64,000 nucleotides of DNA from contig JAJZUU010000009.1 of assembly GCA_021848325.1 (NCBI GenBank), positions 1,580-65,579 of the forward strand. The letters are read 5' to 3'. A program made the position numbers and the translations under genes. Shown here one piece after another: positions 1 to 64,000 of the stretch. Numbering within the stretch: the stretch's first letter is position 1; the number at the start of each line of letters is the position of its first letter. The notes below the pieces were generated by a model. The model ran no database searches. It was given only the letters and a program-made list of their open reading frames with translations, and had not been told where the DNA came from. The DNA is from Pseudomonadota bacterium. Lineage in GTDB: Bacteria > Pseudomonadota > Gammaproteobacteria > Burkholderiales > JAJZUU01.

Positions 1-2
1 AG

Positions 3-881
3 GCGCTGCCCAATGCCGGCGTGGGTCTTGCCCGCCTCGAATTCGTCATCGCCCGGACCATCGGCATCCACCCCAAAGCCGTGCTGCAGTACCCCGACCT
101 GCCGGATGAATTGCGCGAGACGGTGCGTCGGCGCAGCGCCGGCTACCCCGACCCGGTGGCCTTCTACGTGGAAAAGCTGGCCGAGGGCGTGGCCACCCTG
201 GCGGCGGCATTCTGGCCCAAGCCGGTGATCGTGCGCCTGTCCGACTTCAAATCCAACGAGTATGCCAACCTGATCGGCGGCGACCGTTACGAGCCCAAGG
301 AAGAGAACCCGATGCTCGGTTTTCGCGGCGCTTCCCGTTACGTGGCGGAGTCCTTCCGCGACTGCTTCGAGCTGGAATGCCGGGCCATGCGCAAGGTGCG
401 GGGGGAGATGGGGTTTACCAACGTCGAGCTGATGGTGCCCTTCGTGCGCACCGTGGAGGAGGGGGCCCGGGTGATCGGGCTGTTGGAGCAGAACGGCTTG
501 AAGCGGGGCGACAACGGGTTGAAGGTGGTCATGATGTGCGAGGTCCCCTCCAACGTTCTGCTGGCGGACCAGTTTCTGCAGCATTTCGACGGGTTTTCCA
601 TCGGCTCCAACGACCTTACCCAGCTCACCCTGGGGCTGGACCGGGACTCGGGCCTGGTGGCCGGGGCCTTCGATGAACGCAACGCCGCGGTCAAGGTGCT
701 GCTGCACCAGGCGATCCAGGCCTGCCGCCGCGCCGGCAAGTATGTGGGCATCTGCGGGCAGGGCCCGTCCGATCATCCCGATCTGGCCAAATGGCTGGTG
801 GAAGAAGGCATAGAGAGCATTTCCCTGAACCCTGACACGGTGGTGGAGACCTGGCTGTTCCTGGCGGGCAAGGAAGTGTAG
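3..881 (+). CDS. ppsA: phosphoenolpyruvate synthase, C-terminal part (5' end lies outside window)
   Basis: ORF 21..881 stays open to the window edge. Carries C-terminal PEP-utilising TIM-barrel motifs ([31 protein letters not shown]). Confidence 0.85.
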
Positions 882-900
882 GCGGCGTGCCAGCGGTGGT

Positions 901-2688
901 CTAGTAGCCGAGCGCCCGCGCCCCCTGGTAGAAGGCAAAGCTCAGAAGCCAGGCGAGCCCCAGGGGCCAGCCTACCGCCAACAGGGTGAACGGCAGGCTC
1001 TTGGATTCGCTGCGGATGGTGGCGATGGTGGACAGGCAGGGGGTGTAGATCAGGGTGAACAGCATGAAGCTGTAGGCCTGTACCCAGTCCAACTGGTGGC
1101 CCATCAGGCCCATCAGGGCGGTGCCTTCCATGCCGTAGATCACGGCTAGGGAACCGATCACGATTTCCTTTGCCACGAAGCCGAAGATCAAGGCGATGGC
1201 CAACTGCTGGTTGATGCCGATAGGGTCGAGCAGGGGCGACAGGAAGGCGCCGATCATGCCGGCCCAGGTCTGTGGGCTGGCGGGGGCGGCGCCGGCGGGG
1301 AAATGGGTCAGCAGCCACACCAGCACCACCCCGGCGATGATGAACTTGCTGGCGCGATTCAGGAAGTGGCGGGCCTCATGCCAGCCGCGCAACGCCATCT
1401 GGCGCAGGGTGGGGAAGCGGTAGGGAGGCAACTCCAAAATGAACGGCTCGGTGTTCTGGAACCGTTTTTTGAACAGCAGGGCGGTCAAAAAGGCGGTGGC
1501 GAAGCTGAACATGTAAAGGCTGAACAGCACCACCGGCGCCGCCCGCGGCGTAAATAGCGCAGTCGTGATGAAAATGAACACCTGCAGCCGGGCCGAGCAC
1601 AGGGAAAACGGGATGGTCAGCATGGTCAGCAGGCGCAGAGCGCGCGAGCGCATGACCCGGGTGCCCATCAGTGCCGGCACGTTGCAGCCGAAACCCATGA
1701 GCATCATGACGAAACTGCGCCCGTCCAGTCCCATCTTGGACATCAGCGCGTCCATCAGAAAGGCGGCGCGGGACAGGTAGCCCGTATCCTCCACGATGGC
1801 CATGAACAGAAAGAACAGGATGATGATCGGCACGAAGGCGGCGACGGTCCCCACCCCGTTGTAGATCCCGTCCAGCAGCAGGCCGCGCAGCATGGCGGGC
1901 GCCGGGGCGAGGGCCGGATCCAGCACCCCCTGTCGCAGTTGGTCCAGGGCCCAGCCCACCCCTTCCTGCAAGGGGCTGCCCAGAAAGAAGATGGCCTGGA
2001 ACAGCACGTACATCACCACAAAAAACAGCGGCAACCCGAACCAAGGGTGCAACAGGACATGATCGAGGCGTGCGGTCAGGTTGTCCGACAACTGGACCGG
2101 GATCTGCACTGCCTTGGACAGCGCCGCCTCCATCGCCGCCTCGATCTGCGCGTCCTGCGCCAGCATCTCGCGGATGCGCTCCAGCCGGACCGGGTGGCTG
2201 GCCTGCACCGCACGGTTGATGAGCTGGTACGCCTCCTTGTAGCCGGTGCCGTATTTTGCGCTGAGGGAAACCGTCGGCAGGTCGAGCACTTCCCCCATCT
2301 GTTGCGTATCCACCGTGATGCCGAACTTGCGCGCCTCGTCGGACATGTTCAGCAGCACCACAGCGGGCAGGTTAAGCTGCTTGATCTGCAGCACCAGACT
2401 CAACTGGCGCTCGATCTGCGAGGTGTTGACGATCAGCAGCACCAGATCGACCGCGTTGTTTTCCAGGAAATGGCGCACCACCTGCTCGTCGTCCGAGAAG
2501 CCGTGCAGATCGTAGATTCCGGGCAGATCCACCAGTTCCACGATTTCCCCGCCGAGCAGCACCTTGGCTCCCAGGAGGTCCACCGTCACGCCCGGCCAGT
2601 TGCCGACCCGGGCGGAGGCGCCCGTGATGCGGTTGAAGAAGGTGGACTTGCCGGTATTGGGCATGCCCAGGAGGGCGACGCGCTTCAT
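901..2688 (-). CDS. feoB: ferrous iron transporter FeoB
   Basis: 595-aa ORF with an N-terminal G-domain (GMPNTGKST, DLPG) followed by a polytopic membrane region. Lies directly downstream of feoA. Confidence 0.93.
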   Translation of the reverse strand: MKRVALLGMPNTGKSTFFNRITGASARVGNWPGVTVDLLGAKVLLGGEIVELVDLPGIYDLHGFSDDEQVVRHFLENNAVDLVLLIVNTSQIERQLSLVLQIKQLNLPAVVLLNMSDEARKFGITVDTQQMGEVLDLPTVSLSAKYGTGYKEAYQLINRAVQASHPVRLERIREMLAQDAQIEAAMEAALSKAVQIPVQLSDNLTARLDHVLLHPWFGLPLFFVVMYVLFQAIFFLGSPLQEGVGWALDQLRQGVLDPALAPAPAMLRGLLLDGIYNGVGTVAAFVPIIILFFLFMAIVEDTGYLSRAAFLMDALMSKMGLDGRSFVMMLMGFGCNVPALMGTRVMRSRALRLLTMLTIPFSLCSARLQVFIFITTALFTPRAAPVVLFSLYMFSFATAFLTALLFKKRFQNTEPFILELPPYRFPTLRQMALRGWHEARHFLNRASKFIIAGVVLVWLLTHFPAGAAPASPQTWAGMIGAFLSPLLDPIGINQQLAIALIFGFVAKEIVIGSLAVIYGMEGTALMGLMGHQLDWVQAYSFMLFTLIYTPCLSTIATIRSESKSLPFTLLAVGWPLGLAWLLSFAFYQGARALGY

Positions 2689-2694
2689 CTGGGT

Positions 2695-2931
2695 TTAGGA
2701 GAGTGGCTTGATGTCGATCTTGCGGGCTTCATTTATGCGCAGCATGACATCCGTCGTCCCGATCCGCACCTGAAGCGGCCCGGCAAACCTCGCCCCGCGG
2801 ATGACATTCACCTGCTTACCGATGCGGAAACCCAAGGCGGCAAGCCGATGGAACAGGTCTTCCTCGGTATTGAGGGCAGATATGATCCCTGCTTCACCAG
2901 GCTTGAGAGCGGACAGTTTCACGGTGTTCAT
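2695..2931 (-). CDS. feoA: ferrous iron transport protein FeoA
   Basis: 78 aa counted from internal ATG 2931 (MNTVKLSALKPGEAGII...), FeoA-like small SH3-type sequence. 6-nt gap to feoB. The longer ORF up to 3036 is an AT-rich leader. Confidence 0.8.
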   Translation of the reverse strand: MNTVKLSALKPGEAGIISALNTEEDLFHRLAALGFRIGKQVNVIRGARFAGPLQVRIGTTDVMLRINEARKIDIKPLS

Positions 2932-3119
2932 GGCGATAGGTATCCTGAGCAAAGATTGATTGAGAATTATTCTTATTATGGCAAAATTTTCACACACTTT
3001 GCAAGTAAAATTTGGATGTTTAGGTACGAAATGCAACTTACTGAATGTATGGCGAAAATAAAGCCGGCGGCGCGGCCGGAGGGCGACGCGCGCGGAACGT
3101 CCGCGGCAGTGGGCCGTAA

Positions 3120-4844
<1,725 letters not shown>

Positions 4845-4914
4845 GGGCGCGTGCCGCCGCAAACGAGGCGCAAAAAAGCGGCCGATTTTTTGTTAGACCC
4901 ACAACGGGCGCTAT

Positions 4915-7147
<2,233 letters not shown>

Positions 7148-7153
7148 CCCGAG

Positions 7154-7486
7154 ATGCGCTGGCTTACGCTCATCCTGGTGGCGTTGATTGCCCTGCTGCA
7201 ATACTCCTTGTGGCTCGGCAAGGGCAGTTGGCTCCGGGTGTGGCAGGTGGACCAGCAAGTGAAGGCGCAGAAAGCGACCAACCAGTCCCTGCAGGCGCGC
7301 AACGCTTCCCTGGACGCGGAGGTGCGCGACCTCAAGCAGGGCTACAGCGCCATCGAGGAACGTGCCCGCAGCGAGCTGGGCATGATTAAACAGGACGAGG
7401 TGTTCTTCCAGGTGCTGGAGGAACCGAAACCTGCGGCGCCCTCCGCCACGCCGCATCCGCCGCCGAAAGGGAGCGTGCGGCATTGA
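7154..7486 (+). CDS. ftsB: cell division protein FtsB
   Basis: 110 aa with one N-terminal TM helix and a coiled coil ([18 protein letters not shown]). Conserved position after eno. Confidence 0.88.
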
Positions 7487-7563
7487 GTCGGGCTTGGTTG
7501 GGGCCCGGGCTGTGCCTTTGTTGCGCTCCCCGCTCCCGCCGCTATGCCCCCTTGGGCCTCCGC

Positions 7564-8592
7564 TTACAGGGGGTAAGGCAGGGGTAGGAATCTGAGGGCG
7601 GGCCCGTCCGCCGTCTTCCAGTGGACATTCCCCGTCTCGGCGCTGCTGATCTGGATCACCGCCAGCACGTCGCAGCCCCCGTCCGGGGAGGGATGGGCAT
7701 TGACGATCATCCCGCTGGCCTGGCCTTCCAGGTCCGGGCTGAACAGTTCGTCGCCCGGGGCCGCCGAACTGGTGCCGTCGATGTTCGCCAGATACATGCG
7801 CCGTTTGAGCTTGCCGAGATACTGGGTCCGGGCCACGATCTCCTGGCCGGGATAGCAGCCCTTCTGGAAGCTCACCCCGCCGATCGCCTCGCAATTCACC
7901 ATCTGAGGCACGAACTGTTCCTGGGTGGCGGGCAGGATGCTGGCGATGCCGGCCCGCAGTTCCAGCCACTCCCACCACGAACTGCCGACGGGGATGCAAT
8001 CCTGGGCCAGGCGGTCCCACAGGGCGGGGGCGTTGTCCGGCGCGGTGACGATTTCGAAGCGCTCGCCCGGCAGGCGGATGACGGTGTCCCCGTTCGCCCG
8101 GAGCACGTCATGGGGTGCCGCCGGCGCTTCGCCATAGAGCCGCTGCACCACCTGGGCCGCCGCGGCGCCGGCCAGACCCAGGCGGACGGATTGCTCGCTC
8201 GCGTCCAGCACTTTTACCTTGGAGCGCAGGACATACATGGTGAGGCGCTTTTGAACGGCCGGCAACAGCACCGCCGGAAGCTGCACGCAGTAGCCGGTCT
8301 CCGTCTGCCACAGCAAGAAGCTGGCAAGGAGTCGGCCCTTCGGCGTGCAATAGCCACCGTACTGGCTTTTCCCGGGGCCGGCCTGGCGTACGTCGCTGGT
8401 GATCTGGCCTTGCAGGAAGGACTGGCTGTCCTCGCCGGAGAAGGCGATCACACCGAGGGCGGAGAGATCGGTGACGATGGTGCCGCCCCTGGCCGATTCC
8501 TTTTCCTTTGCCGGGTTGCCGAAATGCTCGACCCGCCCATCGACGATGAGTGCTCCCGAGGATACCAAATGATTTTGCCAAGTCGGATTCAT
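7564..8592 (-). CDS. ygfZ: folate-binding tRNA-modification protein YgfZ family
   Basis: GcvT-like sequence with C-terminal KGCYPGQE motif. Start placed at ATG 8592 (MNPTWQNHL). Confidence 0.8.
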   Translation of the reverse strand: MNPTWQNHLVSSGALIVDGRVEHFGNPAKEKESARGGTIVTDLSALGVIAFSGEDSQSFLQGQITSDVRQAGPGKSQYGGYCTPKGRLLASFLLWQTETGYCVQLPAVLLPAVQKRLTMYVLRSKVKVLDASEQSVRLGLAGAAAAQVVQRLYGEAPAAPHDVLRANGDTVIRLPGERFEIVTAPDNAPALWDRLAQDCIPVGSSWWEWLELRAGIASILPATQEQFVPQMVNCEAIGGVSFQKGCYPGQEIVARTQYLGKLKRRMYLANIDGTSSAAPGDELFSPDLEGQASGMIVNAHPSPDGGCDVLAVIQISSAETGNVHWKTADGPALRFLPLPYPL

Positions 8593-8761
8593 AATTATGG
8601 ATTGAGATGTCAGCGGCTTCCATCCATGCTTGCCCGAGGCTCTGGGAAACCTTACGATGGTCGTGCGGGTGAAGCAGCCCGCGGCGCAGACGGCCGCAAG
8701 TTGAGCTAATCCCGTCAGCTCACTAAAATAATTGCCTTTGGCGTTTTTTACAAGGCCTCTC

Positions 8762-9136
8762 ATGCAAAAACGGCGTCCGGTGTACTTGAATCTCCTGAAA
8801 ATCAAGTTTCCTGCAAGCGGAATGGTTTCCATATTGCACCGGGCGAGCGGGCTGTTGCTGTTTCTCGCCATCCCGCTGTTGCTGCTGGCGCTGGATCGCT
8901 CGCTGGCGTCCTTGGAGGGGTTCGACTCCCTGGCCATGGACGGTCACGGATGGCTGTCGAGGCTGGTGGTGGGGGCGGTGTTATGGGGTTTCCTGCACCA
9001 CCTGTTCGCCGGCCTGCGTTTCCTGTCGCTCGACGTGCACCGGGGCATCCACCTGCCCCAGGCGCGTTTCAGCGCGCGGCTGGTGCTGCTTGCCAGCGCG
9101 CTTAGCGCCGTGGCGCTGGCGCTGTGGCTGTGGTGA
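8762..9136 (+). CDS. sdhC: succinate dehydrogenase cytochrome b556 subunit
   Basis: Small 3-TM protein (SILHRASG motif) leading the sdhCDAB cluster. Start at ATG 8762; 8732 is also possible. Confidence 0.85.
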
Positions 9137-9483
9137 CCCGGTCGGTGGGCGGGGCCCACTACGGTCTGCGGGATTGGCTGATACAGCGGGTTACCGCGGT
9201 GTTCATGACCGGCTACGCGCTTTTTCTGTTGGGGCTGGTGTTGTATTGGCGGCCCCTGGGCTATGCTCGGTGGAAGGCGCTGTTCGACCAGCCCTGGATG
9301 CGTTACGCCACCCTCCTGTTTTTTCTCGGCCTCTGTCTGCATGCCTGGGTGGGGGTACGGGACATCCTGATGGATTACGTGCCGGTCACCGCCATCAGGC
9401 TTTTTTTCCACGTCTTGGCGATCATGGCGTTGCTGGTCTATTCGATGTGGGCGATCCGGATATTGTGGAGCAACGGAATTTGA
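9124..9483 (+). CDS. sdhD: succinate dehydrogenase membrane anchor subunit
   Basis: 119-aa hydrophobic protein ([15 protein letters not shown]) between sdhC and sdhA. Confidence 0.85.
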
Positions 9484-11246
9484 CGAACGTGGCCAAGCGT
9501 ACCTTCGACACCTTGGTGATCGGGGCCGGCGGGGGAGGGTTGCGCGCCGCTTTGCAGCTGGCGGATGCCGAGTGCCATGTGGCGGTGGTGTCCAAGGTTT
9601 TCCCCACCCGATCCCACACCGTGGCGGCTCAGGGAGGGATCAATGCCGCCCTGGGCAACGTGAGCCCGGACAACTGGCATTGGCATATGTACGACACCGT
9701 CAAGGGATCGGACTACCTGGGGGACCAGGACGCCATCGAATATATGTGCCGCAGCGCGGCGCAACTGGTGTACGAGCTGGAGCACGCCGGAGTGCCCTTT
9801 TCGCGGCTGGACAACGGCAAGATCTATCAGCGCCCGTTCGGCGGGCAGTCCCGGGAATTCGGCAAGTCCCAGGCGACGCGCACCTGCGCCGCCGCCGACC
9901 GGACCGGCCATGCCTTGCTGCACGCGCTTTACCAACAGAACCTGAGGGCCAAGACCCACTTCTTCGACGAATTCTACGCGGTCGACCTGCTTAAGGACGC
10001 GGATGGCTATGTCCTGGGCGTGCTGGCCTTTGAAATCGAGACCGGAGAACCGCTGGTGATTGAGGCGCGCACCACCCTGCTCGCCACCGGCGGCGCGGCC
10101 AGGATCTTCCAGAGTTCCACCAACGCCCTGATCAATACCGGCGACGGCCTGGGCATGACGCTGCGCGCCGGAATACCACTGCAGGACATGGAATTCTTCC
10201 AGTTCCATCCGACCGGCATCGCCGGCGTGGGCAACCTCATGTCCGAAGCAGCCAGGGGGGAAGGTGGATACCTGCTGAACGCTGCCGGCGAGCGCTTCAT
10301 GGAGCGCTATGCCCCCAATGCACGGGACCTGGCCAGCCGGGACGTGGTGAGCCGGGCGATCATTACCGAGATTCGGGAGGGCAGAGGCTGTGGCGAGCGG
10401 CGCGACCACGTTTTGCTCAAGCTGGACCATCTGGGCGCGGACGTGATCAAGCAGCGCTTGCCGGGCATCCGCGAACTGGCCATGCGGTTCGCCCACATCG
10501 ACCCCATCGAGCGGCCGGTGCCGGTGTTCCCCACCGCCCACTACATGATGGGCGGGATCCCCACCGACCGTCACGGCCGGGTGGTGGCACCGGCCATGTT
10601 CGGGCCGGAGGAGGCGGTGCCCGGACTGTATGCCGTGGGCGAGTGCGCCTGCGTTTCAGTGCACGGGGCCAACCGGCTGGGGGGAAATTCCCTGCTGGAC
10701 ATCCTGGTTTTCGGACGCGCCGCGGGCAATCACATCCTCGAATATCTGCGCGACAATCCCTACCCCCGGGAAACTCCGCCGGATGCCTTGGAAGTACCCC
10801 TTCAGCGCCTGCGCCGCTGGGAGCGACCGGGCAAGGGAGAGACCGTCTACCGGATCCGCGAGGAAATGCGCAGCGTCATGGAACGGCATTGCGGGGTATT
10901 CCGCAGCGGGGACCTGATGACCGAAGGAATCCGCAAAGTCGAGGAACTGCACGACAGGCTCCAGCATGCGGTCATCCACGATCGGAGCAAGGTGTTCAAC
11001 ACGGCGCGCATCGAGGCGCTGGAACTGGAGAACATGATGGAAATCGCCCTTGCCGCCATCATCTCGGCACAGGCGCGCCAGGAGAGCCGCGGGGCCCATT
11101 CCCGGGAGGATTTTCCGGAGCGGGACGACGACCACTGGCTCAAGCATTCGCTGTATTTCATGGAAGGCCGCCGCATGGACTACAAGCCGGTACGGCTCAA
11201 GCCGCTCACGGCGGAGACATTCGCACCCAAGGCGCGGAGCTATTAG
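9480..11246 (+). CDS. sdhA: succinate dehydrogenase flavoprotein subunit
   Basis: FAD-binding [28 protein letters not shown]-type and HPTG motifs. No ATG near the N-terminus, so the likely start is TTG 9480 or GTG 9489, overlapping the sdhD stop. Confidence 0.93.
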
Positions 11247-11344
11247 AATTTGTTATGAATAACCATTGCCTGCGCTTCGCGCCTTGCGGCCATTCCGAAT
11301 ACGTGGCAACGTACCTCCAAGCTATTCATTGACGAGCCCTTGGC

Positions 11345-12040
11345 ATGCGTTTTTCCATCTACCGCTACAATCCGGAAACCGACGCGAAGCCATACATGCG
11401 GGACTACCAGTTGGACATCGACGCCAGCGGCAAGATGCTGCTGGATGCGATCCTGCTCCTCAAGGCCCAGGACGAAACCCTCAGCGTGCGCTCCTCCTGC
11501 CGCGAAGGGGTGTGCGGTTCGGATGCCCTCAACATCAACGGCAGAAACGGCCTAGCCTGCATCACCCCGCTGTCCGACCTCAAGGAGCCGATCGAACTGC
11601 GGCCACTGCCGGGTGTGCCGGTGATTCGGGACCTGGTGGTGGATCTGAGCCAGTTCTACCATCAATATCGTGCCATTCGCCCCTACCTGGTCAATCAGGA
11701 CCCCGAGCCGGAGATTGAGCGCCTGCAAGCGCCGGAGCAAAGGGCGGAACTGGACGGGCTGTACGAATGCATTCTGTGCGCCTGCTGCTCTACCGCCTGT
11801 CCGTCGTTCTGGTGGAACCCGGACAAGTTTCTCGGGCCCGCGGCCCTGCTCCAGGCCTACCGGTTTTTGGCCGACAGCCGCGACCAGGCCACCAACGAAC
11901 GGCTGGATTACCTGGAAGACCCTTACCGGCTGTTCCGTTGCCACACCATCATGAATTGCGTGGACGTTTGCCCGAAGGGGCTGAACCCGGCCCTGGCCAT
12001 CGGCAAGATCAGGTCGTTGCTGGTCAAGCGCACCATATGA
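11345..12040 (+). CDS. sdhB: succinate dehydrogenase iron-sulfur subunit
   Basis: 231 aa with 2Fe-2S (CREGVCGSD) and 4Fe-4S/3Fe-4S (CILCACCSTACPS, CHTIMNCVDVCPK) cysteine motifs. Confidence 0.96.
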   Translation: MRFSIYRYNPETDAKPYMRDYQLDIDASGKMLLDAILLLKAQDETLSVRSSCREGVCGSDALNINGRNGLACITPLSDLKEPIELRPLPGVPVIRDLVVDLSQFYHQYRAIRPYLVNQDPEPEIERLQAPEQRAELDGLYECILCACCSTACPSFWWNPDKFLGPAALLQAYRFLADSRDQATNERLDYLEDPYRLFRCHTIMNCVDVCPKGLNPALAIGKIRSLLVKRTI

Positions 12041-12273
12041 ATGAGGTCAACCGCGTGCGCTGGCGCTGCCGGCGCGGCATGCTGGAATTGGACCTGGTCC
12101 TGGCCAGATTCGTGGATCGGTACTACGCCCGGTTCACTCCCGACCAGAAGCGCCTGTTCGGCGACTTGCTGACTCTCCCGGACAACGACTTGTGGGACAT
12201 GCTTACCCGGGAAGAAGTGCCCGGGGCGGACGAAGAGATGGCCCCGCTGCTGCGGCTGTTGCGCCGATGCTGA
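12037..12273 (+). CDS. sdhE: FAD assembly factor SdhE (YgfY/CptB family)
   Basis: 78 aa with RWRCRRGMLELD motif. ATGA overlap with the sdhB stop. Confidence 0.88.
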   Translation: MNEVNRVRWRCRRGMLELDLVLARFVDRYYARFTPDQKRLFGDLLTLPDNDLWDMLTREEVPGADEEMAPLLRLLRRC

Positions 12274-12704
12274 CCCTCGCTCTGGGCCGCTCCCCCCTGC
12301 TGATGGCACTGTTGGCGGCAATGCACGGCATCGGCGCGGCGAGCGTTTGGCTGGTGCCCGGGCCATCCTGGCTGAAGGTGTCCGTCAGCCTCGCGCTGGC
12401 GGCCAGTCTGGCATTCTACGGCGCGCGGGACGCCTGGCGGGTGCTGGGGGGAGCCGCGGTGGCACTGCGGCTGCGCTCCGATTGCAGTTGCGAGATCGCG
12501 ACGCGGCAGGGCCGATGGCTGGAGGCGAGGCTGCTGGGGTCCACTTTCGTCTCCCCCTATCTGACGGTGCTTAATCTGCGGCCCAAGGGAGGCCTGTTTG
12601 CCAGGCACGTGGTGATCTTGCCGGATGCGGTGGATACCGAAGGCTTTCGCCGCCTGCGGGTGCTGCTCAAGTGGAAATGCAGCGGTTCCGCAAGCGCCGC
12701 ATAG
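12267..12704 (+). CDS. YgfX/CptA-like inner membrane protein
   Basis: 145 aa with two N-terminal hydrophobic helices. Overlaps the sdhE end by 7 nt. Same sdhE-ygfX arrangement as in E. coli. Confidence 0.6.
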   Translation: MLTLALGRSPLLMALLAAMHGIGAASVWLVPGPSWLKVSVSLALAASLAFYGARDAWRVLGGAAVALRLRSDCSCEIATRQGRWLEARLLGSTFVSPYLTVLNLRPKGGLFARHVVILPDAVDTEGFRRLRVLLKWKCSGSASAA

Positions 12705-12799
12705 CCCGCAGGCATCTTCCCTGTAAGCGACGGACCGTTACAAACCGACTAATTGAACTGTGTCTTCTGCGGTAAAGCGTCGTTTGTTGCTTTCCCTGG

Positions 12800-14371
12800 C
12801 TATGGAACCAGTACGGTGTTTTCCGCGACCGGCAATGGTTCGGGATAGTCCCGGCTGTAATGCAGGCCGCGGCTCTCGTGGCGGCGCATGGCGCAGCGCA
12901 CGATCAGGTCCGCGGTCAGCACCAGATTGCGCAACTCGATCAGGTCGTTGCTGACGCGGAAGTTCTGGTAGAACTCGTCGATCTCCTCGGTGAGCAACTG
13001 GATGCGGTGCTTGGCCCGTTCCAGCCGCTTGTTGGTGCGCACGATCCCCACGTAGTCCCACATGAAGCGGCGCAACTCTCCCCAGTTGTGGGCGATGACG
13101 ATCTCTTCGTCGGCGTCGGTCACCCGGCTTTCGTCCCACTGGGGCAACGGGGGCTCGGGTACGTGTCTCTGCTCCAGGATGTCCCGGGCAGCCGCCTGGG
13201 CGAAGGCTATGCACTCCAGCAGGGAATTGCTGGCCAACCGGTTGGCCCCGTGCAGGCCGGTATGGGCCACTTCTCCGACGGCGTACAGGCTGGCCACGTC
13301 GGTGCGCGCCCGCAGGTCCGTCATTACGCCCCCGCAACTGTAGTGGGCGGCCGGGACCACCGGGATCGGCTGGCGGGTGATGTCGATGCCCAGTTCCAGG
13401 CAGCGCGTGTAGATGTTGGGGAAATGGCTGGTGAGAAAGTCCGCCGGCTTGTGGGAGATGTCCAGGTAGACGCAGTCCGCCCCGCGCTTTTTCATCTCGA
13501 AGTCGATGGCCCGGGCGACGATGTCCCTTGGCGCCAGTTCGGCCCGCGGGTCGTGTTCGGGCATGAAACGGGTGCCGTCCGGAAGCCGGAGCAGGCCGCC
13601 TTCCCCCCGTACCGCCTCGCTGATCAGGAAGGATTTGGCGTGGGGGTGGTACAGGCAGGTCGGGTGGAACTGGATGAATTCCATGTTGGCCACGCGACAG
13701 CCAGCGCGCCAGCCCATGGCTACGCCGTCTCCGGTGGATACGTCCGGGTTGGTGGTGTACAGATAGACCTTCCCGGTGCCGCCGGTGGCCAGAACCGTGT
13801 GCTGGGCGGCAAAGGTTACGACTTTGCCTGCCGCGGTATCCAGGGCATACACGCCGTAGCAGCGTTGGTCGGGCCGTCCCAGCTTGTGGCCGGTGATGAG
13901 GTCGATGGCGATGTGCTGTTCCAGGATGGTGATGTTGGGGTGGTTCCTGACCTTCTCTGCCAGGGTCTGCTGGATCGCCAGACCAGTGGCATCCGCGGCG
14001 TGGACCACCCGGCGATGGCTATGGCCGCCTTCCCGGGTCAGGTGGTAGCCGGTATTGGCGTTTCTGTCCCGGGTGAAAGGAATTCCCTGCTCGATCAGCC
14101 ACCCGATTGCCGCTTTGCCGTGTTCCACCACGAAGCGGGTTACCATTTCGTCGCACAGTCCGGCGCCGGCGATCAACGTATCGCGGACGTGGTTCTCGAT
14201 CGAATCCTCGCTGTCCAGAGCGGCCGCAATCCCGCCCTGGGCCCAACTGCTTGCGCCGTCGAGAAGGGTCCTCTTGGTCAGCAGCACCACCCGTTTGCTG
14301 TGCGCTACCTGCAACGCCAGGGTGAACCCGGCAAGCCCGCTGCCTATTATGATCACGTCGAAACGAAACAC
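12800..14371 (-). CDS. nadB: L-aspartate oxidase
   Basis: 523 aa with [12 protein letters not shown] dinucleotide fold and fumarate-reductase/SdhA-like core ([16 protein letters not shown]). Confidence 0.94.
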
Positions 14372-14674
14372 TTTGGACTCCGCCTTGTCTTATGCCTGTA
14401 ATGATATCTCATCCCGCTCGCCCGCGCGCCAAACGCAAGATGCTTTTTCGGGTTGAAGGAAGGGCCGACGGGGACAAATTTGTTTTTTGCGGTGGAACAA
14501 CCCTTTCTTGGGGTGAACTATTGTTTGGCCCCATTGTCTTTCCTACAGAGTTCGAGGCGGAAGCGGGCTCCCTGAATGGTGTATACTAGGTTACGCGGCT
14601 TGTAGGCTCGTGAAACGGGCCGTTCCGGTCGTTCATAGTCTAATGCCAACAACTACCAATCAGGGAAGACCCGC

Positions 14675-15274
14675 ATGGGTGATCGGGAGATCGACCAGCA
14701 ATTGGTCGAACGTGCTCAACATGGCGACAAGCAGGCCTTCGAGCTGCTTGTCGTCAAGTACCAGCGCAAGCTGGCGCGCCTGTTGTCGCGTTTTGTCCGC
14801 GATTCGGCAGAGGTCGAGGACGTAACGCAGGAGGCTTTCATAAAAGCCTATCGCGCGCTGCCCTCGTTTCGCGGGGAAAGCGCATTTTACACTTGGTTGT
14901 ACCGGATCGGGATCAACACGGCGAAGAACTATCTGGTGGCCTTGGGCCGGCGCGCGCCCACCACCACCGAGTTCGACAGCGAAGAGGCTGAAACATTCGA
15001 GGACGCTGGGCTGCTGCGCGACATCAATACGCCGGAGAGCGAACTGATGAGCAAGCAGATCGCCATGACCGTGAACGCGGTCATGGAAACACTTCCGGAG
15101 GAATTGCGTACGGCGATTACCTTGCGGGAGATCGAGGGCCTGAGTTACGAGGACATTGCCAGTATCATGAATTGCCCCATTGGCACGGTGCGTTCCCGTA
15201 TTTTTCGTGCCCGTGAGGCGGTTGCCGAGAAACTGCGTCCGCTGCTGGATACAGGTAAAGACAAGAGGTGGTGA
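14675..15274 (+). CDS. rpoE: ECF sigma factor sigma-E (RpoE/AlgU)
   Basis: 199 aa with QQLVERAQHGDKQAFELLVVKYQ N-terminus. Followed by rseA/B/C and degP. Confidence 0.95.
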   Translation: MGDREIDQQLVERAQHGDKQAFELLVVKYQRKLARLLSRFVRDSAEVEDVTQEAFIKAYRALPSFRGESAFYTWLYRIGINTAKNYLVALGRRAPTTTEFDSEEAETFEDAGLLRDINTPESELMSKQIAMTVNAVMETLPEELRTAITLREIEGLSYEDIASIMNCPIGTVRSRIFRAREAVAEKLRPLLDTGKDKRW

Positions 15275-15275
15275 A

Positions 15276-15776
15276 ATGAGCGAGCGAATCTCTGCACTGA
15301 TGGATGGCGAACTGGAAGACGATGAAGCCCTGGGGGCATTGACGGGGCGTGAGGGATTGCGCGAGGCCTGGTCTACCTATCATTTGATCGGCGACGCCTT
15401 GCGGCAAATGCCCAACCTGGCGCAGGAGACCGGACCCGGATTCGAGGCCCTCTTGGCCGCCGAGCCCACGGTTCTGGCCCCGCGAGCAATCCGCCCCGCC
15501 CGCCGCAAGCTGATGGCCTGGTCGGCGGCGGCCTCCTTCGCGGCAGTGGCGGTCGTATTGCTCGCCACGCTAAAACCCTCGACTGGCGATCTCCCGGGCG
15601 GTGGAATGCTTCAGCGGGGTCAGGTGGTGGCGGACGCCGGCGATTCTCAGCCCGACGGAAACATCAACCCCTATCTGCTGGCGCACCAGGAATTTTCGGC
15701 CACCGGTACCGTGCAAGGTGGGGCACCCTACGTGATGCGCGCGGCGTTCGATAGCCGGCGAGACATGGCGCCATGA
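15276..15776 (+). CDS. rseA: anti-sigma-E factor RseA/MucA
   Basis: N-terminus MSERISALMDGELEDDE with a central TM segment. Start is 2 nt after the rpoE stop. Confidence 0.88.
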   Translation: MSERISALMDGELEDDEALGALTGREGLREAWSTYHLIGDALRQMPNLAQETGPGFEALLAAEPTVLAPRAIRPARRKLMAWSAAASFAAVAVVLLATLKPSTGDLPGGGMLQRGQVVADAGDSQPDGNINPYLLAHQEFSATGTVQGGAPYVMRAAFDSRRDMAP

Positions 15777-16747
15777 GACGTATCGTTTGGACCTTCCTTT
15801 TTTTGGGCTTTCTCCCCGGCGCTTTGCGCGCCGAAACGGGACAGGGGGGCGAAGCCCTCAGTTGGCTGGAAAAGATTGCAGCGGCGGCGCACCAGCTAAA
15901 CTATTCCGGCACCTACGTTTATCAGTACGGCAACCGGGTAGAGACCTCACGGATCACCCATTATGTAGACGGGACCGGTGAGCGCGAGAAGCTCGAGGCG
16001 CTAGACGGCCCGCCCAGGGAGCTTATCCGGAACAACCGGGAGGTGCTGTGTTACCTGCCGGAAGACAATACAGTCACGGTGGAAAGGCATAGTGCCCGGA
16101 AGTTCTTTCCCGCTATCCTCCCCGAAAGGGCCGGCGCATTGGGGGCGTATTACACCATCAAGCTCGGGGGCCACGAGCGAGTGACCGGGCACGAGTGCCA
16201 AGTCGTGCTGCTGGAGCCGAAGGATGCATTTCGCTACGGCCACAAGCTATTGGCGGACGTTGCCACGGGTTTGCTGCTGAAAGCCAGCCAATTCAACGAA
16301 AAGAACGAGTTGGTGGACCAGTTTGCCTTTACCCAGATCGATATCGGCGGTCCTATCGACGAATCCCGGCTCAAGCCCAATCCATCCTGGAAAAAGCTGA
16401 CATGGCGCACGGATCCAGTCGTGGCCGGGAAGGCCGATGAGAACGATTCGAACTGGGTCGTATCCGACCTCCCTCCCGGGTTTCACAAGATCATGGAGAT
16501 GAAGCGCAAGCTGCCCGGCAGGAAAACGCCAGTGGAACACATGGTCTACTCCGACGGTCTGGTGGCGGTTTCCGTATTTGTCGAACCCATCGTCGGCAAG
16601 CGTCACCTGGCGGAGGGTTTTTCCAGCCAGGGCGTGATCAACGTCTACTCGAGGCCCATTTTCGGCCACCAGGTGACCGTGCTGGGCGAAGTGCCTGCGG
16701 CCACGGTGATGCAGATCGCCAACTCCGTATCGCGCAAACCGCGATAA
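15773..16747 (+). CDS. rseB: sigma-E regulatory protein RseB/MucB
   Basis: 324 aa with a signal peptide. MucB/RseB-like (LNYSGTYVYQ) and overlaps the rseA stop. Confidence 0.88.
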   Translation: MRRIVWTFLFLGFLPGALRAETGQGGEALSWLEKIAAAAHQLNYSGTYVYQYGNRVETSRITHYVDGTGEREKLEALDGPPRELIRNNREVLCYLPEDNTVTVERHSARKFFPAILPERAGALGAYYTIKLGGHERVTGHECQVVLLEPKDAFRYGHKLLADVATGLLLKASQFNEKNELVDQFAFTQIDIGGPIDESRLKPNPSWKKLTWRTDPVVAGKADENDSNWVVSDLPPGFHKIMEMKRKLPGRKTPVEHMVYSDGLVAVSVFVEPIVGKRHLAEGFSSQGVINVYSRPIFGHQVTVLGEVPAATVMQIANSVSRKPR

Positions 16748-16902
16748 GCAGAAATGACTGAGATCCGTTCCCTGCCGTGCGGAATTTGGTTGTCACACAG
16801 GCCCTTTCGGGCTAGGCTTCACTCGAAACCTGGCGGTCGCGGCTTAGCCAAGCCCTCCGGCGTCATCAGCCTTGCATCCTTTTTTTAAAGAAAAGTCGGC
16901 AA

Positions 16903-17385
16903 ATGCTTGAAACACAGGCCATAGTGATCCGGGTCGGGGAGGGTGTCGCCTACGTCGAGACCCGCCGACAATCCGGTTGCGGTCATTGCGATTCCAAGAA
17001 CGGTTGCGCCACCAGTAGCATCGGCAAGCTGTTCGGAGCCGACGGCGCCCGCTTCAGGGCATTGAATCCGGTGGGCGCGGGGGTGGGCGACAGCGTGCTG
17101 ATCGGCGTTGAGGACGGCGCGTTGTTCAAGAGTTCGCTGGCGGTATATCTTGTTCCGCTGCTGCTGGTGATATTGGGAGCCGCCTGGGCCGGCTCCGTTG
17201 CTCCCTCGTCCGCCGCTGCGGACGGATATTCAATCGCTGGTGCCTTTCTCGGGCTTGTCGCTGGCTACTTCTGGTTGCGGATATTGACTTCTGCGATCGG
17301 TTCGAGCCGCCGTTTCCAGCCGGTCATCCTGGGCAAGGTGCGCGAGCAGGGGTTCGTTCCCATGATGAAGGAATCCCAAGGATGA
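16903..17385 (+). CDS. rseC: RseC/MucC family protein
   Basis: 160 aa with CGHCDSKNGC motif followed by two TM helices. Confidence 0.8.
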   Translation: MLETQAIVIRVGEGVAYVETRRQSGCGHCDSKNGCATSSIGKLFGADGARFRALNPVGAGVGDSVLIGVEDGALFKSSLAVYLVPLLLVILGAAWAGSVAPSSAAADGYSIAGAFLGLVAGYFWLRILTSAIGSSRRFQPVILGKVREQGFVPMMKESQG

Positions 17386-18758
17386 AGCGCCTCGCCTTCG
17401 CTTTCGTTTTGTTCGCCTGCGCTAGCGGCCTTTCGGCGGCGAAGGAGTTGCCCGATTTCACGGCCTTGGTGGAGCAGCAAGGGCCGGCCGTGGTCAATGT
17501 CAGCACCATACAGGCAGTGCATCGGCCGCGGCAGCATCCGCCTATTCCGGGAATGCCGGAAAAGGAATTTCACGATTTTTTCCGGCGTTTTGTACCTCCT
17601 GGCGGGGTGCCGGGCGCCTTCGAAAGCAAGTCGCGCGGTTCCGGATTCATTATCAGTTCGGACGGATACATTCTTACCAACGCCCACGTGTTGCAAGATG
17701 CCGAAGAGATCATCGTCGGCCTGACCGGCGGGCACGAATACAAGGCCAGGGTCGTCGGCAGCGACGGAAAGACGGACGTGGCCTTGCTCAAGGTCGACGC
17801 CCACGGCTTGCCGAAGGTCAAGATCGGGGACCCCAGGCGGCTTAAGGTGGGAGAATGGGTGGCGGCCATAGGCTCCCCCTTTGGTTTCGAGAACTCGGTC
17901 ACCGCGGGGATTGTGAGCGCCAAGGGGCGGTTGTTGCCCCAGGAGGACTATGTGCCCTTCATCCAGACCGACGTGGCCATCAATCCGGGAAACTCGGGGG
18001 GGCCGCTGTTCAATCTGAAGGGCGAGGTGGTGGGCATCAACTCGCAGATCTACAGCCGAACCGGTGGGTCGATGGGGCTTTCCTTCGCAATCCCCATCGA
18101 CGTGGCGATGGAGGTGGCCCAGCAGTTGCGCGTCCATGGCAAGGTCACCCGCGGTTGGCTGGGGATCATGGTGCAGGAGATCAACGACGAGTTGGCCGGG
18201 GCGTTCGGGCTCGATAAGCCGGGAGGCGCGCTGATAACCGCCGTGCAGAAAGACGGCCCGGCGGACAAAGGAGGGCTGCGCCCCAGCGACGTGGTGCTCG
18301 CGTTCAACGGCAAGAAGGTGAGTGACTCCAGCGAATTGCCGCGGCTGATAGACGCGACCAAGCCCGGTACCAGGGTAGCTCTACAGGTTTGGCGCAATCA
18401 GGGCGTGCGGGAAGTGGGCGTGGTAGTGGGCGAATTGCCCGGGGATAAGCCGGTGCCTGTCCGGACGCCGGCCAAGAACGCCAATAAGGTCGGCCTGGTG
18501 CTGAGCGAGTTGACCCCGGAGCAGGAACAGCAGTATGGGGTAACGGCTGGTCTGCTGGTGCAAGAGGCACAGGGGGCCGCAGCACTGGCGGGTGTCAGGC
18601 GTGGAGATATCATCCTAGCCCTGGGCCGTCAGGCGACATCCGGTGTGGAGCAGTTTAACCAACTCATATCCGAGCACGAAGCGGGCCGTAGCGTCCCCAT
18701 GCTGCTGCGGCGCGGCAACAATGTCTTGTACGTCGCCCTCGGTCTCGATGGCAAATAG
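17382..18758 (+). CDS. degP: periplasmic serine endoprotease DegP/MucD (HtrA family)
   Basis: Signal peptide, trypsin-like domain (TNAHV, GNSGGPLFN) and two PDZ-like regions. Confidence 0.93.
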   Translation: MKRLAFAFVLFACASGLSAAKELPDFTALVEQQGPAVVNVSTIQAVHRPRQHPPIPGMPEKEFHDFFRRFVPPGGVPGAFESKSRGSGFIISSDGYILTNAHVLQDAEEIIVGLTGGHEYKARVVGSDGKTDVALLKVDAHGLPKVKIGDPRRLKVGEWVAAIGSPFGFENSVTAGIVSAKGRLLPQEDYVPFIQTDVAINPGNSGGPLFNLKGEVVGINSQIYSRTGGSMGLSFAIPIDVAMEVAQQLRVHGKVTRGWLGIMVQEINDELAGAFGLDKPGGALITAVQKDGPADKGGLRPSDVVLAFNGKKVSDSSELPRLIDATKPGTRVALQVWRNQGVREVGVVVGELPGDKPVPVRTPAKNANKVGLVLSELTPEQEQQYGVTAGLLVQEAQGAAALAGVRRGDIILALGRQATSGVEQFNQLISEHEAGRSVPMLLRRGNNVLYVALGLDGK

Positions 18759-18909
18759 CAGAATTCCAGAACTGACGCCGTATATCCGCGAATCCTGCCA
18801 TTTGTGCCCAAATCGCGCCGCACTGGATGCTTACTTGGTGAAAATCCGATAAAATAAGCCACTCGGAACGAAGGGCACTCACCGTGCCCTTTTTTGCTAC
18901 CTTCTTCGT

Positions 18910-20703
18910 ATGAATCATATCCGCAATTTTTCCATTATCGCCCACATCGATCACGGCAAATCCACTTTGGCCGACCGCTTCATCCAATTGTGCGGGGGGC
19001 TGAGCGAACGGGAAATGGAAGCCCAGGTCCTCGATTCCATGGACCTGGAGCGGGAACGGGGCATCACCATCAAGGCGCAGACCGCGGCCCTGCAATACAA
19101 GGCGCGGGACGGAAAGACCTATCTGCTCAACCTGATTGACACTCCGGGCCATGTGGATTTTTCCTACGAGGTGTCCCGCTCCCTGGCCGCCTGCGAAGGG
19201 GCTCTGCTGGTGGTGGACGCTTCCCAAGGGGTTGAGGCCCAGACGGTGGCCAATTGCTACACCGCCACTGAGCAGGGGGTAGAGGTGCTGCCGGTCCTCA
19301 ACAAGATCGACCTGCCATCGGCCGAGCCCGAGCGGGTGATCCAGGAAATCGAGGACATCATCGGCATCGACGCCAAGGACGCGGTCCGAGCCAGCGCCAA
19401 GACCGGGCTGGGAGTGGAGGATATCCTGGAGGCGGTGATCCAGCGCATCCCGCCGCCCAAGGGGGACCCGGGCCTGCCGCTCAAGGCGCTGATCATCGAT
19501 TCCTGGTTCGACAATTACGTGGGCGTGGTGATGCTGGTGCGGGTGGTCGACGGGGTGCTGAGGCCCAAGGACAGGATCCGCCTGATGGCCGCCGATGCCA
19601 CCTTTTTGTGCGAGCACGTGGGGGTGTTCGCTCCCAAGTCCAGAAATCTGGAGCAACTCTCAGCGGGCGAGGTAGGCTTCATAATCGCCGGCATTAAGGA
19701 ATTGAAGGCCGCCAAGGTGGGCGATACGGTCACCCTGGCGGACAGGCCCGCCGGCGAAGCGCTGCCCGGTTTCAAGGAGGTCAAGCCCCAGGTGTTCGCC
19801 GGCCTCTATCCGGTGGAGTCCCACGATTACGACGCCCTGCGCGACGCCCTGGAAAAGCTGAAGCTCAACGACGCTTCGCTGCAATACGAGCCGGAGACCT
19901 CCCAGGCACTGGGGTTCGGCTTCCGTTGCGGTTTCCTCGGACTGCTCCACCTGGATATCGTGCAGGAGCGCCTGGAACGGGAATACGACATGGACCTGAT
20001 CACCACCGCCCCCACGGTGGTGTATCAGGTAGCCCTGCGCGACGGGACGGTGACGGAGATCGAAAACCCGTCCAAGTTGCCGGAGCTGTCCCGGGTGGAG
20101 GAGATTCGCGAGCCGATCATCACCGCCACCATCCTGGTGCCCCAGGAGTACGTCGGGGCGGTGATCACCCTGTGCACCCAGAAGCGGGGGGTGCAGAGCA
20201 ACATGCAATACCTGGGGCGGCAGGTGATGCTGACCTACGAAATGCCCATGAACGAAGTGGTAATGGACTTCTTTGACAAGCTGAAATCGGTCAGCCGCGG
20301 CTATGCCTCCCTGGACTATGAGTTCAAGATGTTCCGCGCCGCCGACCTGGTGCGCCTGGACATCCTGGTGAACGGCGACCGGGTGGACGCCCTGTCGGTG
20401 ATCGTGCATCGTGCCTCCTCGCAGTACCGGGGCAGGGAACTGGCCGCCAAGATGCGGGAGCTGATCCCGCGCCAGATGTACGATGTGGCCGTGCAGGCGG
20501 CGATCGGCTCCCACATCATCGCGCGGGAGAATGTCAAGGCGCTGCGCAAGAACGTTCTGGCCAAGTGCTATGGGGGCGACATCACGCGCAAGCGCAAACT
20601 GCTGGAAAAGCAGAAGGCCGGGAAAAAACGCATGAAGCAGGTGGGGAACGTGGAAATTCCACAGGAGGCGTTCCTGGCCATCCTAAGGGTCGAGGGCAAA
20701 TGA
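18910..20703 (+). CDS. lepA: elongation factor 4 (LepA)
   Basis: 597 aa with [20 protein letters not shown] and DTPGHVDF motifs. Confidence 0.97.
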
Positions 20704-20791
20704 GCGACGAGCTTTCCGGCGGTCCGGAAGACGGTGAGCTTCAAGGCATGCCCTTCATCCAAGGCTCATAAAACAACAACGGAGAAACCGA

Positions 20792-21595
20792 ATGGATTTC
20801 GCATTATTCATGTTCGTCGCACTGGTGGTCACCGGGACGGTCTGGCTGCTAGACCATTTTATCGGCCGCCGCCACCGCCCCGCCGACGGGAAGGAGCCTT
20901 GGTGGGTCGAGTATTCGAAGAGTTTCTTCCCGGTCATCCTGCTGGTGTTCTTGCTGAGGTCCTTCCTGGTGGAGCCCTTCAAGATCCCTTCCGGGTCCAT
21001 GATCCCCACCCTGCTGGTGGGGGATTTCATTCTGGTAAACAAGTTCGACTACGGTATCCGGCTGCCGATCATCAACCGAAAGATTATCGACGTGGGTGAG
21101 CCGAAGCGGGGCGACGTGATGGTCTTCCGGTACCCCAAGGATCCTTCCGTGGATTACATCAAACGGGTGGTGGGATTGCCGGGTGACACGGTAACCTACC
21201 GGGACAAGCGCCTCACCATCAACGGCAATCCGGTCCAGGCCAAGCCGGACGGCGATTACAGCTATGTGGAGGCGGGCCTGAATTACGCTACCACGCAACG
21301 CTATGTCGAAACCCTCGGCAGCCATGTCCACTCGATCATCACCCAGCCGGACATGGATACCTATCTGCCGGGACAGGTGGAGGATTTCCCCCACAAGGGC
21401 AACTGCGTATACCGGGAAACCGGATTTACCTGCGTGGTGCCCAAGGACAACTACTTCATGATGGGGGATAACCGTGACCGCAGCAACGACAGCCGTTATT
21501 GGGGTTTCGTGCCGGAGCGCAACATCGTCGGCAAGGCATTCATGGTCTGGTGGAACTTCGACCACTTCAACCGGATCGGGAAGTTTCTCAACTGA
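20792..21595 (+). CDS. lepB: signal peptidase I
   Basis: 267 aa with IPSGSMIPTL and GDNRDRSNDSRYWGFV motifs. Confidence 0.95.
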   Translation: MDFALFMFVALVVTGTVWLLDHFIGRRHRPADGKEPWWVEYSKSFFPVILLVFLLRSFLVEPFKIPSGSMIPTLLVGDFILVNKFDYGIRLPIINRKIIDVGEPKRGDVMVFRYPKDPSVDYIKRVVGLPGDTVTYRDKRLTINGNPVQAKPDGDYSYVEAGLNYATTQRYVETLGSHVHSIITQPDMDTYLPGQVEDFPHKGNCVYRETGFTCVVPKDNYFMMGDNRDRSNDSRYWGFVPERNIVGKAFMVWWNFDHFNRIGKFLN

Positions 21596-21606
21596 GGGAG
21601 GACGGT

Positions 21607-21963
21607 ATGGAACGGCAAAGAGGCGCGACCTTTATCGGAATGCTCGTCATCGCGGCGCTGGTAATATTCGTTGCCGTCATCGGGATCAAACTTACGCCCA
21701 GTTATATCGAATACTGGTCGGTCAAGAAGATACTGGCCGCCATGGCCCAGGACCCGGCCTTGCAAGGCATGTCCCCGAGAGAGGTCCGCGCCTCGTTCGA
21801 CAGGAGGGCGGACATCGACGACGTGAACAGCGTCAAGGGAAACGACTTGGACATCTCCAGGGAAGACGGGAAGCCGGTGGTGGGGGTGGCCTATTCCGTC
21901 AAGGTGCACCTGTTCGGCAATGTCAACGCCTGCCTGGACTTCAGTGCCTCTACTGCGAAATAG
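21607..21963 (+). CDS. DUF4845-like small membrane-anchored protein
   Basis: 118 aa with N-terminal MERQRGATFIGMLVIAALV (pilin-like leader plus TM). Conserved lepB-rnc intergenic gene in proteobacteria. Confidence 0.7.
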   Translation: MERQRGATFIGMLVIAALVIFVAVIGIKLTPSYIEYWSVKKILAAMAQDPALQGMSPREVRASFDRRADIDDVNSVKGNDLDISREDGKPVVGVAYSVKVHLFGNVNACLDFSASTAK

Positions 21964-21999
21964 GGGCATGACCGGGTTTTCCGCGGATATCTCGCTAGC

Positions 22000-22671
22000 G
22001 TGAAACGCAGTATCATTTGCCGCCAACTGGGCTACGAGTTCAACACGCCCGCGCTGTTCAAGCAGGCGCTGACCCATCGCAGCTTCGGCATGCCCCACAA
22101 CGAGCGGCTGGAGTTTCTCGGCGACAGCGTGCTCAATTGCGTCATCGCGAACCAGTTGTACCACCAATACCCGCGCCTGCCGGAGGGCGATCTGAGCCGC
22201 CTCAGGGCCCATCTCGTCAACAAGCAGACCCTTTATGAGATCGCGCAGTCGCTTCACCTGGGCGATCACGTGCTGTTGGGGGAAGGCGAACTGAAAAGCG
22301 GAGGATTCCGGCGCCCTTCCATCCTGGCGGACACCCTGGAGGCCATTTTCGGCGCGGTCTTTCTGGACAACGGTTTTGTCGCGGCGGAGAAGGTAATCGG
22401 CCGCCTGTATGCCCCCCTGCTGCAGGGGCTCGACGCCAAGAACATGGGGAAGGACTCGAAAACCCTGCTGCAGGAGTATCTGCAAGGGCACCGGATTCCC
22501 CTGCCGAGCTATTCGGTGGTCGCCACCCACGGGGAGGCCCATCAGCAGCATTTCGAGGTGGAATGCCTGATCCCCGAGTTGAATATCCGTTCCCGCGGCG
22601 ATGGCCCGAGCAGGCGCAGTGCGGAACAGAGCGCCGCCAAAGAGGCCTACCGGCTGGCCACGGAGACTTAG
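22000..22671 (+). CDS. rnc: ribonuclease III
   Basis: GTG start; [12 protein letters not shown] signature and a C-terminal dsRBD. Confidence 0.95.
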
Positions 22672-22676
22672 CAGCC

Positions 22677-23567
22677 ATGCACAACACCGATTTTCGCGCC
22701 GGATTCATCGCCATCGTGGGTCGCCCCAATGTGGGCAAATCCACCCTGCTCAACCGCCTGGTCGGGCAAAAGGTCAGCATTACCTCGCGCAAGGCGCAAA
22801 CGACGCGGCACCGTATCACCGGCATCCTCACCGATGAGCGGGCGCAGTATGTGTTCGTGGACACCCCCGGTTTCCAGACGCAATACCAGTCCGCGTTGAA
22901 CCGGGTCATGAACCGGACCGTGACCCAAACCCTGCACGATGTGGACGCGGTTTTGTTCGTCATCGAGGCACTGCGCTTCGATAACGGGGATCAGCGGGTG
23001 CTCGACCTGCTGCCCAGGGAGCGCCCGGTGCTGCTGGTGATCAACAAGGTGGACAAGCTCTCCGACAAGGCCCAGTTGCTGCCGTTTATCCAACGGATTT
23101 CGGAGCTGTTCCCCTTCACCGCGATCGTTCCGGTGAGCGCCGAGCAGGGTGCGCAGTTGTCCGAACTGTTGCAGGAAATTCGGCCGCTGCTGCCCGTTGG
23201 TCAGCCCCTCTTCGGCGAAGACGAGATCACCGACCGCAATGAACGTTTCCTGGCCGCCGAACTGATCCGGGAAAAGTTGTTCCGCCTGTTGGGCGACGAA
23301 ATCCCGTACTCCACCAGCGTGCTGGTGGAGAAGTTTGAACTCGACGGCGCCCTGCGGCGCATCCACGCCGCCATCATCGTGGACAAGCCGGGCCAGAAGG
23401 CCATCGTGATCGGAAAAAAGGGCGAGAAGCTCAAGACCATCGCGACCCAGGCGCGCCAGGACATGGAAAAGCTGTTCGGCGGCAAGGTTTACCTGGAAGT
23501 CTGGGTCAAGGTCAGGGGAGGGTGGGCGGACGACGAGCGGGTGGTGAAGCGTTTGGGGTACGAGTAG
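22677..23567 (+). CDS. era: GTPase Era
   Basis: [18 protein letters not shown] and DTPG motifs with a KH domain C-terminus. Start moved to ATG 22677. Confidence 0.96.
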
Positions 23568-23585
23568 GGGCCAGGCAGGTCAGTC

Positions 23586-24317
23586 ATGAGCAGTGGCGAA
23601 AAGGGCCGGCAGGAGGCACAGCCTGCCTATGTGTTGCACAGTTACCCGTTCCGTGAAACCAGCCTGGTGGTCGAAGTCTTCAGCCGCGACTTCGGGCGTC
23701 TGCCGCTGGTCGCCCGCGGCGCGCGCCGGCCGAAATCCGCGGTGCGAGGCCTGCTTCTGTCGTTCCAGCCGCTACTGCTGAGTTGGTTCGGGAAGTCGGA
23801 AGTGCGCACCCTGCACCGTGCCGAATGGCAGGGCGGGCAACCTCAGTTGCAGGGGCTGGCCCTGATCTGCGGCTTCTACCTGAACGAACTGCTGATGCGG
23901 CTGCTGCACCGGGAGGACCCTCACGAGAAGCTCTTCCTGTGCTACCGGCGCGCCTTGCAGGCCCTGGCCGGGGAGGGCGAGTACGCTACCATCCTGCGCC
24001 GCTTCGAGAAGTGCCTGCTGCAGGAACTGGGCTATGCCTTGTCGCTGGAGCACGATGCCGAGAGCGGCGAACCGGTTGCGCCGGATCGCCTCTACGCCTA
24101 CCAGATCGAGCGCGGTCCCCTGCTGGACCAGGCCGGGCCCGGCCGAAACGGTGTACAATTGCTGGGCAAGACGCTGCTGGACATGGCCGCGGATGACTAT
24201 GCCGACCCCGTTACCTTGCAGCAGAGCAAGGCGCTGATGCGCACGCTCATCAACCATTACCTGGGGGAAAAACCCCTGCACACCCGGCAACTCCTCAAGG
24301 ACGTGCAGCAATCATGA
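23586..24317 (+). CDS. recO: DNA repair protein RecO
   Basis: 243 aa in the conserved era-recO-pdxJ order, with N-terminal OB-fold-like [19 protein letters not shown]. Confidence 0.88.
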
Positions 24318-25045
24318 TCTGCCTGGGCGTTAACATAGACCATATCGCCACCCTGCGGCAGGCCCGCGGCACCCGCTACCCTAGCCCGGCGCAGGCTGCC
24401 TTGATGGCCGAGTCCGCCGGGGCGGACGCCATCACCCTGCACCTGCGCGAGGACCGTCGCCACATCCGGGACGCGGACGTGGAGATCCTGCGCCAGTTGC
24501 TGCAGACCAGAATGAACCTGGAAATGGCGGTCACCGACGAGATGCTGGCTGTCGCGCTGCGGGTGAAGCCCCATGACGTCTGCCTGGTGCCCGAGCGGCG
24601 TCAGGAGTTGACCACAGAGGGCGGGCTGGACGTGGCCGCCCATTTCGACAAGGTGGCCCACGCCTGCCGCGTGCTGGGCCAGGCCGGGATACGGGTTTCT
24701 TTGTTCGTCGACGCGGACCGGGAACAACTGCAGGCGGCCCGGGATGCGGGCGCCCCGGTGGTGGAAATCCACACCGGGCATTATGCGGATGCCGCCGATC
24801 CGGTGCGGGAACAACGGGAGTTCGAACGAGTTGCCGCCTGCGCCGAACAGGGCGCCGCCCTGGGGCTGCACGTCAACGCCGGCCATGGGCTGCACTACCA
24901 CAACGTGCAGCGGATCGCCGCCATTCCCGCGGTGCGCGAACTCAACATCGGCCATGCGATCGTGGCCCACGCGCTGTTCGTGGGATGGGACCGGGCGGTG
25001 CGCGAAATGAAGGCGATGATGTCGGCCGCACGCGCCCGGTCATGA
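24314..25045 (+). CDS. pdxJ: pyridoxine 5'-phosphate synthase
   Basis: [16 protein letters not shown] and HLREDRRHI motifs. Confidence 0.95.
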
Positions 25046-25434
25046 TCTACGGGATCGGCTCGGACATCGTGGCCGTGGAGCGTATCCGCCGGCTGCTGAC
25101 CGCCTACGGCGACACCTTTGCGCGGCGCATCCTGGCCCCGGAGGAGTGGGACGCCTATCGCGCGAGTGCGAACCCGGCAAACGTGCTGGCCAAGCGCTTC
25201 GCCGCCAAGGAGGCCCTTGCCAAGGCGCTGGGTACCGGGCTCAGGCATCCGGTCAGCCTGCGCAACATCAGCATTATCCACAATGGATTGGGCCGGCCGG
25301 AATTCAGTCTGAGCCCGGAACTGGCGCAACTGCTCCGGCAACGGGGCGTCGGTCGCCAGCATCTGTCGCTGAGCGACGAAAAGGACCTGGCCTGCGCCTT
25401 TGTCGTGTTGGAACAATCGATCGGAACGTCGTAA
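25042..25434 (+). CDS. acpS: holo-[acyl-carrier-protein] synthase
   Basis: N-terminus [15 protein letters not shown] and [14 protein letters not shown] motif. ATGA overlap with pdxJ. Confidence 0.93.
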
Positions 25435-25437
25435 ATC

Positions 25438-26514
25438 ATGTCGCTTGGCCCTGTCATGCTGGATATCCTCGGCACCGAACTCACCGCCGAGGAGCGCGAG
25501 AAACTGACCCACCCGCTCACCGGCGGGGTCATCCTGTTCAGCCGGAACTACCAGTCCCCTGGCCATCTGCTGGCCCTGACCTCGGCCATCCACGCCCTGC
25601 GGACCCCGCCGCTGCTGATCGCCGTCGATCAGGAAGGGGGCAGGGTGCAGCGCTTCCGGGAAGGTTTCACCCGGATACCGCCCATGCGCGAACTGGGCCG
25701 TATTTGGGACCGGCACCCCCATCAGGCCAAGATCCTCGCCCACAAGACGGGCTACGTGCTGGCCTCGGAGCTGCGCGCCTGCGGCGTGGATTTCAGCTTC
25801 GCTCCGGTGCTGGATGTGGATTATGGGCAAAGCGGAGTGATCGGCGACCGCGCCTTTCACCGCGACCCCCAGGCCATCGCCGAAATGGCGCATGGTCTCA
25901 TGCTGGGCTTCAAGCAGGCGGGGATGGCCAGCGTCGGCAAACATTTTCCCGGGCACGGCTTCATCCGCGCGGATTCCCATCTGGAGGTGCCGCTGGATGG
26001 CCGGGATTTCGCCGATATCGAGATGGACGATCTGGTGCCGTTCAGGCAAATGATCGATTTCGGGCTTGCCGGGATCATGCCCGCCCACGTGATCTATCCC
26101 AAGGTGGACAGCCTTCCCGCGGGCTTTTCCAGGATCTGGCTCAAGCACATACTGCGCCGGGACATGGGCTTCGACGGCGCCCTTTTCAGCGACGACCTGA
26201 GCATGGCGGGGGCGGCTGTGGCGGGCGGTATCGTGGAACGGGCCGAGGCGGCCCTGGGGGCGGGCTGCGACATGGCTCTGGTGTGCAACGACCCGGCCGC
26301 GGCGGAGCGGCTGCTGGACAAGCTGCGCTGGCAGATGCCGGCGGTGAGCGTGGCGCGGCTGGTGCGCATGCACGGCCGGCCTCACCCGGAATCCCTGGTG
26401 AGGCTGCACGAGCAGGCGGATTTCGTCAACGCGGTGCACGCGGTGGCCGGGTTTGGATTCAGCAGCGGCGAGCTTCCGCTGCAGGCGGGCGGGGCGGGCG
26501 ACGATGGGCAATAG
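25438..26514 (+). CDS. nagZ: beta-N-acetylhexosaminidase NagZ
   Basis: GH3 motifs ([28 protein letters not shown]). Confidence 0.93.
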
Positions 26515-27439
26515 CCATACCCACCATCATGAGCACGCCCATCATGGCGGCGGCGCCCAGTTCCGCTGGGCGTTGCTGATCACGCTGGCCTTCGCCATCA
26601 TCGAAAGCCTGGGCGGCTACTGGTCAGGGTCGCTCGCACTGCTGGGGGACGCCGGTCACATGTTTTCCGACGCGGTGGCCCTGGGCTTGGCCGCGCTGGC
26701 CGCCTGGATCGCCAAGCGCCCGCCTTCGGCCCGCCTGTCCTACGGCTTCGTCCGTGCCGAGGTGGTAACCGCCCTGCTCAACGGACTGATCATGCTGCTG
26801 GTGGTCACCGGCATCGCGATAGAGGCGGTGGAGCGCCTCAGCAGACCGCAGCCGGTGGCGGGGGGGATGGTAATCGCCGTGGCCGCCGCGGGGCTCGTCG
26901 CAAACGTGGTGGTGGCCTTCGTGCTGAGCCGGGGCGAGCAAAGCATCAACTCCCGCGCAGCGCTGCTCCACGTTATGGGGGACCTGCTGGGTTCCATCGC
27001 CGCCCTGATCGCGGGGGCGGTCATTTATGCCACCGGGTGGATGCCCATAGACCCCATCCTTTCCCTGCTGGTCGCCGGCCTGATCCTGTTTTCCACCCTC
27101 AATCTGCTGCGGGAGGCGTTCTACGTACTGATGGAAGGGGTGCCGCCGCACCTGCAACTGGAAAACGTGGGATATGAAATGGCGAAAGTGGCGGGAGTGC
27201 GCGGGGTGCACGATTTGCACATCTGGAACCTCTCTACCGGCCGGGCGGCGCTTTCCGCCCACCTGGAGATGGATGACCTGAATTCCTGGCAGCCGATCCT
27301 GGCGGGCATGCGCGCCATGCTCCACGAGAGATTCGAGATCGACCATATCACGCTGCAGCCCGAGCTCGCGGAGGGGATCAGGCAGCCCTACACGGCGGAC
27401 ATCCCCATCCATCCGAAGAAGGCGCCGGCACGAAGGTGA
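26504..27439 (+). CDS. cation diffusion facilitator (CzcD/ZitB-type) transporter
   Basis: His-rich N-terminus ([16 protein letters not shown]), six TM segments, [11 protein letters not shown] and HVMGDLLGS motifs. Start moved to ATG 26504, overlapping the nagZ end. Confidence 0.88.
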
Positions 27440-27448
27440 GCGGGCAGG

Positions 27449-28015
27449 CTATACCCTCTCCATATATTCACCGCTGTCGGTATTGACCTTGATTTGCTCA
27501 CCCTCCAGCACGAACGCGGGGACCATCACGGTCAGGCCGGTCTCCGTCTTGGCTGATTTATAAGAACTGGCGGCGGTCGCGCCCTTGAGGCTAGGTTCCG
27601 TCTCCGCCACGGTCAGCACGACGCTCTGGGGGAGCTGCAGACCGATGGCGCGCTCGTTGTGGAAGTTCACCTGGACGTCGGTGTTGGGCAGAAGATATTC
27701 GGTCTGTCCTTCCAGGAAGTCCGCCGAGAGGGAGAGTTGTTCGTAGGTCTCCTTGTCCATGAACACATAACTGTCGCCTTCCTGGTATAGGTACTGCATG
27801 TCGCGGCTTTCCACAAAAGTGCGCTCGATCTTCTCATCGGTGCGGAAGCGCTGGTTGAGCTTGGTACCGCTCTGGATATCCTTCATCTCCACCTGCATGA
27901 AGGCGCCGCCGCGCCCGCCGACGTGGACGTGGTAGCATTTCAGGATGCGCCACACGCGCTTCTCGAACTCGACGAGGTCGCCGCCCCGGATTTCGGTTGC
28001 AAGCACTTTTGCCAT
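27449..28015 (-). CDS. efp: elongation factor P
   Basis: 188 aa, EF-P-like throughout (HVGGRGGAFMQVEMKD loop region). Confidence 0.95.
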   Translation of the reverse strand: MAKVLATEIRGGDLVEFEKRVWRILKCYHVHVGGRGGAFMQVEMKDIQSGTKLNQRFRTDEKIERTFVESRDMQYLYQEGDSYVFMDKETYEQLSLSADFLEGQTEYLLPNTDVQVNFHNERAIGLQLPQSVVLTVAETEPSLKGATAASSYKSAKTETGLTVMVPAFVLEGEQIKVNTDSGEYMERV

Positions 28016-28115
28016 GGGGGTACTCTTGAGCTGGTGGGAAAATTGGCATTCTACTATAGCCCCGTCCCATTCATAAACCTAAGGCGCCGGGCGTTCCGAG
28101 TCCGCGCAGCTATAG

Positions 28116-28769
28116 ATGGATAATCGCGAGATGGAACCGGAGTTTTCCACCGAGTGCAGGCGATGCCCCCGCCTGGCCAATTTTCTCGACCAGGTCAAAA
28201 GCGATAATCCCGCCTATTACGCAAGACCGGTACCGCCCTTCGGCGCCGACAACCCTGCGGTGCTGGTAGTGGGGCTCGCGCCGGGGATGCACGGCGCCAA
28301 CCGCACCGGCAGGCCCTTTACCGGCGATTATGCCGGCCTGTTGCTGTACGAAACCCTGCACCGCTTCGGCTTCTCCAGTCAGCCAAGCTCCGTGAGCGCG
28401 GCCGATTCACTCCGGCTTATGGACTGCCGCATCACCAACGCGGTCAAGTGCCTGCCCCCGAAGAACAAGCCGGATACGGAAGAAATAAAGCAGTGCAATA
28501 AGTACTTGAGGATTGAACTTAATGCATTGACGGAGGATGCGATTATCCTTGCCTTGGGTAACGTCGCCCACCGTGCGGTTCTTTTGGCCCTGGGGCTCAA
28601 GAACAGCGCTTTTCCCTTCGCCCACGGGGCGGTGCATATCTTGCCCCGGGGGCTGACGTTGTATGATAGCTACCATTGCAGCCGTTATAATACCCAGACG
28701 AGACGCCTTACCACGCCCATGTTCGAGCAGGTTTTCGCCGCTATAGCCAGCCAACTGAGGAGAAGATGA
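28116..28769 (+). CDS. uracil-DNA glycosylase superfamily protein (family 4/5-like)
   Basis: CRRCPRL, VVGLAPGMHGANRTGRPFTGD and HCSRYN motifs. Confidence 0.8.
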   Translation: MDNREMEPEFSTECRRCPRLANFLDQVKSDNPAYYARPVPPFGADNPAVLVVGLAPGMHGANRTGRPFTGDYAGLLLYETLHRFGFSSQPSSVSAADSLRLMDCRITNAVKCLPPKNKPDTEEIKQCNKYLRIELNALTEDAIILALGNVAHRAVLLALGLKNSAFPFAHGAVHILPRGLTLYDSYHCSRYNTQTRRLTTPMFEQVFAAIASQLRRR

Positions 28770-28957
28770 TGCCCTACGTCAACATTCGCGTCGCCGGCAC
28801 CTTGACCCGCGAGCAGAAAAGCAAGATCGCCGAAGAGATCACCGATGTCCTGGAGCGCATTGCCCATAAGCCGAAATCGTACACCTACATCGCCTTCGAC
28901 GAACTGCCCGAGGAGAATTGGGCCGTCGCCGGTACCCTGTTGGACGAGGACGCGTGA
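28766..28957 (+). CDS. 4-oxalocrotonate tautomerase family protein
   Basis: 63 aa beginning MMPYVNIRV (Pro-1 type), the typical size for the family. Confidence 0.75.
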   Translation: MMPYVNIRVAGTLTREQKSKIAEEITDVLERIAHKPKSYTYIAFDELPEENWAVAGTLLDEDA

Positions 28958-28995
28958 GTCCGCCCTCGGTCGGGCCCGTTGCGTGTCATCGCTAG

Positions 28996-30795
28996 ATGTT
29001 CGACAGCAAGGCCTTCCTCAAGAACCTCTCCAATCTCCCCGGGGTGTACCGCATGCTCGGTGCCGATGGGGAGGTCCTGTACGTGGGCAAGGCGCGGGAC
29101 CTGAAGAAGCGGGTATCCTCCTATTTCCAGAAAGGCGATCTTTCGCCGCGCATCCGCTTGATGCTGAGCCAGATCAAGCAGATCGAGACCACCGTGACCC
29201 GGTCGGAATCGGAAGCGCTGCTCCTGGAAAACAATTTAATCAAGGCATTAAGTCCGCGCTACAACATACTGTTTAGAGACGATAAGTCGTATCCGTATGT
29301 AATGCTCAGCGGGCACCGTTTTCCGCGCCTGGGCTTTTACCGCGGCGCCCTGGACAAGAAGAACCGCTATTTCGGCCCCTTTCCCAATGCCTGGGCGGTG
29401 CGCGAGAGCATTCAACTGCTGCAGAAGGTGTTTCGCGTGCGCACCTGCGAGGACAGTGTATTCAATAACCGCTCGCGCCCCTGCCTGCTGCATCAGATCA
29501 AGCGCTGCACCGCCCCGTGCGTGGGGCTGGTCTCAGCGGACGACTACCAGAACGACGTGAAAAACGCTGCCCTGTTCCTGGAGGGCAAGGAAAGCGAGGT
29601 CCTGCGCACCCTCTCGGGGAAGATGCAGGCCGCCGCGGCCAGCATGCAATACGAACAGGCCGCCCTTTATCGCGACCAGATACAGTCCCTGAGCAAGATC
29701 CGGGAAACGCAGTTCGTGAGCAGCGGAAGCCGGCTGGATGCCGATGTCGTGGCGTGCGTGTCCGACGGCGGCGTGGTGTGCGTCAACCTGGTCATGATCC
29801 GCGGCGGCAGGCACCTGGGGGATAAGAGCTTTTTCCCACAAAATGCCGACGATGGCGATGCCGCTGCCGCCCTGGAGGCGTTCCTCTCCCAGCATTACCT
29901 GAATCGCGCAGCGCCCGGGCTTATCATCGTCAGCGAACCTGTGGTTGGCGAGGAACTGGAAGTGCTGCTCGGCGAGCAGGCCGGCCACCGGGTCCGGATT
30001 AATGCCCACCCGAGCGGCGAGCGCCGGGTCTGGCTGCAGATGGCCCTGGAGAATGCACGCCTGGCCGTGGCGCAGAGGCTGAACCAGCATGTGGCCCAGG
30101 AGGCGCGGCTGCAAAGCCTGCAGGAGGCGTTAGGTTTGCCGGCAACCGTCCGGCGCATCGAGTGCTTCGATGTGAGTCACACCATGGGGGAGGCCACCGT
30201 AGCCTCCTGCGTCGTGTACGACCATGGTGCCATGCAAAATGGCGAGTACCGCCGCTACAACGTCACAGGGGTGACGCCGGGGGACGATTATGGGGCGATG
30301 CGGCAAGTGTTGAGCCGCCGCTACGGTAAGATCGCGTCCGAGGAGGGCAAGATGCCGGACCTCATCCTCATCGACGGCGGGAAAGGGCAACTAGGCGTCG
30401 CGATGGAGGTGCTCACGGACTTGGGTCTCGCCGACGTCTATCTGGCGGGAGTGGCGAAAGGAGAGGAGCGAAGGCCGGGATTGGAGCAGTTGGTTTTCCC
30501 GGATCGCGAAAACCCGCTACAATTGCCAAAGGATCACAGCGGCCTGCACTTGATCCAGCAGATCCGGGACGAGGCGCACCGCTTTGCGATTACCGGCCAC
30601 CGGGCCAAGCGTGGCAAAGCGCGCACCAGTTCCTCGCTGGAGCAGATCGGCGGGGTCGGGGCCAAACGCCGGCAAAAGCTCTTGGCGCGTTTCGGCGGGC
30701 TGCGCGGCGTGCAGTCCGCCAGCATCGACGAGTTGTCTCAAGTGGAGGGTATCAGCCGGAAACTCGCCGAAAAGATCTATCAAGAGTTGCATTAA
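28996..30795 (+). CDS. uvrC: excinuclease ABC subunit C
   Basis: GIY-YIG N-terminus ([19 protein letters not shown]), a UvrBC-interaction region and a C-terminal HhH. Confidence 0.96.
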
Positions 30796-30866
30796 GGCCC
30801 ACCGCCCCCTGCGGGTGCCGTGGGCCCTGCGGCCTTCCCCAGCGACGAAGCCACCCTCAAACTAGC

Positions 30867-31442
30867 ATGCCACTGAATATACCCAATCTGCTGACTTGGC
30901 TTAGGATTGTTCTGATCCCGCTGTTCGTGGCCGTGTTCTACCTGCCGCATTCGTGGATTTCTGGGCACGAGGCCAACCTGGTAGCCACCGCCATCTTCGC
31001 CATCGCCGCGCTCACCGACTGGCTGGATGGCTATCTCGCGCGAAGCCTGAACCAGACCTCGGCCTTCGGTGCCTTCCTCGACCCCGTAGCGGACAAGCTC
31101 ATGGTGGCCGCCGCACTCATCGTACTGGTCAAACTCGGGCGGGTTGACGCCATGGTTTCCCTCGTCATTATCGGTCGCGAGATCGCCATCTCCGCCCTGC
31201 GCGAATGGATGGCCAAGATCGGCGCAAGCAAGAGCGTGGCGGTCTCGTTCCTGGGGAAAGTGAAGACCACCGCTCAGATGGCCGCCATTCTACTGCTCCT
31301 GTATCATGAAAAAATGCCGCTCATCGATGCCCAGACGGTGGGCACCGGGCTAATTTATATCGCGGCCATATTAACTTTGTGGTCAATGGCTTATTACCTG
31401 AGAATGGCTCTGCCTCATGCATTGAAGAGCGGTCAGCCTTGA
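30867..31442 (+). CDS. pgsA: CDP-diacylglycerol--glycerol-3-phosphate 3-phosphatidyltransferase
   Basis: DWLDGYLAR...GAFLDPVADK CDP-alcohol phosphatidyltransferase motif. Confidence 0.94.
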   Translation: MPLNIPNLLTWLRIVLIPLFVAVFYLPHSWISGHEANLVATAIFAIAALTDWLDGYLARSLNQTSAFGAFLDPVADKLMVAAALIVLVKLGRVDAMVSLVIIGREIAISALREWMAKIGASKSVAVSFLGKVKTTAQMAAILLLLYHEKMPLIDAQTVGTGLIYIAAILTLWSMAYYLRMALPHALKSGQP

Positions 31443-31481
31443 CATCGGCGCCAAAATTATTACAATTGTCACTCTTGTTAG

Positions 31482-31556
31482 GCGGGAATAGCTCAGTGGT
31501 AGAGCACAACCTTGCCAAGGTTGGGGTCGCGAGTTCGAGCCTCGTTTCCCGCTCCA
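31482..31556 (+). tRNA. glyW: tRNA-Gly (anticodon GCC)
   Basis: GCGGGAATAGCTCAGTGGTAGAGCACAACCTTGCCAAGGTTGGGGTCGCGAGTTCGAGCCTCGTTTCCCGCTCCA folds as a canonical cloverleaf. Confidence 0.95.
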
Positions 31557-31562
31557 CATTCC

Positions 31563-31590
31563 GGGGAAAGCGACGGGCTTTCCCCTTTTT
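31563..31590 (+). terminator. intrinsic terminator after tRNA-Gly
   Basis: Stem GGGGAAAGC/GCTTTCCCC followed by a T5 run. Confidence 0.6.
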
Positions 31591-31831
31591 AGTTCAAGAA
31601 GCTGCCTAAAGAATCTTCGCGAGTGCGGCAGGTTGTTAAGCGGCTTCCGAGATAGCCCGCAACAGGCCGCTTCCAGCAGGTGGTCCGGTTCTCGGGTTTC
31701 TGCGCTAAGAGCGATTCCGGTTACGGTCCGGCGTACCTGGAGGCCGTGCCCGAACTCCGTTCGCGGCACCGGTCCTGCCCTCGGCGGTTCGCCGTGACCG
31801 GTGCGATTTTGTGTGTGCCAGCTTGAGTTAC

Positions 31832-31905
31832 GGCGGGGTGGCAGAGTGGTTATGCAGCGGCCTGCAAAGCCGTGGACGCCGGTTCGATTCCGACCCCCGC
31901 CTCCA
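31832..31905 (+). tRNA. cysT: tRNA-Cys (anticodon GCA)
   Basis: GGCGGGGTGGCAGAGTGGTTATGCAGCGGCCTGCAAAGCCGTGGACGCCGGTTCGATTCCGACCCCCGCCTCCA folds as a canonical cloverleaf. Confidence 0.95.
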
Positions 31906-31909
31906 TCCA

Positions 31910-31948
31910 GCCCGGATGGCGGAGCAGGGACACACAAGGGATTTCAAG
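31910..31948 (+). pseudogene. degenerate tRNA-Leu 5'-half-like fragment
   Basis: GCCCGGATGGCGGAGCAGG matches 18 of the first 19 nt of the tRNA-Leu 5' half at 32017, and about 29/39 positions overall without gaps. No matching 3' half follows. Confidence 0.45.
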
Positions 31949-32016
31949 ACCTCCAGATATATTCCGCAAGGCATTGTTTCGTAATTGACTTGTTTCTGAT
32001 CGGCAACATGAATCTT

Positions 32017-32055
32017 GCCCGGATGGCGGAACAGGTAGACGCTACGGACTTAAAA
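32017..32055 (+). pseudogene. leuZ: tRNA-Leu(UAA) 5' half (acceptor, D arm, anticodon 5' stem and loop), separated from its 3' half by the insertion
   Basis: GCCCGGATGGCGGAACAGGTAGACGCTACGGACTTAAAA. Joined to 47821-47868 it gives a perfect 87-nt class II tRNA. Confidence 0.9.
32047..32055. repeat. attL core (GACTTAAAA)
   Basis: Identical 9-mer at 47812-47820. Corresponds to the last 2 nt of the anticodon stem plus the 7-nt anticodon loop. Confidence 0.8.
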
Positions 32056-32137
32056 ACATCTTGTGGTGTAGTATTTTCAACGGTTAGAAGCACATTGCGC
32101 GTAAAAGTGCGTAATCCGTTGAAAAGGAGCCAACACC

Positions 32138-33256
32138 ATGGGGTCGATAGTCGAGTCCAAGAAAATCGGCAAGGACGGTAAGGCCGTCACGATCTACCGG
32201 GCGCACATCCGGCGCACCGGATTCAAGAGCCAGTCCAAGAGCTTCCGCACCAAGACCGAGGCGAAGGAATGGCTGCGCAACAACGAAGCCACCGTCCTGC
32301 TGGAAAAGAAATCCAAGGGGTCAGGCACTACCTTCGCCAAGCTGGCCGAACTATTCGCCGCTGCGCCCCCGATGAAGGGCACGCGGTATTGGGACGCCGG
32401 CCACCTCGATTTCTGGATTGAGCAATTCGGGCCGCTGCGCCTCAACGATGTTACGCACGGCGAAATCAACGCCGCCGTGGCCGTGCTCCAAACCCGCCCG
32501 GCGATGCGCGCCACGTCGAGCGGCCCCAAGCCTACCGGCAAGCTGCTATCGCCGGCCACGGTCAACCGCCATCTGGCTACCCTTTCCGCCGTGATGAACT
32601 TCGCGCTCAAGCGGGGCATGATCGAGGCGCATCCGATGAAGGCCGGCAAGGTGGAGAAGCTGACCGAAGGCAACGGCCGCAAGCGCGTATTGACCAACGA
32701 GGAAGTTACGCGCCTGCTGGCTGCTGCCGAGGGTAGCCGGTGGCCGATGATGCCGCTATTCCTGCGCATGCTGCTGACCACGGCCGCGCGCAAATCCGAA
32801 GTGCTCAACCTTCGGTGGGAGCACGTCAGCTTGGCCGAGTCAGTGGCGATTCTGCACGAAACGAAGAACGGCCGGGCGCGAGCCTTGCCGCTGGTTTCCG
32901 ACGTGCGGGCCGCACTGGAACAGGTCAGCAAGGTGCGGCCGATAAATTCCGACTACGTGTTCTTCGACCCCAAGCACCCGGCCCAGCCCAAGAACGTGGA
33001 CACGATCTGGCACTTTGTGCGCCAACGCGCCGGCCTGCTGAAAGACCGCGACGACCCGCTCGACCAGGTGGTGCTCCACACGACCCGGCATTCAGCCATC
33101 ACCAAGATGCTGAAAGGCGGCGCCAACCTTACCCAGGCCGCCGTCGTGTCCGGCCACCAGACCCTCGCCATGCTCAAGCGCTACGAGCACCTGGCGGCCC
33201 AGGATTCCGTCGAGTTGGCCGAACGCCTGCTCGGCGGTGGTAAATCCGTCGCCTGA
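32138..33256 (+). CDS. int: tyrosine-type site-specific integrase
   Basis: 372 aa with an RBS AAGGAG upstream. C-terminal catalytic motifs (TAARKSE, HTTRHSAIT, GHQTLAMLKRYEH). Confidence 0.92.
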   Translation: MGSIVESKKIGKDGKAVTIYRAHIRRTGFKSQSKSFRTKTEAKEWLRNNEATVLLEKKSKGSGTTFAKLAELFAAAPPMKGTRYWDAGHLDFWIEQFGPLRLNDVTHGEINAAVAVLQTRPAMRATSSGPKPTGKLLSPATVNRHLATLSAVMNFALKRGMIEAHPMKAGKVEKLTEGNGRKRVLTNEEVTRLLAAAEGSRWPMMPLFLRMLLTTAARKSEVLNLRWEHVSLAESVAILHETKNGRARALPLVSDVRAALEQVSKVRPINSDYVFFDPKHPAQPKNVDTIWHFVRQRAGLLKDRDDPLDQVVLHTTRHSAITKMLKGGANLTQAAVVSGHQTLAMLKRYEHLAAQDSVELAERLLGGGKSVA

Positions 33257-33336
33257 CGGTTTCAGGCAAAGCGGGCCGGCGCGGTGGGCAAACACCGGCC
33301 GGCCCTGACCGAAACGCAACTGCAAGGAGTTACGAA

Positions 33337-33762
33337 ATGGCTACCCAAGAGAATATCAAACCAGCGACCGAAGCCGCAGAGCGCGACGCACTCAACGAAG
33401 CCGCAGAGCGCGACGCACTCAACGAAGCAAGCATGGCACTCGGCCGGGCGTGGGGACTTGCTGAAACCCTATGTTTTCAAGCGGGCGAACGCCCCGACGA
33501 TTTCGACGTCGAGGGCGTCATGCGCGTGATTCACTCGCTGGTGGGCCAAGCGAAGGCGAAGGTAGGCGCTCGGGCCGTTGATCTGGAAATCGACGCCGCG
33601 CTGGCGGTTTGTTGTCTGGTCATGGTGGATTCCCAGGAAAGCGCCTATGACCCCGGCTCGTCGTCATCGTGGGCACTTGAGGCTGTACCGAGCGCTATTC
33701 AGCGCGCGAAGGATGCAGTCGACGCTGTGCCCTGGGGCCTCCCTCAACTGAAAGCCGCTTGA
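33337..33762 (+). CDS. hypothetical protein with an internal 9-aa duplication
   Basis: 141-aa ORF with RBS AAGGAG. No family recognised. Followed by a terminator. Confidence 0.55.
   Translation: MATQENIKPATEAAERDALNEAAERDALNEASMALGRAWGLAETLCFQAGERPDDFDVEGVMRVIHSLVGQAKAKVGARAVDLEIDAALAVCCLVMVDSQESAYDPGSSSSWALEAVPSAIQRAKDAVDAVPWGLPQLKAA
33370..33423. repeat. perfect 27-bp tandem duplication (2 copies plus 5 nt of a third)
   Basis: GAAGCCGCAGAGCGCGACGCACTCAAC x2, encoding EAAERDALN twice. Confidence 0.95.
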
Positions 33763-33767
33763 TTCCG

Positions 33768-33789
33768 GCCGCCTGCGGGCGGCTTTTTT
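33768..33789 (+). terminator. intrinsic terminator
   Basis: Stem GCCGCC/GGCGGC with loop TGCG, followed by a T6 run. Confidence 0.75.
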
Positions 33790-33830
33790 ATTCGATGACG
33801 TATAAATAACTTTGTGCCTGTTTGTGATGC

Positions 33831-33859
33831 TTGGCAATCGGTGGCGGTCAAGGTATAGT
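33831..33859 (+). promoter_or_regulatory. sigma-70-like promoter
   Basis: TTGGCA, 17-nt spacer, TATAGT. Confidence 0.6.
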
Positions 33860-33865
33860 CGCTGA

Positions 33866-34067
33866 CAGTATCTCGAAACGAAAACCGCGAAGCCAGACCG
33901 CAACGACTGGTGCAGTACGAGGCAACACCCCCGAGCGAAAGCTAAAGGTGGTGGTAACGGCCCCCAAGGAATGCACCGCCCTTGGAACCGATACCCCCTA
34001 GCCCCCGGCTAGGACAGGCGCTTAGAGATATAGACCGGAGCACTACATGCTGCCGGTCTTTTCATTT
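33866..34067 (+). ncRNA. candidate ~200-nt structured leader/small RNA ending in an intrinsic terminator
   Basis: Lies between promoter 33831-33859 and hairpin GACCGGAGCA...TGCTGCCGGTC plus TTTTCATTT (34033-34067). Internal hairpins CCAAGG/CCTTGG and CTAGCC/GGCTAG. No convincing ORF. Confidence 0.4.
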
Positions 34068-34102
34068 GTGGCGACCGGTAGCACCTCGCAGGAGAGTGCG
34101 CC

Positions 34103-34342
34103 ATGCAAACCACGAACACCCAAGAAGCATTTGAGTTAAGCGACCTTCGCGCCGTCGAAGCGCTCGCCGCCGAAAATCCCAAGTACCTGACTGTATCCAC
34201 GCTGCGCTGGCAGCTTCGCCACCGTGACACCAACGGCCTGGCCGCCGCGTGCGTGCGCGTCGGCAAACGCCTGCTGATTTCCAAGTCGCGTTATGAGCAC
34301 TGGCTGGCGACCCAAACCGAAGCGGCGCGGGGTGTGGCATGA
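34103..34342 (+). CDS. excisionase/AlpA-type helix-turn-helix DNA-binding protein
   Basis: 79 aa with RBS AGGAGA. HTH_17-like sequence LTVSTLRWQLRHRDTNGLAAACVRVGKRLLISKSRYEHWL. Confidence 0.7.
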   Translation: MQTTNTQEAFELSDLRAVEALAAENPKYLTVSTLRWQLRHRDTNGLAAACVRVGKRLLISKSRYEHWLATQTEAARGVA

Positions 34343-34620
34343 GCTACGCCGCCAACATCCCCCCGCAACTTGATTTCAGCAAGCGCGGCATGTGCGCCGC
34401 CCTCAACATGGCCGAGGACGAGTTCACCGACGCCTACCGTAACAAGGAAATCGCGCCCCCGGATAGCGTGCGCTTACGCGAGCCTAGGTGGTCAGTGATG
34501 GCCCTGGGGCAGGAAATCAAGAAACGCACCCCGGCGCATCTGGTGGGGCTGGAAGCCCTGAACTATCAGCTTGAAGCACTGGCTCGCGCCGAACGTGCAG
34601 AAGGGTGGCGACATGACTAA
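34339..34620 (+). CDS. hypothetical protein
   Basis: 93 aa. ATGA overlap with the upstream gene indicates translational coupling. Confidence 0.55.
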   Translation: MSYAANIPPQLDFSKRGMCAALNMAEDEFTDAYRNKEIAPPDSVRLREPRWSVMALGQEIKKRTPAHLVGLEALNYQLEALARAERAEGWRHD

Positions 34621-37081
34621 TGCAACCGCCCGTGCCATTGCGGCGCTACAAAAAGAAATGGCCTCAGGGGAAACTGAGGCCAGCAAAGAAAAAACCACTG
34701 TAAGCGAGAGTGTACCGAGTGCCAAAAATTTAGGCAACGGTCAGTTCGCCGAGCACGGCGCCGCTTTGCTTGCCAACGGCTATTTAATCATTCCAATCAA
34801 GCCGGGCCACAAGCGCCCGGCACTCGACAACTGGCAAACCGCACGACTTGGCGCCGCTGACCTGACCCGATACCCTAACCATGGCGTCGGTGTGCTGTGC
34901 GGGCAAGGTGCCCAGCCCATTGCCGCTATCGACGTGGATACTACGGACGGTGCATTGACTACCCGGTTCGTGGGTTGGTGCCAGGAACACCTCGGCGCCA
35001 CGTGTGAGCGCGTGGGCTTCGCGCCCAAGATCCTGCTCGCCTACCGGGCAGCGTCCGAAGGCTGGGGCAAGGCTACCGGCGCCTGGTTCGAGGACTTGGG
35101 CGGTGCGCGGCACCGGCTGGAAGTGCTGGGCAAGGGTCAGCAGTTCGTGGCCTACCATATCCACCCGGACACGGGCGAGCCCTACGAGTGGGTGGATTTC
35201 TTCGGCGGCCTCGATGCCATGCGGGCCGGCGACCTGCCCATCATCACCGAGGCCCAGGTCGAAGAAGCCCTGCAGGTGTTCGAGGCCATGGCCGAGGAAG
35301 CCGGGCTCGTGCGCGTGTCGGGCAGCAAGACCAAGGCTGGGGGCATGACCTCGGCGCCGGTCGACGACCCGCTCATGGCCTATGAGCCACCGGTCGGCAT
35401 TGACATGGGAGAGGCCCGGCGCCTTGTGTCCTACGTGGATAACGAGGACTACGACACCTGGCTGAAAGTCGGCATGTCGCTGCACCACGAGTTCGACGGC
35501 GACGTGGCCGCGCTGGATTTGTGGGATGAATGGTCGAGCACGGCAACGAACTACGCCAGCCGTGAGGACTTGGAGAAGCGGTGGGATAGCTTCGGCCGAT
35601 CGGGGCGCAACCCGACGACGGCGCGCTGGCTGCTCAAGGTAGCGGGCGAAGCAAAGAAGCCCGACCATGATGCTGGCCGATTAGACGCGGCACGCCGCGA
35701 ACACCAGAAGCAGGAAAACGAGCGCATTGGCAACGGCAACGGCCGTTACCCGACCGTCGAGGTTATCGACCTGAAAGCCGCATTGACCCGATTCGTTTTC
35801 ATGTCGGACGGTTCTCGCGTCGCCGACATCTTCAACCCGCACTACGATCTGGCCTTTTCCGACTGGTCGGCCACGTTCGCAGCCTCGAAGGAGCCGATAT
35901 GGGACGACGAGAAGCGGAAGGAGAAGCTGGTGGCTGTTCCGCTCTTGTGGCGCGCATCGAAGGAGCGCAAGACCGTGGTTTGCCGCACCTTCAAAGCAGG
36001 CGGTGCGCCGGTTCTCAACGATCCCAACGGGAAGCTGGCGCTGAACACCTGGCGCCCGTTTGATCGCACTGCGAACGTGCAGGACATGGCAGCGGCCGGG
36101 GTGGATCTGTTCCTGGATCACGTCGACCTGCTATTCGGGAAGGATGCCCCGCGTTTCCTCGACTGGCTGGCGCATATTGAGCAACGCCCCGGCGAACTCC
36201 CCCATACGGCGTGGCTGCACATTGCCAAGCACTTCGGCCTGGGCCGCAACTGGATGGAATCGGTACTCGCCCGCGTTTGGGCCGGCGCCGTGGCCGCCAA
36301 TCTTGACCTTGTTTCAGTGCTCAAGAAAGACGGCTACAACGGCCGGCTTTCTTGCAAGGTGCTGGCCGTGGTCGATGAAATTCGGGAAGGCGGCCGCGAC
36401 GCGCAGTGGGAGCACTCGGAGAAAATGAAGAGCATCATCACCGAGGAAACGCGGCAGATTAACCCGAAGTACGGGCGTCAGTCGGTAGAGTTCAATGCGT
36501 GCCGCTGGTTGATGTTCTCCAACCACTTGTCGGCCATCCCCCTAGAAGATGGCGACCGACGCATCGAGGTTGTCTATACCGAGGCCCGGCCACGGGGGGC
36601 AGATTACTACGCCAGGCTGTACTCCGTGCTCGACGATGCCATGTTCATCGCCGCCGTAGCGAAGTACCTGGGCGAGCGTGACATTGGCGCATTCAATCCG
36701 GGTGCCCACGCCGTCAATAGCGAATCGAAGAAGGCGGCAACCAAAGCGAGCCAAACCCCAATGGCAGCATGGTGCGAAATGCTGGTCGAGCACTGGCCCA
36801 GTGACCTGATTATGTCGCAGCACCTTTTCGACATCCTGGCGCGCGATGGTGCAGGCGGATCGCTCAACGCCGCACACCGACGAACCTTGGAGCAGCACGG
36901 CGTTGAAGCCCTGGGCAAGCCGTTGAAGGTGGAAGGCCGGCCGGTGCGCGTTTCAATTGTTCGCAACAAGGAACGGTGGAAACAGGCAGAACCTAACAAC
37001 CTGCGCGACGAGTTGGCGAAGGCCAATCCCGGATTGGACAGTGCCCGCGACTACCTGATGGAGTTTGCAGCGTGCGGGTAA
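34613..37081 (+). CDS. replication protein: bifunctional primase-polymerase N-terminal domain + PriCT-like + SF3/D5-type helicase-like C-terminal domain
   Basis: 822 aa. Prim-pol-like GYLIIPIKPGHKRP...GVGVLCG...IDVD, PriCT-like YDTWLKVGMSLHHEF and helicase-like LAVVDEI (Walker B). Start at ATG 34613 with RBS AAGGGTGG (34571 is an alternative). Confidence 0.8.
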   Translation: MTNATARAIAALQKEMASGETEASKEKTTVSESVPSAKNLGNGQFAEHGAALLANGYLIIPIKPGHKRPALDNWQTARLGAADLTRYPNHGVGVLCGQGAQPIAAIDVDTTDGALTTRFVGWCQEHLGATCERVGFAPKILLAYRAASEGWGKATGAWFEDLGGARHRLEVLGKGQQFVAYHIHPDTGEPYEWVDFFGGLDAMRAGDLPIITEAQVEEALQVFEAMAEEAGLVRVSGSKTKAGGMTSAPVDDPLMAYEPPVGIDMGEARRLVSYVDNEDYDTWLKVGMSLHHEFDGDVAALDLWDEWSSTATNYASREDLEKRWDSFGRSGRNPTTARWLLKVAGEAKKPDHDAGRLDAARREHQKQENERIGNGNGRYPTVEVIDLKAALTRFVFMSDGSRVADIFNPHYDLAFSDWSATFAASKEPIWDDEKRKEKLVAVPLLWRASKERKTVVCRTFKAGGAPVLNDPNGKLALNTWRPFDRTANVQDMAAAGVDLFLDHVDLLFGKDAPRFLDWLAHIEQRPGELPHTAWLHIAKHFGLGRNWMESVLARVWAGAVAANLDLVSVLKKDGYNGRLSCKVLAVVDEIREGGRDAQWEHSEKMKSIITEETRQINPKYGRQSVEFNACRWLMFSNHLSAIPLEDGDRRIEVVYTEARPRGADYYARLYSVLDDAMFIAAVAKYLGERDIGAFNPGAHAVNSESKKAATKASQTPMAAWCEMLVEHWPSDLIMSQHLFDILARDGAGGSLNAAHRRTLEQHGVEALGKPLKVEGRPVRVSIVRNKERWKQAEPNNLRDELAKANPGLDSARDYLMEFAACG

Positions 37082-37098
37082 TACCTTGCAGCGAACAC

Positions 37099-37261
37099 GT
37101 AACCGGCCGCCGATTGGTGGCCGTTTTTGTTTGGGCGGTTACGCTGGTTACGCTGGTTACGCTCAATATATAAACGTCAAACCATTCATTTTATTGATGG
37201 TTACTTTTTAGAAACGCCGTAACGAGCGTAACGAGCGTAACCGACCGCCGATTGGTGGCCG
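37099..37261. other. putative replication origin: inverted iteron triplets flanking an AT-rich core
   Basis: GGTTACGCT x3 (37137-37163), a 50-bp AT-rich stretch (37164-37213), then an inverted AGCGTAAC(C/G) x3 (37216-37242). Bracketed by a direct 25-bp repeat GTAACCG(G/A)CCGCCGATTGGTGGCCG (37099 and 37237). Confidence 0.65.
37104..37133 (+). terminator. intrinsic terminator after the replication gene
   Basis: Stem CGGCCGCC/GGTGGCCG (one G.U) with loop GATT, followed by TTTTTGTTTG. Confidence 0.65.
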
Positions 37262-37278
37262 AATTTCCGCGCAGTACG

Positions 37279-37520
37279 TGCGCGCGAGGCAACAAAAAAA
37301 ATTGACACCTGAAAAAGGCCCAAACTTCACGCATCGCGCGCGGGCATGCGCGTGTGGGGCTGGGCATCCGCACACCTGAAAAAGGGGCGGCAGCGCCTTG
37401 CTAGACGCATCGCGCGTGCGCATGCGCGCGAGGCAGACGTCCTAGGCCTCTAGACGATGGGGACCTAATCTCGCGCGTGCGCATGCGCGCGAGGCAGACA
37501 CCGTCCAGACACCTGAAAAA
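37279..37520. repeat. GC-rich repeat array / probable operator region
   Basis: 28-bp perfect repeat CGCGCGTGCGCATGCGCGCGAGGCAGAC at 37411-37438 and 37472-37499, with a related TGCGCGCGAGGCAAC at 37279. ACACCTGAAAAA at 37305, 37372 and 37509. ACGCATCGCGCG at 37329 and 37405. Confidence 0.85.
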
Positions 37521-37688
37521 ACGGCCGCAACGGATCAACTGACCGCTGGCAATCAAGCAACAGTGCGCCCTCAGCCGGCGTGTGCGTAATCCCGAGCGTA
37601 AAGGGCATGGTGCACGTACCTCGTAGGGGTGCCCGTACCTTTCTGTCTGACAAATACAGTCATCCCATGACCACCGGACAGAAACGAC

Positions 37689-37889
37689 ATGCCCAAGCTG
37701 ATAACCCTCGAAGAAGCTGCCGCCCGATGCGGCATTTCGCGCCGGACGGTGGATCGCTACGTCGAGCGCGGGCAGTTCGTGGCTCTCTATCAACTCCCTA
37801 CCGGCCACCTTCGCGTTGATGAGCACGACCTCAACGCTTGGCTGGCCGCATGCCGCACCGACAACCAACCGAAGGAAGCCACCCAATGA
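37689..37889 (+). CDS. excisionase/MerR-type helix-turn-helix DNA-binding protein
   Basis: 66 aa, LITLEEAAARCGISRRTVDRYVERGQF...LRVDEHDLNAWL. Confidence 0.7.
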   Translation: MPKLITLEEAAARCGISRRTVDRYVERGQFVALYQLPTGHLRVDEHDLNAWLAACRTDNQPKEATQ

Positions 37890-38782
37890 GAACCGCAGCC
37901 ATCGACAAGGAACTCGCCAAAGAGCACGAACAGCTTGGCGAGGCCCGAGCAGCAGCAGCCGAAGCCGCTGAGAAGCTGTCCACCGAACCCGGCAACAAGA
38001 AACATCGTTTGGCCGTGCTGGAAGCGCAGGCACGAGCCGATGAAATCAACGTGACCATCGAGGCCCTTAACCTGGCCCGCGAGCAGGCGGTCAAATTCGA
38101 TCAGTCCGAGGAAGGCCAGGCCACCCGCGCCAAGCGGGCGTCGATGGTGGCAACCGTGCGCGATGCCAATGCACAAATGGTTGCAGCAGCGGCCGCCGTC
38201 GACGAGGTGCTGGCCGCACTGCGCACCTGCGCCGTGCAATTCGCCGACGCTCGCTTGGCCGCTCAAAGTGCTAGTGCCGCCTATCTCGACCTGAACGAGA
38301 GCGACCTCGACGCCCGGATGCACGACTACCAAGCCCTGAACCACGAACCCGGCAACGTGGCGCACGCCTTGGCATTGACACTGCACGACATTGTTACTGC
38401 CACCGGACTGGATTGCAGCCACTTCCTCACGTTCAACCCCTACACGCTGACGCCCAACAGTGGCGTGGGCGGTGAATTCTTGCGAACCCTTGAACAAGGA
38501 GCACGGGCCAACACCCTGCGCGCTGTCACAACCCTGGCACATATCGAGGCAGTGCATACCGGCACCTATGTGCCGCCACCGCCCATGGAGCAGCCCAGAC
38601 CCAACCTGCACGCCGACCACTTCATCGCCGCGAACTTCAACGAACTGATGGAGCACGTTGCTGCAACCGGCGAAGAGCCAGCCCTCGACCCGGACGAAAC
38701 GCACACGATTGCAAAGGATTGGGACGAATACTTGGCTGCAACCTCGGGCCTCGAATCGCCCAAGGTGCTGCACCAGGAGTAA
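37886..38782 (+). CDS. hypothetical alanine-rich, predominantly helical protein (scaffold-like by composition only)
   Basis: 298 aa. ATGA overlap with the upstream HTH gene. N-terminal coiled-coil-like region. Confidence 0.6.
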   Translation: MRTAAIDKELAKEHEQLGEARAAAAEAAEKLSTEPGNKKHRLAVLEAQARADEINVTIEALNLAREQAVKFDQSEEGQATRAKRASMVATVRDANAQMVAAAAAVDEVLAALRTCAVQFADARLAAQSASAAYLDLNESDLDARMHDYQALNHEPGNVAHALALTLHDIVTATGLDCSHFLTFNPYTLTPNSGVGGEFLRTLEQGARANTLRAVTTLAHIEAVHTGTYVPPPPMEQPRPNLHADHFIAANFNELMEHVAATGEEPALDPDETHTIAKDWDEYLAATSGLESPKVLHQE

Positions 38783-38788
38783 CCAGCG

Positions 38789-38995
38789 ATGAATTACACC
38801 CCCGTCAATGTGCCGCTGCAAAGCCCCGAGCGCGTGGTCTATCCGCACGAGGTGACACCACCGCGTGAGTGTGAGGTCAGCAGGCCGAGCCCGACAGAGG
38901 CAGCGACATCCTGGTCGGGCTTCCACAAGCGGGGGTGCTATGAGCGAAGAAGCCAAGCGATACATCGTGCGCGAATACCTCGATCTTCACCCTGA
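38789..38995 (+). CDS. hypothetical small protein (uncertain)
   Basis: 68-aa ORF with a good RBS (AGGAG 9 nt upstream), but it overlaps the next ORF by 56 nt. Confidence 0.3.
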   Translation: MNYTPVNVPLQSPERVVYPHEVTPPRECEVSRPSPTEAATSWSGFHKRGCYERRSQAIHRARIPRSSP

Positions 38996-39122
38996 CAAAG
39001 AATTCCGGCGCGCGGTCTTTGCGTTGCTGCTTCTCGACAAACCTGAGCACCTAGACACGCTCTACGACATGGCCGTGCGCTTCGGCATGTGCGGCGAGAT
39101 TGTCGAGGGCGTTTTCATTTAA
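38940..39122 (+). CDS. hypothetical small protein
   Basis: 60 aa (MSEEAKRYIVREYLDLHPDKEF...) with RBS GGGGGTG. Confidence 0.45.
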   Translation: MSEEAKRYIVREYLDLHPDKEFRRAVFALLLLDKPEHLDTLYDMAVRFGMCGEIVEGVFI

Positions 39123-39134
39123 GGAGTCTTAACC

Positions 39135-39578
39135 ATGGCAATCATCGACGCAGCAACGCAGTTTTCCAACGCTCAAACCGTGACCGGTGCGAGCGCTGTC
39201 CTTTCCGCCAATACCCTTGATGCGCTACAGAACCGCGATATGGGCGGTGGTAAATCTTTTCAGGTGCTGTTTCAGGTCGGCACCGCATTTGCCGGCCTGA
39301 CGGCCCTCGAAATGCAGATCATCACGGCCGACGATGCCGGCCTGACCACGAACGTGAATGTGCTGGGCAGTACGGGTGCCATTCCAGTGGCTTCGCTGAC
39401 GGCGGCCGCCAGGTTCTACGCCAGCATCAACCCGCGCATCGGCAACAAGGGGCAGCGCTACATCGGCTGCCGCTACATCCCGACCGGCACCGGCACGGCT
39501 GGCACGATCAGCGCGCAAATCGGTGGCGACGTGGGCGACTTCAAGCCGGTTTATCCAACCGGCTATTCCGTGGCTTAA
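39135..39578 (+). CDS. Bbp16-like (phage capsid cement/decoration-type, jelly-roll) protein
   Basis: 147 aa with RBS AAGGAG. Pattern FSNAQTVTGASAVLSANTLD...RDMGGGKSFQVLFQV...ALEMQIITADD...RYIGCRYIPTGTGTAG resembles the Bbp16 family as I remember it. Not verified by search. Confidence 0.5.
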   Translation: MAIIDAATQFSNAQTVTGASAVLSANTLDALQNRDMGGGKSFQVLFQVGTAFAGLTALEMQIITADDAGLTTNVNVLGSTGAIPVASLTAAARFYASINPRIGNKGQRYIGCRYIPTGTGTAGTISAQIGGDVGDFKPVYPTGYSVA

Positions 39579-39589
39579 GGGGAACAATC

Positions 39590-40117
39590 ATGGACGTTGG
39601 AGGCGCAGGGATATTTTTACAGGCGGCCGGGGCCGTCAATTCGGCTATCGGCAGCTACTACAGCGCGAAGTCCCAGCAAAGCAGCCTGCGCTTCGCCGCA
39701 GACATCGCCGACATCAATGCGCGCATTTCCGAAATCGGGGCGCAATCTGAATTGATGAAGGGCGAGCGCGAGATTGGCGCCCTCACGATGCGTTACGGCC
39801 AGATGAAGTCCACGCAGCGCGCCTCACTCGCAGCAAACGGCGTGGATTTGGGCGAAGGCAGCGCGGCCGAGATCCAAGCCTCTACCGACATCCTCAAGGA
39901 AATCGACGCCAACACGCTGAACTCCAACGCTGTGCGCAGCGCCTGGGGCTATCGCACACAGGCGACCAACTACCAGAATGACGCCATCTTAAAGCGTGCC
40001 ACGGCCAGCACTATCGACCCACTTGGGGCGGGCCTCACGTCACTGCTGGGCAGCGCTGGCAGCGTGGCGAGCAGTTGGTACAACTACAACAAGGCGAGCG
40101 GCCAGCAGGTGCGGTGA
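39590..40117 (+). CDS. T7 gp14-like internal virion protein candidate
   Basis: 175 aa. Gly/Ala-rich hydrophobic N- and C-termini flank a long Q/A/S-rich helical region, with the size and composition of podovirus inner-core proteins. Confidence 0.45.
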   Translation: MDVGGAGIFLQAAGAVNSAIGSYYSAKSQQSSLRFAADIADINARISEIGAQSELMKGEREIGALTMRYGQMKSTQRASLAANGVDLGEGSAAEIQASTDILKEIDANTLNSNAVRSAWGYRTQATNYQNDAILKRATASTIDPLGAGLTSLLGSAGSVASSWYNYNKASGQQVR

Positions 40118-40629
40118 TGAGAACCATCGGGCTTTCTGCAAAAGGGAAGGTGGTAGGCGAATACGTGCCATCGGCAAAACTGACCTTTGCCCAGGTAGAG
40201 GAAATGCGCGCCCTGGCAACAGGCGGCCTCACATACACCGAAATTGGCGCCAGGTTTGGTGTTTCCAGATCGAGCGCGGCCAGGGCCATCAAGGGCGAAA
40301 CCTGGGCAGTTCCGGTAGCAAGGCTGGTGCAGCAGATCGAAACCGAGGACTTGGCCGCACTCACTTCTGGCGAGGGGCGGCTGCTGATTGCCAAAAAGGC
40401 CGGGGCGACTACCGGGTCAGTTGAACGAGCCATGAAGAAGACCGGCATTGCCTGGGATGGAAATATCAGGAAGCAGAAGCATTCCCATTGCAAGCAGGGG
40501 CACCCCCTGGAGGGTCAGAACCTGATTGTGAGGAAAAACGGCACCCAAGCCTGCCGAGAGTGCAGCCGGGAACGGGGGCGCACATTTGCACGGAGAAAGC
40601 GCGATGACGCTCGCCGTGGCCGTGAATGA
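40117..40629 (+). CDS. HTH DNA-binding protein with C-terminal Cys/His zinc-ribbon-like motif
   Basis: 170 aa. AKLTFAQVEEMRALATGGLTYTEIGARFGVSRSSAARAIKG, and HCKQGHPLEGQNLIVRKNGTQACRECSRER. Start overlaps the previous stop by 1 nt. Confidence 0.6.
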   Translation: MRTIGLSAKGKVVGEYVPSAKLTFAQVEEMRALATGGLTYTEIGARFGVSRSSAARAIKGETWAVPVARLVQQIETEDLAALTSGEGRLLIAKKAGATTGSVERAMKKTGIAWDGNIRKQKHSHCKQGHPLEGQNLIVRKNGTQACRECSRERGRTFARRKRDDARRGRE

Positions 40630-40834
40630 CGCCGGTTTGCGCATCGGTGAGGATCATCCGAACGCCAAGCTGACCGATGCCGAAGTGGAACGCATCCGCA
40701 GCCTGCACGAGGAAGGCATGGGCTACGAGGCTATCGCCGAAAAATACGAAGTAAGCAAGTGGTGCATCGGGCGTATTTGCCGATACGAACGCCGGGGGCA
40801 AACCACTGCACGCTGGAAAACAATCGAGGAGTAA
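40604..40834 (+). CDS. small HTH DNA-binding protein (paralogue of the N-domain of 40117..40629)
   Basis: 76 aa, HPNAKLTDAEVERIRSLHEEGMGYEAIAEKYEVSKWCIGRICRYERR. RBS GGAGA upstream of ATG 40604. Confidence 0.55.
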   Translation: MTLAVAVNDAGLRIGEDHPNAKLTDAEVERIRSLHEEGMGYEAIAEKYEVSKWCIGRICRYERRGQTTARWKTIEE

Positions 40835-40839
40835 AACCC

Positions 40840-43449
40840 ATGCCAACCGTACCCCGTTTCGACGGCCCGCAAGTAACGCCCAACACCTTGCCCCAGGTGC
40901 GAGTCGATACGCCTGAGTTCCACAACTACGCCGCCGACCAGGCGCAGCAATTAGGGCGGGCCATGAGCAACTTCGGCGGCCACATGACCGAGATTGCCAC
41001 CGACGCGCAAAACGAAGCCAACAAGACTGTGGCCAAGGACATCGACACGCAAGCCACGGCGGCTATCGGTGACGTGCTGTACAACCCGCAGAGCGGTTAC
41101 ATGGTCAAGGAAGGCAAGGACGTGGTCGCCGGCTATGGCGATGCAACCGAAGCCCTCAAGCAAGTGCGCCAGAAGGCCCTCGATGGGGTGCAGAACACGG
41201 CAGTGCGCCAAATGGTCGAGCCGGTCATCAATGCCCGGATGCAGAATGCCCTCGAAACGATCAACCGGCATTCAGGCACCGAAACTCGCCGCTATCAGGT
41301 GCAGACCTCGGATTCGCGGGCCATCGTCACGTTGCAGGACGCTGCCTTCAACTACGACGATGACAAGCGCTTCAACGAAGCCCTGGCCGTCACGCGGGAT
41401 GAAACCAACAACCTAGCCAAGCTGCAAGGCTGGGACGAAGCCACGGCACGCTTGCAGGCGCAGAAATACGCCGACACCGGCAACCGCATGCGCTACGAAG
41501 CCTGGGCAATCAAAGACCCGGTGGCCGCCTTCGCCCACTTCCAGCAAAACGCCGAGGGAATAAGCCCGCTGGTGCGCGACAACATCGGCCGCCAGCTTTT
41601 CCAGCATGCTGCCCCGGTGCTCGCCACCATTGTGAATCAGACAGGCGGGCCAGGCGTGGTGCCCTCTGCACCGGGCGACATGACAGCGCCGCGCGGCATC
41701 CGCAACAACAACCCTGGCAACGTCATGCGCGGCAGCGACACGTGGCAGGGTGAGGTGCAAGGCAACGACCCGCGCTATGCCAGCTTTGCGACGCCCGAGG
41801 CCGGCATACGGGCCATGGGCAAGACCCTCATCAACTACCAGGATAAGCACGGCATCAACACCGTGGAAGGCGTCGTGTCGCGCTGGGCGCCAGCCACCGA
41901 GAACAACACGGCCGCCTACGTCGCCACCGTGGCGAAGGAAATGGGCGTCAAGCCCGATGCAAACCTCGATTTGCACGACCCCGCAACGCTCAACAAGCTG
42001 ACCCGCGCTATGATTCGCGTCGAGAACGGCAAGCAGCCGTACACGGACGATCAGATCGCGCTGGGTCTGGCTGCCGCCACCGGCAACACCCCACTGCCAA
42101 CGGCGGCCAGTGCCAAGCGCGACCCCAATGCCTCTACCGGCATCGGCCTGGTTGACGGCCTGCCCGCCGACTGGAAGCTGCATGTGTTGCAGCTTGCGCG
42201 CAGCCAGGCGCATCAAGACATGGCCGAGGCCCGCGAATCGCTGCGCGGCCGGGTGCAGGATGCCAGCGCCGAGTATATGGCGAATGGCTTTGCATCCAAC
42301 CCGCCGAACGAGGCCGAATTTATCCGCGCTTATGGACAGGCCGAGGGCGCCGGCCGGTACCGTGATTTCCAAAGCGTCGCCACGCTGGGTCAAACCCTGC
42401 AACAGGTACGCACGTTGCCGAACGCCGCGCTCAACGACTTGTTGAAATCCTCGAAGCCCACACCGGGCGACGGCTTCGCAGTGCGGCAGCACAACTTCGA
42501 GATTCTTTCGGGGGCTATCGACACCGTGGTGAAGGCTCGCACCCAAGACCCGGTGGCCTACGCACTGACCGGCAAGAGCTACGGCCTTCGCCCGATTCAG
42601 CGCTTCGATGATCCACAGGGCACGGCCCAGGAGCTTGCCCGTCGAGCGGCCGCAGCGCCGCAAATGTCGGCCGACTACAACACGCCGCCGCGCCTCTTGT
42701 CCAACGCCGAGGCCAGCGCACTATCGGCCACGCTCAAGGCCAGTCCGGTGGAAGGGCAAAAGCAACTGCTGGGCACCATTGCAAAAAGCATCAACGACAT
42801 GGGCCTGCTCAAGGCGACCATGCAGTCCATTGCGCCAGATTCGCCCACGGTAGCCGTGGCCGGCATCTATCAGGCGCGCGGCCTGCGCACGACGGAAAAC
42901 CGCGACGTGGCCGACCTCATCCTGCGCGGGCAGGCCATCCTTACCCCGAACAAAAAGGAGGACGGCAGCGGCCACATGGGCGGCGCGTCGCTCATCAAGA
43001 TGCCCGAGGAAAAGCTGCTGCTATCCGACTGGACAAGCGCGACCGGCGACGCTTTCAAAGGCCGCGAGCAGGCCGCCGACCTGTTCATGCAAACCGCCAA
43101 GGCCATCTATGCGGCCCGCAGCGCCGAGGAAGGCGACTACTCGGGCGTGATCGACTCGAAGCGCTGGAAGGCCGCCATCAACCTGGCAACGGGCGGCATC
43201 GAGAGCCACAACGGCAGCAAGATCGTGATGCCCTACGGCGTGCCCTATGACAAGTTCCAGAATGCGCTGCAGGGCCAGGTCGACCGCATCGTGAAGGACG
43301 GCGGCGCACTAAACACCTCGACGCGCGAAATGATGCGTCTGCCACTGGAAAACGTCGGCGACGGCCGCTATCTGTTCCGGCGAGGCACCGGCTATCTGGT
43401 GGGCAAGGATGGCCGCCCGGTGGTGGTCGATTTGAACGGGGGCCGCTGA
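40840..43449 (+). CDS. large virion-associated (internal/ejection-type) protein candidate with GIRNNNPGN motif domain
   Basis: 869 aa with RBS GAGGAG. N-terminus MPTVPRFDGPQV... and central PRGIRNNNPGNVMRGSDTWQGE...YASFATPEAGIRAM, both recalled from phage structural proteins. Confidence 0.55.
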   Translation: MPTVPRFDGPQVTPNTLPQVRVDTPEFHNYAADQAQQLGRAMSNFGGHMTEIATDAQNEANKTVAKDIDTQATAAIGDVLYNPQSGYMVKEGKDVVAGYGDATEALKQVRQKALDGVQNTAVRQMVEPVINARMQNALETINRHSGTETRRYQVQTSDSRAIVTLQDAAFNYDDDKRFNEALAVTRDETNNLAKLQGWDEATARLQAQKYADTGNRMRYEAWAIKDPVAAFAHFQQNAEGISPLVRDNIGRQLFQHAAPVLATIVNQTGGPGVVPSAPGDMTAPRGIRNNNPGNVMRGSDTWQGEVQGNDPRYASFATPEAGIRAMGKTLINYQDKHGINTVEGVVSRWAPATENNTAAYVATVAKEMGVKPDANLDLHDPATLNKLTRAMIRVENGKQPYTDDQIALGLAAATGNTPLPTAASAKRDPNASTGIGLVDGLPADWKLHVLQLARSQAHQDMAEARESLRGRVQDASAEYMANGFASNPPNEAEFIRAYGQAEGAGRYRDFQSVATLGQTLQQVRTLPNAALNDLLKSSKPTPGDGFAVRQHNFEILSGAIDTVVKARTQDPVAYALTGKSYGLRPIQRFDDPQGTAQELARRAAAAPQMSADYNTPPRLLSNAEASALSATLKASPVEGQKQLLGTIAKSINDMGLLKATMQSIAPDSPTVAVAGIYQARGLRTTENRDVADLILRGQAILTPNKKEDGSGHMGGASLIKMPEEKLLLSDWTSATGDAFKGREQAADLFMQTAKAIYAARSAEEGDYSGVIDSKRWKAAINLATGGIESHNGSKIVMPYGVPYDKFQNALQGQVDRIVKDGGALNTSTREMMRLPLENVGDGRYLFRRGTGYLVGKDGRPVVVDLNGGR

Positions 43450-44729
43450 TGAGCTTCGACCTTTTCCCGAATGAGCAAGGGGCCGCGCTGCTGAATGCGG
43501 CGCGCCATCCTTCCACCACGCCCGAGCCCGGCGCCTTCGACAACTTCTTCAGCGGCGCCGGGCAATACACCATGCGCAGCCTGGCCGAAGCAGGCCGGGC
43601 CGTGTCCCTGGCCGGTGCTGTTGTGCCCATGGCAATCGACAAGATGACTGAGGGCGACAATTTCAGCGGCAAGAGCCTGACCGACCGCTACTTTGAAACC
43701 CACGACGAGGTGTTCAACAACGCCGTCGACTACTGGACGCCGAAGCCCGGCGAGGTGGGCGCAGCCGGCCAGATTACTGGGCAGCTTGCCGGGGGCATCT
43801 TGCAGGCTGTTGTGCATCCGGCCTTGTTGGTCGGCACCGCCGCGCTGTCGCCGGCCGAGGACTTGGTGCGCGAGGGCGTGGATGCGAGCACGGCCACCAA
43901 GGTGGGCGTCATCCAGGGCGCGGGCGCCGCCATCGGCTTGAAAATGCCGTTTCTCGGGCAGACGCTCGCCACGCGCGTGCTGTCTGGCGCGGGCGGCAAC
44001 CTGTTACAGGGCACGGCAGGCGCGGCCGCATCGTCGGGCGTGCTCAAGGCCGAGGGCTACGACCAGCAGGCCGAGCGATTCAACCCGTGGGATATGCGCG
44101 CCCGCATACTCGACACGATGCTTGGGGCCGCTTTCGGCGGCCTGGCGCACATCGGTGCGAAAGGCGAAGCCAAGGCGCCCAAGCTGACCCCGACCGACGA
44201 GGCCGCGCTGTTGGTGGCGAATCAGGCGCGGCATATCGAGGACGTGACCCCGCAGGGCCGGCCGGCGACCGATGCCGACGCAACGATGCACGCCGATGCG
44301 ATGCGCCAGGCCGTCGAGCAGGTGCTGCGCGGCGAGCCGGTCACTATCGACGGCCTGGTCAAGGACATGCACATGGTGCCCGACGAGGCACTGACACGGC
44401 AGCGCACCGAAGTGACCGACGAGGCCCAGCGCATCGCGGCCCTGGAAGCACCCATCGAGGCCCCCATCCTGCCCAAGATCGAGCCCGGCGCGCCCGTGGC
44501 TGATGCCATCCCGGCCGAGCACAACCCGGCGAGCCTCAAGGCACGGCAGGCTGTTGTGGATCGCCCCGACCTGACCATTCCGACCAACCGCACCGACGCG
44601 GACGGCAACCCCATCACCCTGCGCGCCGCCGACGCGCTGGCCCTGGCTGATGCCGATGTGGCGCACGCCCAGGCTACCGCCGCCAGCGTGTTCAAAACGG
44701 CAGCCCATTGCCTTCTAGGAGCCCTGTAA
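43449..44729 (+). CDS. hypothetical Gly/Ala-rich protein with hydrophobic segments (ejection-protein-like)
   Basis: 426 aa. Start overlaps the previous stop. Contains GAAGQITGQLAGGILQAVVHPALLVGTAAL and GVIQGAGAAIGLKMPFLG stretches. Confidence 0.5.
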   Translation: MSFDLFPNEQGAALLNAARHPSTTPEPGAFDNFFSGAGQYTMRSLAEAGRAVSLAGAVVPMAIDKMTEGDNFSGKSLTDRYFETHDEVFNNAVDYWTPKPGEVGAAGQITGQLAGGILQAVVHPALLVGTAALSPAEDLVREGVDASTATKVGVIQGAGAAIGLKMPFLGQTLATRVLSGAGGNLLQGTAGAAASSGVLKAEGYDQQAERFNPWDMRARILDTMLGAAFGGLAHIGAKGEAKAPKLTPTDEAALLVANQARHIEDVTPQGRPATDADATMHADAMRQAVEQVLRGEPVTIDGLVKDMHMVPDEALTRQRTEVTDEAQRIAALEAPIEAPILPKIEPGAPVADAIPAEHNPASLKARQAVVDRPDLTIPTNRTDADGNPITLRAADALALADADVAHAQATAASVFKTAAHCLLGAL

Positions 44730-47258
44730 ATGGCCGACCCTTTTCGCTGTATTGCCGCGCTCAACAAGGCCGCAGGCAAGGAACTGAACCCGGACGAAGC
44801 CCTTGAGGTTTTCGACCGCATCCAGCGCACGGCGCGCGACTTGGCAGCCGGCCGCATCCAACCCGAGGGCGGGGCGAATCTTTCCAGCCCGGAAGGAATC
44901 ATGCAGCACGCTGCCGAACTTGCGGCCAAGGAGTTGATCCACGACAAAATCCGGCAGCAGCACAACACGCACCTGCGCATTGCCATCCTGGGGGAGCGCA
45001 AGGCCGAGGTCGAAGCAATGAAGGGTGGGGGCATCGGCGACGTGGATGCAGTGCGTCGCCTCATCGCAAACGACCCGGACGGCCGCGCGGATCGCTTCTC
45101 GCTCGAAGCCCGCGTGCACGGCGTTTCCAACCTGCTGAAATCGCGCATTCAGGACACGTGGGCGGCCCTGGGCAACGACTTCCTGGGCTTCATCCAGCAG
45201 CACGACAAAATCCGCGACCTCATCACCGAAATGAAGGGCCAGGACAGCGGCAATGCGCTGGCGAAGAAGGGCGCGGAAGCCTGGGCAAAGGCCGCCGAGG
45301 AATCACGCGCATGGTTCAACGAGAAGGGCGGCGAAATCGGCCACCTCGACGACTGGGGCTTCCCCCAGCACCACAGCCAGGAGCACGTCGCCAAGGCCGG
45401 CGTGGATGCCTGGGTGGCCGATGTATATCCAGCGCTCAAGCTGGACAAGTACGTCGACCTTGCAGGCAATCGCATGACCGAAACCCAAATCAAGGAACTG
45501 CTCAAAAATGCCTGGTGGTCAATTGCCACCAACGGCGCCAACAAGATCGAGCCCGGCAAGGCGCGCGGCCACGGCGCCCGCGCGAACCGCCACGCCGAAG
45601 AGCGCCAGATCCATTTCAAGGATGCCGACGCGGTGCTCGCCTATTGGGCCAAGTACGGGGAAAAGACCTTTCCCGACATTCTGGTCGGCCACCTTGAACA
45701 AATGGCAAAGGACATCGGCTTCATCGAGCATTTCGGACCGAACCCGGACGGCGCCTATCGGGTGCTGCGCGACGAAGCCGAGCAGGCCGCGAAAATGTCA
45801 GACCCGGCATCGCTCGACAAGATCGACAAGGAACTGGCGCGCCTCGACAACCTCTACGACTACGCGGCCGGGCGCGCCAAACCCGTGGCGAACCGTGCAG
45901 TGGCGGGCGTGTTCGACGCGCTGCGCAACCTCAATTCAGCCGGCAAGCTGGGCAGCGCATTTTGGGCCTCGTTCTACGGCGACAAGGTCATGCTCGAAGC
46001 CATGGGCCGCGTCAATAAGCTGCCCATGTGGCAAAGCTGGTACAACGAGGTGCGCTTGCTCAACCCGTTCAACGGTGCCGAGCGCCGCCAGTTGCAGCGG
46101 CAAACCCTCATGCTCGATTACATGAAGTCGGCCATGTACCGCTTCGGCGACGACCTGGGCCGCTCATCCTGGACGGGCAAAATGTCGAACGCCGTCATGA
46201 AGCTGTCGGGCATGTCGGCAATCAACGAGTGGCGGCGCGGTGCCTTCGGCCTCACGATGATGGATAGCATCGGCCACGAGGTGAGCACAAAGACCTGGGC
46301 CGAAGTCGGCCAGCAGGACATCCACCTGCTCAAATCGTTCGGCCTCACCGAGGCGGATTGGAATATCTGGAAGCTGGCCCAGCTTGAGGACTACGGCCAC
46401 GGCAACAACACCATGCTGACCCCGGAGGCCATCGCCAAGATTCCCGACGAGGCCCTGGCGCAGATTGGCATAGAGAACCCGGCGCAGGCCCGGCGCGAGG
46501 CCGTGGTCAAGTACCTGGGCGCGCTGCATTCCGAATCGCTCAACGCCGTGATCGAGCCCGGATGGAAAGAGCGCGCCAGGATGGTGGGCGGCTTGCAGCG
46601 CGGCAATCTGCGCGACGAAATCACGCGCAGCTTCTGGCAGTTCAAGGCGTTCCCGATTACACAATTCGAGCGCCTTCGGGACATCGGCCTCTCGCGGCCG
46701 AACGCGGGCGGCAAGGCCCAGTTCATCGGCGCGGTGCTGCTCATGCAAACCATGGCCGGCGCCATGATGCTGCAAACGCAATCGCTGCTATCAGGGGAAG
46801 ATCCCCGCCCAATGGATGATTGGAAATTTTGGCTTGCCGCTTTCATCAAGGGCGGCAGCCTGGGTATCTACGGCGACTTCCTCTACTCGCAGAGTGGCAC
46901 GACGCGCTACGGCAGCGGCCCGCTGGAAGTGCTGGCCGGCCCGACCATCGGGTCGGCGGCCGATGCGGTCACGGCACTGGTGCAGGCGGGTAACGCCGTT
47001 GCAGCCGGCAAGGATACGCACCTGGGCGCCAAGCTGCTGAACATCGCCAAGGGCTACATCCCCGGTCAGAACCTTTGGTACACCAGGGCGGCCACCGACC
47101 ACATCATCTTCCAGAATGCGCAGGAAGCGCTCTCGCCGGGCTACCTGGCGAACATGCGGGCCAATTCGGTGCGGCAGTTCAAACAGGACTGGTGGTGGGC
47201 GCCGGGTGAATTTACGCCGGATCGCGCGCCCGACATGGCGAACGCGCTAGGGAGGTGA
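44730..47258 (+). CDS. large hypothetical virion-associated protein candidate
   Basis: 842 aa. Start immediately follows the previous stop. C-terminal hydrophobic segments (FIGAVLLMQTMAGAMMLQ, FWLAAFIKGGSLGIYGDFLY). No family recognised. Confidence 0.5.
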   Translation: MADPFRCIAALNKAAGKELNPDEALEVFDRIQRTARDLAAGRIQPEGGANLSSPEGIMQHAAELAAKELIHDKIRQQHNTHLRIAILGERKAEVEAMKGGGIGDVDAVRRLIANDPDGRADRFSLEARVHGVSNLLKSRIQDTWAALGNDFLGFIQQHDKIRDLITEMKGQDSGNALAKKGAEAWAKAAEESRAWFNEKGGEIGHLDDWGFPQHHSQEHVAKAGVDAWVADVYPALKLDKYVDLAGNRMTETQIKELLKNAWWSIATNGANKIEPGKARGHGARANRHAEERQIHFKDADAVLAYWAKYGEKTFPDILVGHLEQMAKDIGFIEHFGPNPDGAYRVLRDEAEQAAKMSDPASLDKIDKELARLDNLYDYAAGRAKPVANRAVAGVFDALRNLNSAGKLGSAFWASFYGDKVMLEAMGRVNKLPMWQSWYNEVRLLNPFNGAERRQLQRQTLMLDYMKSAMYRFGDDLGRSSWTGKMSNAVMKLSGMSAINEWRRGAFGLTMMDSIGHEVSTKTWAEVGQQDIHLLKSFGLTEADWNIWKLAQLEDYGHGNNTMLTPEAIAKIPDEALAQIGIENPAQARREAVVKYLGALHSESLNAVIEPGWKERARMVGGLQRGNLRDEITRSFWQFKAFPITQFERLRDIGLSRPNAGGKAQFIGAVLLMQTMAGAMMLQTQSLLSGEDPRPMDDWKFWLAAFIKGGSLGIYGDFLYSQSGTTRYGSGPLEVLAGPTIGSAADAVTALVQAGNAVAAGKDTHLGAKLLNIAKGYIPGQNLWYTRAATDHIIFQNAQEALSPGYLANMRANSVRQFKQDWWWAPGEFTPDRAPDMANALGR

Positions 47259-47347
47259 GCGGCGCGGCTACGAGGTCAGACACTAGCCGCTTCTCAGGCC
47301 GGGGTGACACTGCTCGCCCGGCCGCCGCTTTGAAATTGTAGCCTTGT

Positions 47348-47645
47348 TGGTGCCTGGGACGGGAATCGAACCCGTATAGCTTTCGCCGAGGGATTTTCGT
47401 CACACTACGGCTTTCGCCGCCAGCCTTCGCCGTTCGTGCGCTGGACTATGCCTTCACCATGGCGCTGCGCGCTGTAGGTGCCCCCCGTCTAGTCTCTACA
47501 CCTTCCCCTTGCGAGGCTTGGCTCGGCGTTGCCTCGGCCCGAAGGTCAGGGGTTTCACCGAATTTGAGGGGATTCACGCGGGCGCTTTCGCTCCCCGGTG
47601 CTCAATGTTTAAGTCCCTTGTGTCTACCAATTTCACCACCCAGGC
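47348..47645 (-). tRNA. tRNA-Leu (anticodon UAA) gene interrupted by a group I intron
   Basis: Exons 47645-47611 and 47397-47348 join to an 85-nt class II cloverleaf with all four stems Watson-Crick paired and loop CTTAAAA. Confidence 0.88.
47398..47610 (-). ncRNA. group I intron (bacterial tRNA-intron type, IC3-like), 213 nt, no ORF
   Basis: P1 CTTAA/TTGAG places a U.G wobble at the 5' splice site, and the intron ends in G. Core strings TCAAATTCGGTGAAACC, GGCAACGCCGAGCCAAGC and GAAGGTGTAGAGACTAGACGG are present. Confidence 0.85.
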
Positions 47646-47657
47646 GGCGAAACGCGT

Positions 47658-47686
47658 ATTTTACCGGAGAGTGCGCAGCGCGTAAA
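47658..47686 (-). promoter_or_regulatory. sigma-70-like promoter for the element-borne tRNA-Leu
   Basis: On the minus strand: TTTACG, 17-nt spacer, TAAAAT. The -10 ends about 12 nt upstream of the tRNA 5' end. Confidence 0.55.
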
Positions 47687-47811
47687 ATGCGCGTAACACA
47701 CAGCACAATTCACCACAAAACAACACGCCAGGATGACACCCCAACACAACAAAAGCCCCCGTTTTCATTGCGTTACGTTGCGTTGCATTGAGTGGGTTTG
47801 CGTTGGGCCTT

Positions 47812-47820
47812 GACTTAAAA
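47812..47820. repeat. attR core (GACTTAAAA)
   Basis: Identical to 32047-32055. Confidence 0.8.
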
Positions 47821-47868
47821 TCCGTTGACCGAAAGGTCGTACCGGTTCGATTCCGGTTCCGGGCACCA
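47812..47868 (+). pseudogene. leuZ: tRNA-Leu(UAA) 3' part (anticodon loop, 3' stem, variable arm, T arm, acceptor, CCA)
   Basis: GACTTAAAATCCGTTGACCGAAAGGTCGTACCGGTTCGATTCCGGTTCCGGGCACCA. Complements the 5' half at 32017-32055. Confidence 0.9.
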
Positions 47869-48013
47869 TCCTTGGCCCACCTAGCAGTCGACTCCCTCTC
47901 CCGCTACTCCCTCCCGTAGACCGCGCAGCCGCTTTGTCTTGGGCAAGTCCGACACTGCGTTGCGATCGCGGAAAAGGTTTTTCAACTAAGGCCTTGGGCC
48001 CAGGCGGGCGCTT

Positions 48014-49228
48014 CTACGCCGTCAGCGCCTTGTGGATACGCTCCAGCGCCAGCTTCAGGTTTTCCATGGAGGTGGCGAAGGAAAGGCGGATGTAGCCTTC
48101 GCTGCCAAAGGCCGAGCCGGGCACCACGGCGACTCCGGCCTGTTCCAGCAGGTATTCGCTCAATGTCACGTCGCTGCTGTCGCTAACGACGCCGCGCGCG
48201 CGCAGTTTTTCGATCGCCTGGCCCACTTCAGGAAATGCATAGAAGGCGCCGCCGCTGGGAAGGCAGCGCACGCCGGGGATTTCGTTCAACCTGTCCACCA
48301 CGAAGCGGTGTCTCTCGCGGAATGCCGCGAGCATCGGTTCTATGCACCCCTGGTCCCCGTTCAGGGCCGCCTCGGCGGCCACCTGGGAAATGGAGGTGGC
48401 ATTGGAAGTGCTTTGCGACTGCACATTCTCCATGGCGGTGATGAGGGGTTCCGGGCCGGCGGCGTAGCCGATGCGCCAGCCGGTCATGGAGTAGGCCTTG
48501 GATACCCCGTTCAGCACCACGGTGCGGGGGTACAGGTCGGGACAGGCGTTGAGGATGTTGGAGAAAGGCTGTTCGGAGAGCAGGATGTGCTCGTACATGT
48601 CGTCGCTGGCAATGAGCACGCCCGGGTGGGCGCGCAGCACTTCCCCGAGGCCCGTCAGCTCTTCCGGGGTATACACCGCGCCGGTCGGGTTGCTGGGGCT
48701 GTTCAGCACCACCAGCCTGGTTTTCGGCGTGATGGCGTCGCGCAGTTGCTGCGGGGTGATCTTGAAGCCTTGCGCGATCCCGGCCTCGACGAACACCGGC
48801 TCGCCGCCGGCCAGGATCACGATGTCCGGGTAGGACACCCAGTACGGGGCCGGGATGACGACCTGGTCGCCCGGGTCGATCAATGCCTGGACCAGGTTGA
48901 AAAAGCTTTGCTTGCCCCCACATGAAACCAGGATTTGGCCGGGTTGATAGTCCAGGCCGTTGTCGCGCTTGAACTTGCGGATAATAGCCTGCTTGAGGCT
49001 CGCGGTGCCGGCCACGGGGGTGTACTTGGTGAAGCCGCTATTGATGGCGCCGATGGCGGCATCCTTGATGTGCCTGGGGGTATCGAAATCGGGTTCGCCT
49101 GCGCCGAGGCCGATGATGTCTTTGCCCTGGGCCTTGAGGCGCGCCGCATGCGCGGTCACGGCGAGGGTGGGGGAGGGCTTGATCGCCTGAACGCGCTGTG
49201 AGAGTACCACGGTCCTGTCCTTATTCAT
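48014..49228 (-). CDS. class I/II pyridoxal-phosphate aminotransferase (aspartate aminotransferase-like)
   Basis: 404 aa from ATG 49228 (MNKDRTVVLSQRVQAIKPSPT), with SKAYSMTGWRIGY PLP-lysine motif. Confidence 0.9.
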   Translation of the reverse strand: MNKDRTVVLSQRVQAIKPSPTLAVTAHAARLKAQGKDIIGLGAGEPDFDTPRHIKDAAIGAINSGFTKYTPVAGTASLKQAIIRKFKRDNGLDYQPGQILVSCGGKQSFFNLVQALIDPGDQVVIPAPYWVSYPDIVILAGGEPVFVEAGIAQGFKITPQQLRDAITPKTRLVVLNSPSNPTGAVYTPEELTGLGEVLRAHPGVLIASDDMYEHILLSEQPFSNILNACPDLYPRTVVLNGVSKAYSMTGWRIGYAAGPEPLITAMENVQSQSTSNATSISQVAAEAALNGDQGCIEPMLAAFRERHRFVVDRLNEIPGVRCLPSGGAFYAFPEVGQAIEKLRARGVVSDSSDVTLSEYLLEQAGVAVVPGSAFGSEGYIRLSFATSMENLKLALERIHKALTA

Positions 49229-49292
49229 TCGGGGCGGGCTGTGTTGCCTGCATGGTATAATTTGAAGCTGCGAAAAACCCGTAATTCTACTC

Positions 49293-51320
49293 GTGATCGT
49301 CACTTTCCCCAATAGCCCTTATAGACTGCACCAACCTTTCGAACCGGCGGGCGACCAGCCCGCCGCCATCGGGCAACTGGTGGAGGGCATAGAGAATGGC
49401 TTGGCATTCCAGACCCTGCTCGGGGTAACCGGCTCCGGCAAGACCTTCACCATGGCAAACGTGATCGCGCGGCTGGGCCGGCCGGCCATCATCATGGCGC
49501 CCAACAAGACCCTGGCGGCCCAGCTTTACGCCGAGATGCGGGAGTTCTTCCCGGAAAACGCGGTGGAGTATTTCGTCTCCTACTACGACTATTATCAGCC
49601 GGAAGCTTACGTGCCGTCGCGGGACTTGTTCATCGAGAAGGATTCCAGCATCAACGAGCATATCGAACAGATGCGCCTTTCCGCCACCAAGGCCTTGCTG
49701 GAGCGGGAAGACAGCGTGATCGTGGCCACCGTCTCGGCCATCTACGGCATCGGCGATCCGGTGGATTACCACGGCATGATCCTGCACTTGCGCCAAGGGG
49801 AGAAGCTCGCCCAGCGGGACGCCATCAAGCGCCTGACCGAAATGCAGTACGAGCGCAACGAGGTCGAGTTCCGGCGCGGGGTGTTCCGGGTGCGGGGCGA
49901 CGTGCTGGACATCTTTCCGGCGGAGAGCAACGAGACCGCAGTGCGGCTGAGCCTGTTCGACGACGAGGTGGAAAGCCTCGCCCTGTTCGACCCGCTGACC
50001 GGCCACATCGTGCGCAAAGTGACCCGCTACACCGTGTATCCTTCCAGCCACTACGTCACGCCCCGCAGCACCACTCTGAGGGCGATCGAGGCGATCAAGG
50101 CGGAACTGCGGGAGCGGATCGAGTTCTTCCAGCGGGAGCGCAAGCTGGTGGAAGCCCAGCGCATCGAGCAACGCACCCGTTTCGATCTGGAGATGCTGAA
50201 CGAGGTGGGCTTTTGCAAGGGAATCGAAAACTATTCGCGCCATCTGTCCGGCAAGGCCCCCGGGGAACCGCCCCCCACCCTGATGGACTACCTCCCGCCA
50301 AATGCCTTGGTGTTCCTGGACGAGAGCCATGTCACCATTCCCCAGGTAGGCGGCATGTACCGGGGCGACCGCGCGCGCAAGGAAAATCTGGTGGATTACG
50401 GCTTCCGGCTGCCCAGCGCGCTGGACAACCGGCCCCTGCGCTTTGACGAATTCGAGCGCGTGATGCGCCAGACCGTCTTCATTTCGGCCACCCCGGCGCA
50501 GTACGAGGCGGACCACGCCGGCCAGGTGGTGGAGCAGGTGGTGCGCCCCACCGGGCTGGTGGATCCCGTGATCGAGGTCCGCCCCGCATCCACCCAGGTG
50601 GACGACCTGCTGTCCGAGGTGACCCTGCGGGTCGCTCGCCGGGAGCGGGTGCTGGTGACCACCCTGACCAAGCGCATGGCCGAGGACCTCACCGACTATC
50701 TATCCGACCACGGCGTGAAAGTGCGTTACCTGCACTCCGATATCGACACCGTGGAACGGGTGGAGATTATCCGCGATCTGCGTCTGGGCGAATTCGACGT
50801 CCTGGTGGGCATCAATCTGCTGCGGGAGGGCCTGGACATCCCGGAGGTGTCGCTGGTGGCGATCCTGGACGCGGACAAGGAGGGCTTTCTGCGCTCCGAA
50901 CGCTCCCTGATCCAGACCATCGGACGGGCTGCGCGGCACATCAACGGCACCGCCATCCTGTACGCCGACCGGGTGACCGAATCCATGCGCCGGGCCATCG
51001 GGGAGACCGAGCGCCGGCGCAAGAAACAGACAGATTTCAATAGCGCCCACGGCATCATCCCAAAAGGGGTGACCAAGCGCATCAAGGACCTGATCGACGG
51101 CGTGTACGATGCCGACGCGGCTCAGCGGGAGCACAAGGCCGCCCAGGCCGTGGCCACCTACCGGCACATGAGCGAGAAGCAGCTCACCAAGGAACTGAAG
51201 CGCATGGAGAAGGCCATGCTGGAATGCGCGAAAAACCTGGAGTTCGAGCGTGCGGCGGAATTGCGCGACCAGTTGAAGGAACTGAAGCTTAAGCTATTCG
51301 GAGTGGTGGAGCACGATTGA
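49293..51320 (+). CDS. uvrB: excinuclease ABC subunit B
   Basis: [25 protein letters not shown], helicase motifs and a C-terminal UVR domain ([11 protein letters not shown]). GTG start at 49293. Confidence 0.96.
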
Positions 51321-51469
51321 TTCGGCTGCGGCCATCAGCTTTTCAGATTGAGTCCATAAACTGCTGTAAATTGTGCGGTGCGCAACCCATCTTTTCCGCC
51401 TATCCGTTCGATCTCGTCCTTCTGGAGCACCCGGAGCAGGTTTGCCCGGGATGCTTGTCTCGGGGGCAC

Positions 51470-51568
51470 TTGCTAGCCGGTCTATGGGTGTGTATGATGA
51501 CGTGCTCCCTAAGCGCCTTCTCGTAGGGATGCCGGGCGGTCAAGAAGGCTAGCTGCGGCTAGCTTTTT
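51470..51568 (+). ncRNA. candidate small transcription unit (promoter plus ~60-nt RNA plus terminator)
   Basis: TTGCTA, 17-nt spacer, TATGAT (51470-51498). Hairpin GCTAGC-TGCG-GCTAGC plus T5 (51548-51568). Confidence 0.25.
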
Positions 51569-51738
51569 GCGGCGGTCCCACGCATGCGTTCCAAAGATTT
51601 CGTAGTCTGCAGTGATCGGCGCGGCTGACAGGCGGAACTCCGCCCTATGCGCCGGTCTTGTGGACTGGCGGCAGGGGTTTCAGGAAGGGTGACGGCCGGA
51701 AGCGACGGATCCGACATGCCTCTGCCCCACGGTTTTAT

Positions 51739-51838
51739 GGCGGGCCTCCCCGCATTGCAAGGTGGTGAACCTGGTCAGGTCCGGAAGGAAGCAGCCACAG
51801 CTACTTATTGCAAGTGCCGGGGGTTGGGCTCGCCACCC
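51739..51838 (+). ncRNA. ffs: signal recognition particle RNA (4.5S, small bacterial type)
   Basis: Domain IV core CCTGGTCAGGTCCGGAAGGAAGCAGCC. Ends GGCGGGCC...GGCTCGCCACCC can pair. Conserved position upstream of dnaX. Boundaries accurate to about 5 nt. Confidence 0.85.
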
Positions 51839-51891
51839 TCTATCGCCGCTATCCTGCGGCCTTCTGTCGGTTTCTGGTAGAATTCCAACCC

Positions 51892-53499
51892 ATGAGCTAC
51901 CAAGTGCTGGCGCGGAAATGGCGCCCCAAGACCTTTGCTGAATTGATTGGCCAGGAGCACGTGGTACGGGCACTCAGCAACGCCTTGGAACAGAAGAGGC
52001 TGCATCACGCCTACCTGTTCACCGGAACGCGCGGTGTGGGCAAGACCACCCTGGCGCGAATTTTGGCCAAATCCCTCAACTGCGAAACCGGCATCACGGC
52101 GGCGCCTTGCGGCCAATGCCAGCCCTGCCGCGAGATCGACGGCGGGCGCTTTGTGGACCTGCTGGAGCTGGACGCGGCATCCAATACCGGTATCGACAAC
52201 ATGCGCGAGGTCCTGGACAACGCGCAATATGCCCCCAGCAGCGGCCGCTTCAAGGTGTATATCATCGACGAAGTGCACATGCTCTCCAAGGCCGCCTTCA
52301 ATTCCATGCTGAAGACCCTGGAAGAGCCGCCGCAGCATGTAAAATTCATCCTCGCCACCACCGATCCGCAAAAAATCCCCGTGACCGTGCTGTCGCGCTG
52401 CCTGCAGTTCAATCTCAAGCAACTGCCGGCGGCGCCGATAGCCGCACACCTGGGGCGGGTGCTCGAACAGGAAGGAATCGAGTCCCAGTTGGCGGCGCTG
52501 CAGTTGCTGGCGCGCGCGGCCCAGGGCAGCATGCGCGATGCCCTCAGCTTGCTGGATCAAGCGATCGCCTACGGCGGCGGCAAGGTCGAGGAGGGCGGGG
52601 TGCGGGCAATGCTCGGGACCATCGACCAGTCCTATCTGTTCGGGTTGCTCAAGGCGTTGGCCGGCGGCGACGGCGTGGGAATGATGGCAACCGCCGAGGA
52701 GATGGCGGGGCGCAGCCTATCGTTTGATGCCGCGCTGCAGGATTTGGCGGTGCTGCTGCACCAGATCGCCCTGGCCCAGACTGTTCCTCAGGCGCTGGCC
52801 GAAGACCTGCCGGAGCGGGAGGGGATCATGGAGCTTGCCCGGTCCTTTCATCCGGAGGCGGTGCAGCTTTACTATCAGATTGCATTGCTGGGACGCAAGG
52901 ATCTCGGGTTGGCGCCCGACGAATACGCCGGTTTCAGCATGACGCTGCTACGCATGCTGGCCTTTTCCCCGGGTGCCGGGTCAGGCGCCGCTGCGGGCCA
53001 GGTGCCGGACGAAAAATCCCTGGCGGCCATTTCTACCGCAGCGCATGCATCGGAGCCGCTGCCCGCCGTGCCAAGCGCAGCGCCGGCGGCGACCTCCGGT
53101 GGCGATGACAGTCCTCCGTTTGACGGAGATTGGCCGGGGTTGGTGAACCGGCTCCAGCTCGGAGGTATGGCCCGGATGCTGGCCCAACACTGCGAACTGA
53201 AGCGTTACGACCATGGCATATTGGAATTGCTTGTGCCGGAAGCGCACAAGCACCTGCTGGAGAAGGCTTATCAGGAGCGCCTGAAGGGGGCCATAATCGA
53301 ATATGTGGGCACAGTGCTGGACATCCGTTTATCTGTCGGCACCAGTGGCGGCATAACGCCGGCCGAACTGGAGCACCGCGAAAGACAAACCAAGCAGGCG
53401 CAAGCCATCGCGTCGATCGAGCAAGATCCCTTTGTGCGCGAACTGGTGGAAAACTTCGATGCGAAAGTGGTCGAATCCAGCATAAAACCCATTAACTAA
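51892..53499 (+). CDS. dnaX: DNA polymerase III subunits tau/gamma
   Basis: N-terminus [25 protein letters not shown], Walker [10 protein letters not shown] and zinc-module cysteines. Start moved to ATG 51892. Confidence 0.95.
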
Positions 53500-53557
53500 G
53501 TCCAATCCGGTGGTTTGGCCTACACTGGACTGTGCGAGCAATGACAGGAGACGAACG

Positions 53558-53884
53558 ATGATGAAGGGTGGTTTGGGCAATCTGATGAAGCAAGCCCAGC
53601 AGATGCAAGAAAACATGCAGAAGATGCAGGAAAAGCTGGCCGAAATCGAGGTGGAAGGGCAAGCCGGGGCAGGGCTGGTAAAGGTGGTGATGACCTGCCG
53701 CCACGACGTAAAACGCGTGGTGATCGACGACAGCCTTCTGGGCGAGGATAAGGAGATGCTGGAAGATTTGCTAGCTGCGGCGGTGAACGATGCCGTCAGG
53801 CGGGTCGAGACCACCTCCCAGGAAAAAATGGGCGGCATGATGTCCGGCCTGGGCCTGCCGCCGGGGTTCAAGCTGCCGTTCTGA
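53558..53884 (+). CDS. ybaB: nucleoid-associated protein YbaB/EbfC
   Basis: [27 protein letters not shown]. dnaX-ybaB-recR synteny. Confidence 0.93.
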
Positions 53885-53917
53885 TGGCATGCTGCCGCGC
53901 TCGACCCAAGCCGCGAC

Positions 53918-54514
53918 ATGAAGCCCCCATCCAGTCTGGAAGACCTGATCGAATCCTTGCGCTGCTTGCCCGGGGTGGGGCCGAAATCGGCCCAACGCAT
54001 GGCCTATCATCTACTGCAACGGGACCAGGCGGGCGCCGAGAAATTGGCCCATGCCCTGACCCATGCCCTAGGCCATATCCGCCACTGCGAGAAATGCAAC
54101 AATTTCACCGAGGAGGAGATATGCGCCCTGTGCCGCTCCGGCCGGCGCGACGGGAGCTTGCTGTGCGTGGTGGAAATGCCGGCAGACCTGCTCATGATGG
54201 AGCAGGCCCAGTGCTACCAGGGGATGTATTTCGTGTTGATGGGAAGGCTTTCCCCGTTGGACGGGGTAGGCCCCAAGGACATCCATCTGGACAAGTTGGT
54301 CAAGCGGACCTCCGACGGGCTGGTCAAGGAAGTGATCCTGGCCACCAATTTCACCGTGGAAGGGGAGGCGACCGCTCATTACATCAGCGAACTGCTGCGC
54401 GCACGCGGCATGCGGGTAACCCGCATCGCACGCGGGTTGCCGGTGGGGGGGGAACTGGAACATGTGGACAGCGGCACGCTGGCGCAAGCCGTGCTTGAGC
54501 GCAGGGACGCATAA
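53918..54514 (+). CDS. recR: recombination protein RecR
   Basis: [17 protein letters not shown] HhH motif, C4 zinc finger and Toprim domain. Confidence 0.95.
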
Positions 54515-54959
54515 GCTTAAATCGGCGCTGCCTATCTTTTCCCTGGTTTTCCTGGTTGGCTGTGCGACCACGCCGCCTATCGCGGACAGCCTCAACCGCT
54601 GGGTCGGGCAGGACGTCAACGGGCTGATCAGGCGGCTGGGGCCGCCCGACCGCATATACAAGATGCCCAACGGCAACAGCCTGTACAGCTATACCCGTGG
54701 GCATACGGAAACCATGCCCGTGGTCAAGACGCCTACCTACATCCTTCCCCCGCGCACCACGGTCAGTATCTCGGGCGGTGAGACCCATGTGACTACTACC
54801 GGGGGCGAGATCTTCGGCGGCGAGGTCTACGGCGGCGGCAAATACCGATCCTGGTGCAAGCTCCACCTGGAGGTAAACCGCGCGGACCGAATCGTCGGCT
54901 GGAGCGCCCAGGGGAACGCCTGCGACGAACTGCTGCCGGCATCCGCTCCTCCTTTGTGA
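54462..54959 (+). CDS. hypothetical lipoprotein
   Basis: Lipobox FLVGC after a hydrophobic segment. The true start is possibly TTG 54495. Overlaps the recR 3' end. Confidence 0.55.
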
Positions 54960-54982
54960 GGCCGCCGGACACGGGCGGGGGG

Positions 54983-57106
54983 TCAGGTGGTCAGGTTGCG
55001 GTAGATGTCGGCCACCTTGAACGGCAGCTTGCGGATCTCGTCGATCACGATGTAGTTGACCGCTCCGTACAGGTGGGGCAGGTAGTCCTTGGCTTCCCTG
55101 TCGATGGTGATGCAAAACGGGTGCACGCCGCTGCGCTTGGCTTCCTGCAGCGCCTTGCGGGTATCCTCGATGCCGTAGGGACCGCGGTAGCCGTCATGGT
55201 AGTCGTCCGGCTTGCCGTCGGAAAGGGTGATCAACAGCTTGGTGCGGGCCTCCACCTCCCCCAGCAGGCGGGTGAGGTGGCGGATGGCGAAGCCCATGCG
55301 GGTGTAGTCCTGGGGCCGGATACCGCTGATGCGCGCGCGCACCTCTTCGTTGTACGGCTCCTCGATGCGCTTGATGCGGTACAACTCGCAGCGCTTGCGG
55401 GTGATGCCGGAAAAGCCGTAGATGGCGTAGCGGTCGCCCAGGGTCTCCAGGGCCTCGCACAGCAGCACCAGGGATTCGCGCTCGGCGTCGTTGATCCAGC
55501 CTTTGGTGGAGCCGCTCATGTCCACCATGAACATCACCGCGATGTTGCGCTCCGTGCGGTGCATCCGGGTGAACAGGCGGTCCGTCATTTCGCTGCCGTC
55601 GTGGGCGTCCGAGAGGGCCTCCACCAGGGCGTCGATATCCACGTCGTCGCCGTGTATCTGGCGCTTGAGCAGGCGGTCTTCGTCGCGCATGGCCTCGAAG
55701 GAGCGGCGCAGGTGCTTGACCAGGCCGCTGTATTCTTGCATCACCTTGGAGACGTACCCGTCGTGCACCGGCGGCACGTCCTTCTCGCGCATCACACACC
55801 AGTTCTTGCGGTAGTGCTGGCGGCCGAAGTCCCATTCCGGGTAGAAGGTGGCACCCTCTTCGTGATAGGTTCCCTGCCAGACTTCATCGGGATCTTTGGC
55901 TTTTTCCTCGAACAGACCGGGGTCGTACTCCCCCGGTCCGGCCGGGGAGAGATGTTCGGGGGGGAGTTCACCCCAATCCAGGTAGACCGAGGTCAGCAGT
56001 TGGCGCACGCCTTCGGGCGGGGCGATCGGCATATCGTCCAGGATCAGTTCAAACCGGGGCAGACCGGCCTGTTCGTCTTGTGCCGGCTTGACCTCGAAAC
56101 GGGGGGCGGTGTCACCGTCCCCTCCTTTCTGTTTGCCGAGTTCCTCCAGCAGTTGCGCCAGCTTGACCCGCAGCAGCGTCTTCTCCCGCTCCATGCGGGC
56201 GGCCATGGTGTTCGCGACGGCTTCCAAGCGCAATTCGCCCTGGTAGCAGACGGCGGCCGGAATTGGGGCCGGATAGGCCTCCGCCAGCAGGCGCAGGCTG
56301 TCCTCGGCGGTGGCTTCCGGCCGGGCCAGTTCCTGCGCCCATGGATCCCATTCCTGCGGCAGATATTCTTGGTGGAGTTCGGCCTTGAGTCGCCGCATTT
56401 CGCGGGACAGGCCGGGCAATTCCCGGCGAATGCAGGCCTCCAGGCGCAGGGTTTCGAGGGCGTGGAACTGCGCCCGCGCCCGCTGGTGATCGGGATAGGT
56501 CGCCAGGGTCTCGAATAGATTGGCGCGAAAGCTCCTGAAGCGGGTCTGCGCCCAGAGGAAGGCGACCATCGCCTTGCATAGCTGGAAGTTGTCCTCCGCC
56601 CTCGGCATCCTGGCGATTACCGCGGGCAGGTATAGGATCTCGCTGTCGGTATAGACCGCATCCCCTTCTTCCAGCTTGAGCTGCCTACCCGACAGCCCGC
56701 GCACGAAGGTGAGCAGGATACCGCTCACATCCCCGAATATCGCCCCCGCCGCGTGCTCGTGGCTGAACTGGGCAAAGCGCTCCACATCCTGGATAACCTG
56801 GAGGGCTGGCCGCAGCCCCGCCCGGTCGTAGGTATCCATCGCATGCAAGGCCCATGCCTCGATTACGCGCCGGTCCATGTGCGCCAGCACCTGCACCGCG
56901 CGGCGGGCGAATTGGTAGGCGATTTCGATATTGGTGGTGGCGCTGCGTCGTATCCAGTTGAGCAGGAAATCCTGCTCGTGCCGTGGCAGGGAAGAAAGCT
57001 CCGCCGCGAGGGTATCCACGCGGAGGAAGGTGAATTCCACCTCCAGCCATGCCTCCAGGGACTTTTCGATCTGCCCTGCCGCCAGCGGCAGGCTGTCGTC
57101 CGCCAC
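54983..57106 (-). CDS. CbbO/NorD-type von Willebrand factor A domain protein
   Basis: 707 aa with a C-terminal vWA domain carrying MIDAS motif VDMSGST. Lies 12 nt downstream of its MoxR-type AAA+ partner. Confidence 0.85.
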   Translation of the reverse strand: MADDSLPLAAGQIEKSLEAWLEVEFTFLRVDTLAAELSSLPRHEQDFLLNWIRRSATTNIEIAYQFARRAVQVLAHMDRRVIEAWALHAMDTYDRAGLRPALQVIQDVERFAQFSHEHAAGAIFGDVSGILLTFVRGLSGRQLKLEEGDAVYTDSEILYLPAVIARMPRAEDNFQLCKAMVAFLWAQTRFRSFRANLFETLATYPDHQRARAQFHALETLRLEACIRRELPGLSREMRRLKAELHQEYLPQEWDPWAQELARPEATAEDSLRLLAEAYPAPIPAAVCYQGELRLEAVANTMAARMEREKTLLRVKLAQLLEELGKQKGGDGDTAPRFEVKPAQDEQAGLPRFELILDDMPIAPPEGVRQLLTSVYLDWGELPPEHLSPAGPGEYDPGLFEEKAKDPDEVWQGTYHEEGATFYPEWDFGRQHYRKNWCVMREKDVPPVHDGYVSKVMQEYSGLVKHLRRSFEAMRDEDRLLKRQIHGDDVDIDALVEALSDAHDGSEMTDRLFTRMHRTERNIAVMFMVDMSGSTKGWINDAERESLVLLCEALETLGDRYAIYGFSGITRKRCELYRIKRIEEPYNEEVRARISGIRPQDYTRMGFAIRHLTRLLGEVEARTKLLITLSDGKPDDYHDGYRGPYGIEDTRKALQEAKRSGVHPFCITIDREAKDYLPHLYGAVNYIVIDEIRKLPFKVADIYRNLTT

Positions 57107-57118
57107 GAGAAAGCCCCC

Positions 57119-57931
57119 TTAGAAAATGGAGGAGGAGAGTTCCTGGATGGCGGCCAGCATCTCCGGGTCGTCGGTGATCGCCTGGGCAATGGCGCTCTGA
57201 CAGGCAGAGACCGGCGCCACCCCGGCGGCAATCAGCTTGCCAGCGTGTACCAGCAGGCGGGTGCTGGCCCCTTCCTCCAGGCCGCTGCCCTTGAGATTGC
57301 GCGTCATGTGGGCGAACTTGACCAACTGTTCCGCCACCTCGGCGCTTATGCCCGCCTGGTTGGCGACAATCCGCCGCTCCAGTTCCGCGCCGGGGTAGCC
57401 GAATTCCAGCGCGACAAAACGCTGCCGCGTGCTCTGTTTCAGGTCTTTCAAGACGCTCTGGTAGCCGGGGTTGTAGGAAATGGCGAGGCAGAAATCCCGG
57501 TTGGCTTCCAGCAGGACACCAAGCTTTTCCATAGGGAGGACGCGGCGGTCGTCCGCCAACGGATGGATCACCACCATGGTGTCCTTGCGCGCTTCGACAA
57601 TCTCGTCCAGATAGCAGATTCCCCCCGCGCGCACGGCGCGGGCCAGCGGGCCGTCTATCCACACCGTTTCGCCGCCTTTGACCAGGTAACGGCCCACCAG
57701 ATCGGAGGCGGTCAGATCGTCGTGGCAGGATACCGTGATCAGCGGGCGTTTAAGACGCCACGCCATGTATTCCATGAAGCGGGTCTTGCCACAACCGGTT
57801 GGCCCCTTGAGCAGCACCGGCAGCCGATTGCCGTAGGCGGCCTCGAAAATGGCCACCTCGTCGCCGGTGGGCTCATAATATGGCTCTGATTCTACGAAAT
57901 ATTCTTCCGGATTCAGGGCGCGTGCTTGCAC
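57119..57931 (-). CDS. CbbQ/NirQ/NorQ-type MoxR AAA+ ATPase
   Basis: 270 aa with Walker [13 protein letters not shown] and Walker [10 protein letters not shown]. CbbQ-like throughout. Confidence 0.9.
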
Positions 57932-57954
57932 GGCATTTCCTCAACGGTGGGAAG

Positions 57955-58869
57955 TCAGTCGATGTGCTTGTACTTGTCGTCATCCTCGGCGGGCGGGGTA
58001 TCCAGCGGCCCGACCTTGGCCACGATGTCCGCCATCACGGCGTCGCGCTCCTGCTTGCGCGCCACGCGCTTTTCCTGCGCGTCCGCCTTCATCGGGATGG
58101 AAGTTTCGTCGAACATCACTTGCTTGAGAAAGCGGTAACCGAACTGCATCAGCTCGATTTCGTCCTGCTGGATTTTCTGCTTCAGCTCCTCCGGCAGGTC
58201 GTAAACCTCATTGAAGGAATCACCCCCCACGAATTCCCGGAAACGGTCCAGGTCGTAGCTAGCCAGGAAAAACAGTTGCAGGCTGCGTTTGCTGGGTTTG
58301 CCCACGGTCGGACCAGTGGATTTCTTTTTAAGGACGAGTTGGCGCCAGCCGCGGCCTTGCTCGTCGTACTCCTCCAGTCCCTGCTCGTGGCGGTATTCGT
58401 CGATGGTCAGGGAGCGCGGTTCGTTGTGGCCCAGGCAGTGATCTTCCTTGACCAGTGCGTAATGGTCCTGGTCGGTGTATTCGTTCTGCTTGCGCATCGA
58501 AATCAGGGCGACCGGATAGTAGCGGCAAGCGGTGGGGCGGTCTTCGTAGACGCTGCACCCTTCATCGGTCATGAACTGGCATTGGTTGGTATTCTCCACG
58601 GGGCGCAGCTTTACGCCGGCAATATCGCCCTTGGCCATCTCGAACGGGAGGGTGTATTTCAGCAGGAAGTCGCTCGAAGTCATCCCCGTGCGGCGCTTCA
58701 GGCGCAGGACATCGTAAGGAGTGAGGGTGATGTCGATGGATTTGCAGCACGCATTGAAGCAGCCGATGCCTTTATGGCAACGGAACTGGATGACCTTGCC
58801 GCCCTCGTACAGGGCTGGCACGACAGGGCTTGTAGGAAAGGGGGAATCTTGGCTCTCGATCTTGTCCAT
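57955..58869 (-). CDS. YkgJ/UPF0153-like Cys-rich (putative Zn/Fe-S binding) protein
   Basis: 304 aa with FRCHKGIGCFNACC and CQFMTDEGCSVYEDRPTACRYYP motifs. Confidence 0.65.
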   Translation of the reverse strand: MDKIESQDSPFPTSPVVPALYEGGKVIQFRCHKGIGCFNACCKSIDITLTPYDVLRLKRRTGMTSSDFLLKYTLPFEMAKGDIAGVKLRPVENTNQCQFMTDEGCSVYEDRPTACRYYPVALISMRKQNEYTDQDHYALVKEDHCLGHNEPRSLTIDEYRHEQGLEEYDEQGRGWRQLVLKKKSTGPTVGKPSKRSLQLFFLASYDLDRFREFVGGDSFNEVYDLPEELKQKIQQDEIELMQFGYRFLKQVMFDETSIPMKADAQEKRVARKQERDAVMADIVAKVGPLDTPPAEDDDKYKHID

Positions 58870-58990
58870 CGTTTACTTCTCGCTATGTTCGTTCACCTTC
58901 CCCTACGGTATCGGTGGCTCTGGTTACCGAAGAAGAGGGAGTGTTATGCTACGGAACATGTCAGAACAGACATGCGGCTAGGGAAGATTA

Positions 58991-59025
58991 CAAAGAAACA
59001 AAACCGGGCACCCTGCGGCGCCCGG
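58991..59025 (-). terminator. intrinsic terminator after aprA
   Basis: On the minus strand: CCGGGCGCCGCAGGGTGCCCGG hairpin followed by TTTTGTTTCTTTG. Confidence 0.7.
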
Positions 59026-59055
59026 CTTTGAGGTTGCAACTATTTTATTGACTAC

Positions 59056-61080
59056 TTAGTGGCTGGCAGCCTTGAACAGCTTGGACTTGTCAACCAGGTC
59101 TACGTGCTTGCGCTTGAACACGGTCCACTTGTGGGTGGTCTTGTCGTAGACGGAGTTAACGAAGCATTTCCAGTTTTCTTCATCCACGAAGTTCTTGTCC
59201 ATACGGTAGTAGAAGCCCGGGTAACGGGACTCTTCACGGAACTGGATGTGCTTCATGTGGGCTTCCGCCGTCAGAATACGGTGGTAGTTTTCCCAGGCGC
59301 GCAACAATTCGTGCAGGTCCTTCGCACGCATCTTCTGAGCGTCTTCCTTCAGCATTTCCAGCTTCTCTTCCGCCACGGCAAGCATGTGCTCGTTGGTGGT
59401 GTAATAAGTCGCCACACCGGCCACGTACTCGTCCATGATCTTCTGCAGACGGAACTGGAGCATCTTCGGCGTGATGTAGTTGGGGTTCACGTCGATAGCG
59501 GTGGAGTAGTCCTTGAACTCCAGGAAGGTGCGCACCGGCTTGTAGATCTCTTCCACCAGCGTGTTCACGTCGGCGTCGAGCTCGGGTTTCCAGCTCTTGT
59601 TGTCGATGCAGAACTTGACCATCGCCTTGGCGGCAAGACGGCCTTCGGCGTGGGAGCCGGAGGAGAACTTGTGGCCAGAAGCGCCCACGCCGTCACCGGC
59701 GGTGAACAGGCCCTTCACGGTGGTCATGGAGCGGTAACCCCAGTGCCAGCCCTTGGGCAGGTGGTCGGGGACGCCAGGCAACCCCTCGGTGGTTGGTGCG
59801 CCCAGATCTTCCGGGCCGGATACCCAAATACCGCAGCAGCCGGAATGGGAACCCAACAGGTAGGGCTCGGTCGGCATCAGTTCGGAGTTTTTCTTCTCCG
59901 GCTCGATGTTCTCACCCACCCAGACGCCGCACTGGCCAACGCACATGTCCAGGAAGTCCTCCCACGCCTCGGCTTCCAGGTGCTTCACTTCGCGCGGAGA
60001 CAGGGTTTCCTTCAGTTTGGCGAGGGCGGTCACGGTGTCCATGTAGATCGGGCCGCGGCCTTCCTTCATTTCTTTCAGCATCAGGTGGTTACGCAGGCAG
60101 GAGGCGGGAACGGCAGCCAGCCCGTAGGGCGGGTAATCGTTCAGCATTTCCTTGTTGCGGTCCATGTACACTTCGCCCAGGGCATTGACGGCTTTGGCCT
60201 TGAACAGCAGGAACCAGGCGCCGACCGGGCCGTAGCCGTCCTTGAAGCGGGCGGGTACAAAGCGATTTTCCATCATGGTGAGTTCGGCACCAGCCTCGGC
60301 AGCCATGGAATAGGTGGAACCGGAGTTCCATACCGGGTACCAGGCGCGGCCGGTACCTTCACCCACGGAACGGGGACGGAAAATGTTCACCGCGCCGCCG
60401 GCGGCCAGCAGACAGGCCTTGAACTTGTACACGTACACTTTGTGCTCGCGCACGGAGAAGCCGACCGCCCCAGCCACCCGCTTGGGATCGTTCTTGTCGT
60501 TCACCAGCTTGACGATGAACACACGCTCCTGGATGCGGTCCATGCCCAGCGCCTTCTTGGCGGCTTCGGCCACGATCCACTTGTAGGACTCGCCGTTGAT
60601 CATGATCTGCCATTTACCGGAACGTACCGGCTTGCCACCATCCTTCAGTGCCGGCATACCCTTGGAGCCGTCATGACGCTCGCCGTTCTCATCGGTTTTC
60701 CAAATGGGCAGGCCCCACTCTTCAAACAGGTGCACGGACTCGTCAACCACGCGACCCAAGTCATAGGCCAGATCGTCGCGGGTGATGCCCATCAGGTCGT
60801 TGGAGACCATACGGGCATAGTCGGCGGGATCCTGCTCCGGGCCGATGTAGGTGTTGATCGCGGACAGGCCCTGTGCCACGGCGCCGGAACGGTCCATGGC
60901 AGCCTTGTCAACCAGTTTGATCTTGAGGTCTACGCCGGTTTCGGCCTTGGCGGCCTCGGCCCAGCGCACCATTTCATAAGCGGCGCCGCAGCAGGCCATG
61001 CCGCCGCCAATCAAGAGGATATCGACCTCTTCCTGTACTACTTCTGGATTTCCAAATGTTCCTTCAGACATCGCATTCAC
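59056..61080 (-). CDS. aprA: adenylylsulfate (APS) reductase alpha subunit
   Basis: 674 aa. FAD-binding VDILLIGGGMACCGAAYE; AprA-like throughout and paired with aprB. Confidence 0.95.
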   Translation of the reverse strand: MNAMSEGTFGNPEVVQEEVDILLIGGGMACCGAAYEMVRWAEAAKAETGVDLKIKLVDKAAMDRSGAVAQGLSAINTYIGPEQDPADYARMVSNDLMGITRDDLAYDLGRVVDESVHLFEEWGLPIWKTDENGERHDGSKGMPALKDGGKPVRSGKWQIMINGESYKWIVAEAAKKALGMDRIQERVFIVKLVNDKNDPKRVAGAVGFSVREHKVYVYKFKACLLAAGGAVNIFRPRSVGEGTGRAWYPVWNSGSTYSMAAEAGAELTMMENRFVPARFKDGYGPVGAWFLLFKAKAVNALGEVYMDRNKEMLNDYPPYGLAAVPASCLRNHLMLKEMKEGRGPIYMDTVTALAKLKETLSPREVKHLEAEAWEDFLDMCVGQCGVWVGENIEPEKKNSELMPTEPYLLGSHSGCCGIWVSGPEDLGAPTTEGLPGVPDHLPKGWHWGYRSMTTVKGLFTAGDGVGASGHKFSSGSHAEGRLAAKAMVKFCIDNKSWKPELDADVNTLVEEIYKPVRTFLEFKDYSTAIDVNPNYITPKMLQFRLQKIMDEYVAGVATYYTTNEHMLAVAEEKLEMLKEDAQKMRAKDLHELLRAWENYHRILTAEAHMKHIQFREESRYPGFYYRMDKNFVDEENWKCFVNSVYDKTTHKWTVFKRKHVDLVDKSKLFKAASH

Positions 61081-61147
61081 CTTCCTAAATATTCGTTAAT
61101 AACGTCAACCAGCATCACGCTGAATGCCTTGAATCCCTCTGCATCCC

Positions 61148-61615
61148 TTATTTCCGGATCAGCTCAGCGGGGTTGCCAGCACGGTAGCCGTTCTCATTGT
61201 TAAAGAAGCCGGGGTTAGCGATGTTTGCCAGTTTCGCTTCCGGTTTGCCGCCATACGGGTTGATGGAACCCTCGGGGGTGGTGCGGATCGGGAACTTGAA
61301 GCGCTTCAAGGTGCCGTTACGGAACTTGATGGTCCACATGATGGAGTCGGAGCCGCGCAGGGGTTGCACGGAGCCACCCAGCGGAACGATGTCGGCATAG
61401 TGCCGTGCTTCGATCGCTTGTTGCGGGCAGATCTTCACGCAGGAGTAGCACTCCCAGCACTGCTCCGGTTCTTGGTTGAAAGCCTTCATGGCGTGGCCGG
61501 TCTCGGAGCCGTCCTTGTCCAGCTTCATCAGGTTGTGCGGGCAAATGTACATGCAGGCCGTCTTGTCTTGGCCTTTACAGCCATCACACTTGTCGGTGCG
61601 TACAAAGGTTGGCAT
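61148..61615 (-). CDS. aprB: adenylylsulfate (APS) reductase beta subunit
   Basis: 155 aa, MPTFVRTDKCDGCKG...CMYICPHNLM, with a second ferredoxin-type cluster CWECYSCVKICP. Confidence 0.95.
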   Translation of the reverse strand: MPTFVRTDKCDGCKGQDKTACMYICPHNLMKLDKDGSETGHAMKAFNQEPEQCWECYSCVKICPQQAIEARHYADIVPLGGSVQPLRGSDSIMWTIKFRNGTLKRFKFPIRTTPEGSINPYGGKPEAKLANIANPGFFNNENGYRAGNPAELIRK

Positions 61616-61682
61616 TATCTACTCTCCTTCTTCTCTCAAAAATAAAAGCCGGCCATTCACATAACCGGCAGGCCCAAAAAAG

Positions 61683-62900
61683 TTACTTGGCGGAATGCCC
61701 GGTGAGCTTCACTTCCACCCTGTCTTCCTGTTTGATGCTTGCGTAGTATTCGCGCAAAATAGCCAGCACCTCGGCACGGCTGAATTCAGCGGGCACTTCC
61801 GCATTTTCGGAAAGGGCCTTGCGCAGCTTGGTGCCGGACAGCAGCAGGCGGTCGGCTGGATCGTGCGGGCAGGTGCGTGCGGATGCCATGCCGCCGCACT
61901 TGTAGCACCAGAAGGTCCAGTCGATCTTGAGCGGTTTGGTTTCCAGCGCGCCCTGGGGGATCTCGTCGAAGATCTTCTGTGCATCGAACGGGCCGTAGTA
62001 GTCGCCTACGCCTGCGTGGTCGCGGCCAACGATCAGGTGCGAGCAGCCGTAGTTCTGGCGGAACAGGGCGTGCAGCAACGCTTCGCGCGGACCGGCGTAG
62101 CGCATGTCAAGCGGGTAGCCTGCCTGGATCACGGTATTCTTGACGAAGTATTTTTCGATCAGGGTACCGATCGCTTTGGAGCGCACATCGGCGGGAATGT
62201 CGCCGGGTTTCAACTTGCCGAGCAGGGAGTGGATCAGGACGCCGTCGCAGGTTTCCACGGCAATCTTGGCCAGATACTCATGGGAGCGGTGCATCGGGTT
62301 GCGGGTCTGGAACGCCGCTACCGTCGCCCATCCCTTGGACTCGAATAGTGCGCGGGTCTCGGCCGGAGTCAGGAATTGGTCACCATATTCTTGTTTGAAC
62401 GTGCCGGTAGAAAGCACTTTCACCGGGCCGGCCAGATTGACCTCGCCTTGCTCCATAACCATCTTGACGCCCGGATGCTCGGTGTCCGTGGTCTTGTACA
62501 CCATCATGCATTCATGGGCCTTGTCGATGGTGTACTTTTCGGTGATCTTCATGGTGGCCATGATCTCGCCGGACTCGCTGTCTACCAGGGCCACATCGGA
62601 GCCTTCCTTAAGGCCGTTGGCGGTGACCTGATCGGTGGAGAGGGTGATCGGGATCGGCCAGAACAGGCCATTAGCCATTTTGTAGCCGTCGCACACGCCT
62701 TGCCAGTCGGCGTGGGTCATGAAGCCATCAAGGGGGGTGAAGCCGCCAATACCCATCATAATCACGTCACCGCTTTCGCGGGATGAGATGCGTACTTTGG
62801 GGAGGCTCTTTGCGCGCTCCTGCTCGGCCTTGAGTTCCTGCCCTGCCAGAAGCAAAGACTTAAGCTCGCCGCCACCATGCGGTTTAACCAATCTCGACAT
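61683..62900 (-). CDS. sat: sulfate adenylyltransferase (ATP sulfurylase)
   Basis: 405 aa with [13 protein letters not shown] and GRDHAGVG motifs. Confidence 0.95.
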
Positions 62901-63109
62901 ATAGTTCTCCTATCCTTGTGGTCTCTCGTAAAATTAGGTACGGCCTTCTTTTAAAGATTAACGGTATTGTTATCACACAAGGATAGCATGGAATATTCGG
63001 AGATTCTTATCCATATATTTTATCTCCAGATAAGATTGAATTATAGGGATCGAGCAAATTGCGAGTTCATTTTCATATCCGAATCCTTGTGATCCGCGAG
63101 GCCAGGCGA

Positions 63110-63523
63110 TCAGGCATCGAAAAATGCCGGCATATCACTCTCTTCTACCCTGATTACGTCCAACCACGCCGGCTGATTTGCGCCGCCGGCGCGGGTAAGC
63201 TTTTTAGTGTCTTCGTAGACCATCTTCCAGCGGTTGTAGAGGCAATCGCTGATTCGGTGCATGCCTGCATCGAAAAAAGCGTTGTGGAGATCCCCGATGG
63301 TCTTGGCAAACGATTCTAGTTGCTCCAGTTGGGCGGCTGGATAGCCTTTTCTGCCGGGGTCGGTATATTTCATCAACTCCCTGCGGACAGCGTTCAGGAA
63401 TATTTTCTGTCCTTCCGTGAGAGCGCTCTCGTCGCGCTTGGTGCCGGCAAGGGCCAGAACGTCATCCATATATTGCCTGAGGCGCACCCCGAAGTCGAAG
63501 TTGCTGTAGTCGATCGATTTCAT
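63110..63523 (-). CDS. hypothetical protein
   Basis: 137-aa ORF, same strand as and upstream of sat. No family recognised. Confidence 0.5.
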   Translation of the reverse strand: MKSIDYSNFDFGVRLRQYMDDVLALAGTKRDESALTEGQKIFLNAVRRELMKYTDPGRKGYPAAQLEQLESFAKTIGDLHNAFFDAGMHRISDCLYNRWKMVYEDTKKLTRAGGANQPAWLDVIRVEESDMPAFFDA

Positions 63524-63702
63524 GGCATTACTTCCTGCAAAGTTACTTCAGCGTCTAGTGCGGCCTGCGGCGGTTTTCGGGTGCGTATCTTGCGCTCTTT
63601 CGCGCGGGTTTGCCCAGGGCCGGTATTGCGTAGGATGCCGGCAATGGGCATATCTCCGAGGCCGGCACTCAGGCCCAGCGAGGGGTATTCGGAGGCTTGC
63701 TC

Positions 63703-63966
63703 CTATAACAAATCGATCTCTAGGAACTCTCTGTGCGCCCCGACACCGTCAGCGTCTGCCGCCGGAATCGTTAGCACCTCTCGGACTTGCCTGTGGGCAT
63801 AGCCATGGACGTCCGCCTGAATAGTGATCGCAGTGTCTTGGGCCTCGAGAACCAGCGACAGGGCATCGTCCAGAACCTCGATCACGCGGAAAGTGCGGCC
63901 ATGAAGGGCTACAAGAAGTCCGATCATGTCGTGTAACTGGGCTAGCGATGGGCGCTGTTCCTTCAT
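63703..63966 (-). CDS. hypothetical protein
   Basis: 87-aa ORF with no family recognised. Confidence 0.35.
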   Translation of the reverse strand: MKEQRPSLAQLHDMIGLLVALHGRTFRVIEVLDDALSLVLEAQDTAITIQADVHGYAHRQVREVLTIPAADADGVGAHREFLEIDLL

Positions 63967-64000
63967 GGGCCGCGTATTGATGAGTCGGTTTTCGATTGTG

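Follow-up and report, generated by a model that had tools for sequence, protein, structure and literature searches.

What happens to the decoding of UUA when an integrated element cuts the tRNA-Leu(UAA) gene of its host in two? This question is raised by a locus in the 64-kb window (the whole stretch of DNA analyzed here), where the two halves of such a gene lie on either side of a 15.8-kb insertion. The reading that we favor, at a probability of roughly 0.75, is that the element integrated by site-specific recombination, destroys the host tRNA-Leu(UAA) and compensates for it with its own, intron-split copy, in a manner like tRNA-dependent lysogeny.

The interrupted host gene and its junctions

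The 5' half of the host tRNA-Leu(UAA) gene (32017..32055, plus strand; GCCCGGATGGCGGAACAGGTAGACGCTACGGACTTAAAA by direct reading) comprises the acceptor strand, the D arm, the 5' anticodon stem and the 7-nt loop, and forms the host side of attL. The 3' half (47821..47868, plus strand) contributes the 3' anticodon stem, variable arm, T arm, acceptor strand and CCA; direct reading of 47812-47868 gave GACTTAAAA followed by TCCGTTGACCGAAAGGTCGTACCGGTTCGATTCCGGTTCCGGGCACCA. The element between them consists of 32056-47811 plus one copy of the core. When the halves (32017-32055 and 47821-47868) were joined in silico, ARAGORN called an 87-nt tRNA-Leu(taa), which bore out the original prediction that an integrative element interrupts the host tRNA within the anticodon loop. 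The 9-nt common core GACTTAAAA, corresponding to tRNA positions 30-38, was found as an exact sequence in the 64-kb window only at attL (32047..32055, plus strand) and attR (47812..47820, plus strand).

A comparison with empty sites had been set beforehand as the test that might refute the prediction. In near-identical strains from other samples (contigs L001 and L004), an intact 87-nt tRNA-Leu(taa) gene was present between tRNA-Cys and an aminotransferase gene. L001 aligned to 24867-32055 of the window at 99.69% identity and to 47812-53207 at 99.80% identity. The two alignments overlapped by exactly 9 nt, with base-exact breakpoints at 32055/47812, in agreement with the earlier statement that the 9-mer is the only duplicated sequence. 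The gene order uvrC-pgsA-glyW-cysT-leuZ, also part of the prediction, was checked in E. coli K-12 and matches. Among species-representative genomes, the exact tRNA pattern had no match. A scan of these genomes with the flanking aminotransferase yielded Nitrosomonadales, Gallionellales and Thiobacillus-like MAGs with different synteny and a best identity of 79%; judged by this best flanking-gene match, the genome collection does not contain the host species.

Neither junction yielded a tRNA, again as predicted. Default ARAGORN found only tRNA-Gly (31482-31556) and tRNA-Cys (31832-31905) in the whole window, and at attL and attR no tRNA was detected by ARAGORN (with and without introns) or by the Rfam tRNA model. 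The identity of the element ends to the tRNA stops after 9 nt, and the displaced tRNA segment is not carried in attP. Since the attachment site of the element lacks a tRNA segment, both halves of the host gene are left non-functional. A diverged tRNA half beside attL or attR was sought by eye and rejected, as the acceptor and T arm were absent; the sole candidate was a 10-nt AATCCGTTGA match at 32113, which lies within an inverted repeat preceding the integrase gene. A search of the viral contig collection for the excised circular junction (pattern GGGCCTTGACTTAAAAACATCTTGTGG) gave no match and was uninformative. Just downstream of tRNA-Cys lies a decayed copy of the tRNA-Leu 5' half and junction (31905..31953, plus strand; 76% identical to 32012-32060). 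It is older than the present insertion, because the empty-site contigs L001 and L004 contain it too.

An intron-split tRNA-Leu(UAA) gene on the element

Within the element, about 165 bp from the core, the minus strand carries a further tRNA-Leu(UAA) gene (47645..47348). This gene was missed by default ARAGORN and by the Rfam tRNA model. With introns allowed, ARAGORN reported tRNA-Leu c[47348,47645] (taa) with an intron of 213 nt at position 36. The 5' exon (GCCTGGGTGGTGAAATTGGTAGACACAAGGGACTT; 47611..47645, minus strand) and the 3' exon (AAAATCCCT...CCCAGGCACCA; 47348..47397, minus strand) give a predicted spliced product of 85 nt with a clean tRNA-Leu fold. It is the interruption by the intron that hid the gene from the eye and from default tRNA finders. 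Just upstream of the gene is a promoter-like site (TTTACG, 17 nt, TAAAAT; 47658..47686, minus strand), defined by consensus match only; two such sites were found against 0.2 expected, and the site is conserved in L135, a distant relative described below.

The intron (47398..47610, minus strand) lies between U34 and A35 of the anticodon loop, starts with AAACATTGAG and ends in G (GTGTGACG). It matched the Rfam model RF00028 (Intron_gpI) with 37.2 bits (E=1.9e-6 in 17.5 kb, 5.4e-8 in 0.5 kb), less than the Rfam gathering score of 50. Bacterial tRNA introns were accepted at ≥18-20 bits by Williams 2020 (bioRxiv 10.1101/2020.01.27.920355), a low cut-off adopted because the Rfam seed is without bacterial sequences. 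The window intron keeps 72 of 76 consensus pairs, and the four misses all fall into one peripheral helix (alignment columns 52-76), which we read as P2. In an alignment of intron and tRNA with 25 homologues, 98.6% of the cells in 74 pairs were paired. Changes on both sides were seen for 45 pairs compared to 12.4 in shuffles, none of 500 reaching the observed number, and to at most 18 in slid controls. A GACUA/UAGUC pairing was invariant across the homologues and is P7 in our reading. At the splice sites (CUU|AAACAUUGAG...GUGUGACG|AAAAUCC), CUU can pair with GAG, which places U(-1) opposite G as a possible U-G wobble in P1. The conserved core is also found in the tRNA-Leu(UAA) introns of 19 metagenome contigs, with covariation in the common helices. 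These features point to a structurally intact group I intron that is predicted to self-splice.

The insertion between U34 and A35 (CUU/a...g/AAAA), the U-G-capable P1 and the terminal G are likewise features of the bacterial tRNA-Leu(UAA) group I introns (cyanobacterial/plastid, Leu.3Ug); 'Leu.3Ug' belongs to subgroup IC3 and is listed with the Azoarcus tRNA-Ile intron (Williams 2020, bioRxiv 10.1101/2020.01.27.920355). Unlike the Leu.3Ug introns, the present one resides in the tRNA gene of a mobile element whose integrase is directed at the uninterrupted version of this tRNA. According to a 2014 review, all phage introns known by then were in protein-coding genes (PMC3984707).

Genes and relatives of the element

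A tyrosine integrase of 372 aa is encoded at 32138..33256 (plus strand; Pfam PF00589, E=1.6e-26), with the gene starting 82 bp beyond the core and in the same orientation as the host tRNA operon. Its N-terminus showed sub-threshold matches to an arm DNA-binding domain and a SAM-like domain, and 270 homologues were found at E<=1e-30. A putative arm-type site for the integrase or a regulator, GCGCGTAAAAGTGCGTAA, is located in the integrase-side arm (32097..32114, plus strand), and a similar motif occupies the equivalent place in L138, L139, L140 and L148. A putative second copy, GCGCGTAAAATGCGCGTAA, lies in the tRNA-side arm (47678..47696, plus strand) and is conserved in L135 and L142. The 79-aa ORF at 34103..34342 (plus strand) had no Pfam or PHROG match. 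It accompanies the integrase in relatives, being the only other ORF common to L032 and L033 and present also in L138-L140, and is a candidate excision or regulatory factor.

The remaining recognizable genes, all on the plus strand, encode a replication protein of the primase-polymerase/helicase type (34571..37081; Pfam Prim-Pol, PriCT_2, DUF5906), a Bbp16-like protein (39135-39578; Pfam PF21190, E=3e-15, the gene pair also matching PF24072), a T7 gp14-like protein (39590-40117; PHROG 418 'internal virion protein', E=5e-27) and three large podovirus-type virion or ejection proteins of 896, 426 and 842 aa (40759..47258; PHROG 992, 873, 1145, 684). Virion structural proteins of phiV10-like podoviruses share about 39% identity with the 842-aa protein. 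Neither Pfam nor PHROG recognized capsid, portal, terminase or tail genes in the element. As recognizable capsid, portal and terminase genes are missing, the element would not count as a phage lysogen in the narrow sense. By its gene content it looks like a satellite or reduced prophage, a small relative of podoviruses. It is one of a conserved group of elements, about 15-16 kb in size, that carry genes for a tyrosine integrase, a primase-helicase and internal virion proteins of podovirus type. Integrase, primase, few virion proteins, the lack of capsid and terminase and the size of about 15-16 kb, which is conserved among relatives, fit phage satellites (P4-like, PICI-like), which makes the element a candidate satellite of this kind. 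Tentatively, it would represent what may be an unrecognized class of podovirus satellites with ejection proteins of their own.

The combination of integrase, attachment site and intron-containing tRNA was found again in two places, a second host species and a distant relative. In the second host (contig SRR19845293_345), attL consists of a tRNA-Leu 5' half and CTTAAAA|ACATCC, followed by an integrase with 89% identity. The right end contains a tRNA-Leu(taa) with a 213-nt intron and then GGGCCTT-GACTTAAAA-3' half, and the joined host halves gave a 92-nt tRNA-Leu(taa). In L135, the intron-containing tRNA and its upstream arm are nearly identical at the nucleotide level (column identity averages 87% across the entire A2 alignment, including flanks), with an adjoining protein just 36% identical. 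An unrepaired attL of the same kind was present at the left ends of L138 (Magnetospirillum aberrantis), L139 and L140. The integrases of L032 and L033 are 58-59% identical; these contigs begin at the integrase start codon, and attL falls outside the contig. Five further contigs (L143-L147) share the virion-protein module, have other integration modules and in no case contain the intron-containing tRNA, so that this tRNA goes with the module of integrase and attachment site and not with the structural module. One of them, L145, ends at an intact tRNA-Ser. We also considered whether the attP core stems from the exon-intron junction of the element tRNA; the two read GACTTAAAAACAT and GACTTAAACAT. 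This origin was rejected because the left flanks are unrelated and the intron of the second host starts with GAATATTGAG.

Loss or replacement of the host tRNA

Under the reading that we favor, site-specific recombination over the 9-bp core GACTTAAAA placed the element into the anticodon loop, and the tRNA-Leu(UAA) of the element would take over the function of the dead host gene. A precursor would be transcribed from the promoter-like site, the 213-nt intron would be spliced out, and the resulting 85-nt tRNA would be charged and decode UUA. The host would have no other tRNA-Leu(UAA), and integration would be tolerated only thanks to the replacement that the element supplies. Precise excision, of which the element may still be capable, would restore the host gene. 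A tRNA with the UAA anticodon should be needed, since TTA codons occur in host genes including housekeeping genes: they are found in uvrC, pgsA and ORF 51808-53499 (dnaX by the position of the L001 gene call). Their frequency is 1.16 per 1000 codons in host genes and slightly higher, 1.94 per 1000, in the element.

Alternatively, a second host tRNA-Leu(UAA) might make the disruption harmless, with the tRNA of the element being accessory (codon supply or defense against tRNA cleavage) and the intron a selfish passenger. Introns of the same kind indeed interrupt chromosomal tRNA-Leu genes and, on large viral contigs with tRNA arrays, genes for tRNAs of many isotypes, and the TTA use of the element is barely above that of the host. 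However, betaproteobacteria usually carry one tRNA-Leu(UAA) gene. The non-restoring attachment site and a tRNA with exactly the matching anticodon also recur together in the second host and in L135, and in mycobacteriophages the same pairing is functionally necessary (PMC10865867). We consider this alternative unlikely.

The original prediction implied that tRNA-Leu(UAA) is simply lost during integration. Such an uncompensated loss, costly or acting as a regulatory knockout like bldA in Streptomyces, would agree with the lack of a tRNA at both junctions and with the rarity of TTA codons, but the tRNA-Leu(UAA) gene of the element is complete and its intron structurally intact. This gene is conserved beside the attachment site in other hosts, and TTA codons are present in housekeeping genes. 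Functional loss is thus probably the wrong conclusion, and we regard an uncompensated loss as very improbable.

A chimeric assembly that put a phage contig into a tRNA gene, or tRNA-like halves arising by chance, could be suspected since the sequences come from metagenome assemblies, in which several contigs break at tRNA repeats; the identical occupied arrangement in at least five independent assemblies, empty sites in two others and the base-exact breakpoints with their 9-nt overlap show that the arrangement is not an assembly artefact. That the host halves still yield a tRNA, by trans-splicing as in Nanoarchaeum or by removal of the 15.8-kb insert from RNA, is suggested solely by their perfect complementarity and can be dismissed in view of the integrase and direct repeats of the insert, the lack of a ribozyme or intron signal at the element boundaries and of complementary leader sequences at the junctions, and the absence, to our knowledge, of the archaeal splicing endonuclease pathway from bacteria.

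Replacement of the host tRNA by the element, the reading that we favor, has a precedent, contrary to what the original prediction implied. tRNA-dependent lysogeny was described for the mycobacteriophages Fionnbharth, Cluster L and Gaia and proven experimentally, and the Lactobacillus prophage Lj965 was suggested as a further case (Guerrero-Bustamante and Hatfull, mBio 2024; PMC10865867). Both systems have a tyrosine integrase gene beside the attachment site (here PF00589, 82 bp from the core), attachment at the anticodon loop of a host tRNA with a short core (8-10 bp there, 9 bp here), no tRNA reconstituted at either junction, and a replacement tRNA of the same isotype on the element. They differ in that the present host is a betaproteobacterium, with relatives of the element in an alphaproteobacterium, and in that the carrier, of 15.8 kb, has no recognizable capsid, portal and terminase genes and would not be a complete temperate phage. 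The replacement tRNA here is split by a group I intron within the integrase crossover core; the word 'intron' occurs once in the mycobacteriophage study, inside a cited title (PMC10865867). The need for the replacement was demonstrated functionally in mycobacteriophages, whereas here it is predicted from sequence. In Proteobacteria, Sinorhizobium meliloti prophages like Mesorhizobium phage Lo5R7ANS were predicted by bioinformatics to inactivate a host tRNA and to supply a replacement of the same isotype; their hosts are Alphaproteobacteria, and 'intron' is absent from the main text (PMC11476347, PMC12429752). The strategy of destroying and replacing a tRNA, experimentally shown only in actinobacteriophages, would thus extend to Proteobacteria and to a small satellite-like element. 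Judging from the viral contigs in this analysis, such systems may not be rare.

Canonical tRNA-targeting elements carry the displaced 3' tRNA segment, and an intact gene is regenerated at attL. Williams is said to have distinguished in 2002 an anticodon-loop class of such elements, e.g., HP1 and P22. The element shares with canonical tRNA-targeting islands and prophages the tyrosine integrase, the crossover in the 7-nt anticodon loop and the integrase gene beside the site, but its identity to the tRNA ends after 9 bp and nothing is regenerated. For annotation this means that a tRNA gene which a cell may need can be hidden from routine tools by a group I intron, and surveys of tRNA-disrupting islands would mis-score such cases as knockouts.

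In the tRNA gene of the element, the intron divides the 9-bp crossover core (GACTT|AAAA), so that the interrupted gene has no contiguous attachment site. Tentatively, the intron may not be a passenger and may enable this element family, as splitting the core would allow the element to hold a tRNA gene that its integrase destroys, without recombining with itself. Randau and Soll (2008), as cited in PMC3218864, proposed that tRNA introns and split tRNA genes guard against integrating elements. The intron inside the crossover core and the resulting lack of a contiguous attachment site resemble that proposal; there, the genes are those of archaeal hosts, whereas here the gene is the copy of a mobile element, the intron is a bacterial group I intron predicted to self-splice, and protection is putative. 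If true, a mobile element would provide a natural demonstration that tRNA introns block integrases. The hypothesis is directly testable here, because an anticodon-loop integrase is accompanied by a copy of its own target tRNA that has the intron at the very position of the cut. Nucleotides 10-35 of the 5' exon together with the AAAA added by splicing match all 30 available nt of the tRNA half that a related element targets in L139.

Split host tRNA-Leu(UAA) gene and its empty counterpart

The host tRNA-Leu gene was present in two parts. The 5' part, through the anticodon loop, lies at 32017-32055. At 47812-47868 the core sequence GACTTAAAA appears again and is followed by the 3' anticodon stem, the variable arm, the T arm, the acceptor and CCA. 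Default ARAGORN recognized tRNA-Gly and tRNA-Cys as the only tRNAs in the window, and joining 32017-32055 to the 3' half resulted in the call of an 87-nt tRNA-Leu(taa). Within the 64 kb, exact copies of GACTTAAAA were found at the two junctions only. Neither ARAGORN, with or without introns allowed, nor the Rfam tRNA model detected a tRNA at the attL or the attR junction.

Two contigs from other samples (L001 and L004), retrieved by look-up of the exact pgsA protein, harbor the empty site: tRNA-Gly, tRNA-Cys and an intact 87-nt tRNA-Leu(taa), with an aminotransferase gene directly after it. L001 aligned to 24867-32055 with 99.69% and to 47812-53207 with 99.80% identity, and the two alignments overlap by exactly the 9 nt of the core. 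These results confirmed the original prediction of a tRNA-Leu(UAA) split in its anticodon loop, with a duplication limited to the 9-mer and no tRNA rebuilt at either junction, and also provided the comparison to an empty site that it had proposed. The predicted likeness of the gene order to E. coli held as well, since uvrC-pgsA-Gly-Cys-Leu matches uvrC-pgsA-glyW-cysT-leuZ of strain K-12. The occupied arrangement was present in at least five independent assemblies. MAGs carrying the element include GCA_027357355.1 and GCA_027438195.1. The site is polymorphic, occupied or empty, among strains with 99.7% identity.

The element was thus inserted site-specifically across a 9-bp core in the anticodon stem-loop. 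Because its attachment site carries no tRNA segment, the host tRNA is left as two dead halves. Insertion would be catalysed by the element integrase, and a conserved motif of 18-19 nt in both arms (32097-32114 and 47678-47696) may represent arm-type binding sites. The integrase gene begins 82 bp past the broken tRNA, on the strand of the host Gly-Cys-Leu tRNA operon, and no terminator was seen between them (32056-32140). Read-through from the tRNA promoter could therefore drive integrase expression while the element is integrated. The same 32056-32140 stretch contains a 10-bp inverted repeat (TTTTCAACGG ... CCGTTGAAAA).

The first base of three Logan contigs (L014 and the integrase relatives L139 and L140) is located exactly 30 nt upstream of the anticodon-loop end. 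If the Logan assembly graph was built with k=31, as we assume, these starts correspond to a graph branch at the crossover, and occupied and unoccupied sites would coexist in one sample.

A decayed tRNA-Leu 5' half with a junction copy (76%) is located at 31905-31953, between tRNA-Cys and the real tRNA-Leu, and the empty-site strains have it as well. On its anticodon-stem side (ACACAAGGGA) it is closer to the element-type tRNA than to the host tRNA. It may be the scar of an older integration or replacement event.

The intron-containing tRNA-Leu(UAA) of the element

The Rfam scan revealed a match to the group I intron family on the minus strand of the element (47621-47426), with 37.2 bits, which is below the gathering score of 50, and E-values of 1.9e-6 (17.5-kb search) and 5.4e-8 (0.5-kb search). 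With introns allowed, ARAGORN called tRNA-Leu c[47348,47645](taa) with a 213-nt intron at position 36. On the minus strand, a 5' exon of 35 nt ending in GGGACTT (47645-47611) is followed by the 213-nt intron, AAACATTGAG...GTGTGACG (47610-47398), and a 3' exon of 50 nt, AAAATCCCT...CCCAGGCACCA (47397-47348). The predicted spliced product of 85 nt folds cleanly into a tRNA-Leu(UAA) with a long variable arm and has the junction GGGACUU-AAAAUCCCU. A promoter-like site (TTTACG, 17 nt, TAAAAT; 47686-47658, minus strand) is positioned directly upstream. The splice site lies between U34 and A35, the exon CUU is able to pair with a GAG of the intron so that U(-1) faces G, and the last intron nucleotide is G. 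U34/A35 is the classical intron site of cyanobacterial and plastid tRNA-Leu(UAA), listed as 'Leu.3Ug' (CUU/a...g/AAAA) in Williams 2020.

We analyzed covariation in 25 aligned precursors, using an RNAalifold consensus of tRNA stems and intron helices to which the GACUA/UAGUC pairing, read as P7, was added. In this structure, 98.6% of the cells were paired. Changes on both sides occurred in 45 of 74 pairs, compared to 12.4 +/- 2.7 in shuffles (0 of 500 reached 45) and at most 18 pairs in controls with slid partners. The window sequence forms 72 of the 76 consensus pairs; the four unformed pairs are all located in a single peripheral helix (alignment columns 52-76, read as P2). The intron core presumably closely resembles that of the Azoarcus tRNA-Ile intron.

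Scanning viral contigs with two conserved core segments yielded 17 contigs, on which ARAGORN with introns called interrupted tRNA genes of the types Leu(taa), Met/Ile(cat), Gln, Tyr and Pro. On the IMG/VR contigs L016-L031 the introns are about 200-260 nt long and reside in several isotypes, some on large tRNA-array contigs. When metagenomes were scanned with a GC-rich core variant, 22 contigs (L116-L137) were obtained, 19 of which harbor tRNA-Leu(taa) with the intron at the identical position. The tRNA-Leu(UAA) genes on these 19 contigs, several of which are hundreds of kb long, are near-identical and contain a 247-274-nt intron of the same lineage as the element intron. They are probably chromosomal and belong to a single group of soil or rhizosphere bacteria; no integrase of the family studied here was found near them.

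The element thus carries an intron-split tRNA with the same anticodon as the gene it disrupts. Its precursor would be transcribed and self-splice, and the mature tRNA would decode UUA. UUA codons occur in host genes at 1.16 per 1000 codons; examples are uvrC (3 codons), pgsA and the ORF at 51808-53499 (dnaX, judged by the position of the L001 gene call). Unless the host has a further copy of the gene, it therefore requires this tRNA function. The gene had also been predicted to be inactivated as long as the element is integrated: its disruption stands, a loss of function does not follow, since the tRNA of the element very probably replaces it.

Gene content and family of the element

Between the junctions (32056-47811) the 15.8-kb element encodes a tyrosine integrase and a 79-aa ORF that accompanies it in relatives, followed by a Prim-Pol/PriCT_2/DUF5906 replication protein, a Bbp16-like protein, a T7 gp14-like internal virion protein and three large proteins with matches to PHROG families for head, virion structural or transglycosylase-type proteins. 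The last of the three (842 aa) shares about 39% identity with virion proteins of phiV10-like podoviruses. Genes for capsid, portal, terminase or tail proteins were not recognized in the element. Relatives in alpha- and betaproteobacteria keep the gene order, and many contigs with homologues are 14.8-16 kb long. The kept order and the size of about 15-16 kb argue against a random remnant and for a conserved small element, either satellite-like or a reduced prophage lineage.

The family (this element, L138 from Magnetospirillum aberrantis, L139, L140 and the second-host sequences L142/L148) is about 15-16 kb in size, and its members have no capsid, portal or terminase genes. Besides the integrase, they encode a primase-helicase, a Bbp16-like protein and three or four podovirus proteins of the internal-virion or ejection type. 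The family thus looks like a so far undescribed type of podovirus satellite, which supplies its own ejection proteins and would depend on a helper. For the host, an uncultured betaproteobacterium, a flanking gene reached at best 79% (Nitrosomonadales, Gallionellales, Thiobacillus-like MAGs).

A non-coding cluster of direct repeats after the primase gene (37098-37532), with 31-nt, 29-nt (a perfect pair) and other repeats, could be a replication origin. A 141-aa ORF contains a perfect 27-bp tandem duplication (33369-33422).

The integration module in other hosts and the position of the intron

Contig SRR19845293_345 stems from another host species, in which the flanking genes differ. Its attL, GCCTCGATGGTGAAATTGGTAGACACAGCGGACTTAAAA/ACATCCAGTGG, precedes an integrase with 89% identity to that of the element. 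At the right end, a homologue of the 842-aa protein (88%) precedes a minus-strand tRNA-Leu(taa) with a 213-nt intron, and GGGCCTT-GACTTAAAA-TCCGTCGC... is reached about 165 bp beyond this tRNA. The joined host halves give a 92-nt tRNA-Leu(taa). This second host is independent and shows the identical core and architecture.

The integrases of L138, L139 and L140 are 85%, 83% and 69% identical to that of the element, with matching gene order and unrepaired attL. Their attL halves are two tRNA-Leu(UAA) 5' halves with differing anticodon stems and one tRNA-Leu(UAG) 5' half, the anticodon loop of which is the unrepaired insertion site in L140 (1-110). At the far end of L140 (L141 6800-6873), the contig stops within the 3' end of a minus-strand tRNA at the position equivalent to the element tRNA. 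The intron-tRNA is absent from elements in which the virion-protein module is combined with other integration modules; one of these, L145, has an intact tRNA-Ser at its end. The intron-tRNA is therefore linked to the integrase and attachment site. On L135, the homologue of the 842-aa protein is only 36% identical, whereas the intron-tRNA with the adjoining arm is nearly identical (87% mean column identity over the whole nucleotide alignment, flanks included). The cassette is thus either exchanged between elements or strongly conserved.

The strategy corresponds to tRNA-dependent lysogeny (PMC10865867), where the core used by the tyrosine integrase comprises about 10 bp of a host tRNA. Integration does not rebuild a tRNA, and lysogens survive only with a phage-encoded tRNA of the same isotype. 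The authors noted its possible occurrence beyond actinobacteriophages, and bioinformatic cases were reported for Sinorhizobium prophages (PMC11476347, PMC12429752). An intron in the replacement tRNA is not discussed in PMC10865867 (the word appears only in a cited title), nor in the other two (the word is absent). According to a 2014 review (PMC3984707), phages have many tRNA genes, but every phage intron known at that time was located in a protein-coding gene. A full-text literature search of incomplete coverage returned no report of tRNAs with introns from phages or integrative elements. Our case extends the strategy to Proteobacteria, to a satellite-like carrier and to a replacement tRNA whose group I intron splits it within the crossover core.

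In tRNA numbering, the core GACTTAAAA spans positions 30-38. With the intron between 34 and 35, the core halves are 213 bp apart in the DNA of the element. The 5' exon-intron junction reads GACTTAAAC in the window (8 of 9 core positions match) and GACTTGAAT in the second host. Since the integrase family accepts varied anticodon stems (ACGGA, GGCGA, AGGGA, GCGGA) and the L139 target half was identical to the spliced tRNA of the element over the 30 nt compared, an uninterrupted copy would probably be a target about 165 bp from the attachment site. An adaptive role of the intron in shielding the element's tRNA from its own integrase would fit the idea of Randau and Söll (as cited in PMC3218864) that integration is blocked by tRNA introns, with the element itself as the beneficiary in this case. 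We consider this role rather doubtful, because such introns also occur in chromosomal tRNA-Leu genes and on large viral contigs with tRNA arrays, to which the argument does not apply.

The element tRNA of the second host (L142 6628-6932) is 89% identical overall to the host halves (L148, L142). From the D arm through the variable arm it equals the host tRNA except for one anticodon-stem base, and the remaining differences are confined to the acceptor and T stems, which points to gene conversion involving host halves and element copy, or to recent capture. On L138, a 408-aa ORF (8647-9873) with an integrase-like C-terminus ends 5 bp before the attL tRNA-Leu 5' half and may belong to a second, tandem element at one tRNA of Magnetospirillum aberrantis.

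Follow-up and report, generated by a model that had tools for sequence, protein, structure and literature searches.

What is a gene for a capsid cement protein doing in an integrated element that has no capsid gene? The window analysed here, a 64-kb stretch of DNA, contains such an element at approximately 32056-47820 (15,765 bp, about 15.8 kb). The first-pass annotation had proposed a satellite that supplies its own capsid-accessory proteins to a helper podovirus, and had pointed to two reading frames, 37886-38782 and 39135-39578, both of which are present. Independent computational lines support that proposal. The features of the element are collected in Table 1.

The element interrupts a host tRNA-Leu(UAA) gene at the anticodon loop, and direct repeats of a 9-bp att core, GACTTAAAA, flank it at both ends within the split gene. 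When 32017-32055 is joined to 47812-47868, the product folds as a tRNA-Leu-like cloverleaf whose acceptor arms (GCCCGGA/TCCGGGC) are complementary; the gene is not restored at the left junction. The element has a tRNA-Leu(UAA) gene of its own, with a promoter-like site at 47686-47658. A group I intron of 213 nt (47610-47398) splits this gene in the anticodon loop, with U34 on one side and A35 on the other, a splice position of the classical Leu.3Ug type (10.1101/2020.01.27.920355). The intron scored 37.2 bits against Rfam RF00028 (E=8e-8), below the cutoff of 50, and the joined exons were read by ARAGORN as a perfect 85-nt tRNA-Leu(taa). The element inactivates the host gene and probably makes up for this with its intron-containing copy. 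A degenerate additional tRNA-Leu 5' fragment was observed at 31909-31953.

The integrase, the Xis-type HTH protein and the primase/helicase named in the first-pass annotation were borne out by matches to PF00589, PF12728 and PF09250/PF08707/PF19263, respectively. The three domains of the 822-aa replication protein were matched at E=9e-9 (PF09250), 2.8e-20 (PF08707) and 1e-13 (PF19263), and the protein as a DNA primase at E=3.5e-71 (phrog_1156). Flanked by att repeats, the element can thus be counted as a mobile unit with integration and replication genes of its own, and the backbone of integrase, HTH_17 and Prim-Pol/PriCT_2/DUF5906 protein is, judged by family matches, self-contained. The non-coding region at 37098-37540 contains a terminator-like hairpin (37104-37123), three copies of GGTTACGCT, repeats of GTAACGAGC, three copies of ACACCTGAAAAA and two of TCGCGCGTGCGCATGCGCGCGAGGCAGAC; a palindromic motif is also enriched, with 12 matches against 3.8 expected. 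This is a probable origin and regulatory region. The three small ORFs upstream of the primase gene found nothing in the Pfam or PHROG scans. All three are kept at 90-99% in L003, one of the related loci (given L numbers here) with which the element was compared, and orf93 is 47% identical to an ORF of L109. The stop of the HTH_17 gene overlaps the start of the p298 gene by 4 nt, and a gene for an HTH_17 protein likewise lies ahead of the p298-family gene in L003, L107, L115 and L116.

Table 1. Features of the element and its junctions (positions in the 64-kb window).
Position	Strand	Feature	Evidence
32017..32055	+	Host tRNA-Leu(UAA) 5' half, left junction	Ends in att core GACTTAAAA (32047-32055); repeat family D1
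32138..33256	+	Tyrosine integrase, 372 aa	Pfam PF00589 E=1.6e-26; phrog_1 integrase E=4.4e-54
33337..34620	+	Three small ORFs (141, 79 and 93 aa) upstream of primase	No Pfam or PHROG match
34613..37081	+	Replication protein, 822 aa: Prim-Pol, PriCT_2, DUF5906 (SF3-helicase-like)	Pfam, PHROG
37098..37540	.	Non-coding region, repeats clustered about an AT-rich stretch	Repeat families D8, D10, D13, D16
37689..37889	+	AlpA/Xis-type HTH_17 protein, 66 aa	Pfam PF12728 E=7.4e-11; phrog_66 excisionase/regulator E=1.2e-11
37886..38782	+	p298, predicted all-helical protein, 298 aa	Coding frame, AF2, small family
38789..38995	+	Small ORF (MxYTPVN...PERVVYPHE...) conserved in related elements	Frameshifted in window by 16-bp deletion
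38940..39122	+	orf60, small protein	Common to L003 and L007
39135..39578	+	Bbp16-family capsid cement/decoration protein, 147 aa, predicted jellyroll fold	Pfam, PHROG, PDB, AF2/Foldseek
39590..40117	+	T7 gp14-like internal virion protein, 175 aa, phiV10 p17 homologue	phrog_418 E=5e-27
40117..40834	+	Two paralogous HTH proteins, hth170 (40117-40629) and hth76 (40604-40834)	Pfam/PHROG scans
40840..43449	+	Internal virion protein, 869 aa, phiV10 p18 homologue	phrog_992 E=8e-121
43449..44729	+	Internal virion protein, 426 aa, phiV10 p19 homologue	phrog_1145 E=2.5e-31; tblastn phiV10 p19 E=7e-19
44730..47258	+	Internal virion/structural protein, 842 aa, phiV10 p20 homologue	phrog_684 E=5e-232, full length
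47348..47645	-	Element-borne tRNA-Leu(UAA) with group I intron	Rfam, ARAGORN
47812..47868	+	Host tRNA-Leu(UAA) 3' half, right junction	Begins with att core GACTTAAAA (47812-47820); repeat family D14

The earlier identification of the 147-aa protein as Bbp16 cement was confirmed by profile and by predicted structure. Pfam PF21190 (Bbp16) was matched at profile positions 1-115 of 115 (E=3e-15, 57 bits, cutoff 27.1), phrog_427 at E=4.9e-17 and the PDB chain 8cjz_B, 'Capsid Decoration Protein', at E=1.4e-12. The AlphaFold2 model is strand-rich (pLDDT 77, pTM 0.74) and gave just two Foldseek matches at E<=1e-3, to 8cjz_A of the Carin1 capsid entry (E=3.5e-7, TM 0.68/0.76) and to 3j4u_H of the BPP-1 capsid entry (E=1.7e-5, TM 0.64/0.66); the predicted fold is an eight-stranded jellyroll as in the BPP-1 cement. 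On profile and model grounds the protein is a Bbp16-family capsid cement protein, and it is 64% identical to the Bbp16 of L111, a 42-kb phage contig with a GP7-type capsid. Binding between HK97-fold capsomers, and a requirement for infectious particles, have been established for the Bbp16 of BPP-1 only (PMC3863775). A GP7-type capsid gene lies about 1 kb upstream in 79 of 80 Bbp16 loci on IMG/VR viral contigs, where the order is scaffold, GP7 capsid, Bbp16, adaptor, nozzle; the Bbp16 gene of the element does not have this position directly after a GP7-type major capsid gene. The lack of an adjoining capsid gene is a feature of the context and not a property of the protein.

The gene upstream of Bbp16 had been called scaffold-like. 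That it is a real coding gene with an all-helical product was upheld, but homology to scaffolds was not: comparison with a phage scaffold profile gave an hhalign probability of 0.3%, and no match was found in Pfam, PHROG or PDB. Nucleotide differences from L003 concentrate at third codon positions of the p298 frame (11/10/28), and the 391-aa ORF antisense to it has the reversed pattern. The AF2 model has helices throughout and is confident just for a hairpin at residues 1-80. The family numbers 29 clusters at E<=1e-3 among 1.84 billion representatives, with homologues in L107, L109, L007, L113, L114, L115 and L116, and is absent from the IMG/VR viral contigs searched. One possibility is that p298 is a capsid-assembly or size factor. 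The small ORF that follows it is intact in L003, L107, L114 and L116, and alignment with L003 places the 16-bp deletion that frameshifts it in the window at about 38925/38926. Neither orf60 nor orf141 has a significant match to any Pfam or PHROG family, and orf60 was rejected as a relative of phage scaffolds (hhalign probability 1.3%).

The first-pass annotation was incomplete in one respect, as it left unrecognised a cassette of four ejection-protein genes at 39590-47258. These genes are collinear with p17-p20 of phiV10/epsilon15 (tblastn with phiV10 p17, p18, p19 and p20) and homologous to them along their full length, and include those for a gp14-like and a wall-hydrolase protein. The gp14-like protein scored 24.8 bits against Pfam T7_gp14, under the cutoff of 27; it is 33% identical to phiV10 p17 and 69-71% identical to its homologue in the phage contigs L143 and L152. 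The 869-aa protein is 30% identical to phiV10 p18 over its full length, and in its central cell-wall-hydrolase-like region there are further matches to phrog_873 ('endolysin') and to phrog_7182 ('tail injection transglycosylase'). The ATG at 40840 was taken as its start, since it is at residue 28 of the longer ORF that the PHROG alignment sets in. The 842-aa protein is 39% identical to phiV10 p20. By homology, the 175-, 869-, 426- and 842-aa ORFs are a full set of podovirus internal-virion (ejection) proteins. The gene order in the element is that of phiV10 p11 plus p17-p20, with p12-p16, tail genes included, missing, and p298, Bbp16 and the four internal-virion proteins form one co-directional virion block. 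Of the two HTH proteins encoded within the cassette, hth170 carries a Cys/His motif in its C-terminal part, with matches to PHROGs labelled 'HNH endonuclease'. Homologues of hth76 (identity <=76%) are encoded shortly upstream of a small-terminase match in phages L111, L143, L152 and L194, and others lie beside the ejection-protein cassette in L008, L009, L010 and L109. A role for the pair in regulation or packaging may be supposed.

The reported absence of capsid, portal, terminase, tail and lysis genes withstood more sensitive searching. Pfam and PHROG scans of all ORFs of the element gave no match to any of these classes, and queries with phiV10 TerS, TerL, portal, scaffold, capsid, adaptor, nozzle and fibre proteins returned nothing in the 64-kb window. 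The window holds no helper phage, and the element itself no scaffold homologue, recognisable small terminase or packaging signal. With all its ORFs screened, the element lacks the capsid, portal, terminase and tail genes that a satellite would take from its helper. The first-pass annotation had regarded a capsid or packaging module in the large ORFs as the finding that would count against a satellite; these ORFs do encode virion components, the internal virion proteins, yet no such module, and that objection therefore falls. Set beside L111 and phiV10, the locus was also rejected as a complete epsilon15/BPP-1-type prophage: its boundaries enclose 15.8 kb, in which there is no gene for terminase, portal, scaffold, GP7 capsid, adaptor, nozzle, fibre or lysis.

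Could the element instead be an autonomous minimal virus, with a helper-free shell made from the Bbp16 jellyroll and/or from p298 as a novel coat or scaffold? Jellyroll proteins are the major capsid proteins of many viruses (PMC3863775), p298 occupies the position of a capsid gene just 5' of Bbp16, and the element has replication and ejection genes of its own. We nevertheless consider this extremely improbable. None of the fully screened ORFs encodes a packaging ATPase or a portal, or has a tail or lysis function, and the ejection proteins are part of a delivery system that depends on a tail. Bbp16 accompanies the GP7 capsid protein in nearly all of the phage loci described above and in BPP-1 has an auxiliary role, as cement on a shell of HK97 fold (PMC3863775), while p298 is predicted to be all-helical.

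Related elements bear on whether the virion genes are in use. L003 is a 95-98% variant of the window element, and the substitutions in its virion genes and p298 are mostly synonymous: the synonymous/nonsynonymous codon differences are 98/17 for the 842-aa protein, 61/12 for the 869-aa, 36/8 for the 426-aa, 19/2 for the gp14-like, 28/12 for Bbp16 and 25/16 for p298. L109, on a contig of about 16.1 kb, is a second full member. Its 353-aa integrase and D5_N primase differ from those of the window element, and an imperfect repeat of its own lies on either side, an att site unlike that at tRNA-Leu. It also encodes a p298-family protein, Bbp16 (69%), a gp14-like protein (62%), an HTH protein and proteins of 884, 550 and 849 aa (66-82%), all its protein identities falling within 62-82%. 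Neither circular nor terminally redundant contigs were found. A locus with ejection genes only and no visible mobility genes, L011, was noted in a Roseomonas MAG.

A Bbp16 gene without a capsid gene upstream is found in seven distinct elements (window, L003, L107, L109, L114, L009 and L132). In L107, L114 and L003 it co-occurs with the p298 family; in L009 and L132 the protein upstream of Bbp16 was not detected by the p298 profile. The capsid-less relatives keep the order HTH_17, p298-like, (scaffold homologue), Bbp16, some of them with a DnaB helicase or a small terminase. In a neighbour-joining tree the 842-aa proteins of the elements (68-98% identity) form one clade of their own, to which complete phages, at 58-62% identity, are sister.

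These comparisons weigh on the reading of the locus as a decaying prophage remnant or chimeric island, which we hold to be quite unlikely. In that reading an integrase/primase island would by chance have taken up part of a podovirus structural operon, or be what is left of one, and the cement and ejection genes would be non-functional cargo. It would account for virion genes that are a subset of a phiV10-like operon with the order kept, for the frameshift in the small ORF downstream of p298, for ejection-only loci such as L011 and for the tRNA-Leu fragment at 31909-31953, as a record of integration and decay at the site. It does not sit well with the synonymous excess in all five virion genes and p298, nor with the recurrence of the gene set with different integrases, replicases and att sites. 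It would also need identical losses each time, of capsid, scaffold, portal, terminase, adaptor and nozzle. The separate and diversified 842-aa clade, apart from the phages, indicates long persistence rather than repeated recent decay. Several results argue, at the level of sequence, for membership of a functional satellite lineage.

Some relatives carry further genes beside Bbp16. Homologues of the phage scaffold, having the C-terminal region in common with it, are present in L107, L009, L010, L113, L114 and L132 (hhalign probability 91%, E=1e-6, against the phage scaffold). L114 has an Sf6-type small terminase adjoining Bbp16, DUF5681 occurs in L009 and L107, and L132 has a 611-aa ORF which, read by eye, we take to be a putative large terminase. 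The scaffold homologue, small terminase and DUF5681 are classic hallmark functions of satellites. The two modules do not share their closest phage relatives, which makes the element a mosaic: GP7 phages that have a giant internal protein of 2155-2272 aa provide the nearest Bbp16 (64%), and the nearest phage 842-aa protein (62%) is from phages with a Phage_capsid_2 capsid in which Bbp16 was not detected. Bbp16 and p20-type ejection proteins do occur together in some phages (such as phiV10 and the IMG/VR contigs L167=L104 and L190=L103), and one helper could therefore provide the partners for both.

An island for interference with phages, in which the cement and ejection copies act mainly as decoys that spoil assembly or ejection of an invading epsilon15/BPP-1-type phage, to the benefit of the host, and the element itself does not travel in particles, would explain why Pfam and PHROG identified no terminase or pac function in the window element, and module partners from different phage lineages would fit broad interference. 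P4, PICIs and PLE all interfere with their helpers through capsid-directed proteins. We still think this unlikely. Relatives have a small terminase or DUF5681 adjoining Bbp16, and L132 its putative large terminase; such genes make sense for packaging and not for defence alone. The near-equal size of the two complete members, 15.8 and about 16.1 kb, suggests a packaging constraint on size, and interference and transfer can in any case coexist.

The element is, in our judgement, probably an integrative satellite of an epsilon15/BPP-1-type podovirus, ie a phage with a GP7-type capsid and Bbp16 cement. Helper dependence, packaging and capsid resizing are what we infer, and events might run as follows. 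On induction of, or infection by, the helper the element would excise and replicate, and express its virion block. The helper terminase would package element DNA into shells made of helper capsid and portal proteins; the element's cement protein, perhaps with p298, would bind the helper capsid lattice. Its ejection proteins would be loaded into these particles, and the satellite DNA would then be delivered through the helper tail. The length of the element is 0.37-0.40 of that of the related 39-42-kb phages, a ratio that would fit a smaller shell, by geometry T=4 against T=7. Several observations weigh against this account: the 64-kb window has no helper, the element no identified packaging signal or small terminase, the p298 family no member found in IMG/VR viral contigs and no link to any capsid-assembly protein; circular contigs were not found, the modules have different phage relatives, and one small conserved ORF is frameshifted. 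There is about an even chance that this is the first recognised family of podovirus satellites, one that supplies the cement and the ejection set, steals shell, portal, motor and tail, and replaces a host tRNA. Read jointly with the window element, relatives in that division of labour would also supply a scaffold variant and a small terminase. If so, compact ejection proteins would let the satellite arm capsids that are too small for the far bigger internal proteins of the helper (up to 2155-2272 aa in the phages whose Bbp16 is nearest), and destruction of the host tRNA-Leu(UAA) with substitution of the intron-containing copy would leave the host reliant on the element. How mobile elements become hard to lose is a question apart, for which the tRNA swap provides a testable idea.

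If the family works in this way, molecular piracy extends to the temperate podoviruses of Beta- and Gammaproteobacteria, and cement and internal virion proteins are interchangeable parts that can be hijacked. It would also offer natural systems for the recruitment of ejection proteins into procapsids and for the setting of capsid size by cement or scaffold variants. The family has a clear signature, a Bbp16 gene without an upstream capsid gene and adjoining a p298-family gene, and is readily detected, which makes it feasible to take a systematic census and to look for pairs of helper and satellite. Literature searches found no description of this satellite family, in keeping with the first-pass remark that the combination is undescribed.

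Among known systems, the virion genes resemble those of epsilon15/phiV10 and BPP-1-type temperate podoviruses, the probable type of helper, with homologues of p11 (Bbp16-like), p17, p18, p19 and p20 in the same order, and with gp14-like and hth76 proteins up to 71% and 76% identical, respectively, in phage contigs L143 and L152. The element differs from these phages in its size, 15.8 kb against 39-42 kb, and in having its own integrase and primase module. In its integrative nature, size and backbone it resembles AH14b of Pseudomonas (16.8 kb), which has an integrase/AlpA/primase backbone (PMC4936722), and the marine VEIMEs, which have the same type of backbone (PMC9618062). No capsid structural proteins are reported for either: AH14b is without structural-protein genes, and the VEIMEs are without major capsid structural genes. 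In both cases multimers are packaged, in helper capsids of full size. The present element differs from them in its five recognisable virion-protein genes.

Likeness to P4 lies in functional equivalents (integrase, AlpA-type HTH, a large primase/SF3-helicase replicase as putative counterpart of alpha, integration at a tRNA gene), in a size between about a third and 0.4 of that of the helper genome, and in a small operon laid out like sid/psu, with a capsid-surface protein encoded after a helical one. P4 Psu is a decoration protein. However, no ORF of the element matches the Sid, Psu, Delta or Eps families in Pfam or PHROG, its primase is of the Prim-Pol/PriCT_2 plus DUF5906 type, its inferred helper is a podovirus, and its four ejection-protein genes have no counterpart in P4. 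To our knowledge, the well-studied capsid-remodelling satellites (P4, SaPIs/PICIs, PLE and cf-PICIs) all exploit long-tailed phages, and we know of none, nor did literature searches give a counter-example, with ejection proteins or a copy of a cement protein.

With PICIs, SaPIs and PLE the likeness is through relatives of the element: the C-terminal scaffold homologue of L107, L009, L010, L113, L114 and L132 recalls the principle of SaPI CpmB, and L114, like the SaPIs, has its own small terminase. The window element differs in having neither a scaffold-derived gene nor one for a small terminase or packaging redirection. So far as we are aware, a cement-protein copy with an ejection cassette is not part of the described PICI, SaPI or PLE gene sets, and none was found in the literature. 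The element was rejected as a cf-PICI, since Pfam, PHROG and phiV10 queries found capsid, portal, protease/scaffold and head-completion genes all absent. It does share with cf-PICIs the principle of a satellite that encodes a substantial part of the virion and takes the remainder from its helper. The roles are reversed, however: cf-PICIs take tails from the helper and produce the capsid, the portal and the packaging proteins themselves, and the present element has none of the latter and provides the ejection proteins and the cement.

The 147-aa protein encoded by the element had been assigned to the Bbp16 capsid cement family on its sequence pattern, and the assignment was correct: its sequence matches the family and its predicted fold matches capsid entries. 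The ORF matches Pfam PF21190 over all 115 profile positions (E=3e-15, 57 bits, curated cutoff 27.1), phrog_427 (E=4.9e-17) and PDB chain 8cjz_B, 'Capsid Decoration Protein' (E=1.4e-12). Its AlphaFold2 model, with 46 homologues as input, is strand-rich (pLDDT 77, pTM 0.74), and Foldseek gave just two significant matches in the PDB, both capsid entries: Carin1 8cjz_A (E=3.5e-7, TM 0.68/0.76) and Bordetella phage BPP-1 3j4u_H (E=1.7e-5, TM 0.64/0.66). In BPP-1, Bbp16 is a jellyroll cement protein which ties the HK97-fold shell and is needed for infectious particles (PMC3863775). The element's protein corresponds to p11 of phiV10, an epsilon15-like phage.

The observation of the first-pass annotation is confirmed and goes further than was noted there, the four ORFs after Bbp16 having been overlooked. 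Judged by their profile matches, they are podovirus internal-virion (ejection) proteins, and their genes are collinear with p17, p18, p19 and p20 of phiV10. The region from about 31.9 to 47.9 kb of the window contains a co-directional gene block on the + strand. Every remaining ORF of the element was screened against Pfam and PHROGs; they comprise a tyrosine integrase, three small ORFs, a Prim-Pol/PriCT_2/DUF5906 replicase, an HTH_17 protein of AlpA/Xis type, two small ORFs between the genes for Bbp16 and p298 (the 298-aa product), and two paralogous HTH proteins between the gp14-like and 869-aa genes. The phiV10 genes with no counterpart in the element are both terminase subunits, portal, scaffold (p09), major capsid protein (p10), p12-p13, tail proteins p14-p15, p16, tail fibre and the lysis genes. 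The unassigned ORFs are all too small to hide a portal or large terminase, and the screen bore out the earlier statement that capsid, portal, terminase, tail and lysis genes are missing. That the element is an autonomous virus is thus a most improbable reading.

Features of the element and its junctions (window coordinates)
Feature	Position	Strand	Size	Evidence or remark
Degenerate 5' tRNA-Leu-like fragment	31909-31953			76% identical to the 32012-32060 copy
tRNA-Leu(UAA) 5' half	32017-32055			adjoins integrase
Element	~32056-47820		15,765 bp	
Non-coding region	37098-37540			after primase gene
p298	37886-38782		298 aa	
Small ORF	38789-38995			frameshifted relative to L003
Bbp16	39135-39578		147 aa	PF21190
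gp14-like	39590-40117	+	175 aa	phrog_418 'internal virion protein' E=5e-27; weak Pfam T7_gp14 match
hth76	40604-40834			
869-aa ORF	40840-43449	+	869 aa	phrog_992 E=8e-121; wall-hydrolase-like region in centre
426-aa ORF	43449-44729	+	426 aa	phrog_1145 E=2.5e-31
842-aa ORF	44730-47258	+	842 aa	phrog_684 'virion structural protein' E=5e-232, full length
Element-borne tRNA-Leu(UAA)	47348-47645	-		just inside right end; 213-nt group I intron
tRNA-Leu(UAA) 3' half	47812-47868			15.8 kb from 5' half

A six-frame HMM search found no scaffold homologue in the window, in L003 (a contig with a 95-98% variant of the element) or in the related elements of L007 and L109. The small protein orf60 was considered as a CpmB-like mini-scaffold ('YLDLHPD' against the scaffold motif 'GLGNHPD') and rejected (hhalign probability 1.3%). 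The small ORF after p298 is frameshifted by a 16-bp deletion at ~38925/38926 relative to L003 (CAAACAAGTGCCACCG), and the deletion is also present in L004, an identical copy from a metagenome; the ORF is conserved in L003, L107, L114 and L116, and the C-terminal ...VPPQAGVL is kept.

The host locus reads uvrC, pgsA, tRNA-Gly, tRNA-Cys, element, aminotransferase, uvrB. A 9-bp anticodon-loop sequence, GACTTAAAA, is common to both junctions, the acceptor arms of the two tRNA-Leu(UAA) halves are complementary, and the boundaries of the element therefore follow from the shared sequence and the split halves. The host tRNA-Leu(UAA) is rebuilt at neither junction, which is unusual. The element-borne gene, with a promoter-like site just upstream, is split by an intron which scores 37.2 bits against Rfam RF00028, under the gathering score of 50 (E=8e-8, local search). 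ARAGORN misses the raw intron-containing sequence and reads the joined exons as a perfect 85-nt tRNA-Leu(taa). The splice position, CUU/a...g/AAAA between U34 and A35, is of the classical 'Leu.3Ug' type (10.1101/2020.01.27.920355). With its own gene split and an intron-bearing copy on the element, the host could come to depend on the element. The intron also breaks the 9-bp att-core-like sequence in the element's tRNA copy. Directly after tRNA-Cys lies a degenerate tRNA-Leu-like fragment, which may be the scar of an earlier integration at a hot spot; in L003 another integrase gene is found just upstream of the element. In the non-coding region that follows the primase gene, three copies of GGTTACGCT are succeeded by about 50 bp of AT-rich sequence and then by inverted GTAACGAGC repeats. 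A ACACCTGAAAAA box occurs there three times and TCGCGCGTGCGCATGCGCGCGAGGCAGAC twice, in exact 29-nt copies, and the region looks like an origin plus operator sites.

Compared with its 95%-identical L003 counterpart, the p298 ORF has codon-position differences of 11/10/28, ie mainly at the third position (25 synonymous and 16 non-synonymous codons), and a long antisense ORF opposite it has the reversed pattern; on this pattern p298 is a real gene. It had been described as a scaffold-like helical protein, of which the helical part stood: the AlphaFold2 prediction is entirely helical (mean pLDDT 52, confident at the N-terminal hairpin, residues 1-80, alone). The likeness to a scaffold did not, and the idea that p298 might be a capsid or scaffold protein which has diverged was rejected, since neither the protein nor its family profile has a match in Pfam, PHROGs or the PDB and hhalign against the phage scaffold profile gave a probability of 0.3%. 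The family is small, with 29 clusters at E<=1e-3 in an exhaustive HMMER search of 1.84 billion representatives; the single match from a word-indexed search was therefore a sensitivity artefact of the alanine-rich sequence. No member was found in the IMG/VR viral contigs. Where context is visible, an HTH_17/AlpA gene precedes the p298-family gene (L003, L107, L115, L116), which itself lies ahead of Bbp16 (L003, L107, L109, L114).

That the element is a decaying remnant is unlikely, given the strong synonymous excess against L003 in every virion gene (synonymous/non-synonymous codons 98/17 for the 842-aa, 61/12 for the 869-aa, 36/8 for the 426-aa, 19/2 for the gp14-like and 28/12 for the Bbp16 protein), a second member and a clade of its own. 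The second complete member, on the 16.1-kb contig L109, encodes, in this order, an integrase of 353 aa unlike that of the window element, a primase of D5_N type, a 229-aa member of the p298 family, a 52-aa ORF, Bbp16 (69% identity), the gp14-like protein (62%), HTH proteins and 884/550/849-aa proteins (66-82%). An imperfect repeat of its own, TTGCCCATGCAnACnAATA, flanks it. In a neighbour-joining tree the 842-aa proteins of the capsid-less elements, 68-98% identical, form one clade: the window, L003, L007 (Noviherbaspirillum MAG), L008, L009 (Rhodocyclales MAG), L010 (Oceanococcaceae MAG), L018 and L109, plus L012, a short contig lacking genomic context. The sister group consists of complete phages with tail genes, at 58-62% identity. 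As a control, 79 of 80 IMG/VR Bbp16 loci have the order scaffold, GP7 capsid, Bbp16, adaptor, nozzle, gp14-like; the capsid gene is missing upstream of Bbp16 in one, L132. The synonymous excess, L109, the clade and this control argue that the element belongs to a functional lineage. None of the contigs L003, L007, L012, L013, L107 and L109 is circular or terminally redundant.

The family is modular, and its other members bring functions well known from satellites. L007 has p298 and the ejection-protein cassette and lacks Bbp16; L107 and L114 combine p298 with scaffold-like and Bbp16 genes and lack the cassette. A scaffold-like protein of 170-240 aa lies between p298 and Bbp16, or nearby, in L107, L113, L114, L009, L010 and L132. 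Over the C-terminal 90-100 residues this protein shares homology with the scaffolding protein of the phages (phiV10 p09; 208 aa in phage contig L111), with an hhalign probability of 91%, E=1e-6 and a common motif ...G-x-G-[ND]-H-P-[DE]... In L114, genes for an hth76-like protein, a small terminase of Sf6 type and an integrase come after Bbp16, and a DnaB helicase serves replication; L009 and L107 encode DUF5681 proteins. The replication modules differ (Prim-Pol/PriCT_2; D5_N; PriCT_2 plus a C-terminal part read as a RepA/DnaB-like ATPase; DnaB), and thus the capsid-related cassette is the constant part and the backbone exchangeable.

The 5.7-kb IMG/VR contig L132 encodes Bbp16 together with scaffold-like and hth76-like proteins, one of its ORFs has a motif like that of DUF5681, and it appears to be one more of these capsid-less elements; its 611-aa ORF resembles, by eye, a large terminase, and L132 may be a relative bringing its own packaging motor. 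Neither tail nor capsid genes lie within 10 kb of the ejection cassettes in L011 (Roseomonas MAG, 4076-12052) and L018 (5992-12550); the former is flanked by seemingly ordinary chromosomal genes, and the latter adjoins ORFs for a DnaB-type helicase and acetyltransferase-like proteins. They may be satellites of further types or else remnants.

The closest phage Bbp16 (64%) is in the 42-kb contig L111, and L117 is similar. L111 has the order primase, hth76-like, Sf6-type TerS, TerL, portal, Bbp19, scaffold, GP7 capsid, Bbp16, adaptor, nozzle, gp14-like (56%) and SLT protein, followed by a polyvalent protein of 2155 aa. For hth76 (74-76%) and the gp14-like protein (69-71%) the nearest homologues are in phage contigs L143 and L152, and for the 842-aa protein (58-62%) in phages with a capsid of the Phage_capsid_2 family and no detected Bbp16 (L093). 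Nearest phage relatives therefore differ by gene, making the element a mosaic of the sampled lineages. Bbp16 and p20-type proteins occur together in phiV10 and in IMG/VR contigs L167=L104 and L190=L103, found by both searches. By identity hth76 is closer to phages than any other protein of the element: it reaches 76% identity to a gene in GP7/Bbp16 podovirus contigs which lies a short distance upstream of a small-terminase match (L111 886-1116; L143, L152, L194); it could be a late regulator or packaging-specificity factor. There is no helper prophage within the 64-kb window, the element's flanks being housekeeping genes with no phiV10-like structural matches, and none of 50,697 phage records matched 37600-47300 by megablast. 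In the phages themselves, phrog_458 and phiV10 p09 (L001, 5553-6248) carry the label 'protease'. The p09 gene, however, is located between those for portal and capsid, and a phrog_458 member, L093 347-1240, has a weak match to the T7 capsid assembly (scaffold) family. A scaffolding role is more likely for these proteins, and 'protease' is probably a mislabel.

The gene content, the boundaries, the conserved architecture and the missing capsid, portal, terminase and tail genes are what the analysis shows directly. Comparative genomics supports the earlier satellite reading, and the element is probably a satellite of a helper podovirus; an island acting by interference only is a rather unlikely alternative, marginally less so than a remnant. 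The satellite would excise via its integrase and HTH_17 protein and replicate via its primase-helicase, with the repeat-rich, AT-centred non-coding region as probable origin. The virion block would be expressed in helper late development. The helper terminase would package the element's DNA into helper-built shells, which the satellite's own cement protein would decorate or stabilise and into which its own ejection proteins would be loaded. At 15.8 kb and 16.1 kb, the two complete members reach 0.37-0.40 of the length of related phage genomes (39-42 kb), and a T=4 shell has by geometry (4/7)^1.5 = ~0.43 of the capacity of a T=7 shell; the sizes are compatible with small capsids and are not evidence for them. 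Phages with the closest Bbp16 have among their internal proteins one of 2155-2272 aa. Speculatively, such a protein may not fit or load into a small shell, which would be a rationale for the satellite's own ejection proteins.

P4-like satellites have a similar lifestyle and backbone, but homologues of psu, sid, delta and eps, their defining genes, are absent from the element. The helical nature of p298 and its coupling to Bbp16 recall P4 sid/psu, with no homology in support. A satellite-encoded scaffold variant is the principle of SaPI CpmB, and the relatives come close to SaPI/PICI strategies in their scaffold variants and small terminases, whereas the window element has neither. The cf-PICIs encode the opposite half of the virion. 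Pseudomonas AH14b lacks structural genes (PMC4936722) and marine VEIMEs lack major capsid structural genes (PMC9618062); identity with either was rejected, as both are without structural genes, unlike the element. Full-text literature searches found no description of a satellite with Bbp16-type cement or ejection proteins, and mentions of Bbp16 were confined to two papers; absence from the literature searched is no proof of novelty. As far as can be determined, the helper class and gene repertoire of the element are undescribed so far, and the element itself is best described as belonging to an already-known class, the phage satellites.

Follow-up and report, generated by a model that had tools for sequence, protein, structure and literature searches.

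A complete podovirus-type ejection module in an integrative element without shell, tail or packaging genes, a candidate helper-dependent phage satellite

A mobile element of 15,764 bp (~15.8 kb) was delimited within the window, the 64,000-nucleotide stretch of a Pseudomonadota contig analysed here. Four of its genes make up an entire ejectosome (internal-virion) module, of the type found in epsilon15/BPP-1-like podoviruses, as identified by sequence, synteny and fold, whereas their presence in virions and their ejection are inferred. The element holds a full podovirus DNA-injection set without capsid, tail or packaging genes, and it therefore probably represents a new type of phage satellite. 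The reading that we favour, with moderate confidence, is a family of helper-dependent satellites that supply their own ejectosome and use the shell of a helper; this life cycle is only inferred, because no helper and no particle has been seen.

Boundaries and non-ejection genes of the element

The ends of the element were set by a 9-bp att core present at both sides, and its insertion point is the anticodon loop of the host tRNA-Leu(UAA) gene (Table 1). Joining the 5' half of this gene to positions 47821-47868 restored a perfect 87-nt tRNA-Leu(taa) (ARAGORN). Conserved host genes lie on either flank, uvrC-pgsA-tRNA-Gly-tRNA-Cys on one and aminotransferase-uvrB on the other; together with the rejoining tRNA halves and the core at both ends, they establish the boundaries. 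In an independent assembly, one contig of 16,010 bp holds nothing but the element and ~125 bp of flank at either end, as would be expected if the sample contained both occupied and empty sites. The element also brings its own tRNA-Leu(UAA) gene, composed of exon 1 (47645-47611), a 213-nt group I intron placed after U34 (47610-47398) and exon 2 (47397-47348), with a promoter-like site at 47686-47658. The intron matched Rfam RF00028 with 37 bits (E 2e-6), under the gathering score, and splicing in silico yielded an 85-nt tRNA-Leu(taa) (ARAGORN).

Table 1. Features of the element and of its insertion site (positions in the window).
Feature	Position	Strand	Evidence or remark
Host tRNA-Leu(UAA), 5' half	32017..32055	+	Ends in attL core GACTTAAAA (32047-32055); read from sequence
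Tyrosine integrase, 372 aa	32138..33256	+	NCBIfam Xer/integrase models, E 2e-19, below equivalog cut-offs
Three small ORFs (141, 79, 93 aa), no assigned function	33337..34620	+	
Primase-helicase, 822 aa from ATG	34613..37081	+	Prim-Pol, PriCT_2, DUF5906/D5-like domains
Terminator-like hairpin, then ori-like region	37104..37245	+	Terminator scan and sequence reading
HTH_17 (AlpA/excisionase-type) small DNA-binding protein	37689..37889	+	Pfam PF12728, E 7e-11
298-aa all-helical protein, specific to these elements	37886..38782	+	AF2 model, rare family
Bbp16-family capsid cement/decoration-type protein, 147 aa	39135..39578	+	Pfam PF21190, phrog_427
gp14-like small internal virion protein, 175 aa	39590..40117	+	phrog_418 'internal virion protein', E 5e-27
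Two inserted ORFs: 170-aa HTH + HNH-nuclease-motif protein (40117-40629), 76-aa HTH paralogue (40604-40834)	40117..40834	+	
869-aa ejection protein (phiV10 p18 / epsilon15 gp15 type)	40840..43449	+	phrog_992, E 7e-121, full length
426-aa ejection protein (phiV10 p19 / epsilon15 gp16 type)	43449..44729	+	phrog_1145, E 2.5e-31
842-aa ejection protein (phiV10 p20 / epsilon15 gp17 type; 'internal virion protein D'-like fold)	44730..47258	+	phrog_684, E 5e-232
Element-borne tRNA-Leu(UAA) gene with group I intron	47348..47645	-	Rfam RF00028, ARAGORN
attR core GACTTAAAA (47812-47820) and displaced host tRNA-Leu(UAA) 3' half	47812..47868	+	

The integrative-element test for satellites was passed, the element having its own integrase, a primase-helicase, ori-like iterons and an att core at both ends. 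Members of the 90% cluster of the integrase are annotated as tyrosine recombinase/integrase in Ottowia, Azonexus and Rhodocyclaceae MAGs. The primase-helicase matched PF09250, PF08707 and PF19263, all over cut-off, as well as the DNA primase family phrog_1156 (E 3.5e-71), and gene callers on metagenome copies also give 822 aa. The ori-like region that follows runs from three copies of GGTTACGCT through an AT-rich stretch to inverted CGTAACGAG-type copies; that this iteron region is the replication origin is inferred from sequence alone. The HTH_17 gene is the first of the late block. No function could be assigned to the ORFs of 141, 79, 93, 298 and 60 aa, of which the first three gave no match in Pfam, PHROG or PADLOC; a 27-bp stretch is perfectly duplicated in tandem within the 141-aa gene, and a promoter-like site was located at 33831-33859, within the small-ORF region. 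None of the 10 element proteins tested had a relevant match among the PADLOC defence models, and the regulatory repeat of the element was not found in the viral contigs scanned.

The ejection module and its proteins

Positions 39135 to 47258 form a single tightly packed same-strand block, with Shine-Dalgarno-like GGAG/AAGGAG motifs ahead of the main starts. The 869/426 junction is an ATGA overlap at 43449 and the 426/842 junction an abutting TAA-ATG at 44729/44730, while two ORFs separate the gp14-like gene from the 869-aa gene, the start of the first overlapping the gp14-like stop as ATGA. These inserted ORFs matched HNH endonuclease families (phrog_826/1492, E 1e-10 and 3e-8) and, weakly, Pfam HTH_38/HTH_28, and their family was found again in related elements.

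An earlier note on this stretch, made before any database search, had placed the four ejection ORFs correctly in both coordinates and length, and independent gene callers on metagenome copies agree. It had described all four as linked by overlapping or abutting codons, which holds for the 869-, 426- and 842-aa genes; it omitted the two intervening ORFs (170 and 76 aa), which leave no direct coupling between the gp14-like and 869-aa genes. Its estimate that about half of the coding capacity is devoted to the module is fair, because the four genes sum to 6,948 nt, or 44% of the element. As to the long hydrophobic Gly/Ala-rich segments that it considered fit for membrane insertion, the 426- and 842-aa proteins each have moderately hydrophobic segments with a 19-residue Kyte-Doolittle mean of up to 1.54, which is borderline for a transmembrane helix, and the Gly+Ala content of the proteins (22-28%) is not unusual for a genome of 62% GC. 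No signal-peptide-like hydrophobic stretch was seen in the N-termini of the four proteins (first ~30 residues, by eye on translations); if so, the glycosidase described below could reach the wall only via particle ejection or after lysis.

The similarity of the four proteins to PHROG families was far above chance (E 5e-27 to 5e-232), and their gene order is that of phiV10 p17-p20 and epsilon15 gp14-gp17. The gene-order test, namely a gp14-like protein, a large hydrolase-bearing one, a middle one and the largest C-terminal protein, was met, as it was in more than 50 podovirus loci. The gp14-like protein is 32% identical to phiV10 p17. Its assignment to the gp14 type in the earlier note is supported by phrog_418, with the Pfam family T7_gp14 (PF24072) just below threshold (24.8 bits against a curated cut-off of 27 bits, E 2.4e-5, aa 8-171 of 175); homologues in two relatives (L176 and L009) have a precomputed T7_gp14 match.

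In the centre of the 869-aa protein (aa 282-425, nt 41683-42114) lies the GIRNNNPGN domain, whose enzymatic function the earlier note had left unclear. It matched the PDB entries 7q47 (E 2e-24) and 9vvp, Gp29 (E 1e-25). The catalytic residues of the Enc34 endolysin, W79, Y95 and E131 (PMC8943055), align with W349, Y360 and E395, leaving the catalytic Trp/Tyr/Glu signature intact; by homology and by these conserved residues, the domain is an Enc34-type (PHA02564) peptidoglycan glycosidase. The Enc34 endolysin has a C-terminal membrane anchor, whereas here the same domain type lies inside a protein of virion-internal type.

The 426-aa protein groups with phiV10 p19 in clustering and is 41-44% identical to its counterpart in three complete podoviruses (L015, L177 and L178). 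The 842-aa protein is 38-39% identical to Uetakevirus proteins over 98% of its length (tblastn), and a sequence search of the PDB gave no match for it. Its AF2 model (pTM 0.78) had as its top Foldseek match in the PDB the PhiM1 pre-infection ejectosome (8vb2_A, E 4e-3, probability 0.96, low TM); in BFVD, it matched a VP2 internal virion protein (E 1e-28, TM 0.73-0.78) and many IVP-D or internal core proteins (E 1e-5 to 1e-7). The model thus predicts the fold of the T7 gp16 / 'internal virion protein D' class. Sequence, synteny and fold therefore support the podovirus ejectosome proposed in the earlier note.

Missing virion genes, relatives and known systems

When all ORFs of the element were scanned with Pfam, PHROG and NCBIfam, none corresponded to a capsid, portal, terminase, adaptor, nozzle or tailspike protein, so that the lack of shell, tail and packaging genes is shown. 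Likewise, no recognisable small terminase (TerS), cos/pac site or helper-derepression gene was found in the element, the nearest TerS-like score being phrog_2538 at E 0.014 only. The 298-aa protein belongs to a family with only 29 representatives among 1.8 billion proteins, and it gave no significant PDB fold match and no phage match. It was considered as an HK97-like capsid protein and ruled out, its AF2 model (pLDDT 82.5) being an all-helical bundle; a role as an assembly or scaffold factor is possible.

Two gene families tie these elements to capsids. The 147-aa protein met Bbp16 family membership (PF21190, 57 bits against a gathering cut-off of 27.1; phrog_427, E 5e-17), its homologues bear the RefSeq name 'Bbp16 family capsid cement protein', and this cement protein type is present in three elements of the layout. 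The Bbp16 family is known as a decoration protein needing an HK97-fold lattice (BPP-1). Three relatives (L009, L011 and L096) have a family related to the C-terminal half of a phage head-assembly protein whose gene lies immediately upstream of that for the capsid. It shares the segment GNHPD..AQQAR with the phage protein and gave hhalign E-values of 1e-5 to phiV10 p09 and 2e-5 to L178, with probabilities of only 76-82% from a three-sequence profile; it is absent from the window element itself.

Gene neighbourhoods revealed at least 11 distinct elements (that of the window and, in other bacteria, L009, L011, L013, L023, L044, L045, L095, L096, L132 and L176) in which a replication module is directly followed by the ejection module, without nozzle, adaptor or tailspike; complete podoviruses differ, over 50 of them having the adaptor-nozzle upstream and a tailspike downstream. 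This recurrent architecture is shown. The capsid-less elements have four different replication modules among them, and host genes come next wherever flanks are visible. Flanks were limited to 10 kb, leaving the integrase end of several relatives out of view; within the stretches read, none of the 10 relatives had autonomous virion genes (capsid, portal, large terminase, tail). In the part of the contig read for the smaller relative L013, the ejection module is accompanied only by AlpA, a DnaB-like helicase and a few ORFs shorter than 120 aa. The module is kept whole, GNAT or gp14-like partners included, as in virions. L176 adjoins AbiE and toxin-antitoxin genes. In a neighbor-joining tree of the 842-aa family, a rough distance tree, capsid-less elements appear in at least three places among complete podoviruses. 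The module is a mosaic relative to the closest complete phages, whose 842-aa proteins are 60-63% identical while the 869-aa protein is alignable over only ~270 aa. All four ejection genes keep their full length without disruption in over 100 homologues (55-96% identity).

The closest known counterparts of the module are those of the epsilon15-like podoviruses (Uetakevirus: epsilon15 gp14-gp17, phiV10 p17-p20), with four homologous proteins in identical order; T7 gp14/gp15/gp16 we take to be a more distant counterpart. As in podovirus modules, the series opens with a small gp14-like protein, a peptidoglycan hydrolase domain resides in one large protein and an IVP-D-like fold comes last. Unlike in epsilon15-like phages, the module is interrupted by the HNH/HTH ORFs, has no adaptor or nozzle before it and no tailspike after it, and comes without capsid, portal and terminase. 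The wall hydrolase is of Enc34 type in the middle of the second protein, whereas T7 gp16, the last protein, has a lytic transglycosylase at its N-terminus. P4-like satellites and PICIs resemble the element in size (10-16 kb), tRNA-gene integration, tyrosine integrase, HTH_17/AlpA-type protein, primase-helicase replication module and lack of capsid, tail and terminase large-subunit genes. Further likenesses to P4 and SaPI are a capsid decoration-type gene (cf. P4 Psu) and the scaffold-related gene of some relatives (cf. SaPI CpmB), although no homology of the element to Sid, Psu, Delta, Ppi, CpmA/B or TerS was detected. It differs from these satellites in that its presumed helpers are podoviruses, and from all satellite families described in the literature searched in devoting 44% of its length to ejection proteins. 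Like capsid-forming PICIs (cf-PICIs), it would make part of the particle itself and steal the rest; cf-PICIs produce capsid, portal and connectors themselves and take tails from elsewhere, whereas for the head the element appears to do the converse, stealing shell and tail and bringing internal proteins.

Proposed life cycle and alternative explanations

As a satellite, the element would reside in the tRNA-Leu(UAA) anticodon loop while providing its own intron-containing tRNA-Leu. Upon induction of, or infection by, a related podovirus, it would be excised via its integrase and HTH proteins and replicate with its own primase-helicase and iteron origin. The late block would then be switched on (HTH_17, 298-aa helical, Bbp16-like cement, gp14-like, 869-, 426- and 842-aa proteins), its products being incorporated in procapsids assembled from the capsid, portal and tail proteins of the helper, whose terminase would package the element DNA. 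In the next cell, the gp14-like protein would open the outer membrane, the glycosidase domain of the 869-aa protein would cut the peptidoglycan, and the 426- and 842-aa proteins would lengthen the channel as far as the inner membrane and across it. That the element depends on a helper, that it is packaged and why it carries the module are all inferred: no helper phage, excised or packaged form, or particle was observed for the element. Speculatively, since a satellite must enter cells already holding a helper, a divergent ejectosome might get it past an entry exclusion encoded by that helper; equally speculative is that it gives the satellite control over its own DNA delivery. No published description of such an element was found in the literature searched, and this satellite reading has no precedent, as a full-text literature search found ejection proteins in no known satellite family.

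The earlier note had already stated that there is no capsid to hold the ejectosome, which held: no capsid, portal or terminase is among the scanned ORFs and the 298-aa protein is all-helical. Its reading would have been refuted had one of the proteins proved to be a portal or capsid, or a member of a non-virion family; the remote-homology and Foldseek check was run, with the PhiM1 ejectosome and BFVD internal virion protein matches of the 842-aa model, and neither was the case. The satellite proposal is strengthened by the at least 11 elements of the same architecture, although it remains an inference.

One alternative is a decaying prophage remnant, a full temperate podovirus minus head, tail and lysis genes, whose ejection genes are now functionless. 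It is supported by the homology and collinearity of the module with complete temperate podoviruses, themselves integrase-bearing, and by the ejection operon being broken by the HNH/HTH ORFs. We consider it unlikely, given that the four genes are intact across the homologues, that the reduced architecture recurs with four replication modules and at several phylogenetic positions, that the att cores bound the element exactly, and that the primase-helicase replication genes belong to the type of P4/PICI satellites, unlike those of phiV10; nor would random decay be expected to spare the largest genes time after time. The module might instead work in the resident cell, for example as an entry-exclusion or anti-phage device that disturbs the ejectosomes of related phages as they enter, or as an envelope-spanning apparatus of another kind, the alternative that the earlier note had raised. 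Defence cargo is frequent on satellites and prophages, AbiE and toxin-antitoxin genes lie beside L176, and no direct experiment excludes an envelope-apparatus role. Such a use nevertheless seems improbable: there is no PADLOC or NCBIfam family match, signal-peptide-like N-termini are lacking (by eye) even though the 869-aa protein carries a wall-hydrolase domain whose catalytic signature is intact, the whole module is retained as in virions with its partners included, the 842-aa proteins remain close to those of functioning phages, and capsid-associated genes (Bbp16-like, scaffold-related) travel with it.

Helper-interference functions are common in known satellites (SaPI, P4, PLE), and the ejection proteins could mainly poison helper virions by displacing helper core proteins, a view with which the mosaic module agrees. 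However, 6.9 kb with four conserved genes, enzymatically intact as inferred from the signature, would be a costly route, and the same proteins would also enter the satellite's own particles and thus have to function in delivery anyway, so that we doubt this explanation as well. Still less credible is a complete minimal virus with an unrecognised capsid protein among the unknown ORFs or the large proteins. Several ORFs do lack an assignable function, but the 298-aa protein is modelled as a helical bundle, the decoration family requires an HK97-fold lattice, portal and terminase are missing, and the part of L013 that was read leaves little besides the ejection module. A helper-dependent satellite thus remains our preferred reading. 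A bolder one, which we regard as very unlikely, is a self-transmissible element that needs no helper capsid and has domesticated the ejectosome as its own envelope-crossing DNA-delivery device, with an outer-membrane pore, a wall hydrolase and a periplasmic and inner-membrane channel, acting for example from membrane vesicles or between touching cells. If true, horizontal transfer would here follow a route other than conjugation, transduction or transformation.

An epsilon15-type ejection module

All four genes of the ejection module were found at the positions and with the lengths that the earlier note had assigned to them (see Table), and gene callers gave the same genes in independent metagenome copies of the element. 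The claim that the genes are linked by overlapping or abutting codons held only in part: those for the 869- and 426-aa proteins overlap in ATGA and those for the 426- and 842-aa proteins abut as TAA-ATG, but two ORFs following the gp14-like gene had been missed. Despite these intervening ORFs, positions 39135-47258 form a single, tightly packed same-strand unit. The ejection genes account for 44% of the element's length, where about half had been estimated. Gly and Ala together make up 22-28% of the ejection proteins. The hydrophobic segments of the 426- and 842-aa proteins, previously described as suited to membrane insertion, have a 19-residue Kyte-Doolittle mean no higher than 1.54, a borderline value for a transmembrane helix.

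The two intervening ORFs may be free-standing homing-endonuclease genes or derivatives of these, which they resemble; a DNA-cutting role in packaging is also conceivable and could not be excluded. HTH ORFs related to this pair were found at other positions in seven related elements. Two long minus-strand ORFs that overlap real genes are the usual high-GC artefact.

Table. Features of the element and its left junction, with profile matches of the ejection proteins
Feature	Position	Strand	Match or remark
Degenerate tRNA-Leu 5' half	31905-31953		
27-bp tandem duplication	33369-33422		
Hairpin and iteron region	37104-37245		
Palindromic repeat region	37300-37530		
Antisense ORF, 391 aa	37790-38965	-	
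gp14-like gene, 175 aa	39590-40117	+	phrog_418 'internal virion protein', E 5e-27
170-aa ORF	40117-40629		HTH and HNH nuclease motif; between gp14-like and 869-aa genes
76-aa ORF	40604-40834		truncated HTH paralogue; between gp14-like and 869-aa genes
869-aa ejection protein gene	40840-43449	+	phrog_992, full length, E 7e-121
Antisense ORF, 416 aa	41413-42663	-	
426-aa ejection protein gene	43449-44729	+	phrog_1145, E 2.5e-31
842-aa ejection protein gene	44730-47258	+	phrog_684 'virion structural protein', E 5e-232
Element's own tRNA-Leu(UAA) gene	47348-47645	-	213-nt group I intron after U34

The best annotated relatives of the ejection proteins were epsilon15-like podoviruses (Uetakevirus: phiV10, SPN1S and others), with which the 842-aa protein shares 38-39% identity across 98% of its length. 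The phiV10 genes run in the order portal, small ORF, 'protease' (p09), major capsid protein, Bbp16-like, two small ORFs, adaptor, nozzle, internal virion protein, gp14-like (p17), p18, p19, p20 and tailspike, and the four genes of the window therefore correspond one-to-one to p17-p20, which are gp14-gp17 of epsilon15. A portal or capsid protein among the four would have refuted the proposal of an ejection complex without a shell; this was checked, and none of them is either. Pfam T7_gp14 scored 24.8 bits on the 175-aa protein, just under the 27-bit threshold.

The GIRNNNPGN domain in the middle of the 869-aa protein, considered earlier to be of unclear enzymatic function, matched PDB entry 7q47 (E 2e-24) as well as the N-terminus of 'Gp29', a 1,295-aa chain in 9vvp. 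The former is from the endolysin of Hafnia phage Enc34 and comprises its catalytic domain (PHA02564 family), a lysozyme-like glycosidase with the catalytic signature Trp79, Tyr95 and Glu131 (PMC8943055), and these residues align with the identical W349, Y360 and E395 of the 869-aa protein, identifying the domain as an Enc34-type glycosidase with its signature conserved. A scan of the genome contig collection with the 869-aa protein returned just two distant hydrolase-domain matches. The AlphaFold2 model of the 842-aa protein (41-sequence alignment, pLDDT 75.8, pTM 0.78) is all-helical; its sole probable PDB match was the PhiM1 pre-infection ejectosome (8vb2_A, probability 0.96), and in BFVD it matched the 'internal virion protein' of Vibrio phage VP2 (E 1e-28, TM 0.73-0.78) and many T7/phiKMV-like 'internal virion protein D' and 'internal core protein' models. 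PDB sequence searches with the 842-, 426- and 175-aa proteins and with the 842-aa family profile gave no match. The proteins are members of known families, and a structure from 2022 accounts for the enzymatic domain. A defence-system reading of the ejection proteins found no support in PADLOC, where none of the four had a match.

Integration site and contents of the element

The left flank carries uvrC, pgsA, tRNA-Gly and tRNA-Cys and closes at 32055 with the 5' half of a tRNA-Leu(UAA) gene; the 3' half occupies 47821-47868, and the right flank carries an aminotransferase gene and uvrB. Rejoined, the halves give a canonical 87-nt tRNA-Leu(taa), and a 9-bp core, GACTTAAAA, is present at both junctions, from which the insert is recognized as an element of 15,764 bp that interrupts a leuZ-like gene in its anticodon loop. 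This host gene, split in its anticodon loop (32017-32055 and 47812-47868), is rebuilt at neither junction. The element's own tRNA-Leu(UAA) gene is 77% identical to that of the host and has a promoter-like site 13 nt on its 5' side; its intron lies at the position of the classical cyanobacterial/plastid tRNA-Leu intron. The integrase target sequence is absent from this replacement gene, having been removed by the intron. Neither a tRNA nor a group I intron was matched in the four relatives checked (L095, L096, L009 and L013), so that the tRNA-Leu/intron cargo is lineage-specific.

Right after tRNA-Cys there is a second, degenerate tRNA-Leu 5' half, 76% identical to 32012-32060 and similar in its anticodon-stem part to the element's own tRNA; it resembles, and could be, the scar of an earlier integration or recombination at the site. 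A contig from an independent assembly (L007; GCA_016276955.3, JAEHJW030008753.1, 16,010 bp) corresponds by coordinate arithmetic to about 31929-47938 of the window, that is, to the element plus ~125 bp on each side, a break pattern expected if the sampled population contains both occupied and empty integration sites, as it may. Two contigs of the earlier assembly version JAEHJW02 (L032 and L091) are complete podoviruses with an 842-aa homologue 34-35% identical. The source of the window is a betaproteobacterium, and the element is also present in the metagenomes ERZ27237461, ERZ27237470, ERZ27237050 and SRR13189623.

The gene order of the element begins with a tyrosine integrase, whose cluster includes proteins of Ottowia, Azonexus and Rhodocyclaceae MAGs, three small ORFs without assigned function and a Prim-Pol/PriCT_2/D5-like primase-helicase; the late block comprises an HTH_17 protein, a 298-aa protein, a 60-aa ORF, a Bbp16-family protein (PF21190, 57 bits), the gp14-like protein, the HNH/HTH ORFs and the 869-, 426- and 842-aa proteins. 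When all ORFs of the element were scanned, no capsid, portal, terminase, adaptor, nozzle, tailspike or lysis gene was found, and the earlier remark that there is no capsid to hold the complex held. The 298-aa protein is the only sizeable ORF left without assigned function. It has 29 representatives among 1.8 billion proteins, its AlphaFold2 model is a helical bundle with only generic hairpin matches in Foldseek, and comparisons with phiV10 p09, a scaffold-related family (A2) and phage proteins showed no relation. It was rejected as a hidden capsid on the basis of this helical fold, the few relatives and the lack of any informative fold or phage match.

Directly 3' of the primase-helicase gene lies a strong terminator-like hairpin, and beyond it come three GGTTACGCT iterons in tandem, ~50 bp of AT-rich sequence and inverted copies of the iteron (CGTAACGAG/CGTAACC), a layout that resembles a replication origin, although this possibility is inferred from sequence alone. 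In the region 5' of the late block, a GC-rich palindromic motif of the CGCGCGTGCGCATGCGCGCG type occurs three times, among these copies a 29-nt sequence repeated exactly at 37410 and 37471, and ACACCTGAAAAA(A/G)G likewise occurs three times; a sigma-70-like promoter was not detected there. These motifs might be activator binding sites or a packaging signal. In a search for the helper, none of the viral contigs scanned contained the 22-nt regulatory repeat of the element. Within a 141-aa ORF, the perfect 27-bp tandem duplication repeats the peptide EAAERDALN.

Complete podoviruses and capsid-less relatives

Homologues of the 842-aa protein number in the hundreds; over 100 are full-length at 55-96% identity, and many lie on 15-17 kb contigs. 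Neighbourhoods from look-ups, 79 metagenome loci and 80 IMG/VR loci were classified with purpose-built profiles, revealing two architectures. Complete podoviruses (>50 loci) encode an adaptor, a nozzle, an optional GNAT or small internal protein, the gp14-like protein, the three large proteins and a tailspike, with capsid genes upstream where the sequence extends (PF19821 in phages L015 and L178). In contrast, at least 11 distinct capsid-less elements (the window, L009, L011, L013, L023, L044, L045, L095, L096, L132 and L176) consist of a replication module, a few small genes, the ejection module and a few small ORFs, followed by host genes where visible; L011 has an integrase at its far end. 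Their replication modules vary, being Prim-Pol/D5, PriCT_2 plus AAA_25, DnaB alone, or a DnaD/DnaT-like initiator with a DnaB- or DnaC-like helicase loader. The IMG/VR relatives were almost all complete phages. Plasmid homologues of the 842-aa protein were rejected as further elements, their loci being complete epsilon15-like prophages.

In a neighbour-joining tree of the 842-aa protein, capsid-less elements occupy three or more separate positions among the phages: the window groups with L023, L009 and L011, L013 is sister to phages L015 and L017, and L044 and L045 lie in a distant clade. L132, found later and left out of the tree, probably represents a further lineage (842-aa protein 39% identical to that of the window). 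The closest complete phages (L015, L177 and L178) show 60-63% identity in the 842-aa and 41-44% in the 426-aa protein. Along its whole length the 869-aa protein aligns with phiV10 p18, but with these closer phages over just ~270 aa; the module is mosaic.

A GNAT acetyltransferase gene lies 5' of the gp14-like gene in the elements L045 and L023, as in phage L015, and the retained set is therefore that of all proteins travelling inside the head. A small PC4-like (PF02229) gene lies 3' of the 842-aa homologue in L013 (10005-10223), L045 (12834-13052; assigned by BLAST clustering with the L013 copy) and L132 (12513-12971). Both genes are likely conserved companions of the module. At the end of L009, a Rhodocyclales element, positions 13356-13433 gave a weak match, below the gathering score, to PtaRNA1/R1162-like antisense RNA, and may encode a type I toxin-antitoxin or copy-control RNA.

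Links to capsid assembly were also seen. The Bbp16 family, named 'capsid cement protein' in RefSeq, is present in three elements (the window, L095 and L096). A second family, of 170-212 aa, occurs in L009 (4032-4628), L011 (6117-6629) and L096 (3463-4101) and is absent from the window element; it is related to a phage head-assembly protein whose gene lies immediately 5' of the capsid gene, the similarity being to the C-terminal half of that protein (hhalign E 1e-5, probability 82%, with phiV10 p09, annotated as a protease, and E 2e-5, probability 76%, with the counterpart in phage L178), with the segment GLGNHPD..FAQQARR common to all. The link is statistically weak. SaPI CpmB and the helper scaffold have a capsid-binding C-terminus in common, and by analogy this family could be a size- or assembly-redirecting factor.

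A putative satellite bringing its own ejectosome

With moderate confidence, we favor the reading that the element is a satellite with temperate podoviruses of the epsilon15/BPP-1 type as helpers, on which it depends, and with a life cycle that is inferred. Its own genes would carry out integration, excision and replication, while the shell, portal, tail and terminase would come from the helper. The element's ejection proteins would be loaded into the procapsid, some lineages adding cement or scaffold-like proteins of their own, and on infection the gp14-like, glycosidase-bearing 869-aa, 426-aa and 842-aa proteins would build a trans-envelope channel, such as that described for the ejection proteins of T7 and P22 (review PMC8954989). 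By inspection of the translations, no signal-peptide-like hydrophobic stretch was seen in the ejection-protein N-termini, so that packaging and ejection are the main context in which an intact wall hydrolase makes sense. DNA of the helper's own kind is often kept from entering cells that contain a helper; a satellite would enter cells already holding its helper, and we speculate that a divergent ejectosome could evade this block. Equally speculative reasons for the module are sabotage of helper particles or control of the fate of the satellite DNA. The satellite reading remains an inference, without an identified helper, packaging evidence, a recognisable TerS or cos/pac site, or a precedent.

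Decay of a prophage, which would leave an ejection module without its shell, is unlikely and poorly compatible with intact genes, exact att boundaries, satellite-type replication modules and a recurring architecture. It is also improbable that the element is a complete virus with an unrecognised capsid: the 298-aa protein is helical, portal and terminase are absent, and in the visible part of the smaller relative L013 nothing but very small ORFs accompanies AlpA, a helicase and the ejection module. A function in the resident cell, as exclusion, defence or another envelope apparatus, is possible and was not excluded, although no family match or evident signal peptide speaks for it and it leaves the capsid-associated genes unexplained.

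The phage satellites known so far steal capsids, tails or both, or in some cases make a capsid of their own; to our knowledge, none brings its own DNA-ejection machinery. No description of satellites with ejection proteins was found in the full-text literature searched, which leaves out most subscription journals, and this type of element, in which a P4/PICI-like backbone is combined with an ejectosome module while genes for shell, tail and packaging are absent, is probably undescribed. Hallmark-gene virus-detection pipelines miss such elements. A recurrent family with ~44% of its genome given over to ejection, and with no genes for shell, tail or packaging, implies that the ejectosome can be selected and exchanged as a determinant of cell entry. 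This could matter for bypassing the exclusion that a resident helper imposes on entry, or for control over what becomes of the DNA once injected. Under the satellite reading, the family would be a natural experiment in which divergent ejectosomes must work in a foreign capsid, thereby defining the interfaces that matter, at the portal and the capsid interior.

Follow-up and report, generated by a model that had tools for sequence, protein, structure and literature searches.

An integrative element that splits a betaproteobacterial tRNA-Leu(UAA) gene and probably brings an intron-bearing replacement

The stretch of DNA analysed here (the window, 64,000 nucleotides) contains a tRNA-Leu(UAA) gene with a group I intron, carried on a 15.8-kb integrative element, and it is proven that this element is inserted in the anticodon loop of a different tRNA-Leu(UAA) gene, which is resident in the host. 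The initial annotation had described the intron-bearing gene on an integrative element; beyond that, the element destroys the host tRNA-Leu(UAA), and the intron-bearing gene is apparently its replacement. We consider it probable that the whole arrangement follows the logic of tRNA-dependent lysogeny, with a tRNA-splitting element that brings its own, intron-bearing tRNA-Leu(UAA). The evidence comes from the anatomy of the gene, the insertion and the failure to restore the resident tRNA, the cargo with the same anticodon, the fold of the intron, the purifying selection on it and the recurrence of the arrangement in other hosts.

An intron-split tRNA-Leu(UAA) gene

47611..47645, minus strand: exon 1 of the element-borne tRNA-Leu(UAA), 35 nt, with the 5' strand of the acceptor stem, the D arm, the 5' strand of the anticodon stem and then C32, U33 and U34 (sequence, ARAGORN spliced and unspliced)
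47398..47610, minus strand: group I intron of IC3 type without ORF, 213 nt (Rfam, pairing, covariation)
47348..47397, minus strand: exon 2 of the element-borne tRNA-Leu(UAA), 50 nt, with A35, A36, the 3' strand of the anticodon stem, a 13-nt variable arm, the T arm, the 3' strand of the acceptor stem, A73 and the encoded CCA (sequence, ARAGORN)
47658..47686, minus strand: promoter-like site TTTACG-17-TAAAAT, which stops 12 nt short of the tRNA 5' end (pattern match in a consensus scan)

The intron-split gene is a tRNA-Leu(UAA) gene with a group I intron between U34 and A35. The letters on the minus strand of 47348-47645 were exactly as quoted in the initial annotation, which had proposed that two exons join into an 85-nt class II tRNA-Leu(UAA) with perfectly paired stems, split at the classical U34/A35 site. 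ARAGORN agreed with these exon bounds and gave an 85-nt tRNA-Leu(taa) from the joined exons; in intron mode, it called tRNA-Leu(taa) from the unspliced genomic sequence and placed a 213-nt intron at position 36. The cloverleaf of the spliced sequence is of class II with four of four stems perfect, a 13-nt variable arm and the 3' end ...GGC-A-CCA, and its exon junction reads GGGACUU followed directly by AAAAUCCC. In an alignment of 32 homologues, covariation across the intron is seen in the acceptor stem and in the anticodon stem, and a group I intron at the U34/A35 site is upheld by ARAGORN, Rfam, pairing and covariation together. The promoter consensus scan gave two sites against 0.2 expected.

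The default ARAGORN scan of the window did not call the intron-split gene, and the whole-window Rfam scan at gathering threshold did not call the intron. With these settings, standard annotation overlooks both tRNA genes, the intron-split one and the split resident one.

Insertion in the resident tRNA gene

32017..32055, plus strand: orphan 5' half of the resident tRNA-Leu(UAA) on the attL side, ending in the anticodon loop; contiguous with the 3' half at empty sites
32047..32055, plus strand: attL copy of the 9-bp core GACTTAAAA, direct repeat
32056..47820, no strand: inserted integrative element, 15,765 bp with one core copy, missing at empty sites
47812..47820, plus strand: attR copy of the 9-bp core GACTTAAAA, direct repeat
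47821..47868, plus strand: orphan 3' half of the resident tRNA-Leu(UAA), with the 3' strand of the anticodon stem, the variable arm, the T arm, the 3' strand of the acceptor stem and CCA

The resident tRNA-Leu(UAA) is the last gene of a pgsA-tRNA-Gly-tRNA-Cys-tRNA-Leu array. When its two halves are rejoined they form a perfect 87-nt tRNA-Leu(taa) cloverleaf, and conspecific contigs with an empty site (L133, L135, L138) have an intact 87-nt tRNA-Leu(taa) in a tRNA-Gly/tRNA-Cys/tRNA-Leu(UAA) array. These contigs are identical to the left junction (31436-32055) at 99.5% and to the right junction (47812-48030) at 100%, and the two alignments overlap on the empty site by exactly the 9-bp core GACTTAAAA. 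Integrase, phage genes and intron-bearing tRNA are all missing from them. The element is present in the MAGs GCA_027357355.1 and GCA_027438195.1 and absent from GCA_027438135.1.

The resident tRNA is not rebuilt, since the core at attL (...CTTAAAA) is followed by ACATCTTGTGG and not by an anticodon stem. ARAGORN found no tRNA at either att junction, and both halves are orphans. The resident gene was left as two dead halves because the identity of attP and attB is only 9 bp.

The claim that the intron-bearing tRNA rides on an integrase-bearing element is thus borne out by the empty sites, which have neither the tRNA nor the integrase, and the target of the element turned out to be a different tRNA-Leu(UAA), the resident one. 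A reader of the window alone might still take the intron-bearing gene for the host attachment site, with a prophage at the 3' end of a tRNA-Leu that is chromosomal and contains an intron: its 3' end (47348) faces the phage genes at 90 bp from the last phage ORF, and tRNA 3' ends are where integration is most common. But no stretch of at least 14 nt within 47280-47700 has a second copy in the window, and the empty sites refute this reading, as there is no intron-bearing tRNA there and the insertion point lies in another tRNA-Leu. We regard it as hardly conceivable.

The tRNA-Cys gene was rejected as the attachment site too. It adjoins the integrase, yet it is unaffected at the empty site, and a 14-nt match between 31879 and 47842 is just the T-arm common to two tRNAs.

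Gene content of the element

32138..33256, plus strand: tyrosine integrase, 372 aa (Pfam Phage_integrase, 1.6e-26)
34613..37081, plus strand: primase/helicase-like protein with Prim-Pol, PriCT_2 and DUF5906, 822 aa (Pfam, gene call)
37689..37889, plus strand: HTH_17 excisionase-like protein, 66 aa (phrog_66 excisionase/regulator, 1.2e-11; Pfam HTH_17)
39135..47258, plus strand: podovirus-type virion gene block (Pfam; PHROGs 427, 418, 992, 1145 and 684)
32095..32115, plus strand: repeated motif TGCGCGTAAAAGTGCGTAA near the left end, sharing 9-10-mers with 47677-47697
47677..47697, plus strand: second copy of the repeated motif, GCGCGTAAAATGCGCGTAA, overlapping the -35 region of the promoter-like site of the tRNA

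Genes of the virion block encoded Bbp16, a T7 gp14-like internal virion protein and structural proteins of 869, 426 and 842 aa. The element is probably derived from a podovirus. No capsid, portal or terminase genes were recognisable in the 15.8-kb element by Pfam and PHROGs, and several ORFs had no match. "Lysogeny" by a complete phage is therefore doubtful. The free or circular attP junction (GGGCCTTGACTTAAAAACATCTTG) and either end of the element gave no matches in IMG/VR.

The motif at 32095-32115 is a candidate integrase arm or regulatory site. Its copy at 47677-47697 is conserved in a relative of the element (L278).

Fold of the intron

P1, 47613-47609/47605-47601, minus strand: CUUAA/UUGAG, five of five paired, U35.G43 at the splice junction
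P2, 47600-47575, minus strand: GAAA loop, closed by GC-GAAA-GC
P3, 47571-47566/47486-47481, minus strand: fully paired in the window
P4, 47562-47556/47528-47522, minus strand: fully paired in the window
P5, 47552-47551/47533-47532, minus strand: fully paired in the window
P6, 47516-47505, minus strand: fully paired in the window
P7, 47494-47490/47448-47444, minus strand: fully paired in the window
P8, 47480-47455, minus strand: fully paired in the window
P9, 47440-47436/47405-47401, minus strand: fully paired in the window
P9a, 47420-47407, minus strand: GAAA loop, GCGGC-GAAA-GCCGU
Omega-G, 47398, minus strand: invariant column (G248) in the 32-sequence alignment

The initial annotation had recognized a conserved catalytic group I core, and we could draw P1 to P9 in the window, including the P3/P7 pseudoknot and P4-P6, with all helices paired. 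Covariation was analysed on 32 homologues in an unbiased MAFFT alignment. Standard pairs filled 98.2% of the cells, compared with 33-40% when the 3' partners were slid, compensatory (double-sided) changes occurred in 49 of 70 pairs, and none of 500 shuffles attained any of the covariation measures. Chance pairing is excluded by this covariation. Compensatory changes were seen in four of the six pairs of P3 and in all six of P8; P4 had one in seven pairs with the remainder invariant, and P7 showed one A-U to G-C swap, the invariance of its 5' strand being partly ascertainment because this strand belonged to the search motif. The proposed P1 (CUUAA/UUGAG), which puts a U.G wobble at the 5' splice site, has all its five pairs, and the U.G pair was kept in 32/32 homologues. 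The intron-terminal omega-G at 47398 was confirmed as well.

The intron has an IC3-type core, the subgroup being read by inspection rather than with a formal classifier: the core is compact without P5abc or P2.1, GAAA loops occur at P2 and P9, and the length is 213 nt. Classical bacterial tRNA introns were also assigned to IC3 (Williams 2020).

The match to the Rfam model Intron_gpI (RF00028) was only partly convincing. In a focused scan (601-nt search) the intron aligned end to end (model 1-253) with E = 6.5e-08, but the score of 37.2 bits was under the gathering score of 50. Such a sub-threshold score is typical of GC-rich relatives: GC-rich homologues of the intron scored 31.8-40.4 bits against Intron_gpI, while an AT-rich homologue (L018), co-aligned with the window intron, scored 68 bits. 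The Intron_gpI seed then held no bacterial sequence (Williams 2020). The minimum free energy of the intron against shuffles (z = 0.70) was rejected as evidence of structure, being non-discriminating for GC-rich RNA.

Relatives in other hosts and selection on the cargo

The 49 members of the 90% cluster of the integrase come from Ottowia, Azonexus and Rhodocyclaceae MAGs. An identical left end of the element is joined to three different host tRNA-Leu(UAA) 5' halves, in the window, in Azonexus (L262) and in Ottowia (L264/L265). The window host and an Azonexus MAG show synteny with 60-71% identity, which suggests that the host is a betaproteobacterium.

At the right ends, a cargo tRNA-Leu is followed by an orphan host 3' half in several variants. 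In L273 the cargo has a 213-nt intron and is 87% identical, in L278-L281 (about 24 contigs) it has a 210-nt intron, and in L268 it is intron-less. Several relatives of the virion protein had no tRNA at the cargo position (L270, L272, L275/276, L277, L282), and one had tRNA-Ser(GGA) there (L274). The initial annotation had suggested the element as a vehicle for horizontal spread of the intron, and this is supported: integrases 96-98% identical sit at tRNA-Leu(UAA) with the UvrC proteins of their hosts sharing only 60% identity, and copies of the cargo that contain the intron are found at three separate host loci.

No orphan tRNA-Leu halves were seen beside an intron-bearing tRNA among the 120 viral and 120 genomic motif-bearing loci listed, and about 84 intron-bearing tRNA-Leu loci from those scans (45 viral, 39 genomic) also had none adjoining. 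The split-resident arrangement is thus specific to this element family.

The cargo tRNA and the intron helices are under purifying selection, as judged from the sequence comparison. Substitutions between the window and L273 fall on 9 of 150 paired positions and on 30 of 148 unpaired ones, and the anticodon stem across the intron is changed from AGGGA/TCCCT in the window to GCGGA/TCCGC in L273. The L273 intron has a C.A mismatch in P4. If the cargo were a decaying pseudogene, with an intron that no longer splices and a tRNA that is not made, an Rfam score under threshold and a free energy no better than that of shuffles could be expected, as found here. In the window, however, every helix is intact, the U.G pair and omega-G are kept, the differences from L273 spare paired positions, with compensatory pairs among them, and identical copies of the intron-bearing tRNA are present in several assemblies. 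Decay is therefore very improbable.

Role of the cargo tRNA and of its intron

We propose that the tyrosine integrase of the 15.8-kb, putatively podovirus-derived element would insert it into the anticodon loop of the host tRNA-Leu(UAA), and recombination at the 9-bp core would leave the host gene as two dead halves. The tRNA-Leu(UAA) of the element, about 165 bp inside its right end and presumably driven by its own promoter, would then supply the lost UUA decoding. Because the 213-nt ORF-less intron interrupts U34/A35, self-splicing would be required before the cargo tRNA could work, by guanosine attack at the U.G pair of P1 and exon ligation after omega-G. The cargo has the same anticodon as the resident gene (UAA), together with the promoter-like site, A73, encoded CCA and a long variable arm. 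We infer that it is expressed, spliced, charged by LeuRS and needed, as the host would have no other tRNA-Leu(UAA).

A second host tRNA-Leu(UAA), if present, would make the cargo dispensable. The intron-bearing tRNA would then be a passenger, with a dosage effect or none, while another tRNA-Leu(UAA) elsewhere in the host reads UUA; the relatives without a tRNA at the cargo position fit this idea, and phage tRNAs are often accessory. We hold it to be rather unlikely. Cargo with the same anticodon stands next to att in four independent variants, all of which split tRNA-Leu(UAA), selection on the tRNA and the intron helices is strong, UUA codons occur in housekeeping genes of the host (three in uvrC, one each in pgsA and dnaX), and there is an experimentally proven precedent with the same geometry.

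The intron itself might be adaptive, by blocking the integrase of the element, or a second copy of the element, from using the cargo gene as a pseudo-attB. It interrupts the 9-bp core sequence at its middle, so that in the cargo gene the right half of the inverted repeat of attB is shifted away by 213 nt; this gene is inverted and only about 165 bp away from the core. On the other hand, L268 has an intron-less cargo whose GACTTAAAA core, in the same position, is perfect, and this cargo is evidently tolerated; we downgraded the idea on this ground. The cargo junction also retains eight of nine core bases, and a selfish or neutral intron fits the data equally well. Protection of the cargo by the intron is thus quite improbable.

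With the cargo as replacement of the split gene, the cell would probably depend on a ribozyme for UUA, because the host tRNA is split without repair and the copy of the element is interrupted by the intron. As a tentative proposal, which we hold slightly more doubtful than its converse, the only functional tRNA-Leu(UAA) of occupied cells would come from a group I intron precursor, so that viability would hang on a mobile ribozyme, and the element family would be a natural vehicle of the intron between lineages that could seed chromosomes.

Comparison with known systems

tRNA-dependent lysogeny was shown experimentally in actinobacteriophages with cores of 8-10 bp (Guerrero-Bustamante and Hatfull, mBio 2024, PMC10865867), such as Fionnbharth (tRNA-Lys-TTT, 10-bp core) and Gaia (tRNA-Leu-CAA, 8-bp core). 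The present element is alike in that it has a tyrosine integrase and an attB overlapping a host tRNA gene, with the same junction in Azonexus and Ottowia hosts, a 9-bp core GACTTAAAA with no tRNA reconstituted at attL or attR, and its own tRNA-Leu(UAA), as have the relatives L273, L278-281 and L268. Unlike the actinobacteriophages of that study, the hosts are Betaproteobacteria, the complementing tRNA has a group I intron (no intron in a phage tRNA gene was reported in PMC10865867), and the element is only 15.8 kb with capsid and terminase not recognisable. We therefore describe the element as working like tRNA-dependent lysogeny rather than as a proven member, because a complete temperate phage is not recognisable.

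Phages and islands that target tRNA genes are a second comparison. Phage HP1 inserts at the anticodon stem-loop of tRNA-Leu, and the crossover of the present element is likewise in the anticodon-loop sublocation, as in HP1 and Islander-type elements. Canonical tRNA-targeting islands and prophages (Islander, PMC4383910) also have a tyrosine integrase beside the tRNA gene. However, their attP contains the 3' part of the tRNA with 30-45 bp or more of identity and one junction is rebuilt, whereas here the identity is 9 bp and none is rebuilt.

tRNA-dependent lysogeny, which is experimentally known only in actinobacteriophages, would be extended to Proteobacteria by strong comparative evidence, drawn from sites with and without the element and from several lineages of hosts. 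The relatives with and without the intron are a natural experimental pair, and the int-attP-tRNA module could be developed into an integration tool for Betaproteobacteria.

The initial annotation had started from the premise that group I introns in proteobacterial tRNAs are rare, which is outdated: 5,292 intron-split tRNAs were reported (Williams 2020), and our scans gave at least 120 viral and at least 120 genomic motif loci. Intron-split tRNA-Leu genes are plentiful in genomes of Proteobacteria, in viral contigs and on resistance plasmids, and homologues were found in Burkholderia lata, Paraburkholderia, a Mycetohabitans megaplasmid, Caulobacter, Brevundimonas and IMG/VR phage contigs. The proteobacterial and IMG/VR copies in tRNA-Leu(UAA) are 66-73% identical to that of the window, align end to end and share its splice geometry and covarying helices. 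In the IMG/VR phage contigs the intron-bearing tRNA is mostly in tRNA arrays, unlike in the window element. A literature search on the plasmid-borne copy (tmrB and group I intron) found none.

The tRNA-Leu intron of cyanobacteria and plastids (Anabaena, by description) resembles the window intron in its site CUU/a...g/AAAA between U34 and A35, the U-1.G pair in P1, omega-G, the compact ORF-less IC3-type core and the GAAA in L2 and L9. The window intron differs from it in being GC-rich, proteobacterial, on an integrase-mobilised element and under the Rfam threshold. The Azoarcus tRNA-Ile(CAU) intron is a small IC3 ribozyme in the anticodon loop of a betaproteobacterial, chromosomal tRNA gene. 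It presumably shares the core motifs CAAAUUCGG..GAAAC and GAAGGUGUAGAGACUAGACGG with the window intron, and we take it to differ by its tRNA, its loop position and its chromosomal place from the element-borne tRNA-Leu of the window.

A review in 2014 saw "little evidence" for horizontal movement of bacterial tRNA group I introns, and phage introns were then known in protein-coding genes only (PMC3984707). The present case touches the old questions of how bacterial tRNA introns move between lineages and of whether selection acts on them to splice. Here the intron rides in the replacement tRNA of an element that hits the same tRNA gene in distant Betaproteobacteria, and with this element the survival of the host probably depends on splicing. 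In L273, a shared variable arm hints at recombination between cargo and resident genes, which is a possible route of the intron into chromosomes.

Insertion site and boundaries of the element

The inserted element splits a resident tRNA-Leu(UAA) gene and carries a second one (the cargo tRNA). Features are listed in window coordinates.

Upstream host genes: rnc-era-recO-pdxJ-acpS-…-efp-…-uvrC-pgsA, then tRNA-Gly and tRNA-Cys
32017-32055: resident tRNA-Leu(UAA) 5' half, left junction
32138-33256: tyrosine integrase
Element: three small ORFs
Element: primase (Prim-Pol/PriCT_2)
Element: excisionase-like HTH protein
Element: podovirus internal-virion block (Bbp16, gp14-like, 869-, 426- and 842-aa proteins)
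47645-47348, minus strand: cargo tRNA-Leu(UAA), 35-nt exon 1, 213-nt intron, 50-nt exon 2
47812-47868: resident tRNA-Leu(UAA) 3' half with core copy, right junction
Downstream host genes: aminotransferase, uvrB, ffs, dnaX, ybaB, recR
51739-51837: bacterial SRP RNA, upstream of dnaX, 82.5 bits

The resident halves have the 9-bp core GACTTAAAA in common and, joined through a single copy, give a perfect 87-nt tRNA-Leu(taa). Empty sites were located by exact-protein look-up of PgsA. Three conspecific contigs (L133, L135, L138) carried pgsA, tRNA-Gly, tRNA-Cys, an intact tRNA-Leu(UAA), the aminotransferase and uvrB, with no insert. Against the empty site, the left flank of the window was 99.5% identical up to 32055 and the right flank 100% identical from 47812. 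These alignments overlap by exactly the 9-bp core, so the element is 32056-47820 (15,765 bp), and the intron-bearing tRNA therefore falls within it, some 165 bp short of the right-hand core, as the initial annotation had proposed in placing it on an integrative element. The occupied arrangement was present in several independent assemblies, and the element is polymorphic in the population.

The intron-bearing tRNA was also considered as the att site, which the empty-site contigs and a repeat search of the window ruled out. Between tRNA-Cys and the resident tRNA-Leu there is a relic like a tRNA-Leu 5' half (GCCCGGATGGCGGAGCAGGGACACACAAGGGATTTCAAGA, 31909-31950). It is older than the element, because the empty-site contigs carry it too, and a previous event at this tRNA may have left it as a scar.

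Nature of the element

No capsid, portal or terminase gene was recognisable in the element, whose only virion proteins are of the internal-virion/ejection type. A compact size of about 15.6-17 kb is kept in several hosts (L006, 16,010 nt; L263, 15,581 nt; L266, 17,111 nt), and the full-phage relatives L009 and L010 run on into further phage genes. By gene content the element may represent a satellite or else a prophage that is defective, and it looks more like a podovirus satellite than random prophage decay.

The left end holds, at 32113-32130, AATCCGTTGA…AAAGG, resembling the host tRNA 3' half AATCCGTTGACCGAAAGG (47819-47838). This sequence is kept in the Azonexus and Ottowia elements, where the host halves are different, and may be a vestige of an ancestral tRNA-restoring attP or a core-type binding site.

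Cargo tRNA gene

The minus-strand sequence agreed exactly with the exon and intron layout first proposed. ARAGORN called the spliced exons as an 85-nt class II tRNA-Leu(taa), anticodon UAA, with perfect stems, A73 and encoded CCA; in intron mode it called the unspliced locus as tRNA-Leu(taa), interrupted at position 36 by a 213-nt intron. A standard ARAGORN run on the window reported tRNA-Gly and tRNA-Cys alone and missed the cargo tRNA, as did the Rfam gathering scan of the window (tRNA-Gly, tRNA-Cys, SRP RNA).

By pattern match, the sequence TTTACG-17-TAAAAT resembles a promoter; it stops 12 nt before the 5' end of the cargo tRNA. Between the tRNA 3' end and the convergent 842-aa ORF there is a GC-rich hairpin (GGCCGGG…CCCGGCC, 47297-47323), without a T-run and uncalled by a terminator scan, which may terminate transcription from both sides or mark a processing site.

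Compared with its homologue on contig L273, the cargo gene differs at 9 of 150 paired and 30 of 148 unpaired positions, with compensatory swaps across the intron in the anticodon stem. UUA codons need a UAA-anticodon tRNA by standard wobble rules, and they are present in host uvrC, pgsA and dnaX. The promoter-like site, the sparing of paired positions, the compensatory swaps and the UUA codons speak for a functional cargo tRNA; we infer that the host would depend on it and that its intron would be spliced.

Group I intron

The intron ends in G (47398), is too small for any ORF, and shows complete pairing in every helix.

P1: CUUAA/UUGAG, U.G at the 5' splice site
P2: GAAA loop
P3: CCCCUC/GGGGGG
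P4, P5, P8, P9: fully paired
P6: GCAA loop
P7: GACUA/UAGUC
P9a: GAAA loop

The window and 31 homologous intron-split tRNA-Leu(UAA) genes (29 IMG/VR contigs, a Mycetohabitans megaplasmid and pCTX-M3) were aligned with MAFFT, blind to structure. In the RNAalifold consensus the acceptor and anticodon stems close across the intron, and P1-P5, P8 and P9 were recovered; the P3/P7 pseudoknot was entered by hand before covariation was counted. Standard pairs filled 98.2% of pair cells (33-40% with 3' partners slid by 1-3 columns), double-sided changes occurred in 49 of 70 pairs, and none of 500 shuffles matched any covariation measure. The pairing and covariation bear out the group I assignment of the initial annotation; MFE stability of the intron was uninformative (z = 0.70).

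In the proposed Rfam check, a focused scan gave a full-length Intron_gpI match (model 1-253, E = 6.5e-08), but its 37.2 bits fell below the gathering score of 50. This shortfall is typical of the GC-rich clade and not particular to the window locus: GC-rich homologues (Mycetohabitans, pCTX-M3, Burkholderia lata, L273) score 31.8-40.4 bits and the AT-rich viral homologue L018 scores 68.

Recurrence in other hosts

The integrase belongs to a 90% cluster of 49 members, whose MAGs are labelled Ottowia, Azonexus, Rhodocyclaceae or Gammaproteobacteria. The identical left end of the element recurs in an Azonexus MAG (L262) and in Ottowia MAGs (L264/L265), joined there, after …GACTTAAAA, to the 5' half of each host's own, differing tRNA-Leu(UAA). 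The integrases are 96-98% identical, against 60% for host UvrC and 71% for PgsA; the remaining element genes are mosaic (e.g. 869-aa protein, 55%).

Homologues of the 842-aa protein were used to reach further right ends; percentages after the contig names are identities to this protein. In L273 (88%) a tRNA-Leu(UAA) on the minus strand contains a 213-nt intron that is 87% identical to the one in the window. Beyond this gene the element ends in the same way (GGGCCTTGAC|TTAAAA), and the orphan 3' half of another host follows, with a different set of host genes. The cargo of L278-L281 (77%; about 24 contigs) contains a 210-nt intron and is adjacent to the orphan half of a third host and a gene for Glu-Cys ligase. 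In L268 (75%) the tRNA-Leu(UAA) at this place lacks an intron, and the next orphan half fits the Azonexus-type 5' half. No tRNA was found within the available flank of L270, L272, L275/276, L277 and L282. From the recurring ends, disruption and replacement of the tRNA is a trait of the element family, and the replacement gene varies within that family in having the intron or not.

In a Noviherbaspirillum MAG (GCA_035254105.1) a minus-strand tRNA-Ser(GGA) (L274:5874-5964) stands at the cargo position beside a virion protein 85% identical, and the contig stops there. This relative could represent a variant with another tRNA as its target and replacement.

The variable arm (CGCTTCCAGAAATGGGGCG) of the L273 cargo (5628-5932) is identical to that of the orphan host 3' half (~6100-6160), about 170 bp away and inverted; in L278, cargo and host halves have TCCCTCGGC in common. 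Such sharing points to gene conversion or an exchange of exons between cargo and resident copies; if true, the intron might reach host genes in this way.

Comparison with tRNA-dependent lysogeny

Canonical islands restore their target tRNA (PMC4383910), whereas the window element leaves tRNA-Leu unrestored: past the core, attL reads ACATCTTGTGG…, with no anticodon stem. In mycobacteriophages, tRNA-dependent lysogeny was demonstrated genetically, with cores of 8-10 bp (one within a tRNA-Leu), a single-copy host tRNA and viable lysogens needing the phage tRNA; its authors suggested that it may occur beyond Actinobacteria (PMC10865867). A Sinorhizobium group mentioned Mesorhizobium prophages in this connection. 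The window element likewise has a short core in a tRNA, leaves that tRNA unreconstructed and carries one of the same anticodon.

The best-supported reading is a proteobacterial analogue in which a tRNA-Leu(UAA) with an IC3-type self-splicing-type intron would complement the host. We say that it works like tRNA-dependent lysogeny, not that it is a proven member, because capsid and terminase are unrecognisable. Intron-split tRNA-Leu and tRNA-dependent lysogeny are both already known, and the tRNA-dependent lysogeny literature searched had no mention of an intron-bearing complementing tRNA. As far as we found, neither the combination of the two nor the host phylum nor the intron-plus/intron-minus family has been described.

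Distribution of intron-split tRNA genes

The premise that such introns are rare did not hold. A total of 5,292 intron-split bacterial tRNA genes have been mapped, Proteobacteria included, and the 'Leu.3Ug' geometry seen in the window is the classical type (Williams 2020 preprint). The P7-core motif matched >120 IMG/VR contigs, at least 45 being tRNA-Leu(taa) whose introns measure about 200 nt, often within phage tRNA arrays among the matches listed. A GC-rich-clade motif matched >120 species genomes, at least 39 being tRNA-Leu(taa) (Burkholderia, Paraburkholderia, Mycetohabitans, Caulobacter, Brevundimonas, Acetobacteraceae and others). Among the matches listed, viral and genomic, the nearest locus was about 72% identical to the window and none had orphan tRNA-Leu halves nearby. 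According to a 2014 review, phage group I introns were at that time known solely in protein-coding genes, with slight evidence for horizontal movement among bacteria (PMC3984707); in our limited literature search, no later paper described intron tRNAs carried by phages or islands.

Five IMG/VR loci (L036, 2742-3013; L050, L067, L075, L108) are intron-split with a UAA anticodon on a class I body; their short variable arm and GCCCAGCGGAAGAGGC D arm are not Leu-type architecture. About 21 others (L016, L023, L025, L028 and more) share a recurrent 196-198-nt group I intron in a tRNA labelled 'Tyr(ata)' by ARAGORN, which probably misplaced the splice point. In genome loci L153, L171, L229, L252 and L255 (Gemmatimonadales, Planctomycetia, Microbacteriaceae), group I intron 3' ends abut tRNA 3' halves that ARAGORN left unassembled, so even intron mode calls too few intron-split tRNAs.

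Plasmid pCTX-M3 (NC_004464.2, ~61823-62121; L001:2995-3293) has an unannotated intron-split tRNA-Leu(UAA), about 69% identical to that of the window and miscalled tRNA-Stop(tta) by ARAGORN intron mode. In exons and helices it covaries with the family, and the sole compensatory P7 pair comes from this gene. No literature was found on a plasmid-borne tRNA-Leu intron (tmrB plus group I intron). The same gene is present in >1,280 other plasmid records, from E. coli, Klebsiella, Salmonella, Acinetobacter and others; on these conjugative resistance plasmids its neighbour is the aac(3)-IId / AAA-ATPase module.
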